Shown here one piece after another: positions 1 through 64,000 of a stretch of 64,000 nucleotides of DNA. Numbering within the stretch: the first letter of the stretch is position 1; every line of letters starts with the position of its first letter. The stretch lies in the NCBI GenBank assembly GCA_965644265.1, contig OZ286464.1, positions 13,268,001-13,332,000 of the forward strand. The letters run 5' to 3'. This stretch comes from Glycera tridactyla (taxonomy: Eukaryota). A program made the position numbers and the translations under genes. The notes under the pieces were generated by a model that was given only the letters and a program-made list of their open reading frames with translations, made no database searches and was not told where the DNA came from.

Positions 1-1199
1 CACCTGTCCATACCAAAAAAATTGCCTGCATGTACCAGTACGGCAACACTAACTCCAAAGCCCTGCTGATGATTAAAATATTTAGATGAGCACTGTACAG
101 TAGCGTGATATCCTTCTTAAGGCTGCATATAGATAGTACAAATCTATATGAAAAAGATAATGTTTTGGTTGATGAGACAAGTGAGAGACAAGTGTTGATA
201 CAATGATGAATATTGATACAATGATAAGGTTGCATTTTTCTGACCAAAGAAAATTGGAGTCCGGAGATTCAGCCTGCAGGGGAGAAAAAGTAAAAATGGA
301 GACATATGGTTGTATTATATGTCTTCCCTTGAGTGTAGTTGAATTGGGAGATAAGGTTATAGCTGGTACTCAGCAGAATTGGTCTACATAAAATAACACC
401 TTCCATCCAAACTCAATGTAAATAAATCTGTTATGTGATGTTCACTCTTTCAACCTGAGATTACTATGCTTTCATAGATGCCAACTTCTAATGGACAAAA
501 ATAGTAGCAATATCAATTTCAAGGTTTAGCAGAGCAAGTATATGCAATTGAATAGAGAGAAAATTCCTGATTTTGCAGACTAGCATCACTCCTGAAATGC
601 AAGAATTCTACCCCCCCCCCCAAAAAAAAATTAAAAAAAATGCTACTCTGAAATCCTACCAGTTGGCATCTCTGCCAGCAAAGAACTGCGCACATTGGTT
701 CTCTTGCCAGTAAAATCGTGGGAAGAAATATTAATTTGTTTACGCCAAAAACTTACCAGGCCAAACACATACCAGGCAGCAAACACATACCACGCAGCGG
801 ACCCAACCAATTTAGATACTGTAAACTAATACACACACACACACATACACACACACACACACATGCCAACCCTGCAGCGCCATTTTCAGTACTTGCAACC
901 TCATTTTCAGTAATCTGAGACATTTTTCAGTAATATGTTTTCGTGATTTCAGTAATATTTTCAGTAATCATTTTACCACTTAACTATTGAAATTTTCAGT
1001 GAAAATTTCATGCTTCGAAAAAATACAGTTAAACATATGTACAAAGACCACCCATTGCCAGCTGAAAAAGTGGTCATTGTAGGGAGGTGGCTTTTATAGT
1101 CTGTTGGGGACCCCGGAGGAGGAGTCTTGGAAGATCCCACCCATGCCCATTGCATGGCATCACAATGTAGCCCAGATGCTAATGACGTGATGTTAAACC

Positions 1200-3420
1200 A
1201 GAACCGACCAACCAACCAATACACACATACATACACATACACTCACACATGCATTTCAATCATGTCCAGTACACAGACATCTCAATATAGTCATAGGGAG
1301 GTTGGTCATAGGATGTAACCAACAAACACTCACAACCAATCTCAAACATATTACTTGCATGTACAACTCAATATAGCCTGGGGGTGCATGCAGGATGTTT
1401 AACAACCCACCAACCAAAATGTCCACCACACATATCACCCATATTCATTGCATGGGATGTGTCAATATTGTCCATATGATGCTCACCGAAGTTAGAACAA
1501 TCAACCAACGCACACCTATGATGGTTGCATGGGTGTCTCAATATAGCTCAGATTGAGCTCACAGGATGTGAGATAACCAACCAAAGACCCCCCCCCCCAC
1601 ACACACACACATGCACGCACAGTGAAGAAGAAGAAAGAGCTTGCTGCTGCAGTATTATTATCTGCGTCTGACAGCAAGGGAATTTTATGACTGCAGATGT
1701 TGGAGGGGCCAACAGAAGTAGGTTACCTCAATATATTTAGAAGAGGTAATCTCTGAAGCAGCTTGCAAACACCTAGTGAGATTGTTGTGCAGGGATATTT
1801 CTGTTGCACTGTTGCAGAAAAATGCTGTAAAGGCCATCCATATCCTTTGCTTTCTATTCACTCTCAAAAAGCAAGCAAATACCCTTGATCAGGGACTCAA
1901 CATTGATTTCTTTATCCACCTCACATTTGTGCAGATGAAGTGTGATTTCACCTACCTCCCAGTCATTTTCACCTCTACTCCAGCATATATAGTCAAACTT
2001 GCCCTGAAGACCATCCCTATAGAGACCACTTGCCTCTAACTCCCCCCTGTGCTGTGAACATGATACTTTCAACATTAATTGACCTCTATAACACCTGTCT
2101 ATGAAGAATGCTTTATGATGTGACTGACGGTGGTCTTTATAGACAGGGTTCATTGTAATTATATAATAAAAGATGCATGGGTGTCATTGCATTGGGGTCT
2201 CAATATCGGCAAGATGATCTCCACAGAAGTTAGAATAATCATCAAACTGACAAATGTCCATTGCTTGGATGTCTCAATATAGCTCAGATTGAGCTCAAAT
2301 GATTTGAGATAATCACCCCCCCCCCTCCCCAAACACACACACAAAGAAATAGGTTAATGCTGCACTATTATTATCTTTCTGTCCTCTGAGCACATGAAGT
2401 GAGCTTTTACTTTCACACCCTCTCATTTTCACCAGCATATACACAGTCCACATCTATGGAGACCACATCTATGCCTGCCTTTAATGAGCAACATGAGCTG
2501 TGACTGTGATAGTATTTTAAACAGTAATTGACCTCTCCATAAGACCACTTGCCTATGAAGACTGCATCTAAAGCAAATACCTTTGATCAAGGGCTCAACA
2601 TTACCATCTATATCCAGCTCTTTGAGCAGATGAAATGAGATTTTACCTACCATCCATGTTGTTGTCACCTCTCCTCTAGCATACACATAAACCCTCTTCG
2701 AAGACCACCTCTATAGAGAGCACCTGCCTATGAAGCCCCCCCCCCTCCAGCTGTGACCTTGATAGTAGTTTCAACAGTAATTGACCTCTCAGAAAAACCG
2801 GCCCACTTATGATTGTCACATGGGTGTCTCAATATAGCTCGGATTAAGCTGACACAATGTAAGACAATCGATCAAACACCCCTCCCCACACTCCACCCAC
2901 ACACACAAAGAAATAGGTTGATGCTGAACTATTATTATCCCTCTCCAGCTCTCCTGTGAGAACATGAAATGAGATTTTACCTACCCTCCATGTCGTTTTC
3001 ACCTCTCCTCTAGCATATACATGAACCTGCTTTGAAGACCACCTCTATAGAGAGCACCTGCCTATGAAGACCCTCCCCCCCCCCTCCCCCAAGCTGTGAC
3101 CTTGATAGTAGTTTCAACAGTAATTGACCTCTCAGAAAAACCAACCCACTTATGATTGTCACATGGGTGTCTCAATATAGCTTGGATCAAGCTGACACAA
3201 TGTAAGTCAATTGATCAAACACCCCTTCCCCACACTCCACCTACACACACAAAAAGAAATAGCTTGATGCTGGACTATTATTATCTCTCTCCAGCTCTCC
3301 TCTGAGAACATGAAGTGAGATTTTACCTACCCACTGTGTCATTTCCACTTACCCTCCAGCATATATACAGACAAACCTGCTCTAGAGACCAGCTCTATAG
3401 GCTCCACCTGCCTATAATGG
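1200..3420. repeat. Degenerate repeat cluster with about 335-345 bp tandem units
   Basis: GGGTGTCTCAATATAGCT recurs at ~1530, 2821 and 3164 (343 bp between the last two), with a variant at ~2268. ATGAA(A/G)TGAGATTTTACCTACC recurs at ~2630, 2963 and 3309. Units include C-runs and (CA)n. Confidence 0.85.
1988..2157. mobile_element. Tc1/pogo-type MITE copy
   Basis: Left end TATAGTCAAACTTGCCCTGAAGACC and right end GGTCTTTATAGACAGGGTTCATTGTA are imperfect inverted repeats with TA termini. Same family as 4320, 56005 and 58483. Confidence 0.6.
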
Positions 3421-4319
3421 GCACCCTGAACTAGACTTTTTATTACTGGAATACATATCCCATCTAATCACTACATTTTATGGAAAGTGTTATTCAAAAT
3501 GCCCTTTTGACCTTAGCTTATGACTTCTAATTTCCTAATTGAAATTACAGTCAGACCTGTTCACAAAGACTACCCTCATCCCATCAAAAAGGAATCTTTG
3601 AGAAATTGAGACCTTTGTCGAGAGATTGTTTACTATAAATATAGCATCACAGCTATAGCTCAGGATGATTTATGTAGGCAAGTTGAGTATGAACCAGTAG
3701 AAAGTGTGTTTCTCATGATATTACCTAACAGGAATTTCCCATGTTGGGAACATCTTTCATTTTATGATGCTCTACAAGAATTTCTAATTTGGAACTACAT
3801 GTATCTATTCCCTTCATAACTTTGAAAAGAAGAGCAGGGGAATGGTTGAAATGTTGTGTTATGGAAGAAGAATGTTCATGCAATCACATATGCTTTCAAA
3901 TCGGTCTTGAGAGTGGAATTACAATGGTGAATTTGGTTTTAACAGTAAGATTTTGACAAAACAGGTTTTTTCCAGTGGGTGCATCAGATAGTTTCTTTCC
4001 GTGAATAACCTACAGGAGGAGGTGTGGCATGTAAAACACTGACTTGAGGGTGGGGGGGGGGGGGTTGTATGGTTGGCTGTGGACAGAAAATAGCTTCAAC
4101 TCTATCTCAGAGGGCATATGATTTCAAGGCACTCCTTATTGTATGTGAGATTAGGAATGCAGACCAATCCCCCCCCCACCTCTCCCCAGTAAAATCATTT
4201 ATCCAGATGAAATTAAAACTTATGCTATCAGCATTTCAGCATCAAATGTCTACTAATTGTACCTGAGACTGGCCTATCTTTGACCTCAGCAGGAGCATTG
4301 TGTGGGAGTGTTGAGTAAG

Positions 4320-4440
4320 TACAGTCAAACCTGCTCGAAAGACTCCCTGCTTATACAAACCTCCCTGAGCTGTATCACTTGCCTATGAAGACTGCTTTTT
4401 ATGTGACCGAAGGTGCTCTTTATTACCAGGTATAAGTGTA
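4320..4440. mobile_element. Tc1/pogo-type MITE copy
   Basis: Starts TACAGTCAAACCTG and ends CAGGTATAAGTGTA (imperfect TIR, TA termini). Confidence 0.6.
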
Positions 4441-4455
4441 GTTGGTACATTCATC

Positions 4456-4890
4456 ATGGCAGAAGACAGTATCATAGTTTGGTGCAAAAAACTCTCATCA
4501 GCAGCTGTGCTCCCCTTGAAATGCAGTGATGGGGCTGCAGGTTATGATGTTTTCACTCCTCGTGATGTTATAGTTGAACCTAAACAGCAGAGACAGATCA
4601 AATCAGATCTGGCTTTTGGTGGCATACCCAGAGATACTTATGCATATATTATGGGTAGGTCTGGCTTATCTAAGAAAGGTTTGCTGTTGATGTCAAATGT
4701 AATAGATTCAGATTATAGGGGTAATATTACCCTGAATATCATCAATTTGGGACCAAAAGCTATTGAGCTTAAGCAAGGCACTCGCATTGCACAGATCATT
4801 TTCCATAGAGTTGCTCTCCCTAAAATTGCTGAATGTGACATCTTGGATTCTACCACAAGAGGGGTGGGAGGTTTTGGGTCAACTGGGTAA
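4456..4890 (+). CDS. dut: dUTPase (trimeric family)
   Basis: All five motifs present: AAGYDV, GRSGLS, VIDSDYRG, RIAQII, RGVGGFGSTG. Confidence 0.96.
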   Translation: MAEDSIIVWCKKLSSAAVLPLKCSDGAAGYDVFTPRDVIVEPKQQRQIKSDLAFGGIPRDTYAYIMGRSGLSKKGLLLMSNVIDSDYRGNITLNIINLGPKAIELKQGTRIAQIIFHRVALPKIAECDILDSTTRGVGGFGSTG

Positions 4891-5428
4891 AGAGGAGTGT
4901 CTGAATTGCTGATTCTTCCAAGACTGAAAAAGCAATACTGGTATCTTCTTAGGTAGAATGAATTGGTCTGGGTGGGGAACTTAGAATAGGGGCAGGGGCT
5001 GTGTGGATTGTGAGGCATGTGTCTACCCATAGAAGGTGACAATAGGGACAGAGGCTTGGTGGTTTGTGAAGCATATGCCTACCCATAGAAGACGATGCTG
5101 CTTTACACTGTTTATAGGACATATATAAGAGAACTGGGTAGGTAAATGGGAGCCACATTGCATACTGGTTCATCTGTTGCACATCTTACTATTGCTTGCG
5201 TGTCAGGGAATTGAAGAAAGTTCCATGCAACAACAATATAACCCACTTCTTACTGAAGGGACATCAACCAACCAATTGACCAACCTACCAACTCACCAGC
5301 CAAGCAACATCACTGCTGCCTCAGGACAAGAAGATACGAGATATTTCTACTAGGCTGGTGAGTTGAACTTGGTTTACTATATTGTGTTTTATTAATCATG
5401 CTTTGCTTTGCATGCATATTTGGATGTG

Positions 5429-6052
5429 ATGGTTGATAATGGTCCTAAATTGAATCAGACAATTTTGATGGTCGTGTTACCAGTGACAGAAGTTTTTGTG
5501 GAGAAAATTCATGCAGATTATCCTGTTATATCTTCATATCATAGAGGTGCTGTGACTATAAAAGATGGGACAAGGTCATGGCGAATATTCAGGAAAGGAT
5601 CAGTCAAAATTCATGTTTTAGCAGATGTGTACTCATTCATTTCGAATTTTTATGTGAAGTCTCATAATATTTTACATCTTCTTACTAAATATTCCATCTT
5701 CAAGAATCAGCTCAAACCGCAAATCATAATTTCAAGTAAGAATTTCCAGTTCACCTATAAGTTTATTCCATACAATGTTGAGAATTGTGTTCAATCTATT
5801 TCAGCAATAATCAATAATTCTGGATATAGGTATTTCATGTCTAGAAGTGATTTGGTATATTTATATACCGAGGTGTCATACTGTGAATTAGATGGAACAT
5901 TCAAAGCCAGAGAAATCAATACACGTTCAGTTTTCACTTTCAATCGGTCTGGTCATTTATGTGCTGTTCTCACAACATTAGATGATTATCAGATTTTGGT
6001 TGACATAATCCGTGCTGTTAATTGTTATAAGCAAGATGAGATTCAATGCTGA
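5429..6052 (+). CDS. Hypothetical protein, possible TBP-like two-repeat fold
   Basis: Open ~207 aa from the first ATG. Two segments, GAVTIK..WRIFRKGSVKI and RSVFTFNRSGHL..helix, are spaced like the two TBP repeats; SSKNFQFTYKF resembles KIQNMVGSCDV. Confidence 0.45.
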   Translation: MVDNGPKLNQTILMVVLPVTEVFVEKIHADYPVISSYHRGAVTIKDGTRSWRIFRKGSVKIHVLADVYSFISNFYVKSHNILHLLTKYSIFKNQLKPQIIISSKNFQFTYKFIPYNVENCVQSISAIINNSGYRYFMSRSDLVYLYTEVSYCELDGTFKAREINTRSVFTFNRSGHLCAVLTTLDDYQILVDIIRAVNCYKQDEIQC

Positions 6053-7556
6053 ATCATTTTTTTCAGCAGTTGTGGAAGTTTTGAAGTCTGAAGATGCATT
6101 GACTGTGGTATTTTGGGATGGGGTTGGGGACGATGTTAATCATGTTTGGAATCCACATAAAAATGCTGATAAAGTGAAACTCAGATCAGTGATGATTTTA
6201 CACTTGATGAAGAGAAGGGAATTTCGGGCTGACTGCAAAGAGGATTTGGAAAAGATGGTTACTAAGAAAGAGGCAAAAAGACAGTTCCTCAAACGGTTGT
6301 TACGTGAGCTAGGAAATTTGTTACGGGTTAATTTTGAACTTAGATTTGATCAAGTGGGAAGAAAACCTATACATGTGACCAAGGAACCATCTTTATGGTC
6401 TGTTAGCCTTTGTGTGAATGGAGATGGTCTCGTTCATGTTAATCAGAAATCTCTCACTGGAGGACATGATCCCATAACTTCTCTCCCAGATGGGAGAAAA
6501 AATATCACGACTGTGGTTTCTGATACTCTGACCACTATGCCATGTATAAAAAAATCTGGGACTGAAATGGATTATTTTAGTATGCCCAACTTGTATGATG
6601 ATACGTTACCTGATTTATTTCAAGGTGGTAGTGGTATGCCTGTCAACACTACTCCCACTTCAGATCATATAGGTATCAGTAGCTATAGCATTATTTCTTC
6701 CACTGCAATGTCAACAATAGATCGAGGTGGCGGTGATGCGAATGTTACCACTACTGTCACTTCTGACCATTCAAGTATCAGTAGCTGTAGCATCATTTCC
6801 TCCACTGCAATCTCATCAATGGGAAGCACAGCAAAAACTTCCATATGTATTCCCAGAGATATGAATGCAAGGGAAGCAGTTGAACATGGAAATGTATGGA
6901 CCAATGTTCATCGAGAATTATCTCAACTTTCAGGTTTTGGTATGGGGAAAACTGTCACCTGCACAGTGACAGACACATTGAGTACTCCACGAATGAGTAC
7001 CAGTGAACTTTCATATTCATCTACTTCATCTCAACCAGAGATGAATTCATACCAACAAATGATGTATTTACCTCATATCCAAAATACCCACCCACAATTT
7101 TTCTGGCCATATAGACCCCCATTTATGCCATGGACGAGTGAATGGAGTGAAAACAGAGTGTGTATGGGTGTGGATCAAAAAAGTGTGAGCCAAGCAGATG
7201 TTGGAATGATAGCTGCAAGTGGAAGTGATGAAAGGATGCATGGCACCTTATTTACAGCTGGAGCAAATGGTAATACGGGGGAGGAGAATCAAGTTAAAAA
7301 CCAGACGAAAGGTCTGACTGAACAACCACAAGTTTCCCGGTCTGATTCTGCTCAGAGTACTGATGTTCAGGGTTTTTCAGATTCAGATCTGTCTTCAGAT
7401 GAAGAAAACACTATAAGTTCTGACCAGGCTTCAAAATTGTTGGAGTCACCAGTTGTTTTAGAAAAAAATTTAAGTCAAAATATGAAATTGCTCCAGGAAT
7501 TGGAACGTAGAAATCGAAAACGATCTTACAGTGAAGAACAGCTAGAGCAAATGTGA
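6036..7556 (+). CDS. Hypothetical ~506 aa protein with a globular N-terminus and Ser/Thr-rich low-complexity C-terminus
   Basis: Long intact ORF overlapping the previous stop. Internal repeat TSDHIGISSYSIISSTA / TSDHSSISSCSIISSTA; basic C-terminal RRNRKR. Confidence 0.75.
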   Translation: MRFNAESFFSAVVEVLKSEDALTVVFWDGVGDDVNHVWNPHKNADKVKLRSVMILHLMKRREFRADCKEDLEKMVTKKEAKRQFLKRLLRELGNLLRVNFELRFDQVGRKPIHVTKEPSLWSVSLCVNGDGLVHVNQKSLTGGHDPITSLPDGRKNITTVVSDTLTTMPCIKKSGTEMDYFSMPNLYDDTLPDLFQGGSGMPVNTTPTSDHIGISSYSIISSTAMSTIDRGGGDANVTTTVTSDHSSISSCSIISSTAISSMGSTAKTSICIPRDMNAREAVEHGNVWTNVHRELSQLSGFGMGKTVTCTVTDTLSTPRMSTSELSYSSTSSQPEMNSYQQMMYLPHIQNTHPQFFWPYRPPFMPWTSEWSENRVCMGVDQKSVSQADVGMIAASGSDERMHGTLFTAGANGNTGEENQVKNQTKGLTEQPQVSRSDSAQSTDVQGFSDSDLSSDEENTISSDQASKLLESPVVLEKNLSQNMKLLQELERRNRKRSYSEEQLEQM

Positions 7557-7561
7557 ATAGC

Positions 7562-7656
7562 TTCTGAGATTTTGGAGGCTGGCAGATGTTGGTTGGATAA
7601 AATTGCAAGTAACATTTTTGAACCTGCCCTTGAGTGTGAGTCTGCTTGTCGTGTTC
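7562..7656 (+). repeat. Intergenic ~95 bp repeat, copy 1
   Basis: TTCTGAGAT..GGCTGGCAGATGTTGGTTGGATAAAATTGCAAGTAACATTTT..CTGCCCTTGAGTGTG..TCTGCTTG..TGTTCA; a closely similar copy lies at 19846-19937. Confidence 0.85.
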
Positions 7657-7725
7657 ATTGTTTGAGAGCTGTCCATAGGGTTTCTCGCAAACCTAGAGGA
7701 AAGCCAACAAAGAGAAAGAGTCAAA

Positions 7726-8446
7726 ATGAGTGACTTAGCATTATTGTTCAAGCGCCAAAAAAATCACTTGTTGATGAGGCCTGAGTTATATGTCCCTAAT
7801 AAGATTGGAACATATGTTGGCTTAAGAGCTCTGTTTTTGCCTCCACTGACTACTCATTTTATAGGTTGAAAAAGGAGCTTATGTTGAGGTACAGCTTCAT
7901 GATACTGAAAAAGTGTTTCGGATCCGGTTTCCACGGTCTTATGTCAAAACATTTGTTGAGATAGAAGAAATAATCAATGATAAGTTAGAAAGGGATGGCA
8001 TTTCACAATATTTTCAGTTTTAATATAGTTTAAATAAAAATAGATTTAAAATCAAAATGAGTGCTGATGCAGGAGCATATATCAGAATTCCTTCAGGATT
8101 AGCAAAAGATTTAGGATTTAGATCATCAGTAACTGTTTCAGCAACTATTCAAGCACCTGCTGAGCCTGTGTTTCGTCGGGATGAAGCCTTGTTAAATACC
8201 ATATATATACGCTGCAACATATGTGAATATTCACAGGTGAATGAATTTTTTGATAGATATTTGGGCATTCTTTCAATTGATCCTTCCCACAGAAATACTT
8301 TCTACTTTGAGAACCCTGTTTATAAACAGATTGCTTCTGAACTTGATTGCATCACACATATAACCATTGATTTATTGGATGGGGAAGATATAGTAATCAT
8401 GGGTTGGGAAAATATTGATGCAGAATTGTCCGTTATTCAAATGTGA
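7726..8446 (+). pseudogene. Second minor capsid (penton) paralogue, disrupted
   Basis: ATG 7726, frameshift at ~7864, in-frame TAA at 8021. The C-terminal part LNTIYIRCNICEYSQV..LGI..ENPVYKQI..ITHITIDLLDG aligns with the penton at 25507 (HLYIYCDILEYSLV..LLAV..QHPNYIKV..IESITIIITD). Confidence 0.7.
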
Positions 8447-8900
8447 GAGATAGGGAGTTGAGCATTGTGTTATCAGGGAATGAGCCAAAAGATGATGAAC
8501 AGATCGCAAATCCATTTTGCCTTCAGAATGGACCCTCTAGTCTTCATTTATTTCACAGAGTTTCATCTTCCATTTGGGAACCATTCATTTTACATACATC
8601 TCGATATAGCCTACATACTGCTTACAGGATATGACACAAACAAACAACTNNNNNNNNNNNNNNNNNNNNNNNNNNNNNNNNNNNNNNNNNNNNNNNNNNN
8701 NNNNNNNNNNNNNNNNNNNNNNNNNNNNNNNNNNNNNNNNNNNNNNNNNNNNNNNNNNNNNNNNNNNNNNNNNNNNNNNNNNNNNACAACCATCATTCTT
8801 TTTTTTCCTTTGATAGTTTCTTGGATGGCTGGTTGATTTACTATTTCAGGGGGGGGGGATACTGGAGCTTGAATTAGTTCATAGAGGTCAATGCCTGCCA
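8443..8900 (+). pseudogene. Possible third small penton-like gene, frameshifted and interrupted by the gap
   Basis: Segments ELSIVLSGN, VFIYFTEFHLP and SFYIHLDIAYILLTG resemble penton motifs FYVFLPSN, EVALTSIIYP and LYIYCDILEYSLVG. Confidence 0.3.
8650..8785. other. Assembly gap (N run)
   Basis: Run of N bases. Confidence 1.
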
Positions 8901-9877
8901 CAGGTAGATGGGAGTGTTGTTGTTTGGGCTGGAGGAAACCTTACAGCATTGCATCAATACCCTTAGATACCAAGACAAGAATTCTGATCTGGCAATAGAC
9001 AGGTTTTTTTTTTGTTTTTTTTTCCATGCAACCAGTGACATTAGGGATTCACACATAGGCTAGCAAACTTTGATAACATGTTTTCTTTAGCTATGGCTTG
9101 GGAAATTACCCTGATTGGAACCAGACTTCAACATGGCATATACCTGCTATTCATGATCGGTGTTGGGTGTTGTGAAATTTACTTTGCCAAGTGATAAAAG
9201 GGGATTCATCAAGGACATTCTATACCATGGAATGATGAGATGAATTACAACCTTGACACAGAGAATTTCAGGTTGCTGTGAGGAGATGAAGAATGGAATT
9301 CCCTGTTGCGCAATTCAATGCCATCACTATCTGTTTCTTTCATTGTTACAATTCTTTGATAGATGTTTACATTTTCAAACTTTGAGACAAACGCGCGTGA
9401 GACAATGGTTCCTTATAAATGAAGGGTATTATTAGTGTATGCAAACCTGTGTGTACCTGGAAACGGATTAGTATAAATCATTCAGTACCTACTATGTTTT
9501 TGCCCAAAGTGAATATCCAAACACATTTGTCCTTTTCTTGTCAGTGAAATCTCTTTAATCTGCTTGTTGAAGAAATCCTGTAATTAATCCTTGGTTGACT
9601 TGAAATTATTTGACCAGGTAGTACAAGGTGGTGATGGTGTGAGTTCATGTTTGGCACTAACTGAGAGCACACACAGTATGTAAATCATGAAGAGGGGTCT
9701 TCTGGGAGATACAGCAGGAAGGTTCTTATGGCTACACTGTTATGATGATTGCCAGTTGGTTGGAGAGGGGTGTTATTTTTATCTACAGTCTGCTCCACTA
9801 CAGTTTGTACCTCCACTGGGGGTCTTTATTCGACCATTGCATGTGATATATATATATATTCTTCATTTTCAGTCAGG

Positions 9878-10110
9878 TGGCTCACCTGGATGAGTCAGTG
9901 GTAGCGCACTAGGCTGGCTTGCAATGGGTCTTGGGTTCAATCCTCAGTCATACCATGCAGGAATGTTTCACCCATCATCTTTGCTCTCCTCGGCTGGTAG
10001 TTTGATTAAGCATACTCAAGTGCAGAAAGTGGACCCAAAACACTATTTAAAACCCACTATTGAGAATATTCAGCAATTTTTGTATGTTGGTTTGCCTACA
10101 TATTTTTCCA
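9878..10110 (+). mobile_element. tRNA-derived SINE-like element
   Basis: Pol III A-box-like TGAGTCAGTGG (9891) and B-box GGTTCAATCC (9934), preceded by (TA)n. The 3' limit is approximate. Confidence 0.6.
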
Positions 10111-11555
10111 TATTCATCTGAACTTATCCAGATTAGTTTTTTTTTTTTCTCCTTCTCTATGCTAAAGTGAGTGTAGAGCATGTCAAACATTGAAGATATA
10201 TGCAGTTTAGGAAGCTGGGAAGGACCTTGTTCACAGTTTTGATCTTGGGTGTGATGGCATCTATAACTTGTAATTGATGGGTTGGATGCATTTCATGGTC
10301 AGTTTCAAATATCAAGACAAATTGCTGGGCACAGAAAGGTACTTTCTTTGAGTAGGAGGCATAATTCTACAAATCAATGGTCGTGGCCTCCCCCGAATGC
10401 ACCCAGACATGACCAGATTGAATTTGTCAACCTTGTCTGTGGTGAGATGAATGCATATCATGTGTAATAAAAGCAATCAGTTGAAATTGAGAGATGAGAT
10501 TTTGGGTAGCAAGACAACTATGTGGACTTTTCTGAAAACTGAAATCATTGTGAAAATGAGCCCCACCTATATAGAATTTTTTCACTTCAAGACCATCCTT
10601 GTCAACCATCTAAAAATGCTTTGAATCTACTCTGGACTGATTCCTCTGCCTTCCCTCATGTGCCCTGAGTGCATTCCATGTCAAATAAAGAGGTCTGAGA
10701 GAGATTCATATCCTAGAGAGGCGAGATTTTTGTCAAATGATGATCATCCACATAGGGCTGATACTGACTGCACCCTGAAATGCTTTAAAACAGCTTGGTA
10801 TTGCCCACAAGGGTCTGTCTCAATTCTGGCTGGTATGAGGAGTCTGTTAAGACATAGATACAGTGCATTGATGCATGCTTGTGAACATGTGGGAAAAATA
10901 TGTTTCATCATAAAGCTGATTTTCCAGGTCACTTATGTTGACTTGTACTGAAACAAATTGTACAAATGGACTTACTTTCACAATGGACATAGAGACCATC
11001 TATCCATACGTTGATGCCTGGTTTGATACACCTCGGTGCATTTCAAATGTTTGAAATGAGACATCACAGCTGCAAATTATGGCCATTTTTTTACCACAAT
11101 TCCCAGTTGTTGTTTTTTTTTTCTTTTTTTTTTCTTTTCATTTCCCAATCAGTAGATTGATTTGATGGTTTCTGATGTCATTCATCATGGAACCATTGTT
11201 TAGAGATACATTATCTATTTTCATGAACCTTGCTATTCCCCCCCCCTCCCCCTATTTCTTGTGGTCCCTTGGAAATTCTGCAAGGGAAACCACCGGAGTC
11301 TGGTACTCTGAGTTACACAAGGTACAACAATGAGTTTCATTCAGATATAAGTAGTGGCATCCAATCATGGGTACTTGCATTTATATTGACCCCCTCCCCC
11401 CATGAGTATTGCTGATGTTGAATGCAACTAACTAATAGAGCTCTGATACAATATGTCATCCAGGAGCAATTGGTGTGCACAAATCAGACTAGACTAGCAG
11501 GCAACCTATCTGAAATACTGATGTATTCCCAACTAGTATCCAATAAACTTCCACT

Positions 11556-12477
11556 CATGGTGAATCTATGGTAAGATATCCAAATCATAACAGAATAACA
11601 TCCCATCATTATTCTTCAGGTTGTTCTCCAGGGAATGTACTGTTCTCTTTTCTTGACGTTGGAAGTTAAAATGTAAGGTGCTAGCAGCTAATGGGGCTCA
11701 CAGCAATCTGTTGCCCTATACCCCTACCCAGGTGGCTGCTGCCACCTTGTGTTACCTTTTTTAACACTATGTGGCAGCAGGCACAGGAGCTCCATGGTTC
11801 ATGATGGGGGAATTCAGACACTAGATGGTAGCAACTATTGGAGGTTCATCATCATCTGAAGAGCTATACACCAAACCAGGGGCTGCTGCCCCCTGTGTTG
11901 ATTTTTTGTAGTGGTACTTCATCATTGTACACTATGTGGCAGCAGCCACTAGAACTACATGGAAATCTGCTGGTCTATACCCCAAATGACTGGTTACCGT
12001 CTCCATGTAGCAACAAACATGGTGAATCTATGGTAAGATATCCAAATCATAACAGAATAACATCCCATCATTATTCTTCAGGTTGTTCTCCAGGGAATGT
12101 ACTGTTCTCTTTTCTTGACGTTGGAAGTTAAAATGTAAGGTGCTAGCAGCTAATGGGGGCTCACAGCAATCTGTTGCCCTATACCCCTACCCAGAAGGCT
12201 GCTGCCACCTTGTGTTACCTTTTTAACACTATGTGGCAGCAGGCACAGGAGCTCCATGGTTCATGATGGGGGAATTCAGACACTAGATGGTAGCAACTAT
12301 TGGAGGTTCATCATCATCTGAAGAGCTATACACCAAACCAGGGGCTGCTGCCCCCCTGTGTTGATTTTTTGTAGTGGTACTTCATCATTGTACACTATGT
12401 GGCAGCAGCCACTAGAACTACATGGAAATCTGCTGGTCTATACCCCAAATGACTGGTTACTGTCTCCATGTAGCAAC
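11556..12477 (+). repeat. Near-identical tandem duplication, 462 bp unit
   Basis: CATGGTGAATCTATGGTAAGATATCC starts at 11556 and 12018; internal subrepeats such as ACACTATGTGGCAGCAG. Confidence 0.95.
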
Positions 12478-13155
12478 TGCTGGGATGAGACAGAATCATT
12501 GATACTATCCTATCCCAATTGTTGACTGGTTAACAGCTGCTATAATAAGCCATCTCTACGACCCAAATTTAGGCTAGACAGAGTGCTAAGCTGTGCTCAC
12601 CAGTAAGCTTGCTTACTGGTATGATGGTTTGGTTGATTGAGTGCATACATAATTGTATTATATCTATCTCAATAGCATGAGAACTGGATATACCTAGTTT
12701 GAAGCCATACTCTAGCCTGAGTCTTGCTGTTAGATTGTTTGTTCATCACCTGCTGGAATGGTTTGCAGATTTCACTTATGATTACCTCAGGTTTATTGTT
12801 ATCCCTTGAATTATAGTAATTTGACTGTTTTGGGTTACTGATTAGGCTGTACATATTATCTAATATCTAGTTAATCAGAATTGGTTGATTGGTTGCTGTC
12901 TCATGTTCTATGAGACTGCATGGGAGATATCACACAAGACTGATCCTTCTTGGTGCCAAATGAGAAACGTACAACACATCTGCTTCATGGGAATATCTGT
13001 CTGGGTGTCAGTTTGTGTGTGTTTTTCTGTGGTTGTGTGCACAAATTAGTTGGTTCTCTAAATGAAACTCACTGAGGTTTCTTGATCATAAGTTCTGGTA
13101 AGCTTTTGAAGAAAGTCTGTTAGAAATAGTGTGCAAAAATTCATGAAAGAGAGAA

Positions 13156-16100
13156 ATGGCAACCTTGGGATTGTCTTTACCTGTTATAAACCAAGTACAT
13201 GCATTAAATAACAGAATAACCGAATTGTTATTCAGACCAAAAGAGAGATATGACGGTGTGGAAGATACCCTCCAGTTTTTGTATAAAGATACTTTGTTGA
13301 TTTTGAGATATTATTTTGATAATTATACATTCTTCAAATTTCAGTTAGCATGCCATATCAAAATGAAGAAATATAGAATAGAGACTGATGATTACCTGAT
13401 AATAAGACCATGGTTTGTAAGTAATATGCGCTCCATCTTCAGTATTAGATATTTCAAGAAAATTGTCAAGAAATCCCTGAGCCAGATAATGGGTTATTAT
13501 GATGCATTTGTGCATTATGGATCAAACTGGGAGTTCGAGAGGGTATTAGAGCTCAAGTTGACTCTTATGAAAATTAAACCCTTGGCAGGGGGTTGTGGTA
13601 AAGGATTTGTACCAAAGTTCATTCGAAACAAATTTTGTACAGTCAGCGTACATTGCAAAGACAATATGTGTTTTCTGTACTCCATTTTAGCAGCTCTGCA
13701 TCCTGTCCATGCACATAAATACCGGTTATATCATTATAGGAAATATTTGCATGAGTTGAATGTGACAGGTTTGCAGTACCCTGTTCGAATTTCTGACATT
13801 CCAAAATTTGAGCGAAAAAACAATCTCTCAATCAATGTTTTTATAGCTAATCCATCTGGATTTCAGATAAGTCCAGTATATATAACAACTTTTCGTCAGG
13901 CTCAAAAACATGTTAATCTTCTTCTGTCTCTGTCCCATTATTCACTCATAACAAACCTCAGCAGATTACTCGCATCCGTCTATTCATCTAATAGGAAACG
14001 ATCATTTTATTGTCAGTTTTGTTTATCAAAATTCCATTCACAAGTGAGGTGTGATGATCATATTTCTGTGTGTAAAGGTGGAGGTTGTGTTTACAGATTA
14101 CCCACCCAGAAAGCCATCATGAAATTCACTAATTTTCAACATCAAGTGAAACAACCTTTTGTATTATATGTTGATTTTGAAACACAAGTTGTTAAGAAAA
14201 AAACAGACATAACTGGGGTTGGCTCTAAAACAAAGATTCACAAGACTCATGAACCAATCAGTTTTTGTGCTTTTCTTGTTTCAAAGTATCATCAGTTCAC
14301 ACTAAAACCATACATTTATCGAGGGGATCGTTGTATGCGATACTTCTTCCATTACTTAGATATAACATATGACAAAATATGTGGTTGGGTGTCCAGGGAG
14401 AATAGACTGAATATCAAATTTGGTGAGGATGAACAGAAAAGAGCGCAGGAGCAGACCCATTGTTATTTGTGCAAGAAGCTGTTGATAAATGGGTTAATTG
14501 CCAGAGATCATGATCATATTAATGGAACTTTCATTGGTCTGACATGCTTGAGTTGTAATTTGAGATATAATCAGTTACCAATACATCCAAAAGTTGTTGT
14601 CGTTGTGCATAATCTAGAAGGTTTTGATTCACATTTCATACTGACAGGTATTTCAGAGTTTATTTCTGAGAAAAATATATCAATTGTTCCACGAAATACT
14701 CAGAAAGTCCTGAGTTTTCGGGTGAACAACTATGTTTTCATTGATTCTTTCAATTTTCTCCCAACAAGTCTGCAACGTTTAGCTGATAATCTTGCAAGTA
14801 AGGGACAGGAACATTTCCTACTTTCAAAGAGGTTTGTACCTCATAGAGATAGGAATATGTTCACGTTATTGATGAGAAAAGGCGTCTTTCCGTATGACTT
14901 TATCACATCATTGAGTAAGTTTGATATTGCATATTTACCATCAAAAAAGCATTTTTTCAATATTCTAACGCAGAAACATATTTCTGAGGAAGATTATGGA
15001 TATGCACAGAAAGTATGGAACACATTCTCTTGTAGGACTTTGGGCTGTTATCATGACTTGTATATCAGATCGGATGTCTGTATTTTAGCTGATGTATTTG
15101 AGTATTTTAGACAAGTCTCATTACAGACCTATGGTTTAGATCCATTGTATTATTTAACAGGTGCATCATTGTTTTTTGATGCGATGTTAAAAATGACAAG
15201 AGTAAAGTTGGAACTCATGAGGAATCAGGATATGTATCATATGTTTGAGAAGAGTATAAGAGGTGGTGTTTGTTTTGTTGGAACAAAGTATGCTGCAGCA
15301 AATAACAAATATATGTCAACATATAATGAAAAAATCCCATCTTCGTACATTAATTACTCTGACCAGAATAATTTATATGGTGCCTGTTTACAAGAGCATT
15401 TACCATTAAAGGGCTTCAGATTTCTATCAAAGGATGAAATCTCAGAAATTGATATATGCTCAAGTGATAAGGATGTGAACGTAGGTTACTTGTTTGAAGT
15501 GGATCTATGTTATCCAGAGGAATTACATGAGAAGCATGATATTTTCCCCTTGGCACCAGATCACTTGAACTTGAATGAGAAAATGTTATCTTCTTATTCT
15601 AAGCAGCTGTTAATCAAACTTGGGATAAAGTACATACCAACAAGGAAAATTGTTCCAAATTTCTACTTCAAAAGTAAGTATGTTGTTTACCACAAAACCT
15701 TGAAATTCTATGTGCAACACGGTATACGTGTAACAAAAATACATAGGGTCATAGGCTTTTATCAATGTCCCTGGCTTAAGGAATATATAGAGTATAACAC
15801 ATATTTAAGGAAACAAGCCAACAATGATTTCGATAGAGCATTTTATAAAGCAGCAAACAATGTAGTATACGGTAAAACATTAGAACGTGAAGATAACAAA
15901 ATATCAATGAAATTAGTTAGACATGGGCGTACATTTGATCATTATGCAAAAAAACCAAATTTCAAATCTTTACACATTTTCAATAAGAATTTAGTTGGTA
16001 TACAAATGACCAAAGTATTCAGGGATTTATGTAAACCCATATATGTAGGTGTAGTAGTACTGGATATTGCCAAGTATTTCATGTATAAAGTATTGTATGA

Positions 16101-16698
16101 TTATTTTCTTGTTAAGTTCAAGAGGATAAAACTTCTTTACACTGATACAGATAGTTATATATTACAAATTTTCACTGAAGATCTATACCATGATATCAAG
16201 GATGATGCACATATTTTTGATTTTGGGAATTTTCCGAAGTCAACAGAGTTTCATAATTCTGCTACTTTTTTGACCCCTTTATTACTCAAAGATGAATATG
16301 GAGCCGTTTTTCCGAAGGTGATTTCTAGGTTTGTTGGTTTGAGGGCTAAGATGTATGCAATTGAGTTAGATGATGCAAATACAAAAGTTCACAAAACTGC
16401 AAAAGGTGTGAAGCATACCATCATTGAGAGATTGAAGTTTGCAGATTATTTCAATAGTTTGATGAAAAGTAAATTGATGGAACATGAATATTTTGCTCTC
16501 AGGAGTTATGATCATCAAGTGTATACAGTGAAGCAGCAGAAAATTTCTCTCTCACCCTTTGATGATAAGAGGTATCTCTTATCAGATTGTATCAATACAA
16601 TGACACATGGTAATGTAGCTAATAATCCAATGACCTTCTCAATGCTAACAAACCAAAACCCTTCTCAATGCAATACCAGTTCTGTTCACTTTCCATAA
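13156..16698 (+). CDS. polB: Protein-primed family B DNA polymerase (putative terminal protein, vOTU-like, Zn finger, exonuclease with EndoVII insertion, polymerase)
   Basis: ExoI YVDFET, ExoII HNLEGFD, ExoIII YIRSDV; Pol A SDQNNLYG, Pol B KAANNVVYGK, Pol C YTDTDS; insertion CYLC..RDHDH..G..CLSCNL. Confidence 0.97.
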   Translation: MATLGLSLPVINQVHALNNRITELLFRPKERYDGVEDTLQFLYKDTLLILRYYFDNYTFFKFQLACHIKMKKYRIETDDYLIIRPWFVSNMRSIFSIRYFKKIVKKSLSQIMGYYDAFVHYGSNWEFERVLELKLTLMKIKPLAGGCGKGFVPKFIRNKFCTVSVHCKDNMCFLYSILAALHPVHAHKYRLYHYRKYLHELNVTGLQYPVRISDIPKFERKNNLSINVFIANPSGFQISPVYITTFRQAQKHVNLLLSLSHYSLITNLSRLLASVYSSNRKRSFYCQFCLSKFHSQVRCDDHISVCKGGGCVYRLPTQKAIMKFTNFQHQVKQPFVLYVDFETQVVKKKTDITGVGSKTKIHKTHEPISFCAFLVSKYHQFTLKPYIYRGDRCMRYFFHYLDITYDKICGWVSRENRLNIKFGEDEQKRAQEQTHCYLCKKLLINGLIARDHDHINGTFIGLTCLSCNLRYNQLPIHPKVVVVVHNLEGFDSHFILTGISEFISEKNISIVPRNTQKVLSFRVNNYVFIDSFNFLPTSLQRLADNLASKGQEHFLLSKRFVPHRDRNMFTLLMRKGVFPYDFITSLSKFDIAYLPSKKHFFNILTQKHISEEDYGYAQKVWNTFSCRTLGCYHDLYIRSDVCILADVFEYFRQVSLQTYGLDPLYYLTGASLFFDAMLKMTRVKLELMRNQDMYHMFEKSIRGGVCFVGTKYAAANNKYMSTYNEKIPSSYINYSDQNNLYGACLQEHLPLKGFRFLSKDEISEIDICSSDKDVNVGYLFEVDLCYPEELHEKHDIFPLAPDHLNLNEKMLSSYSKQLLIKLGIKYIPTRKIVPNFYFKSKYVVYHKTLKFYVQHGIRVTKIHRVIGFYQCPWLKEYIEYNTYLRKQANNDFDRAFYKAANNVVYGKTLEREDNKISMKLVRHGRTFDHYAKKPNFKSLHIFNKNLVGIQMTKVFRDLCKPIYVGVVVLDIAKYFMYKVLYDYFLVKFKRIKLLYTDTDSYILQIFTEDLYHDIKDDAHIFDFGNFPKSTEFHNSATFLTPLLLKDEYGAVFPKVISRFVGLRAKMYAIELDDANTKVHKTAKGVKHTIIERLKFADYFNSLMKSKLMEHEYFALRSYDHQVYTVKQQKISLSPFDDKRYLLSDCINTMTHGNVANNPMTFSMLTNQNPSQCNTSSVHFP

Positions 16699-16963
16699 TA
16701 CATATACATCATGCACCCACACAAACATCTGTGAGGCCAGGGCTGTAGGAGATGCAAATTATATCCCTTTCAGAGGTGTTTGCTTAATGTGATTTTTGTC
16801 ACTTAGGCATTTTTAATGCATATTTGCATGGTATAATTATGACATGGATTGCTGATAAAACTTCCTGAGATTCAGTGAGAAGTGCAGATCTCATCAGCCT
16901 CTCAAGTTCAACATTAATCGGAGTGGTATTGAAAAATCATTTTGAGATAGATAAGAGGTGAGT

Positions 16964-17242
16964 ATGACTTACAATAAGAAGAATGTTGTTTTTGACCTGA
17001 GTGAAAGTAAACAGCTTGTTATAGGTGTATTCAAAGAGCATATATATTTACACTTGAAAGACAGAAGAAAGTTTAAATTTGTTACTCTGAATCTTAATGA
17101 ATTCAAACATTTAGTTAAGAAGTTGCCAAAGATAAAGCATGTCATAGCTAAGACTTCTGCACATTTAAAAAAAGAAAACGAAAAGGATGAGGAAAAATCA
17201 GAATTAGAATCTGAATCTGAGGAAGAAGAGATGTGGATGTAG
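16964..17242 (+). CDS. PC4/Sub1-like ssDNA-binding protein with acidic tail
   Basis: FDLSESKQLVIGVFKEHIYLHLKD..FVTLNLNEFKHL matches the PC4 pattern FDL..R.V.V..FKG..YIDIR..GISL..EQW..L. Confidence 0.7.
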   Translation: MTYNKKNVVFDLSESKQLVIGVFKEHIYLHLKDRRKFKFVTLNLNEFKHLVKKLPKIKHVIAKTSAHLKKENEKDEEKSELESESEEEEMWM

Positions 17243-17260
17243 GTATGCATATGCCTCACA

Positions 17261-17494
17261 ATGTCTCAATATCTATTTTGTTATGATGTAGGATGTGATT
17301 GTTTATTACATTTTGTCTATAACGAGGGTATGTATGTTGTGTTGGAAAATGCTATAGGATATGCTTTGATTTTACCATTTGAGACAGCTAAATATATTTT
17401 AGCTGTAGATTTCTCAGAAATGACAGAATGGTGTCATTGGTATGAAAAATATAATGAAGTGGATTCTGATACAGATATTTTGGCAGAGAAATAA
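17261..17494 (+). CDS. Hypothetical 77 aa protein
   Basis: ATG-initiated ORF directly after the PC4-like gene on the same strand. Confidence 0.5.
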   Translation: MSQYLFCYDVGCDCLLHFVYNEGMYVVLENAIGYALILPFETAKYILAVDFSEMTEWCHWYEKYNEVDSDTDILAEK

Positions 17495-18379
17495 GATCAT
17501 GAACTTCATGATTTGAAAGTAGTAGGGGAACTACTCGCAATAGCAGTCTTTCTTTTTTTTTTTTTTTTTTTTAGAGAATGATGAGTGCACATGTTGTGTC
17601 TGAGATGATGAATATTACGATGAGTTACTAGTACAGTATCTTCCTCAATGTGCTACAAATTTTGTGCCTTTTTTCCCTGTGTGGGATCCGGGACCTTCAA
17701 CTGATTGTTTGAAGGAGTAGAATAGTCCAATGTATTATCTGCATGTTGTAAAAGGCGACTAAAAGGTATTTTGTTTGCAGTGTTTGCATGTTATATGTGA
17801 TTAATAACTGGCTCCCCATAGATCTATCAGTTTTTTGTTCATGGTTATTGGCTCATTATGGTATTGTGTCAGTGTTCCTTTTGTTTTTGGTTATTCTTAT
17901 CAAAATAATGATTTGAGGAAGTGGCAGGTCTATCAGTTATATTAGTTATTAGTCTGGTGAATGGATTTCTTGTTCTGAGTTTGATTTTGAGATTGTCTAG
18001 ATCAATAAAAGAGGACAATGTTCTAGCTGTGGTGGTGGTGGTTGAACATAATTTGACAGTCAGTTGTTCACTTACGAATGTCAAATTTAGGGTCCATACT
18101 TCATCAAAGATGGTCATTGAGGAGAGAAAATCAAATTTCACATGATTCTGAATATATATCCACAGGAAACTTACATACCAATCATCACAAGAATCCGAAA
18201 GGAATTATAGGGGACACTGATATCAGTGCTCCATTCTGTTAAGTACCTATTAACTCTAGTAGTGAGTGATGATGAAATTACTTATTATTTTCATTATAGT
18301 GCGGAACATATCCTTGCTGAGATCAAGACTTTTCAAATCTCATATCACAGATGTTTGATTTTTCTACAATACATGAAAA

Positions 18380-19060
18380 ATGGATCAATCTATATGTCTT
18401 GTGTTTATAGAAGGTAATATTGGCTCAGGTAAAACAACATTGCTCCATTGGCTCAAACAATCAAGAAACTCATTTGATTGGGAAATCTTTTTTGAAGCAG
18501 CAGATAGATATGATACATTCCAAGATTTTCATCCTCTAGTGACATTTCAGAATGAATACAAGGACTGTGCATGCCTTCAATTACACATATTACAATGTGT
18601 TTTTGATTATTCATTAGAATGTATTAGAAAAGGATTGGAGCAAGGGAGAAAGCTCTTTATCTTTGAGAGATCAATCAAAAGTGTTTTTATCTTCACTCAA
18701 GCAGCTTATCACTTTGGTTGCATATCAGAATTCGAGTATGAATTCATAAAATCAAAGGTACATCAAAAGGAATTGGAGTTTAGAACTATCATCAAAGAGA
18801 TTTGTAATGACAGGGAAATAAAAGAGTTGATTGTATTAATGGATACCAATCATGATGTATGCTATGACAGAGTTGAAAAGCGTGGAACAAATGAAATACA
18901 TATGAAGGATTTTAGAAGGTATCTTTCAATTCTCGAGGCATGTCATGAATTTCATTTCGCACATTTGGATAATGTGAAGTACATTATCAGCGATAAAAAT
19001 TCAGATGTGAAATATTTGCCAACCAAATTTATTGATATTCTTGTTCATGTATTTCAATGA
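18380..19060 (+). CDS. Deoxynucleoside kinase (dNK family)
   Basis: P-loop FIEGNIGSGKTT, FERS motif, lid RVEKRGTNE. Confidence 0.9.
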   Translation: MDQSICLVFIEGNIGSGKTTLLHWLKQSRNSFDWEIFFEAADRYDTFQDFHPLVTFQNEYKDCACLQLHILQCVFDYSLECIRKGLEQGRKLFIFERSIKSVFIFTQAAYHFGCISEFEYEFIKSKVHQKELEFRTIIKEICNDREIKELIVLMDTNHDVCYDRVEKRGTNEIHMKDFRRYLSILEACHEFHFAHLDNVKYIISDKNSDVKYLPTKFIDILVHVFQ

Positions 19061-19207
19061 GTCACATGATAACATGTATGGGAACATGATAAATGTATAT
19101 TATTTACAAAATTGCTAAGTACAGCCTCATCTTACTTCTAATTGTACCTGAGATAGCAAAGGTCATTGGATAGCTTTACTGCATATTGAAATTTATTGAA
19201 ATTCATA

Positions 19208-19537
19208 ATGAATGTTGATAAGAATAACATATTTGAAAGTAGCAACTCTGAGACAGATGCTTCTGAAAGTGAAGCTGAGTCTGGCAAGAGGAAAACTCAA
19301 TATTTTCCACCTAAGCAGACAACTAAAGGTAAGGCTGAAGACTCAACCAAAAAATCTAAGAAGCGTAAACTAGATCGTGTCCAATTCGATTCTGAAGTTT
19401 CCGAAGTTTTGCAAAAAAAGAAGCGAAAGACTCAATCTCCTATCGATACCTTGCGACCTTTTTTAGAACTAAGTACACAGACAATAGCACAGTCAAGAGG
19501 TGCGAAAATAATAGCCTTGATACCAGTTTACAAGTAG
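19208..19537 (+). CDS. Hypothetical basic protein with NLS-like clusters
   Basis: KKSKKRK and KKKRK clusters with an acidic N-terminal patch. Confidence 0.55.
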   Translation: MNVDKNNIFESSNSETDASESEAESGKRKTQYFPPKQTTKGKAEDSTKKSKKRKLDRVQFDSEVSEVLQKKKRKTQSPIDTLRPFLELSTQTIAQSRGAKIIALIPVYK

Positions 19538-19845
19538 ATATAATCTATAAGACAAAATTTCCACCTGCTTTCCATAAGTGTCTCTACCTTTTGTCTCACA
19601 AGTCAGAGTTATTTGTTTTGATCAAAGATATTGTGAAAAAGAAAAAAATTTGTTATTCTTTATCTCAGTTCTTGCAGTTGTTGAGCTTAATGCCAATCAT
19701 TGTTGAGACAATGAAAGCTATCCTGTTGCTTGTGAAGAATCCCCCTCTTAGACTGAAGTCAAATATATCCTATTCAGATAGTGACAGCGATATTTGAAGA
19801 CTGTTATGTATATGTCTTCATCCTTTCATTTATGCTGAACAGATA

Positions 19846-19937
19846 TTCTGAGATGTTGCTGGCTGGTAGATGTTGATTGGATAAAATTGCAAGTAACATT
19901 TTGGAGGCTGCCCTTGAGTGTGTCTGCTTGCATGTTC
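19846..19937 (+). repeat. Intergenic ~95 bp repeat, copy 2
   Basis: Matches 7562-7656. Confidence 0.85.
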
Positions 19938-20061
19938 ACAGGTCAGTTGTAGTCACCACTTGTTTTAGGGAAAAATTTGAAAGTTCATAATATGAACCTG
20001 AACACCGTGTCATCCACTCATTATCAATGATAGATTTTGTTTCAGTCAATGAATTCTGAAG

Positions 20062-20958
20062 ATGCCTTCAAAGTTTTCCAGATCAAGGAGGAAATGTTCA
20101 CGAACCAAACTGAACCCAAATCCAGATGTAATATCTATCTCAGTTTGCAGCATGAGTAAATCGACTCAGACTGATTTCAATTTTGATTCATTTATCAATG
20201 AGATCATTAATCATGGTATTGGTTCTGATTTTTCTATTTTAGAAGTTTGTTCAGATATGTCTGCTTCTGAGTCAATTAGATCACCATGTGGCTCACCTTC
20301 ATCAACCTACCCTGAAGTCGGAGATGAGTCTCACCGAGATCTAAGTACACCACCTCTACCTTCTCAAGGTATGTCTGACATTTCCTTGCAGGAGGATACA
20401 AGAAAACGCTCACTATCTGAAAATTCAGATAGTGAGACTACAAAAAGACAAGCATTAGATTTGCAAGATCAAAACCTCATTCTTGAGCTGTATGATCCAT
20501 TAACAATGGCTTACAGCAAAAGATCCAGATTTATTGTTCAGGCGGCTGAAGACATGGAGCTGACATACCTTCGGGACATTCATATGAAGGAAGTAAAGGC
20601 TCTACAAACTACACGCTACTTAGCAAATCTTGGGGATAATACAGCCCCTGTACCATCAGACATCTCCTACAGCATGTTTCTGTATATGCTGTTCTATGGA
20701 TTTGGCGAGGAGGTTCGCCAAATACTTAAATCAGACCCATTAGCCTTCCATGAACTCTCTACTGAAGCAGTCATAAACAAAGTAATTCACAATAAATCTC
20801 ACGAGCAGAGATTCTATGAAGTTATGAACAAGTTTCTGCTCCCTATTGATAACTTTGAAAAGGAGCTTATCGAAAAGAGCTCATATTTTATGGTTAGGTC
20901 AGCCAACTTCAGATTGCTGGTACTAATAAAATATTATCATGCACACCTTGGGATGTGA
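20062..20958 (+). CDS. Hypothetical 298 aa protein
   Basis: Intact ORF; Ser-rich N-half and a predicted helical C-half. Confidence 0.7.
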   Translation: MPSKFSRSRRKCSRTKLNPNPDVISISVCSMSKSTQTDFNFDSFINEIINHGIGSDFSILEVCSDMSASESIRSPCGSPSSTYPEVGDESHRDLSTPPLPSQGMSDISLQEDTRKRSLSENSDSETTKRQALDLQDQNLILELYDPLTMAYSKRSRFIVQAAEDMELTYLRDIHMKEVKALQTTRYLANLGDNTAPVPSDISYSMFLYMLFYGFGEEVRQILKSDPLAFHELSTEAVINKVIHNKSHEQRFYEVMNKFLLPIDNFEKELIEKSSYFMVRSANFRLLVLIKYYHAHLGM

Positions 20959-21175
20959 GCTCACTGTCACACTAAATCTGTCTGAGAATCTTCTTCTCTA
21001 GTCTCTTTGATCTCAAGCGTGGTTCTCTCCAATGTGAGCCTTTCACCCTATGAAGGTGAGTTGCATGTAAATTGTATGGATTGATTTACTCTTTTATGTC
21101 AATACATTTGAGTTTCAATTCTGAATCTTCTTTTTCAAATTTGAATGCATAGCCGCTTGTGTTGTACCCTTTAGC

Positions 21176-21442
21176 ATGCCATTTTGTATTTGGTGTGGAC
21201 ATGATTGTGATGATTACTCTTTAGTTCCAGGTGAAGGGTTCTGTTGGATATGTTTTTACTTAAGTGAAAAAATTTGTTGCAGGTGCAGGCGACCATTCAA
21301 TAGTGTTAGGAAGTATTTTCCAGATAAAAGCAATAGATGTTTTGCATGTGAGCGCAAATATCGGAAAGAGATCAGAAAAGAGTACCATAAGAAAGTAAAC
21401 ATCAGCAAGAGCGCACACAAAAAGAGTAGATCATGTCATTAA
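21176..21442 (+). CDS. Small Cys-rich putative Zn-binding protein
   Basis: Four CxxC motifs (CIWC, CWIC, CCRC, CFAC) and a basic tail. Confidence 0.7.
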   Translation: MPFCIWCGHDCDDYSLVPGEGFCWICFYLSEKICCRCRRPFNSVRKYFPDKSNRCFACERKYRKEIRKEYHKKVNISKSAHKKSRSCH

Positions 21443-21723
21443 CAACTTGTCTGAACACATTTTTTGGTTGGTGTTGCAAGGGAAGTGAAAGTATGGATCA
21501 TACAATTGAAAGTAAAATTCATACAGAAATTGAGTGTAAATGTTGTACAAACATTGTAATACGAAGTGATGATGATGATGATGGTGATGATGTTGACCAT
21601 GATGTTGACCATGAGCACAGCCACAATAAATGTGAAGATGCTCATGAGAAATTCAATGCAGGTACAGATCTTGAACATCCTGATGAAGGACTTTATGACA
21701 CTGGTGATGAACCCCATGCATGA
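21433..21723 (+). CDS. Small acidic, His-rich protein
   Basis: Overlaps the previous stop; WCC and CKCC motifs, poly-Asp and DHDVDHEH. Confidence 0.55.
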   Translation: MSLTTCLNTFFGWCCKGSESMDHTIESKIHTEIECKCCTNIVIRSDDDDDGDDVDHDVDHEHSHNKCEDAHEKFNAGTDLEHPDEGLYDTGDEPHA

Positions 21724-21814
21724 TGTCACTGATGTTAGAAAAAGGTGGCACACTTATGAAGTATATAATCTATAAATACTCAATGAGGATAAGATTTTCT
21801 TAGAAATTTCATAA

Positions 21815-22795
21815 ATGCCTGCGAAAATCCGAAGTAAGCGAGTGTTGTACAATATTTTGAGGTCGCTGTATACTGATCCCAAATATCCCTCTAGTTACAA
21901 CTCTCCTAGAAGATTAAAGAAACATCTGGATGATGAGAAGACTATTTCTATAACTTTGACAGAAGTTCAAGACTACTTGAGTAATTTACCCTCTTATACT
22001 CTGCATAGACCCATACGCCGTAAATTCAAGCGTCGTTTAACAAAAGTATATGGCATCCATATTCAACATCAGTGTGATTTGATGGATTTTCAGACACTTG
22101 CTAAGTACAACAACCACTTCAAATATGTTTTAATTGCAGTGGATGTATTTTCACGTTTCATGTTTGCTAGACCATTATTAAACAAAAAACCAGAGACTGT
22201 TGTCAGAGCTTTCCAACAGATGTATGAGAAAGGGGCAAAACCTAAAATAATACAGACTGATGATGGGTCTGAGTTTATTGCAAGGTATACTCAAAACTAT
22301 TTCAGGAGAGAATTCATCAAACATTTCACAACAAGCAGTGATACAAAGTCTGCTTTGGTGGAGAGAGCAATCAGAACATTGAAGGCAAGAATATTCAGGT
22401 ATTTCACACATAACAATACAAAAACTTGGTTCAATGTCTTGCATATTTTTGTTGATAGTTATAATAAATCTTATCACAGATCTATTAAAATGTCCCCAAG
22501 TGAAGTCAATAAGAGTAATGAAGGTGAAGTATGGGTGAATTCATACAATCAACTATTTTCAATCAAAAGGACTCAAAATTATTTTCATGAAGGAGATGTT
22601 GTGAGGATAACCCTATTGAGTAAACAGTTCAAAAAAGGATATATCAGAGGTTGGACAACAGAGATGTTTGTAATTGATGAGGTATTGAATACCTATCCAC
22701 TAACATATAAGTTGCGAGATATGAATTCAGAAGTATTAAAAGGAACTTTTTACAAAGAAGAATTATTAAAGGTGAGAAATATGATCATTGACTAG
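21815..22795 (+). CDS. int: Retroviral-like (rve, DDE) integrase of Maverick type
   Basis: QCDLMD, IQTDDGSEF, LVERAIRTLK; C-terminal GDVVRI..FKKGY..WT.E..KGTFYKEEL. Confidence 0.96.
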   Translation: MPAKIRSKRVLYNILRSLYTDPKYPSSYNSPRRLKKHLDDEKTISITLTEVQDYLSNLPSYTLHRPIRRKFKRRLTKVYGIHIQHQCDLMDFQTLAKYNNHFKYVLIAVDVFSRFMFARPLLNKKPETVVRAFQQMYEKGAKPKIIQTDDGSEFIARYTQNYFRREFIKHFTTSSDTKSALVERAIRTLKARIFRYFTHNNTKTWFNVLHIFVDSYNKSYHRSIKMSPSEVNKSNEGEVWVNSYNQLFSIKRTQNYFHEGDVVRITLLSKQFKKGYIRGWTTEMFVIDEVLNTYPLTYKLRDMNSEVLKGTFYKEELLKVRNMIID

Positions 22796-23317
22796 GAACT
22801 CATAGATCTATCTGTACCATTTGTCCCTCAAATTTTGTTTTCCCTGAACTGAAGTGTATATGTGTATGTATATCCATGTGTTTTGCATTTTCAGCTTACA
22901 AGAACCACACCATTGACAATTTGTTCATCGGATATACTATGTGGCGCTTATGCAATCAAGTTTATGCATGATTGCTATGCTTATGTGTGGTATGCTGCTT
23001 TTCAAACATGTGCATTTGATCCTAAAAAGCACTCCCTGGATTTTGATCTTGAATGCTTGCAAAAGCATCTGTGTCTCGGAATGTTGTGCTTTTTGCATGA
23101 TTATATGTGTTTATTCATGCTGAGTTATTCACATGCACTTATAATTTGCTGGTGGCATGTAAATCTGATTGTCTGCAAGAGTAAGTCATGTTCCTAGAGG
23201 TATGGGTGTATTGATCTGTGAGCTTGCAGTTTGCCTGTTAAAAGTTACATGTATCTTCATCAGATATGAGATTTAAGCTATTGATGGGAATTACAGGATT
23301 AGCTTCGTGTAAAAATT

Positions 23318-23975
23318 ATGAGTAGGCAAAAAGATTCAGAGAATTTGGAATATGCATTTGATGCCAGGTTCAAGACACCATTCAGATTACTGGTTGTTGG
23401 ACCTACTTTGTCTGGAAAGACAACATTTGTTTTGAATATGTTGAAAAATGTGGATAGACTTCTGGATGCACAAATAACCAACCTGGTATGGTGTTATGGG
23501 ATACAAATCCCCCCAGAATGTGAGACTAACACATTTTGTCCATGATATTCCCACCGATCTGGTTGAAACATATATTCAAAGTGGTGAAATAAATTTGCTT
23601 ATCCTTGACGATCTCATGGAAGAAGCTCTGAAGAGCAAATTATTTGCAGATATATTGACAAAATATAGCCACCATATGAATATTAGTGTTATTCTCATCA
23701 TGCAAGATTTTTATTATGATGGCAGATACCGGAAACTTATCCAAAGAAATGTTAATTATTTGACATTTTTTGACTCCCCACTTGACCAATCACAAATATA
23801 TGGAATGGCCAAGAAAATATCACCCAAAAGTGAGAAGGTATTCATTGAGATCTATAAAAAGGCTATAAAAGATCATGGATACATATTTATTGATGGTCAC
23901 AGAGATACACCTAAACAAGCAATGTTCAGATCTAATATTTTTGATTTAGGACAAAAAGTATATTGCTTATCATAA
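23318..23975 (+). pseudogene. DNA packaging ATPase (A32/FtsK-like), split by one frameshift
   Basis: Walker A GPTLSGKT in one frame; Walker B LLILDDL and SHHMNISVILIMQ in the next. The shift is at the C6 run, 23509-23514. Confidence 0.92.
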
Positions 23976-24109
23976 CATCTTAAATGAATTCACCTGACCT
24001 ATGGTCATTGATGTCTAGGTTGGAACATATCCAATGCATTTAGCATGACAAATACATGCAAATTGTCTCTGAGATTACTAATTCGTTATTTCATCATGAA
24101 TATTTGATA

Positions 24110-24667
24110 ATGGCAAGAACAATCCAAAAGAAGCAGAAATCCAGACCCAGGAAGCATAAATTTGAGGGAAAGAGAGTTCATGAGAAGCTTCGATCCTGAA
24201 GTCGTGAGACTCACAAAGCACAAGCTTGTAAAACAAAAAAATCAAGGACTAAATCTAGAAGTAATGATAGAGGAAAAAATTATGCTTCAACTACTGCATT
24301 ATCCCATGATCCAACACCAAAATGTACTGAGATTGTCAGGAATTTAGATTTCCTAAATTTCCTGACAAAAGCTAAGGGCAGAAAACGTTTGAAATCAGTT
24401 ATAAATATTGCAACTAAGAGTGAGTTAGAAGCAATTATACAAGTGTTGTCTAATGCCTGTCATGGTAGATTTCCACTTCCCAGTAGAGTTCTTCAGAAGC
24501 TTGTCAGACAAAAATCTACTTTACAACAACTTTTGAAACAGAGATTGAGTATAGGTAGGAGAAAAAAGATTATACAGAAGGGGGGTTTTATTGCAGCTTT
24601 ATCTGCCTTACTACCTCTAGCAATTAAAGGAATAACCGATTTGATAAAGAAAAGACAACGAAAATGA
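24110..24667 (+). pseudogene. Basic core protein with an adenovirus pX-like C-terminus, one in-frame stop
   Basis: ATG 24110 is in frame with the 24389 ORF; TGA at 24197; C-terminus IQKGGFIAALSALLPLAIK. Confidence 0.7.
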
Positions 24668-25329
24668 GTTTTAAAGAAGCTGTTATTGTACCATTATCTA
24701 TCTATAATAGGTATATTTCTAAGATGAAATTGGATGAGGATATACCAGACCAGAAGGTGAAGAAAGATACCTCACACCATGATGATCAAATCATTTCAGG
24801 CAAGATTAAACAATCAACATTGGATATATTAGAAGATACTAAAATGCCAACTGATATAAAGATGGTTCTGATACAAGATCAAAAGATAGAAGAAAAGCAG
24901 AGAGATAATGTGAAGGCAGCTCATTCAAGTGCTCAACAAACTATTTCAAGTGCTGAAATTCGGAAGTTACAAGTTGATAACATTGTTAGTTCTGTTATCC
25001 CTAGAAACCAACCATATGCCTTGAGTATTATGAATAAGATTCTTCAGAAACCAGAAGTACTAACCTGGGATACAAACAGTGGGGAGATTTATATTTATAG
25101 ACAGCTTGTGGAGGGTAGTAATATGAAAGATATAATTAGGTATCTTACAAAATCTTTGATTGTAACAAGTTCTCAAGATGTACCAGTTGGGCTGGTTGAA
25201 TTTGCTAAAGTATTGGATGATTTGAAGATTGATTCAAAATGGATACAAGCTAAAATACCAAGAAAGACTAGAGGACAAAAACAATATTCTGGTGAGCAAG
25301 TCTGGAGACATTTTGTTCATCTTTTATGA
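24664..25329 (+). CDS. Conserved Maverick structural-module protein of unknown function
   Basis: LTWDTNSGEIYI..GSNMKDII..PVGLVEF motif of Polinton capsid-cluster ORFs; start overlaps the previous stop (ATGA). Confidence 0.75.
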   Translation: MSFKEAVIVPLSIYNRYISKMKLDEDIPDQKVKKDTSHHDDQIISGKIKQSTLDILEDTKMPTDIKMVLIQDQKIEEKQRDNVKAAHSSAQQTISSAEIRKLQVDNIVSSVIPRNQPYALSIMNKILQKPEVLTWDTNSGEIYIYRQLVEGSNMKDIIRYLTKSLIVTSSQDVPVGLVEFAKVLDDLKIDSKWIQAKIPRKTRGQKQYSGEQVWRHFVHLL

Positions 25330-25506
25330 ATCTGTGAACTTTCATATAAATTTCGTGGTATAAGAGTTTGATTTTTGATATAACTTGACTCCATATGATG
25401 TGATGACCCAGTGGTAAAAGATGTATGTGAATACATCTTCATCATTGAGTTTGGGGATAGCATAACTTCAAGATTCAAGAGTATTCAAGCAATTGCACTG
25501 AGTTTG

Positions 25507-26346
25507 ATGAGAAATACAAATATGTTGGATGATAATTATAAAGGTAAAGATTTTTATGTTTTCTTGCCATCCAATGTTGACAGTGAAAAGTATGGAGTTA
25601 TCAACAAGATAGGACATTATACAACCTATATACCAAGAAACACCCTGAATCTTGGGGATAATAAATGGGAAGTTGCACTCACCTCGATTATTTACCCCAA
25701 AACAATGTATAATATAAATAATGAGATGTGTGAGATCATAAGAATAAAAAACAACCCCCCTACAGAATTACCAGATGGATCCCTAAGAGATAATACAAGT
25801 AGGGAAGTACGTAGAATATCGGCAGGCTTTTATAGGTCTGAAGGTGATTTGATCAGAGCAATACATAGTACTAGATCAAAGATTTTTGGGAGTAGTGTTG
25901 TTTACAATCCAATAAGTTATAAAGCAACAATCTACATGAAACCACTCGAATCAAAAACAGTGCAAGACAAATTATCAACTGTAATTGGGTTTCTGAACCA
26001 GACTGAGTTCATTGGTAGCAAGTCTGAAAAGGGAGCAATTAGAGAGTTTGTATCACCTCAAATGGTGAATATATACATCCCAGATCATTTATATATCTAT
26101 TGTGATATATTAGAATATTCTTTAGTAGGTGATAAACTTGCTCCTCTTCTTGCTGTATCTAAAATTGATTATTCGAATCCCCAAAATATCATTGAGAAAA
26201 CAATCCAGCATCCTAATTATATCAAAGTTCAAAATAACACCATTGAGTCCATCACAATTATCATAACTGATTCTTCAGGGAAACCAATTGAGTTTGAAAG
26301 TGGGAAGATTGTTATAACTTTACATTTCAAGCCTTGTATGCTGTGA
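25507..26346 (+). CDS. Minor capsid protein (penton, single jelly roll)
   Basis: DFYVFLPSN, WEVALTSIIYP, LYIYCDILEYSLVGD, PNYIKV..IESITI. Start at ATG 25507 or 25522. Confidence 0.9.
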   Translation: MRNTNMLDDNYKGKDFYVFLPSNVDSEKYGVINKIGHYTTYIPRNTLNLGDNKWEVALTSIIYPKTMYNINNEMCEIIRIKNNPPTELPDGSLRDNTSREVRRISAGFYRSEGDLIRAIHSTRSKIFGSSVVYNPISYKATIYMKPLESKTVQDKLSTVIGFLNQTEFIGSKSEKGAIREFVSPQMVNIYIPDHLYIYCDILEYSLVGDKLAPLLAVSKIDYSNPQNIIEKTIQHPNYIKVQNNTIESITIIITDSSGKPIEFESGKIVITLHFKPCML

Positions 26347-26348
26347 GA

Positions 26349-26816
26349 ATGAATAAGAATCCATACATCAATTATTACATGCAGCAGGGAGGAAATATCC
26401 CTGTTTTTGAAGGTACAATATCTCAAAGAGGTTATGGATTAGGGGGTATTCTAGCAAGCATTATTAGAAGTGCAGCACGAATTGCACTGAAAGCTTTCAA
26501 ACCAGTTTCGAGAGCTTTAACTTCTAAAGGTCTCACTTCAGCAGCAAGGGCTTTGGGGAAATCTACGATAAAGAAAGCTGCCAAATCAATTGGATCCAAG
26601 GGAATGAGACAGACAGGAAGGACGATCTTACAAAAAGGTCTTGAGATAGGTAAAGATGTAGGGAGAGATATCAGAAAAGAGGTCATCAAGTCTACTAAGA
26701 AAGCAGTCAAAAGAAAAATCACGGATTCACTTGAAGATATCTTCAAACCCACTGAAAAGAAAGCAAAACATCAAACAAGAGGCAGGAAAAGCAGGAGAAT
26801 TGTCAAAGGAAGATAA
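26349..26816 (+). CDS. Basic Maverick virion/core protein with a QRGxGxGG motif
   Basis: YINYYMQQGG.IPVFEG..QRGYGLGGILASIIR, followed by amphipathic K/R-rich helices. Confidence 0.85.
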   Translation: MNKNPYINYYMQQGGNIPVFEGTISQRGYGLGGILASIIRSAARIALKAFKPVSRALTSKGLTSAARALGKSTIKKAAKSIGSKGMRQTGRTILQKGLEIGKDVGRDIRKEVIKSTKKAVKRKITDSLEDIFKPTEKKAKHQTRGRKSRRIVKGR

Positions 26817-27176
26817 GTCAAATTGACTTTGCATTTGTGAGTGTATTACAGAGTTAGTCTTCTGAATGACTTCTTTTTGAATTGATTATGCTGCCCTGAG
26901 CAGACTGAACAGACTAATATCCATGATACATTTCTAGTGACAGTGTGCTGATTATTGTCTTTATTCTACTAATTGTATTCTACTAATTGTATTCCAATAA
27001 CAATCCACCACCTGAGTATTGTCTAGTTGCTTTTTTTTTTCTGATAGACCCATCCAATTGACACCTAGGACCTTGTGGATGAGATTTTCAGGAACTTTTG
27101 GTTCTTGCTCTATTCATATCACAGTCCTTTTATAACATTCTCTTTATTTTTGGTATCCAATAACAAACTATTCATC

Positions 27177-28523
27177 ATGAGTGGTTCAGATGTTGCTTGT
27201 TTGAAAAGTGAATTAGATTTATTCAAACAACAGAAGATTCAAGTAGCATTTAAGTCTGGGAAGTACATAAAAATAGATCCACAAACAAGTATTGATAGTA
27301 CAAATACATTGGAATTTAGACTTTCTACAGCTGGTCATTATTACCGGATAGGAGGAGCTGTTTTGTTTCTTGAGCTGAAAATTCTTGATGGGAATGATGA
27401 GGCTATAAATTTAACATCTTCCACAACTGCTGATTCCACAACTTATACTGGAGAACTTGTATATCCTGTAAACTATCTTGTTGCCTCTTGTTTCAAAGGG
27501 GTGGAAGTACAGATCAATTCAACTATTGTTAACAAAACAAACAATCTTTACCCCTATAGGGCATATTTAGAAGCCCTTTTGAGCTATAGTCCTGAAGCAT
27601 TCAATACTCATTTACGTGCAGGATTGTTTGTCAAAGATCAAGATAATTTTGATTATGTTGATAAAGACTTGTTCAATGATGAAGAGAAAAATAATGGAGC
27701 ATATGAGAGATGGCCTGCAGTGAAGGGCAGCAAATCCTTCCAAGTATTTGGTCGTATTCATTCAGAGATTTTTTCACAGGATAAAGCTTTGCCATCAGAC
27801 ACTGAAATTAGAATACGTCTTTATAAGCACAATCCTGAATTCTTCTTGATGTCTTCAAGCAAGAGCATAAAACCGAAGCTAGTTATAGAAGAGGCTGTTC
27901 TGTACATTCCACAGATGGATGTAGCACCATCTGTTGTTGAGGCCCACAAGTATGCGATCAGTAAGAATATTCCTATTGTCTATCCTGTGACAGGAGTTGA
28001 AGTTGTCCATTTCACACATGCTGTTGGCAAATCAGACCTATCCGAGCCCACAGTGTTTCAAGGAAAATTGCCAAATAGTGTAGTCAAAACACTTGTTTCG
28101 AGTGCAGCTTTTAATGGAGATTACAGTAAGAACCCATTTTCGTTTCAACACAATAATGTCAGGAGCATCTCATTACGAGTTGATGGAATTGCCAAGCCAA
28201 TAGATGAATTGAGAATGAAATATGATGAAGAAAAGTATATGATGGCATATTTATCACTTTTAGAGGCATGCGATTCCCTATTTTCAAATACACCAGTGAA
28301 TATTTCACCATATGAGTTTGCATCAGGTTACGCTATATATGCATTTGATTTGACTGCAGATTTGAATGCTTGTGCTCCACACCGATCCCCTAATCAGGTC
28401 GGAAAGATTGGCGTTGATATCAGATTGGATAAATCTACAACAGAGAGTCTAGTGGTATTAGCATATGCCGAATATTCGTCAGCTATATATCTGAAAGGGA
28501 ATGAATGTGAATATACTTTATAA
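27177..28523 (+). CDS. Major capsid protein (double jelly roll)
   Basis: CLKSELDLF..Q N-terminus, YPYRAYLEALLSY, KNPFSF, YAFDLT; ATG at 27177, 448 aa. Confidence 0.92.
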   Translation: MSGSDVACLKSELDLFKQQKIQVAFKSGKYIKIDPQTSIDSTNTLEFRLSTAGHYYRIGGAVLFLELKILDGNDEAINLTSSTTADSTTYTGELVYPVNYLVASCFKGVEVQINSTIVNKTNNLYPYRAYLEALLSYSPEAFNTHLRAGLFVKDQDNFDYVDKDLFNDEEKNNGAYERWPAVKGSKSFQVFGRIHSEIFSQDKALPSDTEIRIRLYKHNPEFFLMSSSKSIKPKLVIEEAVLYIPQMDVAPSVVEAHKYAISKNIPIVYPVTGVEVVHFTHAVGKSDLSEPTVFQGKLPNSVVKTLVSSAAFNGDYSKNPFSFQHNNVRSISLRVDGIAKPIDELRMKYDEEKYMMAYLSLLEACDSLFSNTPVNISPYEFASGYAIYAFDLTADLNACAPHRSPNQVGKIGVDIRLDKSTTESLVVLAYAEYSSAIYLKGNECEYTL

Positions 28524-28542
28524 TTGAGAATAAGAATATAAA

Positions 28543-29022
28543 ATGAATACTGAAGACCTAAAGTACTTCATAGGTAAGGTCACTCACCCAGATTATTTTC
28601 AGGGGGTCTTTTCCTCAGATTCTCTACCACGAAAAAAAGAAAATGGTATATATATCTGCAATACTGCCAATGCATTCAATAAGGGCATCCATTGGATTGG
28701 ACTCTTTGTGCATGAACAGAAGCATAATGAGTATTTTGATAGTTTGAATGGGCCAATATCATATGAATTTGAAGAATTTCTCAATTTCGAATATGAACGT
28801 AGCACAAGAGCTTTGCAATTTCCTTTGTCAACTACATGCGGTGGTTGGGTATTATATTATTCAATTGCTAAGTCATTGGGATATAAGCTATCTGAGATTG
28901 AGCAAGATTTCACTCATGATACACTGCTGAATGACTACCTTCTCCGGTGGTTCCTTCACAACTTCTTTGGACAGGAGATATTACATGTGTTTGATCTTGA
29001 CTTCATTGAGTCGGTATTTTGA
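28543..29022 (+). CDS. Adenain-like cysteine protease
   Basis: Catalytic residues in GIHW, EYFDS and LQ..STTCG. Confidence 0.95.
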   Translation: MNTEDLKYFIGKVTHPDYFQGVFSSDSLPRKKENGIYICNTANAFNKGIHWIGLFVHEQKHNEYFDSLNGPISYEFEEFLNFEYERSTRALQFPLSTTCGGWVLYYSIAKSLGYKLSEIEQDFTHDTLLNDYLLRWFLHNFFGQEILHVFDLDFIESVF

Positions 29023-29047
29023 CTTCATCGTCTGTATGTCAAACACA

Positions 29048-29560
29048 ATGCCTAAACGATCAATCACTTTCCACAGATCAGCTACTCTGAAAGACGTTGA
29101 GGATGGTCAAATCATAGATGTTCGTGATGAAGAAAAGATAGATGATCCACTGACCATTCATGTGTCTGAAGATATTGAATCAATTATTTTATACTTAGGC
29201 TTCATGAAATTAAGGGTGGATTTTGTTCAGCGCTCCATACAGAAATTTGGGAGTTATATTTCATATGCAGATTTCAAACCTCGAACAATATATGATATGC
29301 AAACATTTCCATGTATTGAATCAGATACTAGTGACTGTGAACTTCTTATTGATCCAACATATGATATAGTCAATTTGAGACATGGACAAACATATTTGCG
29401 ATTCCGTTGTAATAACTTGGAAATGGAATGTGTGTCATTAGCATATGATGACGAACAGACACGGGTGAAAAGTCTTGTTAGTATGATAAGTGAGCAGCTG
29501 AAACCTACTGCACACGTTCAGCCCAGTGTTAAGAGGAACAGTGATTCTGAAGTTGATTAG
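29048..29560 (+). CDS. Hypothetical ~170 aa protein
   Basis: Intact ORF right after the protease on the same strand; last ORF before the satellite. Confidence 0.6.
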   Translation: MPKRSITFHRSATLKDVEDGQIIDVRDEEKIDDPLTIHVSEDIESIILYLGFMKLRVDFVQRSIQKFGSYISYADFKPRTIYDMQTFPCIESDTSDCELLIDPTYDIVNLRHGQTYLRFRCNNLEMECVSLAYDDEQTRVKSLVSMISEQLKPTAHVQPSVKRNSDSEVD

Positions 29561-29639
29561 AGTTGTTGTTCTAAAAGATGTCAGTCGGTAATGCAATATA
29601 AGAACAATTGGTCACTGCTTACTACAATGAGTATCCAGC

Positions 29640-31050
29640 TCATTGGTACTTTTTTCTGAAATATCATCACACTTTACTGCATCTATGTTCTGAAAAATTA
29701 TGAGACTTTACTACATTTATGTTCTGAAATATGATCACACTTTACTGCATCTATAAGATGTGAGCTTGATTGATGTGTAAAGACAAGTGGCTCATTGCTA
29801 CTGAGAGTCGACCATTGCCAATGCTTAGTACATACTGCTGAGTAGCATATTGACATAGCTTTTTGGATTATCAAAGTTTCTTTACATTTTGATGACAATT
29901 TGCATAGAGTAGCTCATTGCTACTTTGTTCTGAAATATTATCACACTTCACTGCATCCATGCAATGTGAACTTCATTGGCTCATCGTCAATGTAAACAAA
30001 GTTTCTTTACATTTTGATGACAATTTGCATAGAGTAGCTCATTGCTACTTTGTTCTTAAATATTATCACACTTCACTGCATCTATGCAATGTGAACTTGA
30101 TTAGCCGATCCTCAATGTAAACTTGAGTGGCTCATTGTCACAGAAAGTTGACTATTGTCAATGGATTATCAAAGTTTCGTCATATTCTGATGACAATTTG
30201 CATAGAGTAGCTCATTGCTACTTCATTCAGAAATATTATCACACTTCACTGCATCTATGCAATGTGAACATGATTGGCTCATCGTCAATGTAAACAAAGT
30301 TTCTTTACATTTTGATGACAATTTGCATAGAGTAGCTCATTGCTACTTTGTTCTGAAATATTATCACACTTCACTGCATCTATGCAATGTGAACTTGATT
30401 AGCCGATCCTCAATGTAAACTTGAGTGGCTCATTGTCACAGAAAGTTGACTATTGTCAATGGATTATCAAAGTTTCGTTATATTTTGATGACAATTTGCA
30501 TAGAGTAGCTCATTGCTACTTCATTCAGAAATATTATCACACTTCACTGCATCTATGCAATGTGAACATGATTGGCTCATCATCGATGTAAACTTGAGTG
30601 GCTCATTGTCACCTTTACTGCATCTATGAGATGTGGACTTGATTGTCTCATCACTGATGTGATTGTGAGTGGCTCATTGTCACAGAAAGTTGACCATTGT
30701 CAATGCTAGCACATAGCATTGATTTTATCAAAGATTTTTCAGATTCTTTACCTGAATATGATGGAGTAGCTCATCGCTACTTTGTTCTAAAATATCATCA
30801 CACTTCACTGCATCTATAGGAATTGAGTAGCATTTTGACACAGCTATTTGGATTATCAAAGCTTCTCCTTCCTAACACAATATGCATAGAGTAGCTCATT
30901 GCTGCTTTTTTTTTTCATATATTATCACGCTTCTGCATCTATTGTTCTGAAATTTTCCACTTTACTGCATCTATGAGAATATGATTAGTGTATAAAAACA
31001 AGTAGCCCATTGCTACTGAGGGTTGCTCATTGCCAATGGATTCGATTTCA
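29640..31050. repeat. Satellite with ~298 bp higher-order unit (alternating ~124 and ~174 bp monomers)
   Basis: GATGACAATTTGCATAGAGTAGCTCATTGCTACTT recurs; near-identical short ORFs at 29917 and 30215 lie 298 bp apart; edges degenerate. Confidence 0.9.
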
Positions 31051-31439
31051 TAAAACCTTCTTTGCATTCTTGCCACAGTATTCAGTGGCTCATACTATGT
31101 TCTGAAGTCATGCATAAATCATAGCTCATGATCAAGAAGATTCACTGAACACATTGTTGCATTTCATGTATTAGTGCTGTGTGGGATTTACCATTTATTA
31201 GAAAATGTATTGACCTGATAAATATAAAAAAAAAATGCAACAAAAAGAAAGAAAGAATACCCTCACTATTCTTTCAGAATGTATGAATAATGTATCCTCC
31301 TCTCATAAGATTTCACACAATTCCCATAATATATACACACATACAGGTGTTTCTCCTTCCTGATTATTCATGTATTTGATTCTGTTCCAGGACTTTTAAA
31401 CTTTGTGTTTATCTGTACTATGAATGTGAAGTGTGTTAT

Positions 31440-32530
31440 AGTTGATTTTGATGAAATCACCTTCAGGGCATTTTATCTTCACCTCTGGGACAACATCATC
31501 ATGGCTGGTGTCCGTGGACTGTGAAATTCTACCATGTACAACATGTCAAACAAAATAACAGTGCATGCAGAGTCTGCCTTCCATTTCCACTCAAGGACTT
31601 CTGGCATAGTGAGTCGTTATGACGTGTGCTATATCTGATTTTGATACAAACCTTTGCATTTATCTCCATTTCTAGCTCAACATCATTACAGCTGGTCTCT
31701 GTGAACTGTGAAATCCTCCAATGTGCAACATGTTGAGCTGGGGCATGAACAGTCTGAGCAGACAAAGAACTAAGTATTGGTGCGTGCAAATCTGCCTTCC
31801 ATCTCCACTCAAGGACTTCTGGGATGGTGACTATTCATGGGCTGTGTGACATTTATTTTGATTCAAACCTCTGCATTTGCCTCCACTACTAGAGCCAATA
31901 TCAATACGGCTGGTGTCTGTGAACTGTCCCTCCCCCATGTGCTACATGTCATGCTGGGACATGGACAGACTGAGCAGATAATAGAGTAGTGGTGCATGCA
32001 GAGTCTGCCTACCATCTCCACTGAAGGATTTCTGTGATGGTGACTAGCTATGACGTGTGTGTCATTTGATTTTGATACAAACCTCTGGATTTACCTTCAC
32101 TTCTAGAGCGCGATCAATATGGCTGGAGTCTGTGAACTGCGAAATTTCCCATATGTGCAACATGTTGAGCTGGGGCGTGGACAGCAAACATAGTAGTGGT
32201 GCATATATCTCCACTCAAGGACTTCTAGGATAGTGACTATTCATGATGTTATATGATTCTGATACAACCTCCTGGATTCACCTTCACTTTTAGAGCAACA
32301 TCATTACGGCGGTAGTCAGTGAACTGTGATATTCCTCCCATGTGCAACATGTCGAGCTGGGGTGTGGACAGACTGAGCAAAGTCGTGGTGCATGCATAAT
32401 CTGCCTTCCATCTCCACACAAGGATTTCTGGGATAGTGACTATATATGATATGTGTGATGTTTGATTTTGATGCAAACCTCGGGATTTATCTTCATTTCT
32501 GGAGCAACGTCATCACAGCTGGGATAGTGG
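31440..32530. repeat. Degenerate ~190-215 bp tandem array, about 6 units
   Basis: Recurrent CTTCTAGAGC..ATCA..ACGGCTGG..TCTGTGAACTG and CCACTCAAGGACTTCT blocks. Confidence 0.8.
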
Positions 32531-33060
32531 TGCTGTGCCCCACATGGTCTACTTTTATCATCATTCAGAGTTGTATCACATCATTACACATTGGAATTAC
32601 GATAACTCCAGGACTGATTAGAGAAAACGGATGTCATTTTATCTGAATCTTGTATGATGCACTTCACATTCACTTTCTTATTGTTCTGCACTTTTGCTTA
32701 TTGTTTGATAAAAAAAAGTTTTCTGCATGAAAAATAAAAAGTTGGAAAAAAAAAAAAAAATGGGAGAGATGGTATCAGTTACCTTCTTTTTTGCGCCAGC
32801 TTAAAATAAGGTAACTACGGCTTTCATTCTATATGTACATGGGCTTATTGTTTGTTTTTTTCCAGTGGAATACATTTATCCCAGTGAAAATTCAGTGAGG
32901 GTTTTTTCACTGGATGGTGTATTCAGGTGTGGTTATGGTATGTCTTTGAGTGACTGTATGTGAGAGTGAGTGTGTGTATTTTTGAGTGTGTGTGTGTGTT
33001 TATGCATCATGTATGTCTCAGAGATTTCAGCTCTCGATTTCTACTTAATTTTAAGCCCAA

Positions 33061-34720
33061 TACCTCCCTCTCCCCTGGGCATCAGCTCTCAGCCTTTGGT
33101 GTATATCTATATAAGTACCTAGGCTCAGAGTGGTGTCCTACCGGGGATTGGGTTGACTTTCAACAAAAAAGGGCTAGAAGATGAATCACTGGGCAGAAGA
33201 GATTGTTACGAGAGCGATGGATCAAGTGAATGTGGAAGAAGAGATGGAGACAGATGGATGACTACTGAGAAGTTTGAAGAAGAATGCAGGACACAAAATA
33301 CAGTAGGATGACCACGGCATTCATACATTACAGAGAAGTTTGACCAAGTATAGTGGGAATTACCAAGATATTCATGAATCACAGTGAAGTCTGAATATGA
33401 AGAATGCAGTCACTAAGTATATTAGAATCACCAAGGCATTCATGTATCAAGAGCCTGCCTAGTATTGTGCATTTTGTCAGCATGTTATTTTGTTTGTTTG
33501 AAGTTTAACGGCATGTATTTGTCAGCATGTGGATAATTTGTACATTAACCTGCATGTTTGATATGATCAATATTCAAACTCCTAGTAGATAAGTATGACA
33601 AACCAATAGGCTTTACCCTATATCATCCCGATGTGTTTTGAACATTCTTGTAGTTCTAGCTGTTTTACCAGATTCGAGCCCATTACCTCCCTCTCCCCTG
33701 GGCATCAGCTCTCAGCCTTTGGTGTATATATATATAAGTACCTAGGCTCAGAGTGGTGTCCTACCGGGGATTGGGTTGACTTTCAACAAAAAAGGGCTAG
33801 AAGATGAATCACTTGGAGAGGAGAGATCTGTGACAAGAGCAATGGAACGAGTGAATATGGAAGAAGAGATGAAGACAGATGGATGACAACTGAGAAGTTT
33901 GAAGAAGAATGCGGCGGCAAAATACAGTGGGATCACCACAGCATTCATACATTACAGAGGGATTACCACAGCATTCATACATTACAGAGAAGTTTGACCA
34001 AGTATAGTAGGATTACCAAGATATTCATGAATCACAGAGAAGTCTGAATATGAAGAATGCAGTCGCCAAGTATATTAGAATCACCAAGGCACTCACGTAT
34101 TAAGAGCATGCCTAGTATTGTGCATTTTGTCAGCATGTGACTAATTTGTACATTAACCTGCATGTTTGATATGATTGGATGACTACAGAGAAGTTCAAAG
34201 ATGAAGAATGTGGTCACAAAATACAGTAGGATTACCAAGACATTCATACATTACAGAGAAGTTTGACCGAGTATAGTAGGATTACTGAGATATTCATGGA
34301 TCACAGAGAAGTTTGAATAAGGAGAATGCAGTCACCAAGTATAGCGGTCCACACAATCTTGAAACATTCATAAAGGCAGGTGTTCAGAGGTCTCTTGATG
34401 TTAGTTGATCACATTCCTGTTAAACTTAAAGCCTTCAGGAAACATATGGCACCAAATCATGATGGAGCTAGAGAGTATTATGATTTGATAACCAAATCAT
34501 CATTATTATGAGTATTATGAGATGACTCAAAGTACACCTTCACAAGCATTACCAAGACATTAACGTATCACAAATATCACAAATGTCTATTGTTGTGCAT
34601 TTTGTCAACATGTGAACAATTTGTGCATTAACCAGCAAGTTTGATATATTTAATATTCATACCCCTAATAGGCAAGTATAACAAACCAATGGCTTTCACC
34701 CTGCATCATCTTGATATACT
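33061..34720. repeat. 623 bp tandem duplication with internal AAGAATGCAGTC../CATTACAGAGAAGTTTG subrepeats
   Basis: TACCTCCCTCTCCCCTGGGCATCAGC at 33061 and 33684; partial third copy near 34600. Confidence 0.85.
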
Positions 34721-34899
34721 TTTTTGCATATACAGTTGTTTCACCATACACTACAAGCCTATCACAACGGGGACTCGAGCTACACTGCATTATTGAGTCC
34801 CCGTTGTGATAGGCGTCACCTACTACTGCTAATGATCAATGGATACCAGCTGCATAGGTCAGATCCGGCAAAATGTGTGGTGAAGCAATTATTATTCAT

Positions 34900-35960
34900 A
34901 CCAAACACCATCACAAATATGAGCCAATAGATGATAATACTTCCCGTTTCCAGTTCAGGCGGTCAGACAGTTCCGAATTTTCGAGTCTCTGGATACATTT
35001 GGCGGGGTGCTACTGTCTGGGTCAGATGGTGGTGTATCTTGAGCTGATTGATCCTGCTGTATGGGCCGATTTGCGGATAACTTTTCTAGGTTGCTCTTCA
35101 GCATGGCAATTATGCATCCATTCTATTTTAGCTCACTGTTACGTATCTGCGTCGAGAGGCTAAGCATTTCTCCACTCACTTCTGTTAGCAGTGCCTCACG
35201 AATTTTTCTGGTGATTTCTGGTTTTATTTCGACTGTGATCTCTTTCTCAAATTTGGGCTTGATTTTGGATATAATCTCTCGTTTTAGCTTTTCCAATGTA
35301 TCGGTTGGGATCTTGGTCAGCTGAGGGGTGGATGTCGCCTGGGTGCTTTTGTGTGCCGAGACCTCTGTTGCAGTTTAATTGCTCGCAGCGTCATGTCCAG
35401 GCTCCTTCGCTGGCTGGTTTTCCGTTATGCTCGCTTGCAGATCAAGCATATCCCATCCGTCTAGCTCTCAAAGGGGCTTATATCCGTATTATTGTGGATA
35501 GGGGGACTCATTCTCTGAGTCTCTTGGGTTTTGGCCTGGGGAATCGACCTAGCATCTTCATCCTCCTCATCTATGCCCTCTTCCGTACTACTTTCTGCGT
35601 CAGATGCATTTGACAATTCTCCGATCTCACTCAGCTCAATTAGGCTGTCATTATGACAAGGTGGGGGAGGCCATGCGATGCCTCCTCTTTCTCTTTCTTT
35701 CAGACCTCCCTTTTTTAGAGGACTTGGTCTTATCAACAGGTTTGACTGTGGGTGTTTCAGACGTGGTGATGTTCACACCTGCGATTGCGTCGGAATCGGT
35801 GTTAGTGTCGGGATTAGAACCAGCTGTTAGCGTTATTAGCGTTATGCTTCCCTGAGTGCCGCTAAGCTGCGACTCAGGTATTTCTGCGTTCAAATCTTCA
35901 ATCAGATTCTTGACTGGGTCAGTTCTGGGCTCTTCATTTTCATGGTCGTCATTGAGGGAC
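34900..35960 (-). pseudogene. Decayed retroelement ORF1/Gag-like coiled-coil ORF
   Basis: Frameshifted fragments: acidic/Ser-rich N-part, KRKRRHR, and coiled-coil-like EITRKIREALLTEVSGEMLSLSTQIRNSELK; no catalytic motif seen. Confidence 0.4.
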
Positions 35961-36397
35961 GTATTTTCAGTGTGTGTTATACTACTGTGGATCTAATAAC
36001 CGAGGACATTGCATCGTTTTTGTGATCTCCGTTGGAGATCACTATGCTACCACCTCTCTGCTCGAAATGCTTTCTAACTTCGCCGATTCTGACTCTCGAG
36101 GCCAATATAATCAAACGAATCTTGATTGGATCTGTGTACAAGGATCGAATGATCTAATCTGACACAATTTTAAGATGATTTATTGATCCAATGAACGACA
36201 ATCTGAGGAAATGTAGCGATTGCGTAATAGGCATTTCTCCATACATTCGTTTTTGTTGCCGATTACCGCAGCACACTGATCCCGACAGCTTGGATGATGA
36301 TGTGCTGCGCACGCTTCATTCGTCTACCCATGCAAGACATGTGTATGTGAGAGGTGCTGTCTCTGAATTCCGTAAATCACGACGAGCTATGGCATTC

Positions 36398-36441
36398 TCC
36401 CTCTCTGTCTCTCTGTCTCTCTGCCTCTCTGTCTCTCTATA

Positions 36442-36472
<31 letters not shown>

Positions 36473-36487
36473 CTGTCTCTCTCTCTC
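36398..36487. repeat. (CT)n/(CTGT)n microsatellite
   Basis: Direct reading. Confidence 0.95.
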
Positions 36488-36503
36488 GGAGATCTCACTG
36501 CGC

Positions 36504-36656
36504 ACCTGCAGGCTGTTCAGTTGAGCTAACGGAGAAAACGTTTGCCAAATCCTCTACCAAATATTCTCTATCATAAGTGTGTCAAAAAAGAATGGGCACC
36601 CTCTTTCCGTTACGTAACGTTAGCGATTGTTAGCTGCAACTGAACAGCCTGCAGGT
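36504..36656. mobile_element. Small foldback/MITE-like element, ~27 bp inverted repeats
   Basis: ACCTGCAGGCTGTTCAGTTG-AGCTAAC (36504-36530) vs GTTAGCTGCAACTGAACAGCCTGCAGGT (36629-36656); no TSD seen. Confidence 0.6.
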
Positions 36657-36734
36657 CCTTTGGCTGCCTAGCATTGGAAGGGTGCAGGGTTCGAGAACCG
36701 GTCTGACCAGCGTCCATTGAGTTCAAATCCCCCC

Positions 36735-37250
36735 TCGCGCGCCTCTGGCATGACTCACGAAAATCGTCTCGCACATGACATCTCGGCGGGACGGACAGAC
36801 TTGAAGTCGACAAGAAATCGTAAGCACGTATCCTTGCGTATCTTGCATATTCTCGCTGATAACGCTCACATTTGACATGATTTAGTTTGTATCTAGGTGA
36901 CCTCCCCCAGGGGACGCTATTCGTATTTGCCATCCGAGTAACTGACCACAGACCCTTTCCACTATCTGACATCTGACCACCTATGTCTGTGTGTGAATCT
37001 GTGATTGCTGTGTGTTAGCGTACCCCTGACCGCTTCATCACATATCTCGTTCTGCTATTTCCTCTTACAAACTCTATGTGTGTACTCGTAACCCCGTGTA
37101 AATATCATGTATATGTATCCAACACAATAAAGAATTCTGTATTCTGTATTCTGTATTCTGAACTCTGTATCCTTTATTGTCATGATATGTATTGTTGTTG
37201 CAATGTATTACTCACCTGTACTGTATGCATTATTTATGCGGAGCACAACG
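36735..37250 (+). repeat. 5' LTR (contains a 272 bp insertion)
   Basis: CTCGCGC..GGCGGGACGGACAGA..GTAAGCACGTATCC..CTCACATTTGACATGATTTAG is shared with 53277-53510. Confidence 0.8.
36894..37165 (+). mobile_element. 5'-truncated CR1/L2-type LINE or SINE 3' end inserted in the 5' LTR
   Basis: AATAAA followed by an (ATTCTGT)n tail; TSD TGTATC at 36888 and 37166; the 3' LTR shows the empty site. Confidence 0.8.
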
Positions 37251-37252
37251 AA

Positions 37253-37263
37253 TGGTGTTGGAA
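37253..37263 (+). promoter_or_regulatory. Degenerate primer-binding site
   Basis: TGGTGTTGGAA just after the LTR end, resembling TGGTGTCAGAAG-type PBS. Confidence 0.45.
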
Positions 37264-37516
37264 AAAATGTCAGTAGAAAGGTGATAGGTTCCCAGATTCT
37301 GGATTATTCATTGGTCGACCTTTCAAATCATACATACACAAGCTACATGCCTTGTAAATGTTAATAGAAAGGTGATATTTCACTGAAGTGAAATTATTTT
37401 GAGTGAATTGCGCTCATTCCGTGAATTTGTCAAAAAATTCTGGCAGAGCATTCCTGAGATTTGCAGAAATTCCTGTGTTGGTTATGTGATCCCACTGCCG
37501 GTCAAATTTTGCTAGT

Positions 37517-39300
37517 ATGGTTTGTCGTCAGGTTCGCGCAAACATCGTCATGTCGTTCGATATTATCAAGATTTTGTCAGCAACAGCTGAACAACTCCAA
37601 CAGTTACCACAAATTGGTTCACAATGCGCCAAAAAACCATTGGTCCATTTAGAAGATTTGGCCCGTACATCTGAGATGAGTATTCAGAACTGGCGGAGCT
37701 ACAAGAATGAAGGGAGAATATTGTTACCCTTGGAAGAATTGTGGGAATATTATCAGGAAACCAAAACTGAAGATGTGGCTGATTTACATTCCAAATTGGA
37801 AGAATTGCAGCAGTAACATAGACAAGTTTGCAAAGAATTAGATGAGAAATCAGATGCATTGGTTTCTGTTAACGTACGTGCTCAAGAGGCAGAAACTAAT
37901 TTTCAAACTCGTCTTGCAATAGAACTGGCAGATCAGGAGAAAAAATTTGCTCAGGAATTGATTGACTTGCATGCAAAATTCATTCAGGAACAGGCAGTCA
38001 TTGATGATGAACATACAAAACAGATGCAAGTCATGCAGGATGCCTTGGATGAGGCAAGAGACATTTCCGGAATACCAGCTGATTATCAGATGAAAATGAC
38101 ACAACTAAGCTAAAGTTGAATCCATGGAGGCTGATTATCTGAATTTATCTGCTGATGGGGCTGAATTGGATCTTAAGTTTCAAGCATCTATAGCCAGACA
38201 CAAATCGTAACTGGCAAGCAAACAAGATGTGGTGGCCAACTGGCATCAATGAGTGCAGATAGGCAATCTTTGGAAGAAGCTGTGAAGAAGGGATGTAAGT
38301 GGAGAGAGGAGTTAGTCCAGGGATCCCACATGATCACAGTGAGACGCAGAGAAGAGTTGGGGTCTGTCCATGCGGGCTACAACTCTGAAGTAGAACGGTT
38401 GAACATGGAAATTGTAGCATTAAAAGAGGAGTTGCGCGAAAGAGACAGAATCAGAGATAGCACTGATATTTCTGGAAGAGTTGAAGGGATGTTTCGGGAA
38501 ATAATGAAGGCTGTGGGACAACCACCTGCAACATCGAGGAAGACTGAGTCGGTGCAACCTCATCCTGAAGAGTTCAATACAATACAACATATTATTCCAG
38601 ATGATGCTATTAACCATCGCGGAGTACATCCTGTCTCAAATATCATGGAGTCTCAGTACCATGGTGATAGATCAGATTTGCATACTCAAGAATTCACCAT
38701 ACATGGTAGTCCAGCGCCATTCGCGACTCAAGGTGGATACCAGCCAACAGCACAACAGTTTGGACAAGTAGGTGAGTACTTCCCTGGTGGTCATTCATGT
38801 GATAGGGAGGGGAGGCCATTTGGACAGCCAGAGAGGACAGAGTATACTCCATTGGATTATATGAGGACTCATGGTATTGGTAAGAAATCCCATATTGATC
38901 ATCATGAGGCCCATATTTTCCAACATTTACTGAGTTATCATTCGGGGAGACGGAGCAAAGCGATCAAGTACGTCTATGCACAGTCGACATCTTTTCGCCG
39001 AGATTATTGCTGACTGGTGAAAGGTCTAGACAGAAAGTTTGGGGAGGCAGAGCTGCCTAGTATGAAGCACAGACAGCTGCAATCTGCATGTCGAAAAGAA
39101 GAGGAAAGCTTAGAAGACTGGGCCGATCGTGCAGGTCAGTTGGTCCGAGAAAGTTATCGTCATGGTGATGATGATACGATTGAAGAAATGGCAGTGGAGA
39201 CGTTCCTGAAAGGATGCCGTCACAAGCATGCTGTCTTTACAGCTGCTGACAAATCTCCAGAGTTGATATCAGCTGCTGTGAAGTTCGTCAAAACTGCATC
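37517..39300 (+). pseudogene. gag: Gypsy gag 5' part: HhH, coiled coil, capsid domain
   Basis: SATAEQLQQLPQIGSQCAKK..LEDL (HhH); LDRKFG..ESLEDWADRA..F.KG capsid motif; several stops. Confidence 0.8.
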
Positions 39301-39434
39301 AAATACAAATACAAATACAAATAACTTTATTTCAAGTCGTCAATGCAATTAAATACAAATGTGCATCGGTCTTCAGGATGACGACAGAAATCACCACGCA
39401 TAAACTATGATGATGAATAATGTACAGATGGAGT

Positions 39435-42400
39435 TCATGAAGGATGATTGTATGAAAGAGTTGACCCAGTGCGTTTAAAGACATGATACGAGAGCTTTGG
39501 CAAAACTGGTCGGTATCTTGTTTGTCCTAGATGGAGTATTTGATCTAGGTATTTTAGCTCCTTAATAAATGTCTTGAAGCCATTTGTTTCCATGCCCTCT
39601 ACTATTGGGTTTGTGCTTAATAATTTATTCCAACGAATTGCTGAGCAATATCGGAAGTTCTTTTCACTGAAACGATATCTAGTTTTTGGGATATCTAGAA
39701 GTTTTATCTCAGTCAATCGAGTTTCATGACTGTGGGTTGTGTGTTTCAGCTTCACCAATGGATCGCATTTGAAATCTCCATTTAGTATTTTCTTAACATG
39801 GATCAGCTCCTGATCACATCTCCTGTCGAAAAGCATCCTACAGTCCAATTCGTTGTGGAGTTTCCTTGTATCATATCGTTTTGGTTTGCGACCCACACAG
39901 CGCAGCGTCATGTTTTGTAATTTTTGTAGTGTTTGACTGTCTCTCTGAGAGAGACAATTAAAAATCACATTTCCGTAATCGAATATAGGGAGCCCTAGTG
40001 AGCGATATAGCAAGAGAGCTGTTTCAGAGGAAATATACCGTCTTAAACGATGTGACATACCAATTTTGCCAGTGACCTTGGATTGAATGTATTGCACATG
40101 CTTATCAAAACACAAAGTTGTGTCTAACATGATACCTAGATATTTGCATTGTGGTAGTTGTGGTACATCGGTATCCGCACTGCTCAAATTTATGCTTGAA
40201 AACTTCTTTACAATATGCGGCAACCCAAAGGTCATGAATGTAGTCTTCTTCAGGTTTAATGACAATTTGTTCATTTTCATCCATATAATGATTTTTTCCA
40301 AGATGCTTGATAAGCAAAGTCGAAGACATTCTGGTGAGCTACTTGACATACTGACTGCTGTATCATCAGCATATAGAGATGTTGAGATCTTGCTGATATC
40401 CACTTCATGAGGCGAGATATTTCCGGTAATGATATCATCTGTCGCTACTGCTTGGAGTAGGTCAGATTCGGCGCCCCTCAGGAATTCTGGCAGATCATTT
40501 ATGTAAAGCGAGAACAAAAAGGGCCCTAAGATTGATCCCTGAGGGACGCCGCATGTTATAGGCAGTTCTGAAGAAAGAGAAGTGCCTACTTTCGTCACAC
40601 ATCTGCGTTCTGTCAAGTAGCTGCCAAACCAAGCTCTAGATATCTCATCAAATCCATATCTCCTCAGTTTCCCAATTAGGAGCACATGGTCTACTGTGTC
40701 GAAAGCCTTCCTTAAATCCAGAAAGATCGTCCCAGTGGCCCTTCCCCGCTCAGCATTTAGGTAAATATTATCCAAATACTTGAGCAGGCAAGTACCAGTG
40801 GAATGGCCTTTCCGGAAGCCAGACTGCTCCCGACACAGCAGTCCCATGCGCTCTACAAAATCATATACTTACGAATGCACTAGACGCTCAAGTAATTTAC
40901 TTGAAGCAGATAACAAACTCATGGGTCGATAGTTGCTAGGTTGCGAGTGGTCACCCTCCTTAAAAAGAGGGATAATCGTAGCTATCTTCCAAATATCTGG
41001 AAATATACCGTCTTAAACGATGTGACATACCAATTTTGCCAGTGACCTTGGATTGAATGTATTGCACATGCTTATCAAAACACAAAGTTGTGTCTAACAT
41101 GATACCTAGATATTTGCATTGTGGTAGTTGTGGTACATCGGTATCCGCACTGCTCAAATTTATGCTTGAAAACTTCTTTACAATATGCGGCAACCCAAAG
41201 GTCATGAATGTAGTCTTCTTCAGGTTTAATGACAATTTGTTCATTTTCATCCATATAATGATTTTTTCCAAGATGCTTGATAAGCAAAGTCGAAGACATT
41301 CTGGTGAGCTACTTGACATACTGACTGCTGTATCATCAGCATATAGAGATGTTGAGATCTTGCTGATATCCACTTCATGAGGCGAGATATTTCCGGTAAT
41401 GATATCATCTGTCGCTACTGCTTGGAGTAGGTCAGATTCGGCGCCCCTCAGGAATTCTGGCAGATCATTTATGTAAAGCGAGAACAAAAAGGGCCCTAAG
41501 ATTGATCCCTGAGGGACGCCGCATGTTATAGGCAGTTCTGAAGAAAGAGAAGTGCCTACTTTCGTCACACATCTGCGTTCTGTCAAGTAGCTGCCAAACC
41601 AAGCTCTAGATATCTCATCAAATCCATATCTCCTCAGTTTCCCAATTAGGAGCACATGGTCTACTGTGTCGAAAGCCTTCCTTAAATCCAGAAAGATCGT
41701 CCCAGTGGCCCTTCCCCGCTCAGCATTTAGGTAAATATTATCCAAATACTTGAGCAGGCAAGTACCAGTGGAATGGCCTTTCCGGAAGCCAGACTGCTCC
41801 CGACACAGCAGTCCCATGCGCTCTACAAAATCATATACTTACGAATGCACTAGACGCTCAAGTAATTTACTTGAAGCAGATAACAAACTCATGGGTCGAT
41901 AGTTGCTAGGTTGCGAGTGGTCACCCTCCTTAAAAAGAGGGATAATCGTAGCTATCTTCCAAATATCTGGAAAGATACCTTCTTTGATACTGCGGTTGAA
42001 AATCCTGGTTAACAAGGGTGCAATTGTGTCAACACATGATACAAGTATTTTGACTGGAGCTCCATCATCTCTACATGCTTTTGAAAGGTTTTGTGCTAAT
42101 ATAAGCTCCCGTACCTGTTGGTCATGTACAGTGGACAAGGTGAAAGCATCAGTGAAGTGGACCGGCAGGGAGGAGAAGGGACCTTCTACAGTGTTATCTT
42201 TTTGTTCTGATAGTCTACAACCAACATTTGCAAAGAAATCATTTAGCTGATTAGAAATCTCATCAGGAGTCGTGGAATCATTTATCTTATTTATTTCAGT
42301 GGATGATTTGCCATTTTTCCAAAACTCTCTTATTGTCTCCCTCATATTCAGACAGTTTCTCATCCAAATAGTTTTTCTGAAGCGAGCGTTTCAATTTGCT

Positions 42401-43560
42401 TGTTTCTTTCAGCAATCTTTCCTTTTCTAACCTATTTGCTTCAGACAGACAGCACCTAAATTTCTCACTTGCTTTCTCACGTAATCGTACCTCATCCAAA
42501 TAATGGCCTGTCATCCACTCTGGGCATTGCTCTCTTACACGATATCTACGTGGAGGTATCTGCCGGTTCACCACTCCACTGATACATTCAAAAATCAATT
42601 GAGTACATTCATCGACTGACAAAAAATCATTATTCATCACACTCGTCCAATCATAGCTCCGCAGTTGTTCATTTATGGCATCATAATCTGCACGCTTGAA
42701 ATTGCGTAGGTAGATATATTTACTTTTCTTGTTTTGTCTTTCTTTCTTACGGGTCGTGAATATCATTGCATGATCAGAAAGACCTAGGTCCACGACACCC
42801 GCCATGTGGTATTGTTCTTTATTGGATACGTAGATATGATCTATATTTGTTTCACTTTGTGAGGTGACTCTAGTATACTTATTCATCATTTGTGATAGGT
42901 GATTTGCATAGCAAAAATTTTTGACAATAGTCTTATTTGGGGTCTCCTTTGACAGGTCTATATTGTCATCTCCTAAAATAATGAAATCACAGATCCCAAG
43001 TCCGGAGATATCCAGTAGCTTGTTGTCTAATATATCAGAGGCAAATTTCTGGTTTCCTTTTGGAGGACGATACAGTCCGCAGATATATGTCGGGCGAGTG
43101 TGAGGCAGGTGTAGCTTTACCCATATACATTCGACATCATTATTACAAATTGTCCATTCGGGGATGAATTCAACCATAGAATCTGAGCAATAATAGATTA
43201 GAAGTCCTCCTCCGCCTCTTAATCCAGCCCCTCCATCTCGGTCTGAACGGATCATTTTATAACCAGGGATTGATAGTTCGTTCGAAGTAATTGAGGAATT
43301 TAGGAAAGTTTCTCCCAATACTAAGATACTTAAATTACTATCTCTCAGGAGAACTTCGATGTCAATTAGTTTGCAAGTGACACTTCTTATATTCAAGTAT
43401 GCCATACTTATACCATTTAATGCACGCAAATCTTTGGCACAGGTCACCTGGCCAATGGTGTCTGGTTTGATTCTTGGAATCTCTTGTGGGAGGCGGTCAT
43501 TTTTCAGAGGCAGGTTTGGACTTCCATTTCGACAAATGGCGATATTTGCTTGTACATTTG
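39435..43560 (-). pseudogene. LINE ORF2: AP endonuclease plus reverse transcriptase
   Basis: APE: LNIRS, GETFL, YRPP, GDDNID, IDHIY, SDH. RT: YRPMSLL, QSGFR, LDLRKAFDTV, GVPQGSILGP, YADD. One frameshift at ~42.3 kb, a stop at 41839, and the duplication. Confidence 0.95.
40029..41973. repeat. 970 bp tandem duplication inside the RT
   Basis: Apparently identical ORFs at 40087 and 41057; GGAAA microhomology at 40029, 40999 and 41969. Confidence 0.95.
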
Positions 43561-44869
43561 GGTCAAAGTGATGAAAATGAGTATGAGATGATTGTGAATT
43601 GGCTAACTTTGTTAGCTTAACTTATGTAATTAATTATAAACAAAGAACAAAAACAACAAAAAGTTTGTTGCGCAATGGTATGAAGGAGATGTTTTAGACG
43701 AAACAGAACGGACATCAATTTTATATCCACAAATTAGTTATCAAATAGAAGAAAAGTTTCAAAATAAAAGAAGAAGGGGAATATATTTTATGTTTATAGC
43801 AATGGCACCAGATATATTATCTTACATCATTTCAGGATACCAGGCATCCCTGATTTTCCTTGATGATGCTCTTTCTGGCCTTTTAACATATTCTGATTTT
43901 GTCTACTCAGACCATTACTTTGACTTGGGGTCAGGACACCAGATGTCTCCAATTTTCCCTACATCAAGTCGCTTGACCAGTTTACTGTTTCCCTCAATAT
44001 CTCCTCCATAGAAATATCAAAAGAATTTTCATGAGAAATATCGTGCTCTTCATCCGTTTGTTTTGATTTGAAGAGAATCTGATATCATGTCCCTGGTGGT
44101 TGCTTCAGAGACAATCACGATCAAAAAACAAAATCAAATACAAAATTCAATCAGATCGAATCAAATCAGCCACTATCATACGGGCATCTGAAGCATAATT
44201 AAGTTATTATACAAAAGAAATTGTGCAATAAAAGGAGATCCATGCCTGGGGGCCACATCTGTCTCAGCATATCATATCATATGTCAGCTATTTAGACATT
44301 TAGAAATCACGGTATCATTGTCACGGGCATCACTTGAGTCAGAGTGCAACTGCAGGGCTCAGAATATGATTTGAATACTAAAAAGATACAAAACATAAAT
44401 TCTCATTTTTTGTACTCTGCCCACAGATTAGGCTTTCTGCTAACGGGATGTCAAATTCGGGCATTTAACAGCAACAGCAGAGTATGGGCTGAAATTTAAA
44501 CTTGAGAGAGAGCATCCAAACTTACATTTTCCACTCTACATGGATTTCACTAGTATACAACAATTATTAATTTCAGGTATCAGGGGAATAGAGACAAAAA
44601 CCTATGGGAGAAACTTTTAATTGCCCTTGTGCTACTTGATTTGGATGCACAGGTTTGATTTTTGTTCAACACACAAACCGTAATGTGATTTACTTACACA
44701 CTATATGCAACAGGCCCCTAGTTAGTAGGCAGCTCCCAGGTCACTACCTATCAGGACACCAGGTCTCCCTTATTATCCTTGGAGGCAATCACATGGGAGC
44801 TGCCTTCCCTCCAGAAGGTACTGTTCGTTTGATGACCATTTAAGTAATCTTAAACAGTTAAACATAAGT

Positions 44870-46003
44870 AATCATGGTAATCTCAAACTGCAGCTCATCA
44901 ATTGTGAGCAGGTGTGTTTCAGTTTTAGGATCTTTCTTTTCCGATCATACTCTCATCTGTTCCCATTCAAGTACAGAGTCATACTCACATCTGTTCATTC
45001 TCTTCCACGCACCTTACTCATCATTCCATTCAATGTCAGATTCAGTCAGGGCTAGTTCTTCCAATTGTCTAGCTTTCCTTGATTTCTTAATAATACATCC
45101 CTGGTGGAGGTCGATCCAATGGTTCATAGGCCCACCCACCATGTCCAGGATCATTGTGAGGTACCTCTTGTCAGTAAGGTGTTTGGTGTCACTGTTTTGG
45201 AAACCTTTGATGATTTCCCCAATCATGCGCCTTCTGGGTCTAATTTTCTTCTTTACTCTGAATGATGGTGGAGTAGGAGCAGGTTTACAAGTTATAGACT
45301 CATACAGATGTTGGACATACGAGTACCGAATTGTTTCTGGGGAATGTGCATTGCGGTCATTTCTTACAAAACTGTCAAGGCTGACTGCTACTTGTTTGGT
45401 CGCAGGTTTCCAGTATGATCTCCATAGAATTGGAGGACAGTAGAAGACAGAATTTGGTTACAGTCCACGCAGCATCCAGATTGTTGATTGAATTTTCAAA
45501 TATAGGTCAGCTAAGAACTCATGTTGCATTTTAGAGATCCTTTTCTTCTCTAGACGTGGGTCAGTATGAGGCAATCTTTTTACTCTTTGATCAGAAGTGT
45601 CAGCATCATTTGACCCCAAAACAAGGATGACGTAAATGGGTTCAGGGCAGACAGCTTTAATTTTTGCATGAGTGTTTCCATCCCTTCTTGCTCTTATTTT
45701 GGCAATAAGCTCACTCTTTTCACCATGGTCTGGAATGAATCTTCCACGAAATTCATTTTCAAAATTCGACCATGTGCTTCCTCCAATGCCAAAGAAATGC
45801 CATGATCCGATGTATGATTTTACTGTTGGAGACTCACTAGTTTTAATGCAATCACCCATTCTCCTTGCATGGCTTGACCCAGTGACAACTATCGTAGGTT
45901 TACCAATCTGTTCGAGTACAGTGCGGCGTTCGAAGATCGGACAGTTTGTCTCAGCTATGTCCAAGCAAGCTGTTGCTTGTGCATCCGCCTCCCCAATCGT
46001 CAT
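44870..46003 (-). pseudogene. SGNH/GDSL hydrolase (esterase) ORF within the LINE
   Basis: Block I VTGSSH, block II GIGGST, block III LGSND, block V DTKHL; a single frame with stops at 45458 and 45014. Confidence 0.8.
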
Positions 46004-46329
46004 CTGTCAAAAAAGTTAGAATTCATTGCATCACATTTCAGACGGAATTTCAGTTTATGATTTTATTTGTTGTGCTATTTGTGTGGCTCATTCTTAAGCG
46101 CGAGATCCTAGATGTAACTCATAAGTGCACGCAAAAATGTTCATGTATTGTGTCGTATTTACATAGATAGCGATAATACCATGCGCTCGAAATAGGTCAG
46201 GTCACGACCGGTCAGGTCAGGTCATAGGTCAAGTGCCGGAACACTTGTACCTCGCAAGATCACTCAAAATAGTGCCAAAATAGTCAGAAAGTGTTTATAA
46301 TACTGACCGCTGTGTTCGGCGTATGTTCC

Positions 46330-48858
46330 CGTTGAAGTACGTTCACGTCAGATACATTGTGCGTCAGGTTCATGGCTGCTATTCGCCTGTTTCGGAGAGA
46401 TTGTTGTAAGAATTTGAGATAGAAATGGCATCATCTTTAGCCTTGTCTCGCGCATTGAATATTGGGAAACTTCTCTTCGGTCTCCGATAAGCGCCCTCAT
46501 TCGATTCCACCGGAGGTACTGAACTTGCCTGTTGCGATGCACCTACGGTAGATGTCACCTTGTTCGGGTCTACACCTGCGCTGAGTCTGGATTTTTGGGC
46601 TTCCATCCAATTTTGGAAAAAAGCCTGCTCTTTACTACCTGTCGGTTTTGGATGCTGAGTAGACTGTTTTGTAACGGATTGAGATTGATTTGCCGATATG
46701 TTTTGACCATTGACCTTACCATCACCTTTCACCTTGGTCTTGTCCTGACCTGCATGCGACTGGGTTGGGTGGTCAGGTTTTGCTGTTTGGCTTGCGTTGG
46801 ATGTCGAAGCCCCTCTTTTTCTCGAAAGACTCCTCCCTCTGTGTTGTTTTTCACGTCATTTTTCTTTTCTTGGGGCTTGTGCATTAATATCTCCCCTGTT
46901 TCTTCGCCCGATTGTCTTGCCTCCTCTTCTTTCGTATCTTCTTTTGCGTTTTGCTGCAGATCTCAGTCAGTCGCAGCAGCAAAAAGAGGGGGATTTTTTC
47001 ATTCTTTTTGTTTCTTGCCGCAAAGATCTTCCCATCGCGTGTCCACACACTAACCAAAGTACCCGCCGACCAAGCTTCTTTTACGCGCGAGAAAATTTCG
47101 TATTCGCGTGGGGTAAGCTGTTCTCAAAAAATATTTTAGAGCCTTTGATGTTCCCTTTGCAAATTAATATTTGTTTGCGGATATTTGCATGTGCAAATCT
47201 AATTCGTATTGCCCTTGGTTTTCCGTCCTTCGGAAATGGTCCAAATCGTGACACTTGGACGATGTCATCTTTCGTAAGTGCAATGCTTGTCCTTTCATTT
47301 ATCACCAATAGGACTTGATCTATTAGGGTGGTCTCTTTAATATATGGGAGACCATCCAGCATCAGTATGTAGAGGCGGTCATTCTTCTGTAGCTGATCGA
47401 CATTGTTTTCGCTAGAGTCCGCCCTGCCATCTAGTGTTTTTATTGACGATTCGTTTGTCGTGACGCGGGACTCTATCGCAGTAACTTTGTTTATCAGTTT
47501 CACCACTGTGTCTTCCACATTGTCAGGGATCATCTCAGTGTTGCGCGTGTGTAGTTCTGTCTTTATTTGTTCCATTAGATGGTTAGTTTTTAGGTCGGAG
47601 TCCTCGAACTGCTTGTAATGGGAAGTCACTGATTTTATCAGCTCATTCATACCTTCTAGCAAGTCCTTGGAAGGTGTCATGTTCAATTTTGCAGTTTCAA
47701 TTGAGTCATCAACGTAGTTCTCCACTGCATCCTGCCACTCCAGTCTAAAAGCACTCATTTCAGCGGCTACCTTCCGAGGTACATTCTCCGAAAGGTAGTT
47801 TTCACAAGATGTTTTGACTGCTGTCCCTGAGATCTCGTCCATTGATCCTAACTTGTTGTCAATATTATATTTGAGTGCTACCTGTTTGGACTCGATCATT
47901 ATTGGCACATTTTCATCAACATACCGTTTGCAGGCTTTCGTTGCTATGTCGTGCATCACTTCCTTGCTGCCATTGAAGGGTATAATCTCGTTGTTCAGTT
48001 GACCCTTGACCTCACTCGACATTAGCTTTTTAAAGTCATTGGTATGAGTAAAGTTTTTAAACATTTTCTTCATCACATCGATCATTCAGGATCGTCTTCG
48101 AGTTCAACAGGATCATTCGGATTTTCAAGCTGTAGAGTTAGCCACTTGGAAGGGGATGAATCACTCGATAGCCTGGAGCAATGTGGGGTTGAGACGGTTT
48201 GTTTGATTGTTTGACTGTCATGTCTGGTGTCATTGACCTCTTGCGCACTATGTTCCTCGCTTTGTATAGGGAGCTTTTCACTAGTCTCGCTTCCTTGGTC
48301 CAACTCAATATGTTCTATTTCCTGCCTGTCTTCGCTTTTATCCAGAAATGAGCCTTCCATGACCTCCTCTGCGTATTCTATGTCGATTCCTCCCGAGCTT
48401 TCTCCTGCCTCGGGCACACTAGTTATGTTTAGGTTCTCGCTAACGCGACCATCCTCGCTACCTTTACTTGTGACCGATGACGAATCCCTGCTATCAATTT
48501 CTAACGAATCTCCATCCTCTGAGTCACTGACATCGCGTTTCGAATCGGAATCACAATTTGATACTGCTGGCGTGTGTTTGTCAGTTTGTAATGTTTGTAC
48601 AGGGACGTTGAGACTATCACTATCTCCGAAGGGATTGACTTACTGTTTAATTTTGCAAGAATGTTTGTCGTTGCCTACCTCCAGCTCGGTCGACGTGCTC
48701 GTTCCTCCCTCCTCGGCCATTTTGTTTTTCGAACTACGCAGACCTGTTCGTTTGTTATCCTTCGGTATTGCCGCTCCATCAGTAATTCCAGGATCATGCA
48801 TCTACTTCTGTTTATTCTCTAATCCTTTAGCCGTCTTCTTGCTGTTTTGTGATGCCAT
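46330..48858 (-). pseudogene. LINE ORF1: acidic N-terminus, coiled coil, RRM, CTD
   Basis: ATG 48858; DQLQKNDRLYILMLDGLP..SRFG..RAIRIRF (L1-ORF1-type RRM), then VWTRDGKIF; stops and frameshifts. Confidence 0.85.
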
Positions 48859-48945
48859 ATTCTACTTCAGCCTCAAGAAATGAGTCGATGTTCCCGGGAG
48901 CTCTTCGCTACCGCGTCTTACTCCATACGCATGCGCTTCCGCATC

Positions 48946-49355
48946 GGGAAATCAGAAAGCTTTTGGTAATGCAGAACCATTTGCAAGTTGGCAAGTAGGT
49001 TTCCAGGTAGAAGAGTTAAGCACTCCCGGACTCAAACCAAACCTCCCAGTGAAGAGTCAGAAGGAATCAAGAGGTTGTTGGAACAAATGGAAGTTCTCCA
49101 AAGAAGATTGAACAGAGGAGTACCCTGAAGTCATCACCAGGCAAGTGTCTCAGATGTAGAGCCGGCAATCACATGAGTTGGGAATGCCCAAAGCAAAATA
49201 CGACTCCACCTACCAGCTCGGTAAAATCCATTTGTTTCTATTGTCAACAACCGGGATATTTCAACAAGTTTTGTCCGAAGAAACAACAAAACAGAGCACA
49301 ATCCCCATCGCCAAAGAAGTCGGGAAGCCGAGACTCGGGAGGTTCGAGAAACTGA
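48946..49355 (+). pseudogene. gag: Gypsy gag 3' part with two zinc knuckles
   Basis: Continues KTAS|GNQKAFG across the TSD; CLRCRAGNHMSWEC and CFYCQQPGYFNKFC. Confidence 0.85.
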
Positions 49356-49534
49356 GATTGATTGGTTCTGAGGGCCAAGACCCAGTCATTCAGCGAAAAA
49401 AAGGCCAAACTGTGAATCTTGTGACCGGTGAATCTCAAGGAGAGAATAAACCAGATTCCATCGAAGTTTGTACAACACCTCAGTTGGATTCAGGGTCTAC
49501 TAAGATTCTAGAGGTAGTTTTCAGAGAATCTAGT

Positions 49535-50452
49535 GGAGTATCTTTGGGACTTGCAATGAGAATAGATGGATGCAGTATTTTCGGTATTGTGGAGAGTTTG
49601 GCGCAGTTGACAGTGGTAAGTACCAAAGTAACACAATGTTATCCATATCATTCAAGATCTGGAAGCAATCCGACTTCAGAATGCACAGTCGAACAGCTAC
49701 ATGAATGGTTGGATAATGCGAGAGGCAACATAGGAAATTGTAGGCAAAACATTCCAGTGGGATGTGGTCATAGCAGATATATCTTATGATATGTTACTTG
49801 GATTAGATTTCGAGCGAACTCACAAGTCAAAGTTGGAACTTGAACGCAATATTGACATTCTGGATGATGATACATTTCAAGCTATACTCAAGCGAGATCC
49901 TGTGGGAATAGTTGCCATGTGAGTCAAGTGACAGCGTCCAGGAAAATTGTGTTCCCATCCAACTCAGTCATGATAGTGCCAGCCTGTCTGCAATTTCCTG
50001 CAAATTGTGACTTTGTGTTTATACCTGATTCAGAGACTTCGCTGCTTTTGGCACATGCCGTCATCTCTGGAGCAACCAGCAAGATTCCTATCGATCTTAT
50101 GAATGTTAATGACCATCATATAACTCTCAGATCTGGTTTTGTAGTAGGACGAGTCTAGGAGATACATGCAAATGACGATGAGCAAACATCAGCGGTGAAT
50201 TCTGTTCATGCGGGAAACATGGCTGCTAGGCAAGGCACTGCGCAAAATACCTCAACGAGGTCAACCTAAATAAAGTCTGAGTTCAGAATGATTCTGAACG
50301 ATCTCCAGTTACTGCTGAATATCAGTCAGAAGTTACTGAACATTTAGAGAAATTGTTTGGAAAATCAACATCCGGACTCAGACCTGAACAATCTCAAGCA
50401 TTGGCTTAAGTATTGTGTGAGTGTGAAGATGTGTTCGCGATCCATGATTTGG
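49535..50452 (+). pseudogene. Degenerate Gypsy aspartic protease and pre-RT linker
   Basis: IDGCSIFGIVESLAQLTVVS (decayed D-T-A-A-x-V-T-V-V-S); the linker ends CEDVFAIHDLG, just where RT normally begins. Confidence 0.6.
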
Positions 50453-50998
50453 GAATTTTCAGCAGTGCAACATCACAAAGCTGTCGCCATCGGAGAGATG
50501 GGTTTCAAGCTGCCCGCTGAAGATTTCTGGCAACAGTCGTGAGTGGTGGTCCGGCAGTTAAAATTGGCAGTCCGCCTGAATTTGCCAATCGTAATCCATT
50601 GCCAGGGAGAGGGCAGTTATGACTCCATCTTGCCTCTGCTTCAATCCCATGTGCCTCCATACATGAAGGTGCTGGTGCTTTCGTCTGGAGGCACCAAGGA
50701 AATCGTCAGACAGTTTAAGATCTACCCAGAGGTGAAGTTTAGTCTAAGGGGCCTTCTGTTCCAGAATGTTCCAGGCCTGGGGTAGGCCGTTCAGTCCGTC
50801 GAGATCGACAGAATCATGCTCGACACCGATGCACCTTTCCTGGCTCTTCCCAGAACTGGCCATCACATGAACCACCCCTGGAATGTCTTCCAAGTGGCTG
50901 AGAAGGGTCGATCAGGTGAAGAACATTTGTTCTTGACTGGTGGTCGAGATGGCCCATCGCAATGTGGCCACGTTTTTGGCATCTTAACTCCACTTTGA
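50453..50998 (+). pseudogene. TatD-family nuclease domain, N-terminally truncated, two nonsense codons
   Basis: AVAIGEMG, QLKLAVRLNLPIVIHC, IMLDTDAPFL, NHPWNV; ORFs 50357, 50543 and 50816 are in one frame. Confidence 0.88.
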
Positions 50999-51847
50999 GG
51001 GACTGGTTCTTGCCAGAAACTCCTGAATAGAATCTCTGGATATTCCAAAACTTTGGTATATTCATTTGAAAGTATGTTGTTTTCTTCCTTGGCTGCCAGA
51101 GAATTTGTATATATTTTGACAAGTTCATTTGTGTATGATTACTTTGATTCGGATCAGGGAAACTGATATTGTGTATCCTGGAGATCGTATTGCTCTTGGA
51201 GTCATTTTGATGATGAGCAGGGAATTTTTCCTAATAATGATCCACTGGAGTCTGCTAGCACGGCAGTTGGGAGCTGGGTTTATTTTGCTGGGCTTTAGTT
51301 TGTCATTTAGTTTTCTGTGCTCTATCATAATGACGTTTGATGATTCCCACCAGTTAGAAATGAAAGTGAGTTAAAGAAAAGAAAAAAAGTTCTGGTTAAT
51401 TTTGTCTGATACCATAGTGAGCGGTGTGATCTAAGCAGTGTGTCTTCAGTTTTATTTATTTCACTGGAGTAGAGGTTCTCCAGATTACTTTCATGTATTG
51501 ACGCAACACAGTTCGAGAGATGGATGAAGATCATTGTATTTTCAATTTTATCTATAGATTCTGAAGTATTCAGAATATTTGAGATTTGGGATCATGATTA
51601 TGATTATCAATATTGTGATGTTTCAGTTTGCTTGGCTGGAATAACTTTTTAAAAGGGGGGGGGGGGAGGGAGTGTGTTAAAATTGGATTCTTTTCAAGAT
51701 GTTCGGTTCTTGCCGGATATCGTGGAGAGAAATAATACCCTCATCCTTACAAAGAGATGTTCGATAATGTATTCTTTCAAAGGACAGTTTCGCTACAAGA
51801 ATCTAGGTGTTTATCTTTCACTGTCACATTCTGCTGTTACAGTTATT

Positions 51848-52110
51848 TCATGGAATTTGCCATGTACTGTCTGATAGGTCAGATGAATAATTCTTTGTAG
51901 TCATGGAATTTGCCATGTACATTCTGGAAGGTCAGATGAATTATTCCTCGTAGCCATGGAATTTGTCATGTACATTTTGAATGGTCAGATAAATTATTCC
52001 TTGTGCTCATGGAATTTGCCATGTACATTCTGAGTGGTCCGAGGAAATATTCGTGGTATTCATGGAATTTGCCATGTATATTTTGAGTGGTCAGGGGAAT
52101 TGTTCCTTGT
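51848..52110 (+). repeat. 53 bp tandem repeat, five copies
   Basis: TCATGGAATTTGCCATGTA-type units start at 51848, 51901, 51954, 52007 and 52060. Confidence 0.92.
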
Positions 52111-53263
52111 TCACAGATGTGATAAAGTCAGTTTATAGTATCTTGGTGATTTTTTCTATTATCAGATTTTCCAGCTCCCTTTGTGAATACAGCTCGTTTT
52201 TGAAATAGGGAAGTTTAGATTTTCGGGCTAGCACCTGTGCTAGATGGGGTCCCAATTCGTATTTCATCTAGAATTTGAGAGATGTGTGTTCGCTCGGGAG
52301 ATGTGCGCTCACACTGTTTGGATTGAAATGTCTCGACAGTATATCTGGATAGGTGTTCCAGGTTGGTTTTAAACTTGCTTTGATATTGTTCAGACTCGGT
52401 CCAGGAATATTGGAGTTTCAAACTTTTTTATCAGTACTAGTAAGTAATTCCAATTGAGAAGATTGGTGGTGAATAAGATGTATTTTCCACTGCGTTGCAT
52501 CGATAATTTGTTTGGCATTTTGGGTAGAAGCACCGATAGTGGTTCTACATACTTAGCAGTTCAGCCTGAGGGAATATATTCATGGATGAAACCTCTCCTG
52601 CTGTGTTCGATTCTGGCCGGAGACGTTTGGAGAGATTTTCAATTCGATTTCATCTGTTGAATGTTCAGTCAGTCAAGAATATCAAGTTGATAGAGAGTGT
52701 TTTTCCCCAAATATTAGTTTGGGGACCTCTTCCTTGGTCCACCAATTGGACTCACAACAAGATTATGGACACCAACTATCATCCAAACCTGGGAATCAAG
52801 AGTTGTTCTCACCAACAGATCGGATCCCAAAGTAGCCTACAGTCCATAATCATGGAAAGAATATAGTCAACAAAAACAGAGTTTCTACGGATTCACAAAT
52901 ATCCTCCCAGCATTGTCAACTGGAGTGCAAGTTGATCGTTGGAATAGCAGAAGCACTACGGATACGGAGAACATCTACTCCACAAATTCACCTGGAGTGC
53001 ACTCAAGCTCACCCAAGTCACTGATAACAAGTCTGGATTGCTGGGAATGTTACAAGACATCACCGTCAACTGGGACCATGAAATTAACAGACTGAGAAGA
53101 CTTCATCTCCGCCAACAGATTTCAAGATTCCAAGTAATGCATCAAAAGGATAGCGCCTTCACCAAACAGGACGTTTGACTAGGTAAGGTGAGAAGACATC
53201 ACCACCGTCAACTGGGATCAACGAAGAGATGTTCCCCAGCAGCAACCATAATGGAGGAGGCTA

Positions 53264-53276
53264 AAACAGGGAGGAG
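53264..53276 (+). promoter_or_regulatory. Polypurine tract
   Basis: AAACAGGGAGGAG directly before the TG start of the 3' LTR. Confidence 0.6.
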
Positions 53277-53510
53277 TGAGGCGACTCGCGCACCTCTGTT
53301 GGGACTCGCACGTGACATCTTGGCGGGACGGACAGAGTTAAAGTGGACAGCGGATGGTAAGCACGTATCCCTGAATATCCTTGCATATCCAAGCAGATAG
53401 CTCTCACATTTGACATGATTTAGTGTGTATCCTTCATTGTCATAATATGTATTGCTGTCGCAATGTGTTACTGACCTGAACTGTATGTATTATTTATGTA
53501 GAGCACGATA
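53277..53510 (+). repeat. 3' LTR
   Basis: Starts TGAGGCGACTCGCGC; aligns to 36735-36893 joined to 37166-37250. Confidence 0.8.
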
Positions 53511-54019
53511 ATTTGTGTAATATCGCTCACCTTACCGGTGATTCCAAGTCAAATCCAGCCCTTCTCAACATGGACTACAAGATTGATTCCTTCTTAGTTT
53601 TCGATTCCTCCATTTTCTTGGACTTATCATCTTTCGTTCGATCCCCTATCCCATCTCTAGGCTTCACTCCAGAAGGCATTTTGGAAGGTTAATTCGTGCC
53701 GCTGTGTCCTGTGTCACTACTCGCTACGCGCCATCATGTGTCGTTTGAATTTCATCACATTGATGATATTTATGATGTAGCCAATGCCGATGCTACAGCC
53801 GAAATGAGGTATTCTGATTCCTCAGCTGAGGCAAGGCGGAAATGAGTTTTTGGGATCTGCTCCTACCGATTTTTAATAGAAGTATATCTAGTAAGAAATT
53901 CCCTCTCCATGGAACTGTGCGATCGTCAACCCCTTACAAAAATGTGGTCCAATTGATGACCCTATCAATTGTAGGCATATGTTAGTCCTCCCGACCTATG
54001 GAAAGCTACTGAAAAGAAT

Positions 54020-54800
54020 AACACATGCCCAGTGCTGTGAATACTTAATCCATACGGTTTGATAAGTAATAGCCAGTCAGGTTTAAGTAGTAACCAGTCC
54101 ACTGTGTCTTGCCTCATTGATTCCTCGCATGCAATATATATGGTAATGGACAGGAGCAAGCGAGTGGGGTGGTTTTTGTCACTGTCAATCATGTGTTTTT
54201 ACTGGACAAGTTTGCTTCCATTGGCTTCCGCCGCATGGCTGTCTCTTGGTTCAGTTCCTACTTGCAGGACAGATACCAAGCTGTAAAGCAGAATTCTGTT
54301 CTCATTGATTTTAGGAATGTTGAATGTGGTGTGCTCCAAAGTTCTCTCATGGGGCCACTTCAATAATTTGACTACAGCAGCCCTGCACAGTAGTATCTAT
54401 GTCTATGCCTATGATACAACAATCCTAGCAACAGGCGCTTCTACTCAAGAAGTGATAGCTAAGCTCTCCAGTGATTTACTCTTGGTTAAGAACTGCCTTG
54501 TCAATAACAAACTGAGCCTTGATATGAAAAAGCCAAATACATGATTTTCGGTACCAATCAGAAAATTGCATCTGTTGAGAATGGTCTATTTCTACCTGAC
54601 TTGGAGAAAGTATCGAATTTTCGTTATTCGGGTGTCAGATTGGACCAAAGTCTCACTTTCAACAACCATGTGGGATATATCTGTCGCAAGGTTTCATCAC
54701 GCCTTTGCATCCATCGTAGACCGCGTTCCATCATTGACAAAAACTCGGCCTTGTATCTGATGAAATCACTCGTATTGCCCTGACACCTTATTCACTAATT
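54020..54800 (+). pseudogene. Decayed L2/CR1 reverse transcriptase fragment
   Basis: TVNHVFLLDKF..WFSSYLQDRYQ..CGVLQSSLMGP, YAYDT (YADD), NNKLSL, FRYSGVRLDQSLTFNNHV. Confidence 0.85.
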
Positions 54801-55707
54801 GTATCGAAGTTTGTCTTGGCTGTGACTATCGCACGTCTACATTAAGTTTATTCTCTGAATCAAACCTGTTTGCATTAGCAACCCTATGTGACCTACATAC
54901 AGTATGTGATTTGCATAAAATCAGTACTGGCAATTGTGCAAATAATTTCAAATAGATTCCCAATGATACTTCCAGACTGAGTGCGAGAAACACAAGGTCT
55001 TCCCCTAATCGGAATTTGATCATATCCCGCTAATATCTGCATGTCTGAACGCTGGACTATTTTGAGAGTTGAGCAAGAAAATTCTACTCGCCAGGTATAA
55101 CATGAGATTGCATTCACTGTGGCATTTTGGTATGGATAAGCCATAACGATCTTGGTAATTTATTCAGGTAAGATGTCCAGGGCGTACCCTTTGCGTAACT
55201 AGCGTGAATCCGGCATATTTGGAGCTCTGATGAGAAATGTACGAGAGAGTTTCACCGATATTACATTTCTGATTGCCGGAGATGTCGACAAAATCTGTCA
55301 ACCAATTCCATTGCAATCTGATACGAATTTGCGATTCTATTGCGCAAAACGTAATCACCAGGATTGAACTTGACCGTTCTCAGTCAATTATCATTTCTTG
55401 GCATGTTGTTTCCACATCTCAGCTCAACACTGGGAGGGGGGGGGGTGTCACATATTCCGAGGCTCCGGTAAAGCTTCATGATCACTGCATACAATAGGTG
55501 GCACTCAGTGTTCAGTCCTGTGTAGTGGTCACCTATCCCATGACTAGTTGCAACAGCAGCTCCTTAGTAATTACCACTACATGCAGTTTACCTAAAATGA
55601 CAAGGATTCTTTTGATCAGATGAATTTCGGGCGAAGGTATATTGCAGTGAAAGTGGTAGCGAATGTGAATGCTACAGAGGATCAGTGAGAAATGACTTCC
55701 TACATAC

Positions 55708-57912
55708 CAGAAGCAATGCTGCCATCTGCAAGGGTGAAGAGGATGATGGGTATGGTGTGGCATCGGGCCCCATCAAACTCTACTCTCACATTACTAGAGT
55801 ACATCTTGACGTCAATGCTTTGAAAGGATCCCACATTGGCAATCCACAGCTTGCTGAGCTGCAGGTATCCACTTGACAGCTGGATGCACGTGGCCGCCGA
55901 ACAGTCAACCAGGGGCTGCAGATCCAGCCCCTGTACCCGCCCCTCTCCCGCCTTCCACTCACGAATTGATATCAAGTCTGAAACCCAGAAATCGATGAGT
56001 TAAAGTGAAATCAAATCTCTATGAAGACTGCCTTCGGCCACATGAAATTGGCCTTCATAGGGAGGTTGTCTTTTCAGAGAGGTCATTCACTGTTGAGAAT
56101 AATACCATGGTCGGAGATGAGTGTGGCCTTCATGGAGAGGTGGTCTTTATAGAGAGGTTGTCTTTAGAGCAGGTTCGACTTGATCCTTCTTGGAATCATA
56201 ATATCTAATAAACCTACTGTATAGACACCTTCATTCGACATCTAACCCACCGAGCTGAGGGGATTCTCCCAAAGTAACAGCATTCAGCTTGCTGAATTAT
56301 GTGTTTCACCCACCGGATGAGGACATTCACATTCATATCTCTGCAATATACGAAGCTCAACTGGATCTTCATCTTACCTGCGTATACTTCGATCTCCACG
56401 AAGCCAGCATTACTGCTGTAGGGATCTCCATGCACTGTTTCCGCATACAACTGAAGTGAACTACTGCAGATTGGTGGGAATGGAGGCTCATCCCATCGCA
56501 ACCCTGATGGATCGCTGGAGGATTGACTTATGCCTTGTGCTAGAGTCACCTGTAAGATCAAGCAAATGAGTGTCATGCTCTGTAGGTGTCGACAGAGAGG
56601 TCGAACCCATGGGTGGGCTCTCAGTATGGAGAGAGATATATATAGAGAGGGAGAGAGATTGAGAGAGACAGAGAGACAGAGAGACACAGACAAAAAGAGA
56701 GAGTGAGGGGGAGAGATATATCGAAAGATAGTTGATTGAGAGGGAGGGGTGGGAGGGGGGGGGGGGTGGCTGATGCGCTCCACGAGTCCCGGGTTTTGCC
56801 TGCATAGACTGCTAGTTGTTGATACATTCTTAATGACATCTTACTCTGAACCTAGCCCTAACTAAGCCTATACCTAACCCCAAGGCTCTCATCTCAAACC
56901 CTTCCCATGGAAAAATATTGGTCCAGACATTCAAATCTAGGGCTTCTGAATTGCATACAACCCTGGGATGATAGTAAATGTATTTGTATATGGAAGGCTG
57001 AATGAAGTATGAGATGATATGCATCCATGGATGGATGGCAAGATGCATGCCATTCACAAATAAGAATGTCTCAATGGATGGATCGATGGAGGGATCGCAG
57101 AGTGGATGTAGGAGTCAGTGATTGGATGGATGAATGGATGAAATGATGGATGGCTATGTCGTACCCAGATTTCCGATCCATCACCGGATGTGATCTTGGT
57201 CAGCTGAAAGCCATCTAATGGAGTGGGGCGTGACATCAAACGAAGACCGCTGATAGAGTAGGTACTGTTGAACTCCAGTTTGATCCAGGAGCCTATCCCT
57301 TCACTCTGTGATGCCCATTCGCTCCCTATTACTGCTTCACCATCGATAGCATTCTCACAAACATACTGTGGATTAAAATGCGAGCTTGCAGAGCAAGTTG
57401 TCCCAAATGTAGACCTGGCAATATTGCGAACAATGCACCGACCTGCAATGGGAGGAATCATTAACAGATAGATAGATGGATGGATGGATGGATGGATGGA
57501 TGGATGGATGGATGGATGGATGGATGGATGGATGGATGGATGGATGGATGGATAGATAGATATTACTATGGGGGAGAGGGTTGGTAGGCAGTGGATAGGT
57601 CAGAAGTTCATGGAAACCATATGAAGTATTTGATATTATTGCTTTTTCCGAATGTGTTCTTTATTTTACATAAATGGAGCAGGAACAAACCTTTTTAGTA
57701 TATATCTTATCTTTCTACACAGCAAATGCTGGAGAGTCAATTTGGAAATTCTATCCTCCTCTCCGGTTGAACAGATGTTTTCAATAACAAGATCCCTGAG
57801 ATTGATGTCAAGATCTTCAATTGATGGTTAACAAAATGAGTGAGAAAGACTGAAGCTGTTTACCAGATACTGCCAGAAGAGACACGGTGAGGAGTTGTAG
57901 GAATATGTCCAT
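55708..57912 (-). CDS. Spliced host gene for a secreted protein with an F5/8 type C (discoidin/galactose-binding) domain; exons 57912-57864, 57442-57165, 56549-56378, 55977-55708; probably continues further
   Basis: All GT-AG with compatible phases 1, 0, 1. Exon 1 encodes signal peptide [16 protein letters not shown]; then [27 protein letters not shown]. Confidence 0.85.
56005..56182. mobile_element. Tc1/pogo-type MITE (right end) in an intron
   Basis: GTGGTCTTTATAGAGAGGTTGTCTTTAGAGCAGGTTCGACT is a near-exact reverse complement of the end at 58483. Confidence 0.7.
57475..57560. repeat. (GGAT)n microsatellite in intron 1; a degenerate copy lies at ~57075-57150
   Basis: Direct reading. Confidence 0.95.
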
Positions 57913-58482
57913 AGTGCTTGCTGCCCGACCTGAGTATGGCACCTTCTCTGTGCAGCAGCTCGCCACAATCTACCTCTCTGCTAACTGCCTGGGCAGGTAT
58001 AGAGGGAGACCTGCCTCTCTTGTGGCATTACCATGCCAGACTGGATCAATACTTATTCATAAACCACACACCAGTTGCTATCAGGTTCTGTCACAGATAC
58101 AACTATTACTCCCCTGGTTGACTATTAATATATAGCTAATAAACGTTCATGAAAGCCAACGACTCTCTGAGTTTCGCGATGTCCTGCTGATTACCGGTGG
58201 ATGTCCATATCAAGATCTGATATCATTTTCATTATGATCATCGAATATCAACAATCGATACCATCATCATATGCACATCTGATACCGTGGTCATGGGGTA
58301 ACATCATGACCAGCATTCCTGCTACCAGATATGATTACTTAATCATCTGAACTTAATACATTTTCACGATCCGTTGGGGTCACGGGAGAATATCACGAGA
58401 AGGCTGGCTCACTCATGGTAACTGCATGGCTGACACAAATAGATACGGAATCGTCCCTAGCGGTGGTGGCTTCAGAGAACAG

Positions 58483-58530
58483 TACAGTCGAACCTGCTCT
58501 AAAGACCACCTCTCTATAGAGACCACATCT
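58483..58530. mobile_element. MITE left end (same family)
   Basis: TACAGTCGAACCTGCTCTAAAGACCACCTCTCTATAGAGACCAC. Confidence 0.65.
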
Positions 58531-59124
58531 ACAACAAGACTACAACAAGTACAATGATGATGATGGATTGTGGATGACCCTATCATTCTGTCATGAATTA
58601 TGTTGGCGGGTGGATTGATGAATGCCGCCTATCTGGGAAACGATGTCAATTCACAAAATATATCAAATTACATATGCCCCCCCTCTCTCTCTCTCACTCT
58701 CTATCTGATGTCAATATGATGTTGCCTGCTTGAATTAGTGATCATCGGATCACATGCATATATTTCTTTGATTCCACAGATATTCACCATATCCTTGGTG
58801 AATATATGTTGCAGATGGTAATCTCCAATGCATGTATCAGTGTGTCTCAGGTGCACAACTGCTGCAGTACTCATTGCCTGGTTTTTGTTGTTGGGTATTC
58901 CGTATCTCTCATCACAGAACATGAGTGTTCAATCATGAAACAGCACAGAAAATTCTGGAAAGTATTTGCTGAAATTGACATCAAGTATCATCATTTGAAT
59001 TTCCTCATGGGAATATCAAAAGGCTAGTTTGAAACCCTCTTAAGCACTTCAACAGAATGTAATATGTGATGCGAGAGCTGATATCAGGAAGCGGACTGTC
59101 AGGGCAGCCCGGGCAGTCCCCCAC

Positions 59125-59566
59125 TAAAGTCTGTCAAGCTTAATCGTGGCGGGTACGTTTTTCGCCCTGGCATCGCGAATTCGCCTCAGATCGAGATGAA
59201 ACTTGCAGACAGACATTGTTCACATCGTTGACGACTAGAAACGTGATCGTGCCGAGGTTCAATTGTTTGTTTCCCCTTAGAATGCCAAATATATCAATTT
59301 CACGCTGCTTTCATGGCGAGTGCGGCGGCCGTATCTTCACTATTTCACATACAAATAATTGCCGATAATGGCGGCGTGTTCGACGAGAAAATGCAGTGAA
59401 ATGATGATACAATCCTCTACAAAGCATGCAGACTAACCGAAACTAGGTTCGTTAATCGCCGGAAGATCTGTGCAATCTATTCGTGCCTTTAAAAGTCAAA
59501 TCAGACGAAAATTGACGAAGTTAGCGTCTGAAACGTACCCGCCACATTTGGATTCGACAGAATTTA
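59125..59566. mobile_element. ~440 bp MITE with 36 bp imperfect TIRs
   Basis: GTGGCGGGTACGTTT (59146-59160) and AAACGTACCCGCCAC (59531-59545) are perfect inverted copies, extending outward to TA termini. Confidence 0.75.
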
Positions 59567-60222
59567 CCCACCTCCAGATACCAGTTCAAGTGTCACATAC
59601 TCATTATGTTCCGCTTCTATCGCATGAGAATGACTTTTTAAGGTAATGAGATTTTATTCGACATAATGCCACTCTTGTGTTCGTTCACTCACATTGACAA
59701 AAAGTCCATTCCTGTGTTCTATTCACTCCTGAGAATGCGTCATGCTAGTTTGACGCTGTCACATCAGCCACGCTCGCTCAGATTACATGACTTCAGTCTG
59801 GATAGATATCACTCTCTCAGGATGATGAAGTAATTTACACACGATAATAAGATACAGATCCCATAGGTGCAGCTGGCCATTGGATAGGTGACCACGACAG
59901 AGGTGGGAGAATGCGTATAGCAGTATGGCTGAGCAATTCACTAAAATATAAAAGTGACCTACTACAAAAGTGGTCTTGGATGCCTTCCACCCAGTGTTGA
60001 GTGGTGTGAGGGCCTATCTGGGATCTGAATGAAATATTTCAGGTTAGTGGTGGTGCTATAATAAGTGACTATAAAAACCAGTGGCATTGATACCCCTCCT
60101 CAGCTTAGATGCGCACCCAAACATGAGAGAGAAGGGTTTAATATCCAATCACAGGCAGAGGGGCTGCGCCTTGCCAAGATTTTACCCGACACCCATGAAT
60201 TGCTGAGAGCAGCACTTGAAAG

Positions 60223-60300
60223 ATCAGGGCCTTCAGGCTTTGACAGTGGTACTAGATTGATATCAGGGCCTTCAGGCTTTGACAGTGGTACTGGATTGAT
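60223..60300. repeat. 39 bp tandem duplication
   Basis: ATCAGGGCCTTCAGGCTTTGACAGTGGTACT at 60223 and 60262. Confidence 0.9.
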
Positions 60301-62959
60301 ATAAGTCCAAACAGCTGAACAAACCGAAACAGTTTCTATTCTTATCACGCTCTTACTATTCACCTCATTTAATGATGTTCATTGCATGCTCTGCTGAAGC
60401 CACGGTTGCTGCTATTGTAGGCAACATCCCGGATATAAGCACTAATATGATATCTTGCCTTTTGAGACAGCCTGGTTGATCGTTCCATATATATCTCATG
60501 TTTTTTCGTCACTTGAAAAAGATTCAGTTTCAGACTAGGAACATGGGCCTCATGTTTCACCAGTCCGAATTGTGATATGCCGCATGCAGAAATGCTCGTT
60601 TGTGGAGGAACTATGCAATACCGCATACTTGCCTAAATGGGGTGGACAGTGTTCCTGATCTAATATTATCTTTAGATAGTTCAGTGAGTCAATAAAAAAA
60701 GATAAGGAAATACTTCGAGTGCTATCAGTGCCACCATTTACAAACCTATTGAGGCATTTGAGTAAAATTCCTCACTGGTGCACTCTGGGATGTTGGTGTC
60801 TTTAAATCGGCTTCTCTTCGCGGAGTAGAACATCATTCGTTTTGATCAAAAATTTATGAAAATCATCCATGAAATTGAATGGAATCGATCAGAAGTCTAT
60901 GTGAACTCGTTGACCATATTTACCATCATGCGCTCCATTCATTGAATGAACTTCTTCCTGCATGAACAAGAATGACATGACATGACAATGAAGTGAAGTG
61001 AAGTGAACTGAATGACAGCAGAACTCCCAGCAGAAAAATCACATATGTACAATTAGTACGAGAAAATAATGTCCCTACATCTAGCAATAGGATACTATAA
61101 CAATCACATCAGACTAACCAATTTATGACCCAATAGGGTCGTGTTGTATTTTTCCTTTCCTACGCCACTGTCCCATATATGGGCAGAGGACCTTATTTCA
61201 CCGGCATTCCCATCCGTCTACATATTGTTCCCTCTATATTTATGATAATCAATATTTTCATTCCCATCTACACAAATCATTGTGGGAAAGGGTAATTCCT
61301 TTAGGTGGAGTTATATGAACGGTTATGGAAAGCCTTCACACACTTTTCAATCCATGTCCGGTGCATTAACATTATTGGACTTGTGGAAATGTGAATGTAG
61401 CGGTTAGATATGTGTGATGGTACATGTCCGGTATTGAATGGTGGAACTTGTGCATTTCGATCAGATGCGGAGTGTCTATACATGATTCACCAGTCTGACC
61501 TGGTCATATGAGACAGTAGGCCAAGCCAAGAGATATCGAAGTGGAGTGTCATACAGAGCATTTTGTCAGATCACCTTGGCATCGATTCACTATCAGCTAA
61601 GTACTTTATTCTACTATTCTGGCCGAGTGTCTAATGGACGACCATCAATAATACACGACAGTGACACCAAGTTTGACAGGCAAATACATGCAAACAATCA
61701 TTTGGAACTGAATAAATGCATGGTAGATGGCAGACATGCAGCTTGTAATTATCATGCACCTATCAAATAGATCCTTGTAACTTCTGTATAGATAATATAG
61801 CAAATACCCGTATGCATTTCTTTTTTCTACATGAGTGATGTTGAATATTGCATTGCTGTATTATTGTGTCACAGTATTATGTGGTGTTGACCACTCTCCT
61901 CATATCAGATGAACCATTTGAAATACAGTTGTCAAAATGAGTTTTAATCTCATTACGTTATTCCAGCATATATTCATAATTATTCTTATCTCAAGAATGG
62001 GAAGCATCATTTGACACCTGCATTTTAGTAACTTCCGGTTCTACATGTATGGACTGCCAGTCTTCTGCGCCGATCACAATGATATCTCGACCTAACCGTG
62101 CACCTCACTAACTCTCATGGTATGGCCCCCTATATTAGGCACTGGCCACAAGGAAGGGGAATGCCGAGACTAACGTCACATTCAGTGAATTACAAAATTC
62201 CGATTTCATATCCTATTTGGGCATGTCCATTCTGATTTCTCTGGAGACCCTGGGGTTAGAATCTGTCTCATTTGATTACAAACTCCTGTTCACTGGTCAC
62301 AATCATCACACATCACGTTGCGAAGTTCGATGTTTCATATGAGGAAAAAAAAGCTATTGTCACTTGCTACAATCATCACACCTCATCAGGTAACATTTCA
62401 CATAAATACAAGGGATCATGGGTCACTGCATGATACAGCGGTGTGAGAGGAGTAGCACCATCTACGGCTGATTATAGGTATCAATAATTCTTCAGTCAGT
62501 CAATAGGGGGCTCTTTAGAAGATGTAGCACTCTACTTAATCACCTTGCACTCCTGCTTTTATACTGATTGTAAATCATGTCTGAGCACTACTTCGTCTGG
62601 GTGGAAGTAGCGCTCTTGTTGTTAACCTATCAATGACAGGCATATGAATACAACAATGACATGGTGTGAGGCATATGAATACAACAATGACATGGTGTGC
62701 ACCACCAACAAAAAATGTAAATCTCTTTATTCATGAAATGGTATGAAAAAGCACCTGTGTACGATGTTCACTATGTCCATTCATTCATGGTCTTTGCTGC
62801 CTGTATTTATCATCTATTGCTGCCGCTAATAGGTCACTACTTTCTACTCTATAAGTTGTGATTCTGTAGATTTTCCCACTGTTCGCCATAGGGCTCTTGT
62901 TCAAAGCTGGAGTGCATCATATTGCCTCCACATCAGGTTGACATACTCTCAGTGTGAAT

Positions 62960-63250
62960 AATTCTGTGATGTAATATTGACAACCAAAAGAAATGATGAT
63001 ACCCCCGCCACCAGATTCACCACTCTCAAAGGTGCGGTCATGCCACAGAAGAATATAGCCTGATACCTCCAGTCAATCATTGGCTGCACTGTCATCCAGG
63101 AATGACTCAGTGAGGACCAAGATGTCCAATTTGCTACGGTGAAGTAATAGGCGGATATCATCTATTTTGGTGTAATATACTCTGGATATTTGAAGTAGCA
63201 GTGTTGATGCCTGGAAGGTTAGATGACGCAGCAGTACTATGATCAAAGTT
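62960..63250 (-). pseudogene. LINE AP-endonuclease N-terminal fragment
   Basis: TKIDDIRLLLHRSKLDILVLTESFLD..SGY..DR..GESGGGV. Confidence 0.8.
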
Positions 63251-64000
63251 CGAAGGGACACTTGCAGATGGGAAAATGTGGGCCATCTTGAGTCTATTGT
63301 CATTAAGAGGCATAACGGTATATATGTTCTAGTGTAGCATGGGTTGGGTTGCGGGCTGCACTCAGAAACCATAGTTATTTACAAATTGCTTGGCGGATAA
63401 GTCTCGGCGGGTATACATTCAGGTAAGTGGTGATGTAATAGTGCGTGCTTATGCATGGGTAGACATGGGCTGCTTGGATATATGCAGAAGCAGTGAACAA
63501 ATCGACAGATTCGAATAAAACGGAACTGGGACAAGTGGATCCCACAATAGTGTTGTCGGCAGCATGGTCTCAAACTGTTGTGTGTAAGTACGGACTGATT
63601 AGATGGATGTGAGAGCAGTAGTCAAGAAGTAAATCAAATGAAGTCACTCAAATCATATAGAATCAAATGTGACTGAGACGATTGAATATCACAACAGTCT
63701 TGTATCAGACATTGGAATTACCATGAATGCAGATTTCGTGTTTGTTATCAAGGTGGTACACAATCATTCAACATCGGACATCATTGTTGTTGATGATACA
63801 GATGTGATGGTGTCATGGTGATGCAAAGAGTGTTTGTATCTGAATACATTGTTGTTACTATGGATTATGTGTTGGCTGTCATAGTGCTGCATATAAGACT
63901 CTATATTGGGAATTGGTAATGTTCGTCATGTATATGTGATGTCATGGTGATGCAAATAAGACTCTGTATCGGAAATCGGTAATGTTCTTCATGTACATGT

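Follow-up and report, generated by a model that had tools for sequence, protein, structure and literature searches.

Mavericks or Polintons ('adintoviruses') have been proposed as the group from which adenoviruses and large DNA viruses descend; to our knowledge, their mode of replication has never been shown. For Polintons, a paired-end (panhandle) intermediate is assumed. Sizes of up to 40 kb are given in a review (PMC6431247), while a survey of 134 intact vertebrate Mavericks reports 12.7-24.6 kb, terminal repeats of 46-1,447 bp and same-strand gene modules in Xenopus tropicalis (PMC8097293); terminal repeats published elsewhere measure 100-1,500 bp. An integrase chromodomain has been called distinctive of adintoviruses (PMC11071296). 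Polintons of the pPolB2 type from nematodes and oomycetes, which are defined by their terminal inverted repeats (TIRs), carry an HNH insert in pPolB, and neither a dUTPase nor a kinase is mentioned in the text (Jeong et al., 10.1101/2023.08.22.554363). Among pPolB-bearing relatives, Bidna-class viruses have thymidine-kinase-like and dUTPase genes (Tkoid/Utoid; PMC11071296), and aviadenoviruses have a dUTPase (PMC8961515). Adenovirus E4-ORF1 is a degenerate dUTPase paralog.

The DNA analysed here, a 64,000-nucleotide stretch of the Glycera tridactyla genome (the window), contains most of a 35,023-bp Maverick, designated family A, whose left end lies 195 bp outside the window (C13:13267805) and whose right end is at 34,827. 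Like described Mavericks, it has pPolB, an rve integrase, an A32-like ATPase, minor and major capsid proteins (mCP, MCP) and an adenain protease, and it also has in common with them the 6-bp TSD and AGT-repeat ends given in PMC8097293. It differs by its 35 kb size, its one-strand genes, an 8-bp terminal repeat, an integrase free of a chromodomain, and the presence of a deoxynucleoside kinase (dNK) and a dUTPase. With the Bidna-class viruses and aviadenoviruses it has such nucleotide-supply genes in common, but those viruses have no integrase, do not exist as endogenous transposons and, in the case of bidnaviruses, use a parvovirus capsid. The features in window positions are:

1-34827 (start 195 bp further left), + strand: Maverick element, family A, with TSD GCTAAT on both sides
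1-4455, no strand: left non-coding arm, containing degenerate direct repeats as well as pieces of host-like repeats of high copy number
4456-4890, + strand: dUTPase, 144 aa, whole ORF (Pfam PF00692, E 8.6e-33; PDB match)
5429-6052, + strand: 207-aa ORF, possibly TBP fold (34% identical homolog in family B)
6036-7556, + strand: uncharacterised ORF, early stop in the window copy (565 aa in one sibling)
7726-8446, + strand: second penton-like (minor capsid) gene (comparison with clade mCP: hhalign probability 91%, E 1.1e-6)
8847-13155, no strand: internal non-coding region common to siblings; it contains a tandem duplication of 462 bp and a dispersed host repeat of ~150 bp
13156-16698, + strand: pPolB (polymerase motifs; 34% identity over 1143 aa to a family C protein)
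16964-17242, + strand: PC4-like small protein, predicted to bind ssDNA (family B homolog PF02229, E 0.0033, below cut-off)
18380-19060, + strand: dNK, 226 aa, whole ORF (PF01712, E 5.6e-23)
19208-19797, + strand: 109-aa charged ORF and an ATG-less second PC4-like frame overlapping its stop (hhalign 94%)
20062-20958, + strand: 298-aa uncharacterised ORF, confined to family A and a degraded relative of it
21176-21442, + strand: Cys-rich zinc-finger-like ORF, conserved across the clade
21433-21723, + strand: 96-aa acidic ORF
21815-22795, + strand: retroviral-type (rve) integrase, 326 aa (PF00665, E 1e-11; DDE motifs)
23318-23975, + strand: A32-like packaging ATPase, frameshifted in the window copy
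24200-24667 and 24664-25329, + strand: two conserved morphogenesis-module ORFs (matches in other Maverick families)
25507-26346, + strand: mCP (gene order)
26349-26816, + strand: basic core-like protein (gene order)
27177-28523, + strand: MCP, 448 aa (homologs and gene order)
28543-29022, + strand: adenain-like cysteine protease (PF00770, E 0.0015, below cut-off; His/Asp/Gln-Cys motifs)
29048-29560, + strand: 170-aa uncharacterised ORF (two paralogs in family B)
29561-34827, no strand: right non-coding arm with nested direct repeats, a hairpin and the terminal 8-bp repeat

Within 4456-29560, 17 ATG-initiated ORFs of at least 100 aa lie on the + strand and one on the - strand, compared with 0.32 per strand in 50 shuffles, which bears out the co-oriented block described in the first-pass annotation. 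pPolB lies near the element's middle. Its extent of "at least 25 kb" captured a real cluster, but only the core of the full unit. The block at 4.4-8.9 kb belongs to the element and is not a separate one, as it lies inside the TSD-bounded unit in five of six siblings, the sixth having an assembly gap. About 13 accessory ORFs had been proposed, and 12 non-core ORFs were counted (leaving out one short ORF that crosses an N stretch), or 13 with a doubtful 77-aa ORF; family B, a relative with about 50% identity, has homologs of ten of these 12. "Oversized" is correct relative to the vertebrate elements, but not to the published 40-kb maximum, and the one-strand orientation holds for the element, although same-strand modules were already on record for X. 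tropicalis. The description as "more virus-like" was weakened: only ~45% of the element is coding, and much of the extra length is non-coding (~55% of the whole) and partly host-repeat-like, making it less virus-like, not more.

Both nucleotide-supply genes are intact, as claimed. The dUTPase is of the homotrimeric type with all five conserved motifs, and the dNK (dCK/dGK/TK2 family) has the P-loop, catalytic Glu, ERS and lid arginines; the catalytic motifs persist at 30-40% identity. Synonymous/non-synonymous differences among siblings (dUTPase 2/1, dNK 5/4) are too few to show selection. The two enzymes probably enlarge the dNTP pool and keep dUTP low for the element's own protein-primed pPolB. 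The genes are not peculiar to one family, since two other 34-36-kb one-strand families in the genome and two metagenome contigs also carry dNK and group with family A in a single capsid clade. Across the clade, dNK sits between pPolB and integrase. It is present in all five members for which sequence upstream of the integrase exists, dUTPase is present in 4/4 testable ones, and neither was found in the seven other Maverick families sampled. In quick trees built without labelled reference Mavericks, the clade (37 of 75 rows) receives an SH-aLRT of 100 for MCP and a support of 91 for the integrase; the dNK tree, midpoint-rooted and with long branches, joins A and B to P0192/P0194 with a support of 96, in agreement with the MCP tree. 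Hence, the proposed lineage with its own nucleotide-supply genes is supported, dNK and dUTPase marking a distinct one-strand group by sequence comparison, and no report of this gene pair in Mavericks was found in the literature searched. Degenerate dUTPase paralogs comparable to adenovirus E4-ORF1 are present in family B and L063.

As for the other replication genes, the family C homolog of pPolB matches PF03175 at 3.6e-19; the Pfam search with the window protein yielded no match to this family. The window protein contains an Endonuclease VII/HNH-like insert, a likeness to pPolB2-type Polintons by domain that does not imply orthology. A PC4-like gene follows pPolB in 5/5 clade members with the region present, and the overlap of the 109-aa ORF with the second PC4-like frame is kept in family B. 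The C-terminal chromodomain is absent in 4/4 clade integrases but present in 4/4 from other families. Candidate Cys and His motifs, which bear on another feature of the adintovirus definition in PMC11071296, were noted at residues 169 and 260 with no Pfam match. The ORF at 5429 may, weakly, encode a TBP-fold protein: its predicted model (pLDDT 49) has two similar repeats and its top Foldseek matches are TBP entries (weak, E 0.01-0.1, TM 0.28), but there is no Pfam match, and scores against TBP profiles do not clearly exceed those of shuffled sequences. In the ORF at 6036, the N- and C-termini are both conserved in family B.

Among the morphogenesis genes, MCP was assigned from homologs (97 matches in the genome, 246 in databases) and gene order, and the minor capsid and core-like proteins were named from gene order. 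The ATPase, frameshifted near 23.5 kb in the window copy, is a whole 227-aa ORF in five of six siblings, and the second penton-like gene is broken by stops at 7867 and 8021, the ORF at 8057-8446 being its C-terminal half. These stops and that at 7554 are open positions in 5/5 testable siblings. The window copy is itself a decaying insertion; its frameshifted ATPase and three premature stops also count against "more virus-like".

The search for siblings yielded six more family A copies in the genome, 98-99.7% identical, with pPolB, integrase and capsid genes open in most of them. Termini are AGT repeats, and a matched 6-bp TSD occurs in five of the six copies with both ends located, none being found at the ends of copy C42b. 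Over 16,399 bases, copies C26 and C42a, on different chromosomes, show 0 differences, C4 shows 7, the window copy 56-69 and C42b 264-297; this graded divergence indicates at least two waves with the same asymmetric ends. Family A has thus been recently mobile, with at least seven copies on several chromosomes. Identity between copies could partly reflect assembly polishing. Overlooked in the first-pass annotation, the TIR of family A measures only 8 bp, the arms being asymmetric beyond it with no similarity found between left and right, and the end motifs occur genome-wide exactly six times each (left and right). A hairpin with a ~20 bp stem lies 13 nt inside the right end. Since sister families B and C have TIRs of 160-170 bp and 1,185 bp, the short repeat is family-specific, making A a derived, atypical variant inside the Maverick group; it may be a defect that relatives help the family to tolerate.

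Our preferred reading, at a probability of about 70%, is a recently mobile 35-kb Maverick (Polintoviricetes-type) of the one-strand clade with dNK and dUTPase for its own copying and replication from two independent ends, the latter being likely because the terminal repeats match for 8 bp only. The integrase would recognise AGTAGTAG plus a TATC-type end motif and excise or insert the element, and copying by pPolB would begin on the AGT repeats of either end and proceed by strand displacement, the exposed single strands being coated by the PC4-like protein. A mechanistic analogy is Bacillus phage phi29, an unrelated virus without integrase, for whose linear genome PMC4974454 describes protein priming at both ends and a 6-nt inverted terminal repeat. 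dNK and dUTPase would permit copying in cells outside S phase, and the capsid module would package linear element DNA. Family A is described here from genomic sequence; a free replicating form, particles and enzyme activities are predicted.

That the element is an intragenomic germ-line transposon and not of a virus-like lineage has an appreciable chance of being correct without being probable. Such an element would stay inside the nucleus when it moves, gain length through captured host DNA and form particles rarely or never, its enzymes serving germ-cell copying. In favour are the ~55% of non-coding DNA with host-like repeats and the lack of a relative among 2.9 million viral contigs (83 pattern matches, 0 confirmed), and according to 10.64898/2026.06.19.733378 no Maverick virions have been reported. 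Yet families A, B, C and L063 retain MCP, mCP, ATPase and protease at 30-60% identity, a further penton-like gene has been gained, and pooled pN/pS is 0.28 for MCP and 0.10 for protease (few sites). Rather unlikely is that family A lost its long repeats and was copied or inserted with help from B, C or a co-infecting large virus, so that the short repeat would be a tolerated defect and uninformative on autonomous replication. B and C with long repeats do reside in the same genome, and the ends of A and B have AGTAGTAG and the TATC motif in common at about equal spacing. However, pPolB and integrase are open in 4/4 young family A siblings covering them, pPolB is interrupted by a stop in each of the two family B copies inspected, and even with a helper a template with usable ends is needed. 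Very improbable is an origin of the copies' apparent youth or of the asymmetric ends in the assembly, through collapse or cross-polishing of repeats or chimeric joining of ends: C26 and C32 do have 100-N gaps at an identical element position and three copies are identical across the compared stretch, but five different matched TSDs lie on five contigs, C42b has the same two unlike ends at 1.6% divergence, and the window copy, C40 and C42a bear private mutations and insertions.

The dNK/dUTPase gene set was found for Mavericks in none of the papers searched, and the 8-bp repeat lies below the published range; sizes up to 40 kb and same-strand modules were known. Tentatively, these elements could form a clade of large animal Mavericks, so far undescribed, that stands midway between a transposon of this kind and a mid-size DNA virus. 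It would combine a chromodomain-free integrase, a one-strand genome and nucleotide-supply enzymes with a second penton and a transcription factor of TBP fold, and one of its families would replicate and integrate without long terminal repeats. If so, the panhandle intermediate would be dispensable. The recent spread with only 8 bp of end identity offers a direct test of the need for paired long ends. Surveys that require TIRs would miss such elements, a blind spot for one coral survey, where TIRs of at least 100 bp were required and were present in 22.8% of regions, and for a nematode survey, which filtered on TIRs. The dNK/dUTPase pair, inherited vertically across the clade, is a present-day case of genomes acquiring genes and becoming larger and more self-sufficient.

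The window (G000:C13:13268001-13332000) belongs to a genome of 2.04 Gb in 207 contigs (G000), and its LINE remnants, microsatellites and size suggest an animal. The stretch from 4456 to 29560 of the window carries 17 ATG-initiated ORFs of at least 100 aa on the forward strand and one on the reverse strand, compared with 0.32 per strand in 50 shuffles, which bears out the co-oriented ORF cluster described in the first-pass annotation. Pfam matches in the element identify a dUTPase, a deoxynucleoside kinase (dNK) and an rve integrase; an A32-like ATPase is matched in two pieces, and adenain weakly. The protein-primed polymerase (pPolB) has no PF03175 match of its own in Pfam but carries the expected motifs, and it shares 34% identity over 1143 aa with a relative that matches PF03175. 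The major capsid protein (MCP) has at least 97 matches genome-wide, 94 of 567 candidates having been scored, and the protein database gave 246.

Six further copies of this family (family A) occur at 98-99% MCP identity. These sibling copies were taken as 10-kb pieces and aligned to the window, and in all six the match ends at position 34,827; the element is 35,023 bp long, with its left end 195 bp before the window. Matching target-site duplications (TSDs), each of 6 bp, flank five of the six copies in which both ends could be placed (GCTAAT at the window copy; AGCATT, TATATG, CATATA and CAGAGG at the others), the diverged copy C42b having no matched TSD and the left end of C26 falling in an assembly gap. 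The dUTPase block lies within the element in five of six siblings (C32 has an assembly gap there) and therefore belongs to the element, so that the possibility of a separate element at 4.4-8.9 kb, named at the outset as a refutation, fails. Over 13156-29560, C26 and C42a show 0 differences in 16,399 bases, while differences number 7 for C4, 56-69 for the window copy and 264-297 for C42b. Decay is evident in the window copy, which has a frameshift in the ATPase gene (whole in five of six siblings) and stops at 7554, 7867 and 8021 where all five testable siblings keep an open frame. The MCP of the C40 copy is broken by an insertion of about 29 kb (G000:C40:19425715-19454542), the ends of which match a repeat also present 11-16 kb left of the window. 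An older, degraded relative of family A with about 60-95% protein identity lies at G000:C17:27.94-27.95 Mb (L183, L184). Outside the element, the window holds the following:

37500-39352 and 49053-50158 (+), gag-like frames of coiled-coil and zinc-knuckle type, broken and split by the LINE (read by eye)
39435-43621 (-), LINE ORF2 encoding endonuclease and reverse transcriptase and containing an internal tandem duplication of 970 bp
47081-48085 (-), L1/L2-type ORF1-like coiled-coil ORF

Identity between the two ends of the element is confined to AGTAGTAG (8 bp), followed by a loosely spaced TATCAC motif, and blastn at word size 7 gave no match of left end, left arm or internal spacer to the right arm. 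The end motifs occur exactly six times each genome-wide, the same two dissimilar ends are found in C42b (1.6% from the youngest copies), and a hairpin lies 13 nt inside the right terminus, its stem measuring about 20 bp. Published terminal inverted repeats (TIRs) measure 46-1,447 bp across 134 intact elements of vertebrates (PMC8097293), and a second range given is 100-1,500 bp (10.1101/2023.08.22.554363); a literature search on short or missing TIRs in Mavericks yielded PMC3014272, which proved not relevant. Phage phi29 performs protein-primed replication with a 6-nt repeat (PMC4974454), so that long repeats are in principle dispensable.

Among the other accessory ORFs, ORF 8057 corresponds to one half of a second penton-like gene, at 91% in hhalign. 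ORF 16964 is PC4-like, its match falling short of the cut-off, and a frame lacking an ATG at 19.4-19.8 kb is similar to it (hhalign 94%). A 13-nt stretch (19527-19539) is identical in families A and B (L043) and sits where an ORF stop overlaps this ATG-less frame, a position suggestive of recoding or of splicing; a canonical slippery site was not recognised there. The low-confidence model of ORF 5429 (pLDDT 49) contains two similar beta-alpha repeats, and the 28 rows listed within Foldseek ranks 1-30 belong to TBP or its complexes, one of the 28 being titled only 'double stranded DNA binding protein'; no row reaches E 0.001 (TM 0.28), and profile scores against TBP-like genes of other elements are not clearly above shuffles. 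ORF 5429 has only five database matches, of which one, an ankyrin-repeat protein, was dropped. A TBP fold is somewhat favoured for it. Clear TBP genes lie between ATPase and integrase in all four other Maverick loci sampled outside the dNK clade, and TBP is named in figure legends of an adintovirus preprint, so a TBP gene alone would not be new. Genome-wide, at least 150 PF00352 (TBP) matches occur, nearly all intronless and in high-copy families (e.g. L162:1219-1851, L169, L172, L175). Two further Maverick families of this genome, F and D (L145, L143), have polymerase-region ORFs of 1,687-1,761 aa with a weak match to the window pPolB.

Genome searches with dUTPase and dNK revealed two related families.

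Sister families of the window element (protein identity, length, TIRs)
Family B: MCP 49%, pPolB 52%; 33.8 and 36.2 kb; TIRs 160-170 bp
Family C: MCP 35%; 34.9 kb; TIRs 1,185 bp

Family B shares the gene order of the window element and has two dUTPase paralogs; in family C, dUTPase adjoins dNK, both after pPolB. Of 93 metagenome loci, 91 were confirmed and 80 kept, most apart from L062 and L063 being too short to test; in these two, dNK lies between pPolB and integrase, and L063 has one dUTPase plus two degenerate paralogs. Degenerate dUTPase paralogs lacking catalytic motifs (family B, L044:5386-5853; L063:11885-12517 and 13385-13972) are reminiscent of adenovirus E4-ORF1. Near a family C element, tandem decayed dNK copies about 2.66 kb apart (G000:C51:78700604-78721460) are 49-71% identical to the window's dNK, and two related ORFs of about 310 aa without Pfam match flank the family C core (L057:5155-6069, L058:7402-8343).

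A quick tree of MCP sequences, its 75 rows drawn from 46 of 120 listed database matches, 16 of the 80 metagenome loci and 13 elements of this genome, contains a 37-row clade of A, B, C, L061-L064, L066, L085, P0001-P0027 and P0103 (SH-aLRT 100, stem 0.57), and an integrase tree (22 rows) recovers A, B, C and L061-L063 with support 91. All five clade members whose sequence extends upstream of the integrase have dNK, and all four testable members have dUTPase; seven other families, sampled over 20-30 kb each, have neither. Genome-wide, a clade-type MCP match lies within 40 kb of 30/34 dUTPase and 23/30 dNK family matches; the remainder are either a dUTPase and a dNK side by side (checked in one case, family C) or two short pieces resembling exons. 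The integrase chromodomain is missing in four of four clade members and present in four of four outsiders.

In the dNK tree (43 rows, midpoint root), a group of 18 rows (support 97) unites the five element kinases; a TK2-like protein of a crab, the one cellular sequence with a name, lies outside it. This tree joins A and B with P0192/P0194 (support 96), and the MCP tree joins them with P0001-P0003; one dNK and one MCP of these clusters are each listed on an NCBI contig 23,051 bases long, probably the same one. The kinase is accordingly an old component of the clade.

Bidna-class viruses likewise have TK-like and dUTPase-like genes (PMC11071296), and fowl adenoviruses a dUTPase (PMC8961515). 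For Mavericks, neither dUTPase nor nucleoside kinase was found in the accessible parts of PMC8097293, PMC11131425, 10.1101/2023.08.22.554363 (nematodes) and two 2026 preprints, one of which, 10.64898/2026.06.19.733378, contains the word 'kinase' once; in PMC8502044 the sole mention of dUTPase is in a legend and concerns MELD viruses, which have other replicases. Within the open-access full text searched, the gene set is not described for Mavericks. Other parts of the initial description are weakened. The size lies within the published range, Mavericks of 15-25 kb with representatives up to 40 kb being reviewed in PMC6431247, and same-strand modules occur in Xenopus tropicalis (PMC8097293). Against a more virus-like nature, the coding share is 45% (15,648 nt in 20 ORFs counted), and arms and internal spacer hold degenerate repeats and fragments resembling host repeats. 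That the element lives as a transposon only, a reading that overlaps with the virion step of the preferred account, is less likely than not but has an appreciable probability.

The results show that the element was inserted in integrase fashion, leaving 6-bp TSDs, that it multiplied recently, that its gene order on one strand is conserved, that dNK and dUTPase have intact motifs and that its ends are identical over 8 bp. In the account we prefer, at a probability of roughly 0.7, the inserted element would be copied by protein priming from each end separately, dNK and dUTPase would supply nucleotides, and the capsid module would package the element. Two stated features of Mavericks, long TIRs and the integrase chromodomain, are missing; the element nevertheless functions as Mavericks do, and each of the core genes tested places it among them.

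Follow-up and report, generated by a model that had tools for sequence, protein, structure and literature searches.

A Maverick element of Glycera tridactyla encodes a TBP-like protein with one predicted TBP lobe and carries a clade-specific word upstream of its genes

Results

The Maverick element and its genes

The window, a stretch of 64,000 nucleotides from the genome of Glycera tridactyla (contig OZ286464.1, positions 13,268,001 to 13,332,000), contains a Maverick/Polinton element with the gene set polymerase B, rve integrase, A32 ATPase, capsid and protease. The following features were assigned; positions are those of the window.

1-34827, plus strand: Maverick/Polinton element, 35,023 bp overall, starting 196 bp left of the window, with the ends AGTAGTAG...CTACTACT
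4456-4890, plus strand: dUTPase (Pfam PF00692, E 8.6e-33)
5429-6052, plus strand: TBP-like ORF (TBPL), 207 aa; residues ~10-91 predicted lobe 1, ~98-206 putative lobe 2
6036-7556, plus strand: ORF2, 506 aa, overlapping TBPL by 17 nt; no family found
8057-8446, plus strand: ORF3, 129 aa, corresponding to the C-terminal half of ORF3 in relatives, where it has 253-286 aa
13156-16698, plus strand: presumed family B DNA polymerase (similarity across elements, motifs), 51-53 % identical across the TBPL clade
16964-17242, plus strand: weakly PC4-like ORF, 92 aa
18380-19060, plus strand: deoxynucleoside kinase (Pfam PF01712, E 5.6e-23)
21815-22795, plus strand: rve integrase (Pfam PF00665, E 1e-11)
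23318-23975, plus strand: A32-type packaging ATPase (Pfam)
27177-28523, plus strand: presumed major capsid protein (Maverick gene order, motifs), conserved in all elements read
28543-29022, plus strand: presumed cysteine protease (gene order, motifs)

The labels of the polymerase, capsid and protease genes rest partly on motifs which we take to be diagnostic, and the polymerase may be protein-primed, as the Maverick context suggests. The first-pass annotation had described the frame at 5429-6052 as a candidate TBP-fold protein encoded by a Polinton. The frame exists, the quoted peptides are present in its translation, and the Maverick setting was borne out by the element genes and ends. Target duplications of 6 bp were present at the window element (GCTAAT), at the C4 copy (AGCATT) and in family B (ACCATG). 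The terminal inverted repeat of family A was short and imperfect. AGT-repeat termini were present at the Maverick ends, and a passage of PMC8097293 describes this AGT motif for Mavericks. The Pfam-scanned ORFs of the window included neither an RNA polymerase gene nor a gene for a TFIIB-like partner.

Directly behind TBPL, the N-terminal ~150 aa of ORF2 were conserved in all four lineages read (19-21 % identity); this part had no Pfam and no PDB match, and an OTU-like reading of it, made by eye, found no confirmation. In the window copy the ATPase gene is broken up into two reading frames. Long stretches of the element without large ORFs (8450-13150 and 29600-34800) are common to its copies and contain internal direct repeats, ~460 nt at 11556-12477 and ~300-nt units at 29864-30612. 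A second Maverick family of the TBPL clade (G000:C4:55532212-55566021, L020-L024; 33.8 kb) contains dUTPase-like genes and paralogues of the last ORF, two of each. Outside the element, the minus strand at 39435-43405 carries fragments labelled by eye as LINE-like reverse transcriptase and endonuclease, in part duplicated.

Copies, relatives and selection of TBPL

In the host genome (2.04 Gb, 207 contigs), six places including the window encode TBPL at 98-100 % identity. Three further places, belonging to family B, encode a protein 34-35 % identical to that of the window, and degraded fragments are also present. At C51:78.70-78.72 Mb (L010-L019) such fragments recur every ~2.65 kb, as if a part of the element had become a tandem array. 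The search for homologues in other Mavericks, suggested as a check in the first-pass annotation, was successful: proteins with 30-34 % identity were found in the same gene cassette. The gene order TBPL-ORF2-ORF3-polymerase is common to the lineages A, B, L082 and L083, and the PC4-like and kinase genes come next wherever the DNA extends far enough; elements A and B were read whole, L082 to L084 are partial elements.

Outside the host genome the TBPL family is small. Two real matches were obtained among 1.84 billion representatives, a profile search yielded three relatives, metagenomes contributed three loci, and scans of IMG/VR were without relatives of either TBPL or the Maverick TBPs. A third database match (P0006) was discarded as spurious, because it is a long repeat protein. 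In every pair of TBPL genes that can be judged dN was smaller than dS, with dN/dS of 0.015/0.111 (B7/B8), 0.018/0.076 and 0.026/0.072 for pairs of family B and 0.135/0.328 for L082/L083. TBPL is a real gene under selection.

Sequence comparison with TBP

By its sequence, TBPL is not a formal member of PF00352. The profile match to TBP proposed as a check was not obtained at a significant level with Pfam, PDB or hhalign. Against Pfam only DUF6018 appeared, under the cut-off, with no TBP match; against the PDB no TBP was matched by sequence or by profile. TBPL was absent from the 150 scored PF00352 matches of the genome, and a six-frame scan was also without a match. Alignment with hhalign was not significant for 12 Maverick TBPs (P 0.061) and for 132 TBPs (P 0.028), and with the 132-TBP profile the window protein was no better than shuffles, 215 of 423 reported shuffles scoring as high. 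A weak signal was present between the first half of TBPL and TBP repeat 1, reached by 3 of 300 shuffles and located on the IF..G turn. For the second half, neither TBP repeat gave a match in sequence, the score being reached by 229-259 of 300 shuffles.

The two modules of the protein had been described as internally similar, each with the motif I-F-x-x-G-x-V/L. The similarity did not hold, with 38 of 300 column shuffles reaching the score; real TBP repeats give a z of 37. The motif fits module 1 (WRIFRKGSVKI), but module 2 (VFTFNRSGHL) reads T-F-x-x-x-G, and its T-F-N-R-S-G is one residue longer before the Gly and lacks the Ile. In the proposed Asn-containing strand before the second module (SSKNFQF), N105 was invariant in 8/8 aligned rows, and the length of ~200 aa agrees with the TBP core.

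Predicted structure and key residues

The AlphaFold model of TBPL, built from a four-row alignment, had a mean pLDDT of 46, with ~50-78 over residues 11-100 and below 50 for residues 102-207. Residues 11-100 are arranged in the order strand-helix-four strands-helix. Foldseek against the PDB yielded 25 matches at E<=0.001 (best 9.6e-5), and among the matches listed to rank 39 all were TBP or TBP-containing chains; the whole-chain TM was only ~0.33, because the second half of TBPL is not folded in the model. Superposition of residues 10-90 on a TBP lobe with VIA gave a Z of 8.4 and an rmsd of 1.8 Å over 76 residues, and the identity to TBP in structural alignments was 13-18 %. In a search of 48,161 chains made without Foldseek, TBPs occupied ranks 1-3 (Z 8.1, 7.3, 7.3), ahead of PA4090 (6.8), and RNase HIII/AlkA-type single-lobe folds ranked low; over this and the VIA comparison the best non-TBP chain had a Z of 6.8-6.9, and for this tool a Z of ~8 is within the range of a possibly common arrangement. 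In a viral structure library, Marseillevirus TFIID and a Heterosigma virus TBP were among the top six. A single-sequence model, too poor to use (pLDDT 35.5), had an archaeal TBP in first rank at a non-significant E of 0.067.

The Foldseek, VIA, 48,161-chain and viral-library matches make lobe 1 well supported as a prediction, and with high confidence the modelled TBPL has a TBP-type lobe 1. Of the TBP fold claimed at first, the part at residues 10-103 thus stood in the predicted model and the structure search, but a two-lobe saddle is not seen in the model because of the pLDDT below 50 over residues 102-207. Length, the predicted order of helices and strands and the invariant N105 point to a putative lobe 2, and TBPL is probably a two-lobed TBP homologue. 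Alternatively, TBPL could be an alpha/beta domain that is not homologous to TBP and resembles TBP lobes only in a common arrangement of sheet and helices. The absence of a significant sequence or profile link would agree with such a domain, as would the mean pLDDT of 46 and a Z of ~8 compared to 6.8-6.9 for PA4090. Yet TBPs were first in four structure searches with the TBPL model family and named viral TBPs were among the top rows of a fifth, the weak sequence signal coincided with the IF..G turn of TBP repeat 1 (3/300 shuffles), and length and secondary-structure order fit two lobes. We give this alternative little credence.

The VIA superposition starts with TBPL residue 10 on yeast residue 159, and the mapping beyond was made by eye with what we take to be the residue numbering of yeast TBP. 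F54 and G57 are invariant in 8/8 TBPL rows and align with the IF..G turn of TBP in hhalign. According to PMC7221094, the Phe at this turn is the key DNA signature; F54 corresponds to this Phe of lobe 1, located at loop L5.1 (F116 in yeast). By eye, F54 is the only one of the four DNA-kinking Phe clearly kept, the invariant Arg52 lies two residues before it on strand 4, the first stirrup is shortened, and F171 is displaced by one position from where it would be expected, the register of lobe 2 not being fixed by the model. The putative stirrup 2, also assigned by eye, has acidic residues in the relatives and few in the window protein, in which the TFIIB-binding E-P-E loop was not recognisable by eye.

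Canonical TBPs in Mavericks of the same genome

A search of the genome with PF00352 yielded at least 150 matches over the cut-off, a count from 288 candidates of which 150 were scored, with some loci counted twice and about three rows resembling host exons. Twenty of these loci were chosen for variety (among L027-L080): at 19 of them, Maverick genes for integrase, ATPase or capsid were at most 5 kb away, and the remaining one is the presumed host TBP gene. In four canonical loci of 40 kb the TBP gene sits between ATPase and integrase. One canonical Maverick TBP matched PDB TBPs at an E of 1e-17. In 12/12 canonical Maverick TBPs the E-P-E loop was invariant and the first Phe position was occupied by Met; the Asn was also kept. 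In a midpoint-rooted tree (alignment A4, 56 of 132 rows used) these 12 proteins and 18 database proteins formed one branch apart from cellular TBPs (support 100/99), with the assigned group labels of P0028, P0031 and P0071 disagreeing with their placement. TBPL was left out of the tree because it is unalignable.

The two protein types were not found together: elements A and B, read whole, contain no canonical TBP, and TBPL was absent from 4/4 canonical-TBP loci. The polymerase type differs as well, with 1,170-1,180 aa in the TBPL clade versus ~1,700 aa in the canonical-TBP clade. Common descent of TBPL and the canonical Maverick TBPs had no significant support (hhalign P 0.061).

Words upstream of the genes

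Upstream windows were defined as the 150 nt before the start codon and covered 12 % of the bases in a pool of the lineages A, B and L083. The word TGAGAT, first spotted by eye in upstream regions and then tested on the same data with no held-out lineage, had 19 of its 46 sites in these windows (P 5.6e-7, the top of all hexamers; P ~0.002 after correction for 4096 words). The lineages contributed 8/26 (A), 8/16 (B) and 3/4 (L083) upstream sites. L082 was kept out of the pool because it is close to L083; alone it had 1/4 sites upstream, which is not significant. None of 2000 rotations reached 19 upstream sites, and windows placed further upstream or inside genes contained 6, 4 and 5 sites. No site was an annotated stop codon, other TGA-words were upstream in 11.8 %, and the opposite strand had 3/34. 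The excess persisted separately within non-coding (P 7e-4) and coding DNA (P 0.007). The word preceded 7/20 genes in A, 8/22 in B and 3/9 in L083. Before TBPL itself no TGAGAT was present within 150 nt in any of the four lineages. In the window element the following sites were located.

7957-7962, plus strand: TGAGAT, 100 nt before ORF3
16866-16871, plus strand: TGAGAT, 98 nt before the PC4-like ORF, and again at 16943, at a distance of 21 nt
18318-18323, plus strand: TGAGAT, 62 nt before the kinase gene
19149-19154, plus strand: TGAGAT, 59 nt before ORF 19208
23267-23272, plus strand: TGAGAT, 51 nt before the ATPase gene
27080-27085, plus strand: TGAGAT, 97 nt before the major capsid gene
28893-28898, plus strand: TGAGAT, within the protease gene; the last ORF, whose start is uncertain, begins 38-74 nt further on

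With a single automatic ORF rule, TGAGAT was upstream in 22/46 cases in the TBPL clade versus 5/44 in nine canonical-TBP loci, and CATAGG in 0/12 versus 30/57. For the main canonical-TBP clade (L046-L057, L062, L074, L076, L077), CATAGG(A) was upstream in 30/57 cases (P 4.7e-11); this word can alternatively be read as a splice acceptor (YAG/G). In a third subclade CATAAG ranked first with 10/17 (P 3.7e-4), a value that fails the correction for 4096 words. TGAGAT is not TATA-like. TATAWA had no upstream enrichment in either clade, and in the TBPL elements TATA was upstream of ORFs in 10/81 cases, without enrichment. A promoter-like minimum distance between word and start codon was not significant, 5/22 and 3/30 sites lying at less than 34 nt. 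Homologous TGAGAT sites cannot count as independent. Two clades, and hence two data points, connect TBP type with word, so that the association could arise from shared ancestry alone. The sequence GGTATAAGT was observed ~25-30 nt before the dUTPase start in the window and ~60 nt before TBPL in family B; it is possibly a host-type TATA box for early genes.

Discussion

The predicted TBP-like lobe together with the enrichment of TGAGAT before genes indicates that the element likely brings its own switch-on factor. TBPL is a new, profile-invisible variant of the viral TBP mimics in Mavericks, TBP-like by one predicted lobe. In its full form, the reading is that TBPL represents a highly diverged two-lobed viral TBP which steers host RNA polymerase II via TGAGAT, and to this we assign about even chances. 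TBPL would be made first, early in expression, from a host-type promoter, since TGAGAT is absent before TBPL in 4/4 lineages. It may bind TGAGAT-containing DNA through a remodelled saddle and, following the model of herpesvirus ORF24, would recruit host polymerase II to the genes for replication, packaging and capsid; use of the host polymerase is suggested because the scanned ORFs include no RNA polymerase gene. The word is tied to TBPL by correlation, and TBPL is its putative reader. The transcription-steering module of its own, with which the element had been tentatively credited on the basis of TBPL and the PC4-like ORF, gained the clade-specific upstream word TGAGAT, but its PC4 part is weak.

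A TBP-derived TBPL need not be a promoter reader. It could act as decoy or modulator of the partners of host TBP, and TGAGAT would be read by a host factor or a helper virus. Virophage promoter motifs are recognised by the helper virus. The DNA-facing residues of TBPL appear eroded: in the mapping by eye a single Phe is clearly retained, and strand 4 carries the invariant Arg52. Promoter motifs are a subject of virophage and PLV papers. The signature Phe F54 is kept, however, and the upstream word changes together with the TBP type between clades of one host genome, in which both clades meet the same host factors. TGAGAT is also not a GATA-factor site, because the next base is A in only 6/22 sites. 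A decoy role appears rather unlikely to us.

For the PC4-like neighbour, the first-pass label proved the weak point. ORF 16964 had no match to Pfam PC4 (PF02229), its family B relative (52 % identical) reached an E of 0.0033 with 17.3 bits, below the cut-off of 25, and no PC4 structure was among the PDB sequence matches for the PC4-like ORF. Next to a polymerase, a protein of PC4 fold could just as well serve to bind single strands. Canonical-TBP Mavericks (L059:7100-7528; L048, L057, L084) carry PC4-like ORFs in the left or right element arm, and one of the four tested had a Pfam PC4 match at E 1.1e-7. In 10/10 places that contain the PC4-like relative, a TBPL match was also nearby. This association, and the position of TBPL in a conserved block with polymerase, PC4-like ORF, kinase and dUTPase, would suit a TBP fold reused for replication, as a DNA- or single-strand-binding accessory of the polymerase cassette instead of a transcription factor. 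A precedent is given in PMC12209930, the divergent TBP of Giardia, which is devoid of key Phe and binds single-stranded DNA. Such an accessory leaves unexplained both the clade-specific upstream words and the absence of TBPL from canonical-TBP elements, and we regard it as quite improbable.

Returning to TBPL as a diverged viral TBP, the protein resembles cellular and archaeal TBPs (PF00352; PDB 3eik, 1ytb, 1ais) in the predicted fold of lobe 1, the size of ~200 aa, the signature Phe-x-x-Gly turn and the Asn at the start of the putative lobe 2. It differs from them in its invisibility to Pfam and profiles, and, by eye, in the other Phe and the E-P-E loop, which are not evident. TBPL and the canonical Maverick TBPs reside in Mavericks of one host and have an own upstream word per clade. 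The canonical proteins lie between ATPase and integrase, keep the E-P-E loop and go with CATAGG, whereas TBPL precedes another type of polymerase and is accompanied by TGAGAT. Other viral TBP folds that have diverged strongly are Marseillevirus TFIID, the 26.1 kDa protein of ascovirus and, in the part of PMC12917281 concerned with them, the poxvirus proteins VETF-l and VITF-3l. Passages of PMC7221094 state that Nucleocytoviricota with TBP-like proteins have their own RNA polymerase and most of them a TFIIB-like partner; in contrast, the Pfam scan of window ORFs was without such genes.

The functional model for TBPL is ORF24 of KSHV, the herpesvirus vTBP, which passages of PMC12529657 present as the TBP mimic of a nuclear DNA virus that steers host polymerase II towards the promoters of the virus. 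ORF24 has extra DNA- and polymerase-binding parts and viral partners, unlike TBPL, which is a bare core. A label 'TBP' appears in the legends of genome maps of MELD virus and adintovirus (PMC8502044, Fig. 5; preprint 10.1101/697771), noting a TBP-like gene for some adintovirus-like element; it is a legend entry in a section on non-animal data sets, and the passages concerned hold no mechanism or promoter analysis. Beyond this adintovirus label, no description of mini-TBPs in animal Mavericks was found in full-text searches of openly accessible papers. TBP and TATA are absent from the main texts of PMC8097293, PMC11071308, PMC10748475, 10.64898/2026.06.19.733378 and 10.64898/2026.10.13.758929, whose supplementary gene tables could list TBP genes; the main text of PMC11131425 has no TATA and a TBP count of 0.

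The observations bear on the transcription of integrated Mavericks and on whether their viral genes follow a regulated programme. Given a small TBP-fold factor encoded by the element and its putative target of six letters, these questions become accessible to experiments with a single purified protein and short pieces of promoter DNA. If the reading is true, the TBP-mimic strategy of herpesviruses would extend to a 35-kb element without an own RNA polymerase, and a TBP fold would read a non-TATA word. Profile-based annotation would miss such genes, and a naive TBP search in a genome of this kind would mostly bring up Maverick genes. Tentatively, and with less confidence than for the steering of polymerase II itself, animal Mavericks may run private TBP-promoter codes, in which different TBP-fold factors in one host each have their own word (CATAGG, perhaps CATAAG, TGAGAT); TBPL would have drifted past sequence recognition and switched to a non-TATA word, which would insulate the programme of its genes against both host and rival Mavericks.

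What the first reader, a model, noticed from the sequence alone, without database searches (positions are those of the whole stretch)
50300..51000. Gypsy LTR retrotransposon carrying a TatD nuclease domain
Seen: between the two LTRs, a TatD core (IGEMG, IVIHC, LDTDAP, NHPWNV) sits in one frame with only two nonsense codons. It follows the pre-RT linker (DVFAIHDLG) directly, and no RT, RNase H or integrase is present. Established: TatD proteins are TIM-barrel 3'-5' exonucleases/AP endonucleases and are not a standard Gypsy domain. Inference: an internal deletion joined the linker to a C-terminal TatD cargo of an autonomous family. The nuclease might process cDNA or R-loops, repair uracil/AP sites, or counter host nucleic-acid sensing.
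Basis: partly seen in the sequence, partly recalled or inferred. Interest (0 to 1): 0.8.

Follow-up and report, generated by a model that had tools for sequence, protein, structure and literature searches.

The report
Broken retrotransposon carrying TATDN2-like nuclease remnant
A decayed jumping gene in an animal genome holds a broken piece of a nuclease gene from an unnamed, fast-evolving protein family, which suggests that intact relatives carry a borrowed host enzyme for clearing RNA-DNA tangles, a cargo I found no report of.

Summary
The TatD piece is real (Pfam E 4e-23) but dead. It lacks the N-terminal third and the HxH motif, has lost a metal-ligand His, and carries stops and frame breaks. 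It sits between a gag/protease-like/linker block and a polypurine tract, with no RT, RNase H or integrase. The LTR pair is only partly seen (228 bp, 82%). It is not a host TATDN fragment. Its closest relatives (41-48% identity) are unnamed, mostly 600-650-aa stand-alone proteins with a new zinc-finger/helical domain plus a full TatD. They form one fast-evolving clade inside TATDN2 (99/97), and 12 of 12 full-length members keep all seven checked active-site residues. Five of the six complete close relatives lie on 10.6-11.3 kb contigs, matching the 10.9-11.6 kb estimated for the undeleted element with one LTR. Best reading: an internal deletion derivative of a Gypsy-type family whose separate third ORF is a TATDN2-derived nuclease, probably an R-loop/structured-RNA RNase. 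That intact relatives lie inside LTR elements is inferred, not seen: their DNA could not be fetched. No paper linking TatD to LTR retrotransposons was found.

The parts
36733..37252 (+). Probable remnant (3' end only) of the 5' LTR, split by a ~270-bp insert (about 36894-37165) that ends in a short tandem tail and is bounded by a repeated hexamer
   Evidence: 228 aligned bases, 82% identical to 53284-53512, K2P 0.20. LTR status is inferred from orientation and position.
37253..37270 (+). PBS-like site starting TGG
   Evidence: Sequence. Not matched to any tRNA. Weak similarity to the right repeat copy runs a few bases into it, so it is uncertain.
37550..39304 (+). gag, 5' part: HhH-like N-terminus, low-complexity middle region, capsid-like C-terminal part; stops and at least one frame break
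   Evidence: Pfam HHH_3 E 0.014, below cut-off. ESM Atlas: 18 of 30 hits in Retrotrans_gag clusters, best 0.94, for 39014-39304. No Pfam gag match.
39305..48948 (-). Nested non-LTR (LINE) insertion(s) splitting gag: RT, endonuclease, ORF1-like frames, internal 970-bp duplication
   Evidence: RVT_1 E 1e-28 and Exo_endo_phos E 2e-4. Duplication 40029-41984. Short tandem tail and 4-bp junction repeat.
48949..49350 (+). gag, 3' part, with two zinc-knuckle-like motifs (49146-49274; the second has lost its His)
   Evidence: Translation. Pfam zinc-knuckle matches E 0.015-0.2, below cut-off.
49550..49900 (+). Degenerate retropepsin-like protease, frameshifted
   Evidence: Motif resemblance by eye and recall only. 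No Pfam match.
49916..50476 (+). Post-protease region and pre-RT linker, ending at the deletion junction (~50465-50477)
   Evidence: Translation. The linker identity rests on recalled Gypsy pol motifs; no Pfam match.
50471..50987 (+). C-terminal two-thirds of a TATDN2-derived TatD, pseudogenised: stops at 50540 and 50783, one-codon deletion, frame break near 50905, further stop at 50934; HxH absent, one His ligand changed
50988..51650 (+). Non-coding 3' region; no RT/RNase H/integrase remnant; A-rich tract at 51373-51389
51651..51672 (+). Polypurine tract, followed directly by TG
   Evidence: Only purine run of 18 nt or more on the + strand of the window.
51673..53512 (+). Probable 3' LTR (~1.8 kb) with a 53-bp tandem repeat at 51849-52113; only its last ~230 bp has a partner on the left
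   Evidence: Extent inferred; later insertions inside it are not excluded.

Best explanation
WHAT IT IS. The locus is an old, internally deleted and LINE-interrupted copy of a Gypsy-type LTR retrotransposon. The intact family most likely ran LTR-gag-pol-ORF3-PPT-LTR. ORF3 is a separate ~600-650-aa protein: an acidic N-terminus, a C2H2-like zinc finger with a helical domain, then a complete class II TatD barrel derived from animal TATDN2. One deletion of roughly 4.3-5.0 kb removed RT, RNase H, integrase and the first ~460 codons of ORF3, joining the pre-RT linker to the middle of the barrel. The copy then decayed neutrally.

SHOWN: the TatD remnant, its clade, its truncation, the intact active sites of relatives, the PPT, and the absence of RT/RH/IN. 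INFERRED: the Gypsy assignment, the ORF3 position, and the deletion.

HOW IT LIKELY WORKS (intact family; inferred, about 0.35-0.4 given the above). [quoted passage not shown] The new zinc-finger/helical domain would replace TATDN2's disordered substrate-binding N-terminus. This would clear RNA:DNA three-strand structures at the element's transcribed copies or during strand-displacement reverse transcription, helping the element replicate and limiting damage to germ cells. This copy is inactive.
For: Closest relatives among 1.84 billion representatives are P0002-P0004 (E 1e-34 to 4e-29, 41-48% identity). After them come three fragments (P0005-P0007); all other hits score E>=1.5e-11. Two more, P0154 and P0155, came from a profile search.

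All 17 rows of the family group (window, 13 longer proteins, 3 fragments) form one clade (99/97). It lies inside a 32-row group with named scallop and Hydra TATDN2 (100/99), and the window row sits in a 9-row subclade (100/98). 12 of 12 full-length members keep H,H,E,H,H,E,D at 33% mean identity. The AlphaFold model of P0155 is confident throughout, including the N-terminal domain (pLDDT 94.5, pTM 0.92), and its best PDB matches are TatD/YcfH.

The six complete close relatives lie on contigs of 11284, 10653, 10880, 10641, 11006 and 8616 bp. The size budget for the undeleted element with one LTR is 10.9-11.6 kb (using an assumed 3.0-3.6 kb for RT-RH-IN). Two stops in 144 codons fit neutral decay at the ~10% per copy implied by the repeat pair (expected 1.2-1.4).

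Precedent for a nuclease ORF3: DEDDy exonucleases in rotifer LTR elements (PMC5408684 passages). TATDN2 activity: PMC10711561 abstract and one results section.
Against: No intact element was seen. The relatives are unnamed records whose DNA I could not fetch, and a search for gag relatives on the same contigs found nothing (weak, since the same word-based tool also missed the known TatD relatives).

The contig-length match is circumstantial: 1 of 6 is 8.6 kb, more distant family members lie on 1.5-9.5 kb contigs, and the pol size is assumed. Only one locus links this family to a retroelement. The Gypsy parts have no Pfam match above cut-off, the gag fold search was uninformative, and only ~230 bp of LTR is paired.

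Family branches are long (flags four), so the deeper grouping may be affected by long-branch attraction. No TATDN1 or TATDN3 reference was in the tree. Human TATDN2 had minimal activity on plain RNA:DNA duplexes, so a simple second-RNase-H role is not supported, and the family has diverged far from TATDN2.
Confidence: 0.7

Rival explanations
1. The Zn-finger+TatD family belongs to another mobile element or is a lineage-specific host gene family. A piece of it was joined to this Gypsy copy once, by template switching or by insertion plus deletion.
For: No family member was seen in an LTR context except this broken one. Some host-like TATDN2 proteins also appear as single ORFs on Mb-scale contigs, so lack of introns is not diagnostic. 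Enzymatic ORF3s are exchanged between different retroelement types in rotifers. There is an A-rich tract ~390 bp after the TatD end.
Against: It needs two events at the same place. The piece is in sense orientation exactly where an ORF3 would lie, just before the 3' region and PPT. Five of six close relatives lie on contigs matching the size budget. Its decay matches the element's age.
Confidence: 0.2
2. A one-off captured fragment or retrocopy of the host's own TATDN1/2/3 gene.
Against: Identity is 41-47% to the family versus 27-30% to named TATDN2. The piece is nested at 100/98 in the family subclade. A tree forcing it with the 13 TATDN2-like rows is rejected, p-AU 0.003 (part of that cost may come from forcing those 13 rows together, as they are not one clade in the free tree).
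Confidence: 0.05
3. The flanking repeat is not an LTR pair, and the region is a pile-up of unrelated repeat fragments or a mis-assembly.
For: Only 228 bp pair up; 1.6 kb of the supposed LTR has no partner; similarity runs slightly past the supposed PBS; no target-site duplication could be tested.
Against: Repeat end, gag-like frame, zinc knuckles, protease-like region, linker, PPT+TG and repeat end are colinear on one strand. The gag-like sequence appears to continue across the LINE insertion.
Confidence: 0.05
4. Same anatomy as the best explanation, different job. ORF3 is a counter-defence or host-manipulating nuclease (degrading small-RNA precursors or by-product nucleic acids that trigger surveillance), or a DNA 3' exonuclease/AP endonuclease like TATDN1, TATDN3 and bacterial TatD.
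For: TATDN1, TATDN3 and the E. coli paralogues have AP-endonuclease and 3'-exonuclease activity (PMC10085689 passages). The family evolves fast outside the active site (33% versus 46% mean identity among TATDN2-like rows), as conflict genes often do (general knowledge). An orchid Gypsy lineage carries an active AlkB demethylase proposed to counter surveillance (PMC9289625 abstract).
Against: The parent clade is TATDN2, which had little DNase and very weak AP activity. Fast evolution is also normal for retroelement genes.
Confidence: 0.4

Closest known systems
Bdelloid rotifer LTR retrotransposons (Juno, Vesta) with a DEDDy 3'-5' exonuclease ORF3 (PMC5408684; passages read)
   Same: Invertebrate LTR elements with a separate third ORF encoding a 3'-5' nuclease whose catalytic residues are kept; their ORFs cluster apart from host homologues; function untested.
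   Different: RNase D-like DEDDy fold there, TIM-barrel class II TatD here with a new zinc-finger/helical domain. 'TatD' does not occur in that paper. The ORF3 position is shown there and inferred here.
Animal TATDN2 (PMC10711561 abstract and one results section; PMC10085689 passages)
   Same: HxH-type TatD barrel at the C-terminus of a long protein, with the same metal ligands; the family nests among TATDN2 rows.
   Different: The family has a conserved folded Zn-finger/helical domain that did not match the named scallop or Hydra TATDN2, much longer branches, and many divergent members.
Orchid Gypsy elements with an AlkB/2-ODD ORF (PMC9289625; abstract and Introduction)
   Same: A host nucleic-acid enzyme fixed as an extra ORF in a Gypsy lineage.
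   Different: RNA demethylase, plant, recent capture, activity shown. Here a nuclease in animals, deeply diverged, activity untested.
Tat/Ogre-type elements with additional RNase H (PMC4408406, PMC10508981; search listing and start of abstract only)
   Same: Gypsy elements that gained an extra enzyme acting on RNA paired with DNA.
   Different: An RNase H fold within pol. TATDN2 prefers R-loops over plain hybrids, so the job need not be the same.

Membership tests
Ty3/Gypsy LTR retrotransposon | Paired long terminal direct repeats | tested here: inconclusive
   Only 228 bp pair, at 82%; the rest of the left LTR is missing.
Ty3/Gypsy LTR retrotransposon | Polypurine tract abutting a TG-starting 3' LTR | tested here: met
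   51651-51672, the only + strand purine run of 18 nt or more, followed by TG.
Ty3/Gypsy LTR retrotransposon | Primer-binding site complementary to a tRNA 3' end | tested here: inconclusive
   TGG-starting motif at 37253; no tRNA set to compare.
Ty3/Gypsy LTR retrotransposon | Gag with capsid and zinc knuckles | tested here: inconclusive
   Atlas: 18 of 30 hits Retrotrans_gag, score 0.94, but only 118-126 shared features and the top row is another family. Zinc knuckles are below Pfam cut-off and there is no Pfam gag match. Fold search uninformative.
Ty3/Gypsy LTR retrotransposon | pol order protease-RT-RNase H-integrase | tested here: not met
   RT, RNase H and integrase are absent from this copy. 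It is therefore filed as a deletion derivative of Gypsy type, not as an autonomous member; the superfamily rests on recalled resemblance of gag, protease and linker.
Ty3/Gypsy LTR retrotransposon | Target-site duplication | not testable with these tools
   The 5' end of the element is missing in the window.
TatD class II (HxH) nucleases | TatD TIM-barrel domain | tested here: met
   Pfam PF01026 for the window piece and relatives. The model of P0155 matches TatD/YcfH structures at E 5e-16.
TatD class II (HxH) nucleases | HxH motif and E/H/H/D metal ligands, in intact relatives | tested here: met
   12 of 12 full-length family proteins carry all seven residues checked. A 13th, P0062, was cut by my slice; its sequence shows only the first His of the motif.
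TatD class II (HxH) nucleases | HxH motif and E/H/H/D metal ligands, in the window copy | tested here: not met
   HxH is deleted, one His is changed to Leu, and the Glu two residues before the last Asp is changed to Asp. Pseudogene.
TatD class II (HxH) nucleases | Metal-dependent nuclease activity | not testable with these tools
   Needs a biochemical assay.
TATDN2 clade | Groups with named TATDN2 rather than bacterial TatD/YcfH | tested here: met
   32-row group at 100/99. No named TATDN1/TATDN3 rows were in the tree; by profile, human TATDN3 (84 bits) and TATDN1 (45 bits) score below YcfH (111 bits).
Host TATDN2 orthologue or its retrocopy | Closer to host TATDN2 than to any other clade | tested here: not met
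   27-30% versus 41-47% identity; p-AU 0.003. The source species' own gene was not available.
LTR retrotransposons with a nuclease ORF3 (rotifer Juno/Vesta type) | Separate nuclease ORF downstream of pol inside the LTRs | tested here: inconclusive
   The position fits in this broken copy; the context of intact relatives could not be fetched.
LTR retrotransposons with a nuclease ORF3 (rotifer Juno/Vesta type) | DEDDy exonuclease domain | tested here: not met
   The domain is TatD.

The most novel reading that the evidence does not exclude
An old, widespread lineage of invertebrate Gypsy retrotransposons took over TATDN2, a germ-line genome-stability nuclease, gave it a new zinc-finger/helical targeting domain, and has kept it catalytically intact as a third ORF. 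The element uses it to resolve R-loops or trim structured RNA during its own cycle. This would be a TIM-barrel nuclease cargo in LTR elements and a direct link between R-loop control and retrotransposon success.
Probability: 0.3. Interest if true: 0.8.

Novelty: new variant of a known kind. Interest (0 to 1): 0.6.

Why it matters
Stable gains of host enzymes by LTR retrotransposons are rare and point to what limits them in the cell (extra RNase H, AlkB, DEDDy exonuclease). A TATDN2-derived cargo would implicate R-loops or structured-RNA ends, and TATDN2 protects primordial germ cells in medaka (PMC12709183 title and passages), the lineage in which such elements must replicate. It also predicts that some gene models annotated as TATDN2-like in invertebrates are retrotransposon genes. 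It supplies a compact, confidently modelled natural TATDN2-clade protein (P0155, 447 aa) for structure and assay; no chain named TATDN2 was among the 17 PDB matches to the family profile. The window copy itself is a dead fossil; its value is as the pointer to the family.

Tried and rejected
HOMOLOGUE AND CONTEXT SEARCHES
- Word-based search with the TatD piece among longer proteins: 436 candidates, none scored. This was a false negative, since one search found the relatives.
- The same tool with the gag capsid piece, to find partners on the same contigs: 166 candidates, none scored.
- GTDB genome scan with the family alignment: 397 of 550 stretches were TatD relatives, and the best 80 kept were all prokaryotic records at 25-31% identity. 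No family member and no context were found.
- Phage collection: 18 records; the 10 listed are 26-30% identical over the TatD barrel only. BFVD: one giant-virus match at 21% identity. A bacterial, phage or viral source is not supported.

DOMAIN AND FOLD CHECKS
- Atlas look-up of the family's N-terminal domain: best score 0.80, C2H2-like leads only.
- Single-sequence fold of the gag piece: pLDDT 56, best Z 6.5, uninformative.
- PDB sequence searches of gag pieces: nothing meaningful. The N-terminal Zn/helical domain was not folded or searched on its own, so no claim is made that its fold is new.
- Rfam and tRNA scans of the window: none.
- Sensitive search for the rest of the 5' LTR in 1-48900: only the two blocks of the 230-bp repeat; next best E 0.17.

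REJECTED IDEAS
- TatD fused to Pol in relatives. The 2975-aa hit is a scallop TATDN2 isoform, and the CCHC+TatD hits group with TATDN2, several on Mb-scale contigs. Fused forms above ~1134 aa were not searched with the family profile.
- dN/dS could not be computed, as no DNA of relatives was available.

LITERATURE
- TatD with Gypsy, retrotransposon or LTR: searches returned 1, 6, 21 and 3 papers. By title and abstract start, none concerns TatD in a transposon.
- Broader searches listed only the top 30 of 553, 30 of 120 and 25 of 792 papers.
- 'TatD' had 0 occurrences in PMC5408684, PMC6431247 and PMC8556966. PMC13524379 and PMC10294476 had no 'nuclease' hits.
- Repbase Reports, Dfam, most subscription journals and all supplements were not seen, and could already list such elements.
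- Metagenome and viral contig collections stayed unchecked.
Full report
1. OBSERVATION. It matches Pfam TatD_DNase at E 4.2e-23 over profile positions 74-228 of 253, and solved TatD/YcfH proteins at E 3.5e-11. Two stops interrupt the 144 matching codons (50540, 50783), against 7 and 5 in the other frames. Three details need correction. The linker motif DVFAIHDLG is in a different frame, with a break a few codons before the junction. The last TatD helix is in a third frame with another stop (50904-50987). The domain begins abruptly at about 50465-50471, so the HxH-bearing first third is missing. No RT, RNase H or integrase remnant was detected in the 12 read-through frames scanned or between TatD and the purine tract.

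2. THE HOST ELEMENT. The surrounding element spans about 36.7-53.5 kb. A gag-like frame starts near 37550 with a weak HhH-like motif (Pfam E 0.014, below cut-off). Its capsid-like part gave 18 of 30 ESM Atlas hits in Retrotrans_gag clusters (best 0.94), though no Pfam gag match, and a fold search was uninformative. At 39305-48948 it is interrupted by minus-strand LINE sequence (RVT_1, endonuclease). It resumes with two zinc-knuckle-like motifs, a degenerate protease-like region and a linker; these last two assignments rest on recalled Gypsy motifs, not on a tool match. Downstream of TatD lie 660 non-coding bases, then the only + strand purine run of 18 nt or more in the window, directly followed by TG (51651-51672). 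No full LTR pair exists. The one flanking direct repeat is 36733-37252 versus 53284-53512 (228 aligned bases, 82%, K2P 0.20), ending ~300 bp before gag on the left and 1.84 kb after the purine tract on the right. I read these as the ends of long LTRs, the left one truncated. That is an inference, and weak similarity running a few bases into the supposed PBS counts against it.

3. WHAT THE TATD PIECE IS. A full HMMER scan of 1.84 billion representatives put three unnamed 630-648-aa proteins far ahead of everything else (E 1.7e-34 to 3.9e-29, 41-48% identity). Three short fragments followed; all other hits scored E>=1.5e-11. A profile search added P0154 and P0155. These proteins start with Met and, apart from the shorter P0155, have an acidic N-terminus. 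A conserved CxxC..H..H / CxxC zinc-finger-like and helical domain follows, and a complete TatD ends the protein. A profile of that N-terminal domain also matched more distant hits (P0158, P0161, P0098, P0060, P0062, P0111, P0182, P0184 and cluster mates) but not named scallop or Hydra TATDN2. A 60-row tree was built from the TatD domains. It left out the long unnamed vertebrate-like hits and most bacterial hits, and had no named TATDN1 or TATDN3. All 17 family rows form one clade (99/97), inside a group with the TATDN2 rows (100/99), and the window row is in a 9-row subclade (100/98). Four branches in or beside the family are flagged as long. The window piece is 41-47% identical to its five closest full-length relatives and 27-30% to named TATDN2. 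Forcing it with the 13 TATDN2-like rows is rejected at p-AU 0.003, with the caveat that those rows are not a clade in the free tree. Twelve of 12 full-length members keep all seven residues checked (HxH, E, H, H, E, D; ligand roles from PMC10085689 passages) at only 33% mean identity. The window copy lacks HxH and has one His changed. An AlphaFold model of P0155 is confident over the whole chain (pLDDT 94.5, pTM 0.92), and its barrel matches TatD structures. No family member turned up among the 80 best GTDB loci, the phage records or BFVD.

4. IS THE FAMILY A RETROTRANSPOSON CARGO? I could not read the DNA around the relatives, and a gag search for partners found nothing (the same tool also missed the known TatD relatives). 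The indirect evidence is threefold. First, position: the piece is in sense orientation between the pre-RT region and the 3' region/PPT, where a third ORF would lie. Second, size: the parts still present, plus the missing ~430-475 codons of the family ORF, plus an assumed 3.0-3.6 kb for RT-RH-IN, give 10.9-11.6 kb with one LTR. Five of the six complete close relatives lie on contigs of 10.6-11.3 kb and the sixth on 8.6 kb, as expected for an element's RNA or a collapsed repeat contig. More distant members lie on 1.5-9.5 kb contigs, which says nothing either way. Third, age: two stops are what neutral decay at ~10% would give (expected 1.2-1.4), so the piece was probably open when the copy inserted. 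At the junction, the residues QH can be read both as the end of the linker (recalled motif) and as part of the family's TatD (P0154 has QH at the same place). That would fit a microhomology-guided deletion, though the few codons before it also resemble the TatD sequence weakly, so the exact breakpoint is uncertain. I put the cargo reading at 0.7, a one-off join from another element or host family at 0.2, a host TATDN fragment at 0.05, and a non-LTR pile-up at 0.05.

5. MECHANISM. This copy is inactive. For the intact family, conserved metal ligands imply a working two-metal nuclease (inference). [quoted passage not shown] It has minimal activity on plain RNA:DNA duplexes, little on DNA, no uracil glycosylase and only very weak AP-endonuclease activity, and it needs its N-terminal region to bind R-loops (PMC10711561 abstract and one results section). 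I therefore favour an R-loop/structured-RNA RNase in which the new zinc-finger/helical domain supplies substrate binding. It would clear three-strand RNA:DNA structures at transcribed copies or during strand-displacement synthesis (about 0.35-0.4 given the cargo reading). Counter-defence or DNA-repair-type roles together take most of the remainder. None of this is tested.

6. COMPARISON AND NOVELTY. LTR elements with captured enzymes are known: DEDDy exonuclease and GDSL ORF3s in rotifers (PMC5408684 passages), AlkB in orchid Gypsy elements (PMC9289625 abstract and Introduction), many domains in planarian Burro (PMC6431247 passages), and additional RNase H in Tat elements (listing only). It works like those, but it is not a member of the DEDDy-ORF3 group. 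As a copy lacking RT-RH-IN it is filed only as a Gypsy-type deletion derivative. Searches for TatD with Gypsy, retrotransposon or LTR terms showed no paper on a TatD cargo, judged from listings. Repbase, Dfam, subscription journals and supplements were not seen, and metagenome and viral contig collections stayed unchecked.

7. VERDICT. Observation partly confirmed; interpretation partly supported and sharpened: a probable separate ORF3 from a previously unnamed TATDN2-derived family. New variant of a known kind. Interest 0.6. One look at the relatives' contigs would settle the main claim.

Noticed in passing
window 4369-29560 (+): Polinton/Maverick-like element with largely open frames. Integrase (rve), A32-like ATPase, dUTPase and a deoxynucleoside kinase matched Pfam. 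A 1183-aa frame at 13147-16698 has a polymerase-B-like YTDTDS motif and an inserted endonuclease VII-like domain, and 27069-28523 and 25399-26346 look like major and minor capsid proteins by eye. The nucleotide-metabolism cargo (dUTPase plus dNK) may merit a look. No terminal inverted repeat was found between 1-13000 and 29001-37000.
   Followed up: partly
window 37565-37636 (+): Weak helix-hairpin-helix (ComEA-like HHH_3, E 0.014) at the very start of the gag-like frame, an unusual gag N-terminus if real.
   Followed up: partly
window 39305-48948 (-): Nested LINE block with an RT carrying a near-exact 970-bp tandem duplication (40029-41984, 99.8%; possibly an assembly artefact), an endonuclease, and at least two ORF1-like frames, one esterase-like by eye at 45014-46006.
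   Followed up: partly
window 29600-31040, 31560-32540, 33050-34650: Three clusters of complex tandem repeats (units of about 125/173 bp, about 200 bp, and about 620 bp) just past the Polinton-like block.
   Followed up: no
window 52680-53260 (+): ORF-like remnant inside the supposed 3' LTR with a short internal repeat; no Pfam match. It could be a later insertion, which would make the true LTR shorter.
   Followed up: partly
window 54190-54790 (+): Degenerate LINE-type RT fragment by eye; no Pfam match.
   Followed up: partly
window 36500-36660: Short inverted repeat immediately upstream of the LTR remnant, perhaps the insertion that truncated it (seen by eye).
   Followed up: no
proteins P0010, P0018, P0019, P0036, P0045, P0069, P0108: TATDN2-like proteins with 2-8 CCHC zinc knuckles N-terminal to TatD, several on Mb-scale contigs. 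This is a second, independent pairing of TATDN2 with zinc-binding modules.
   Followed up: partly
window 8650-8785: Assembly gap of 136 N inside the Polinton-like region.
   Followed up: no
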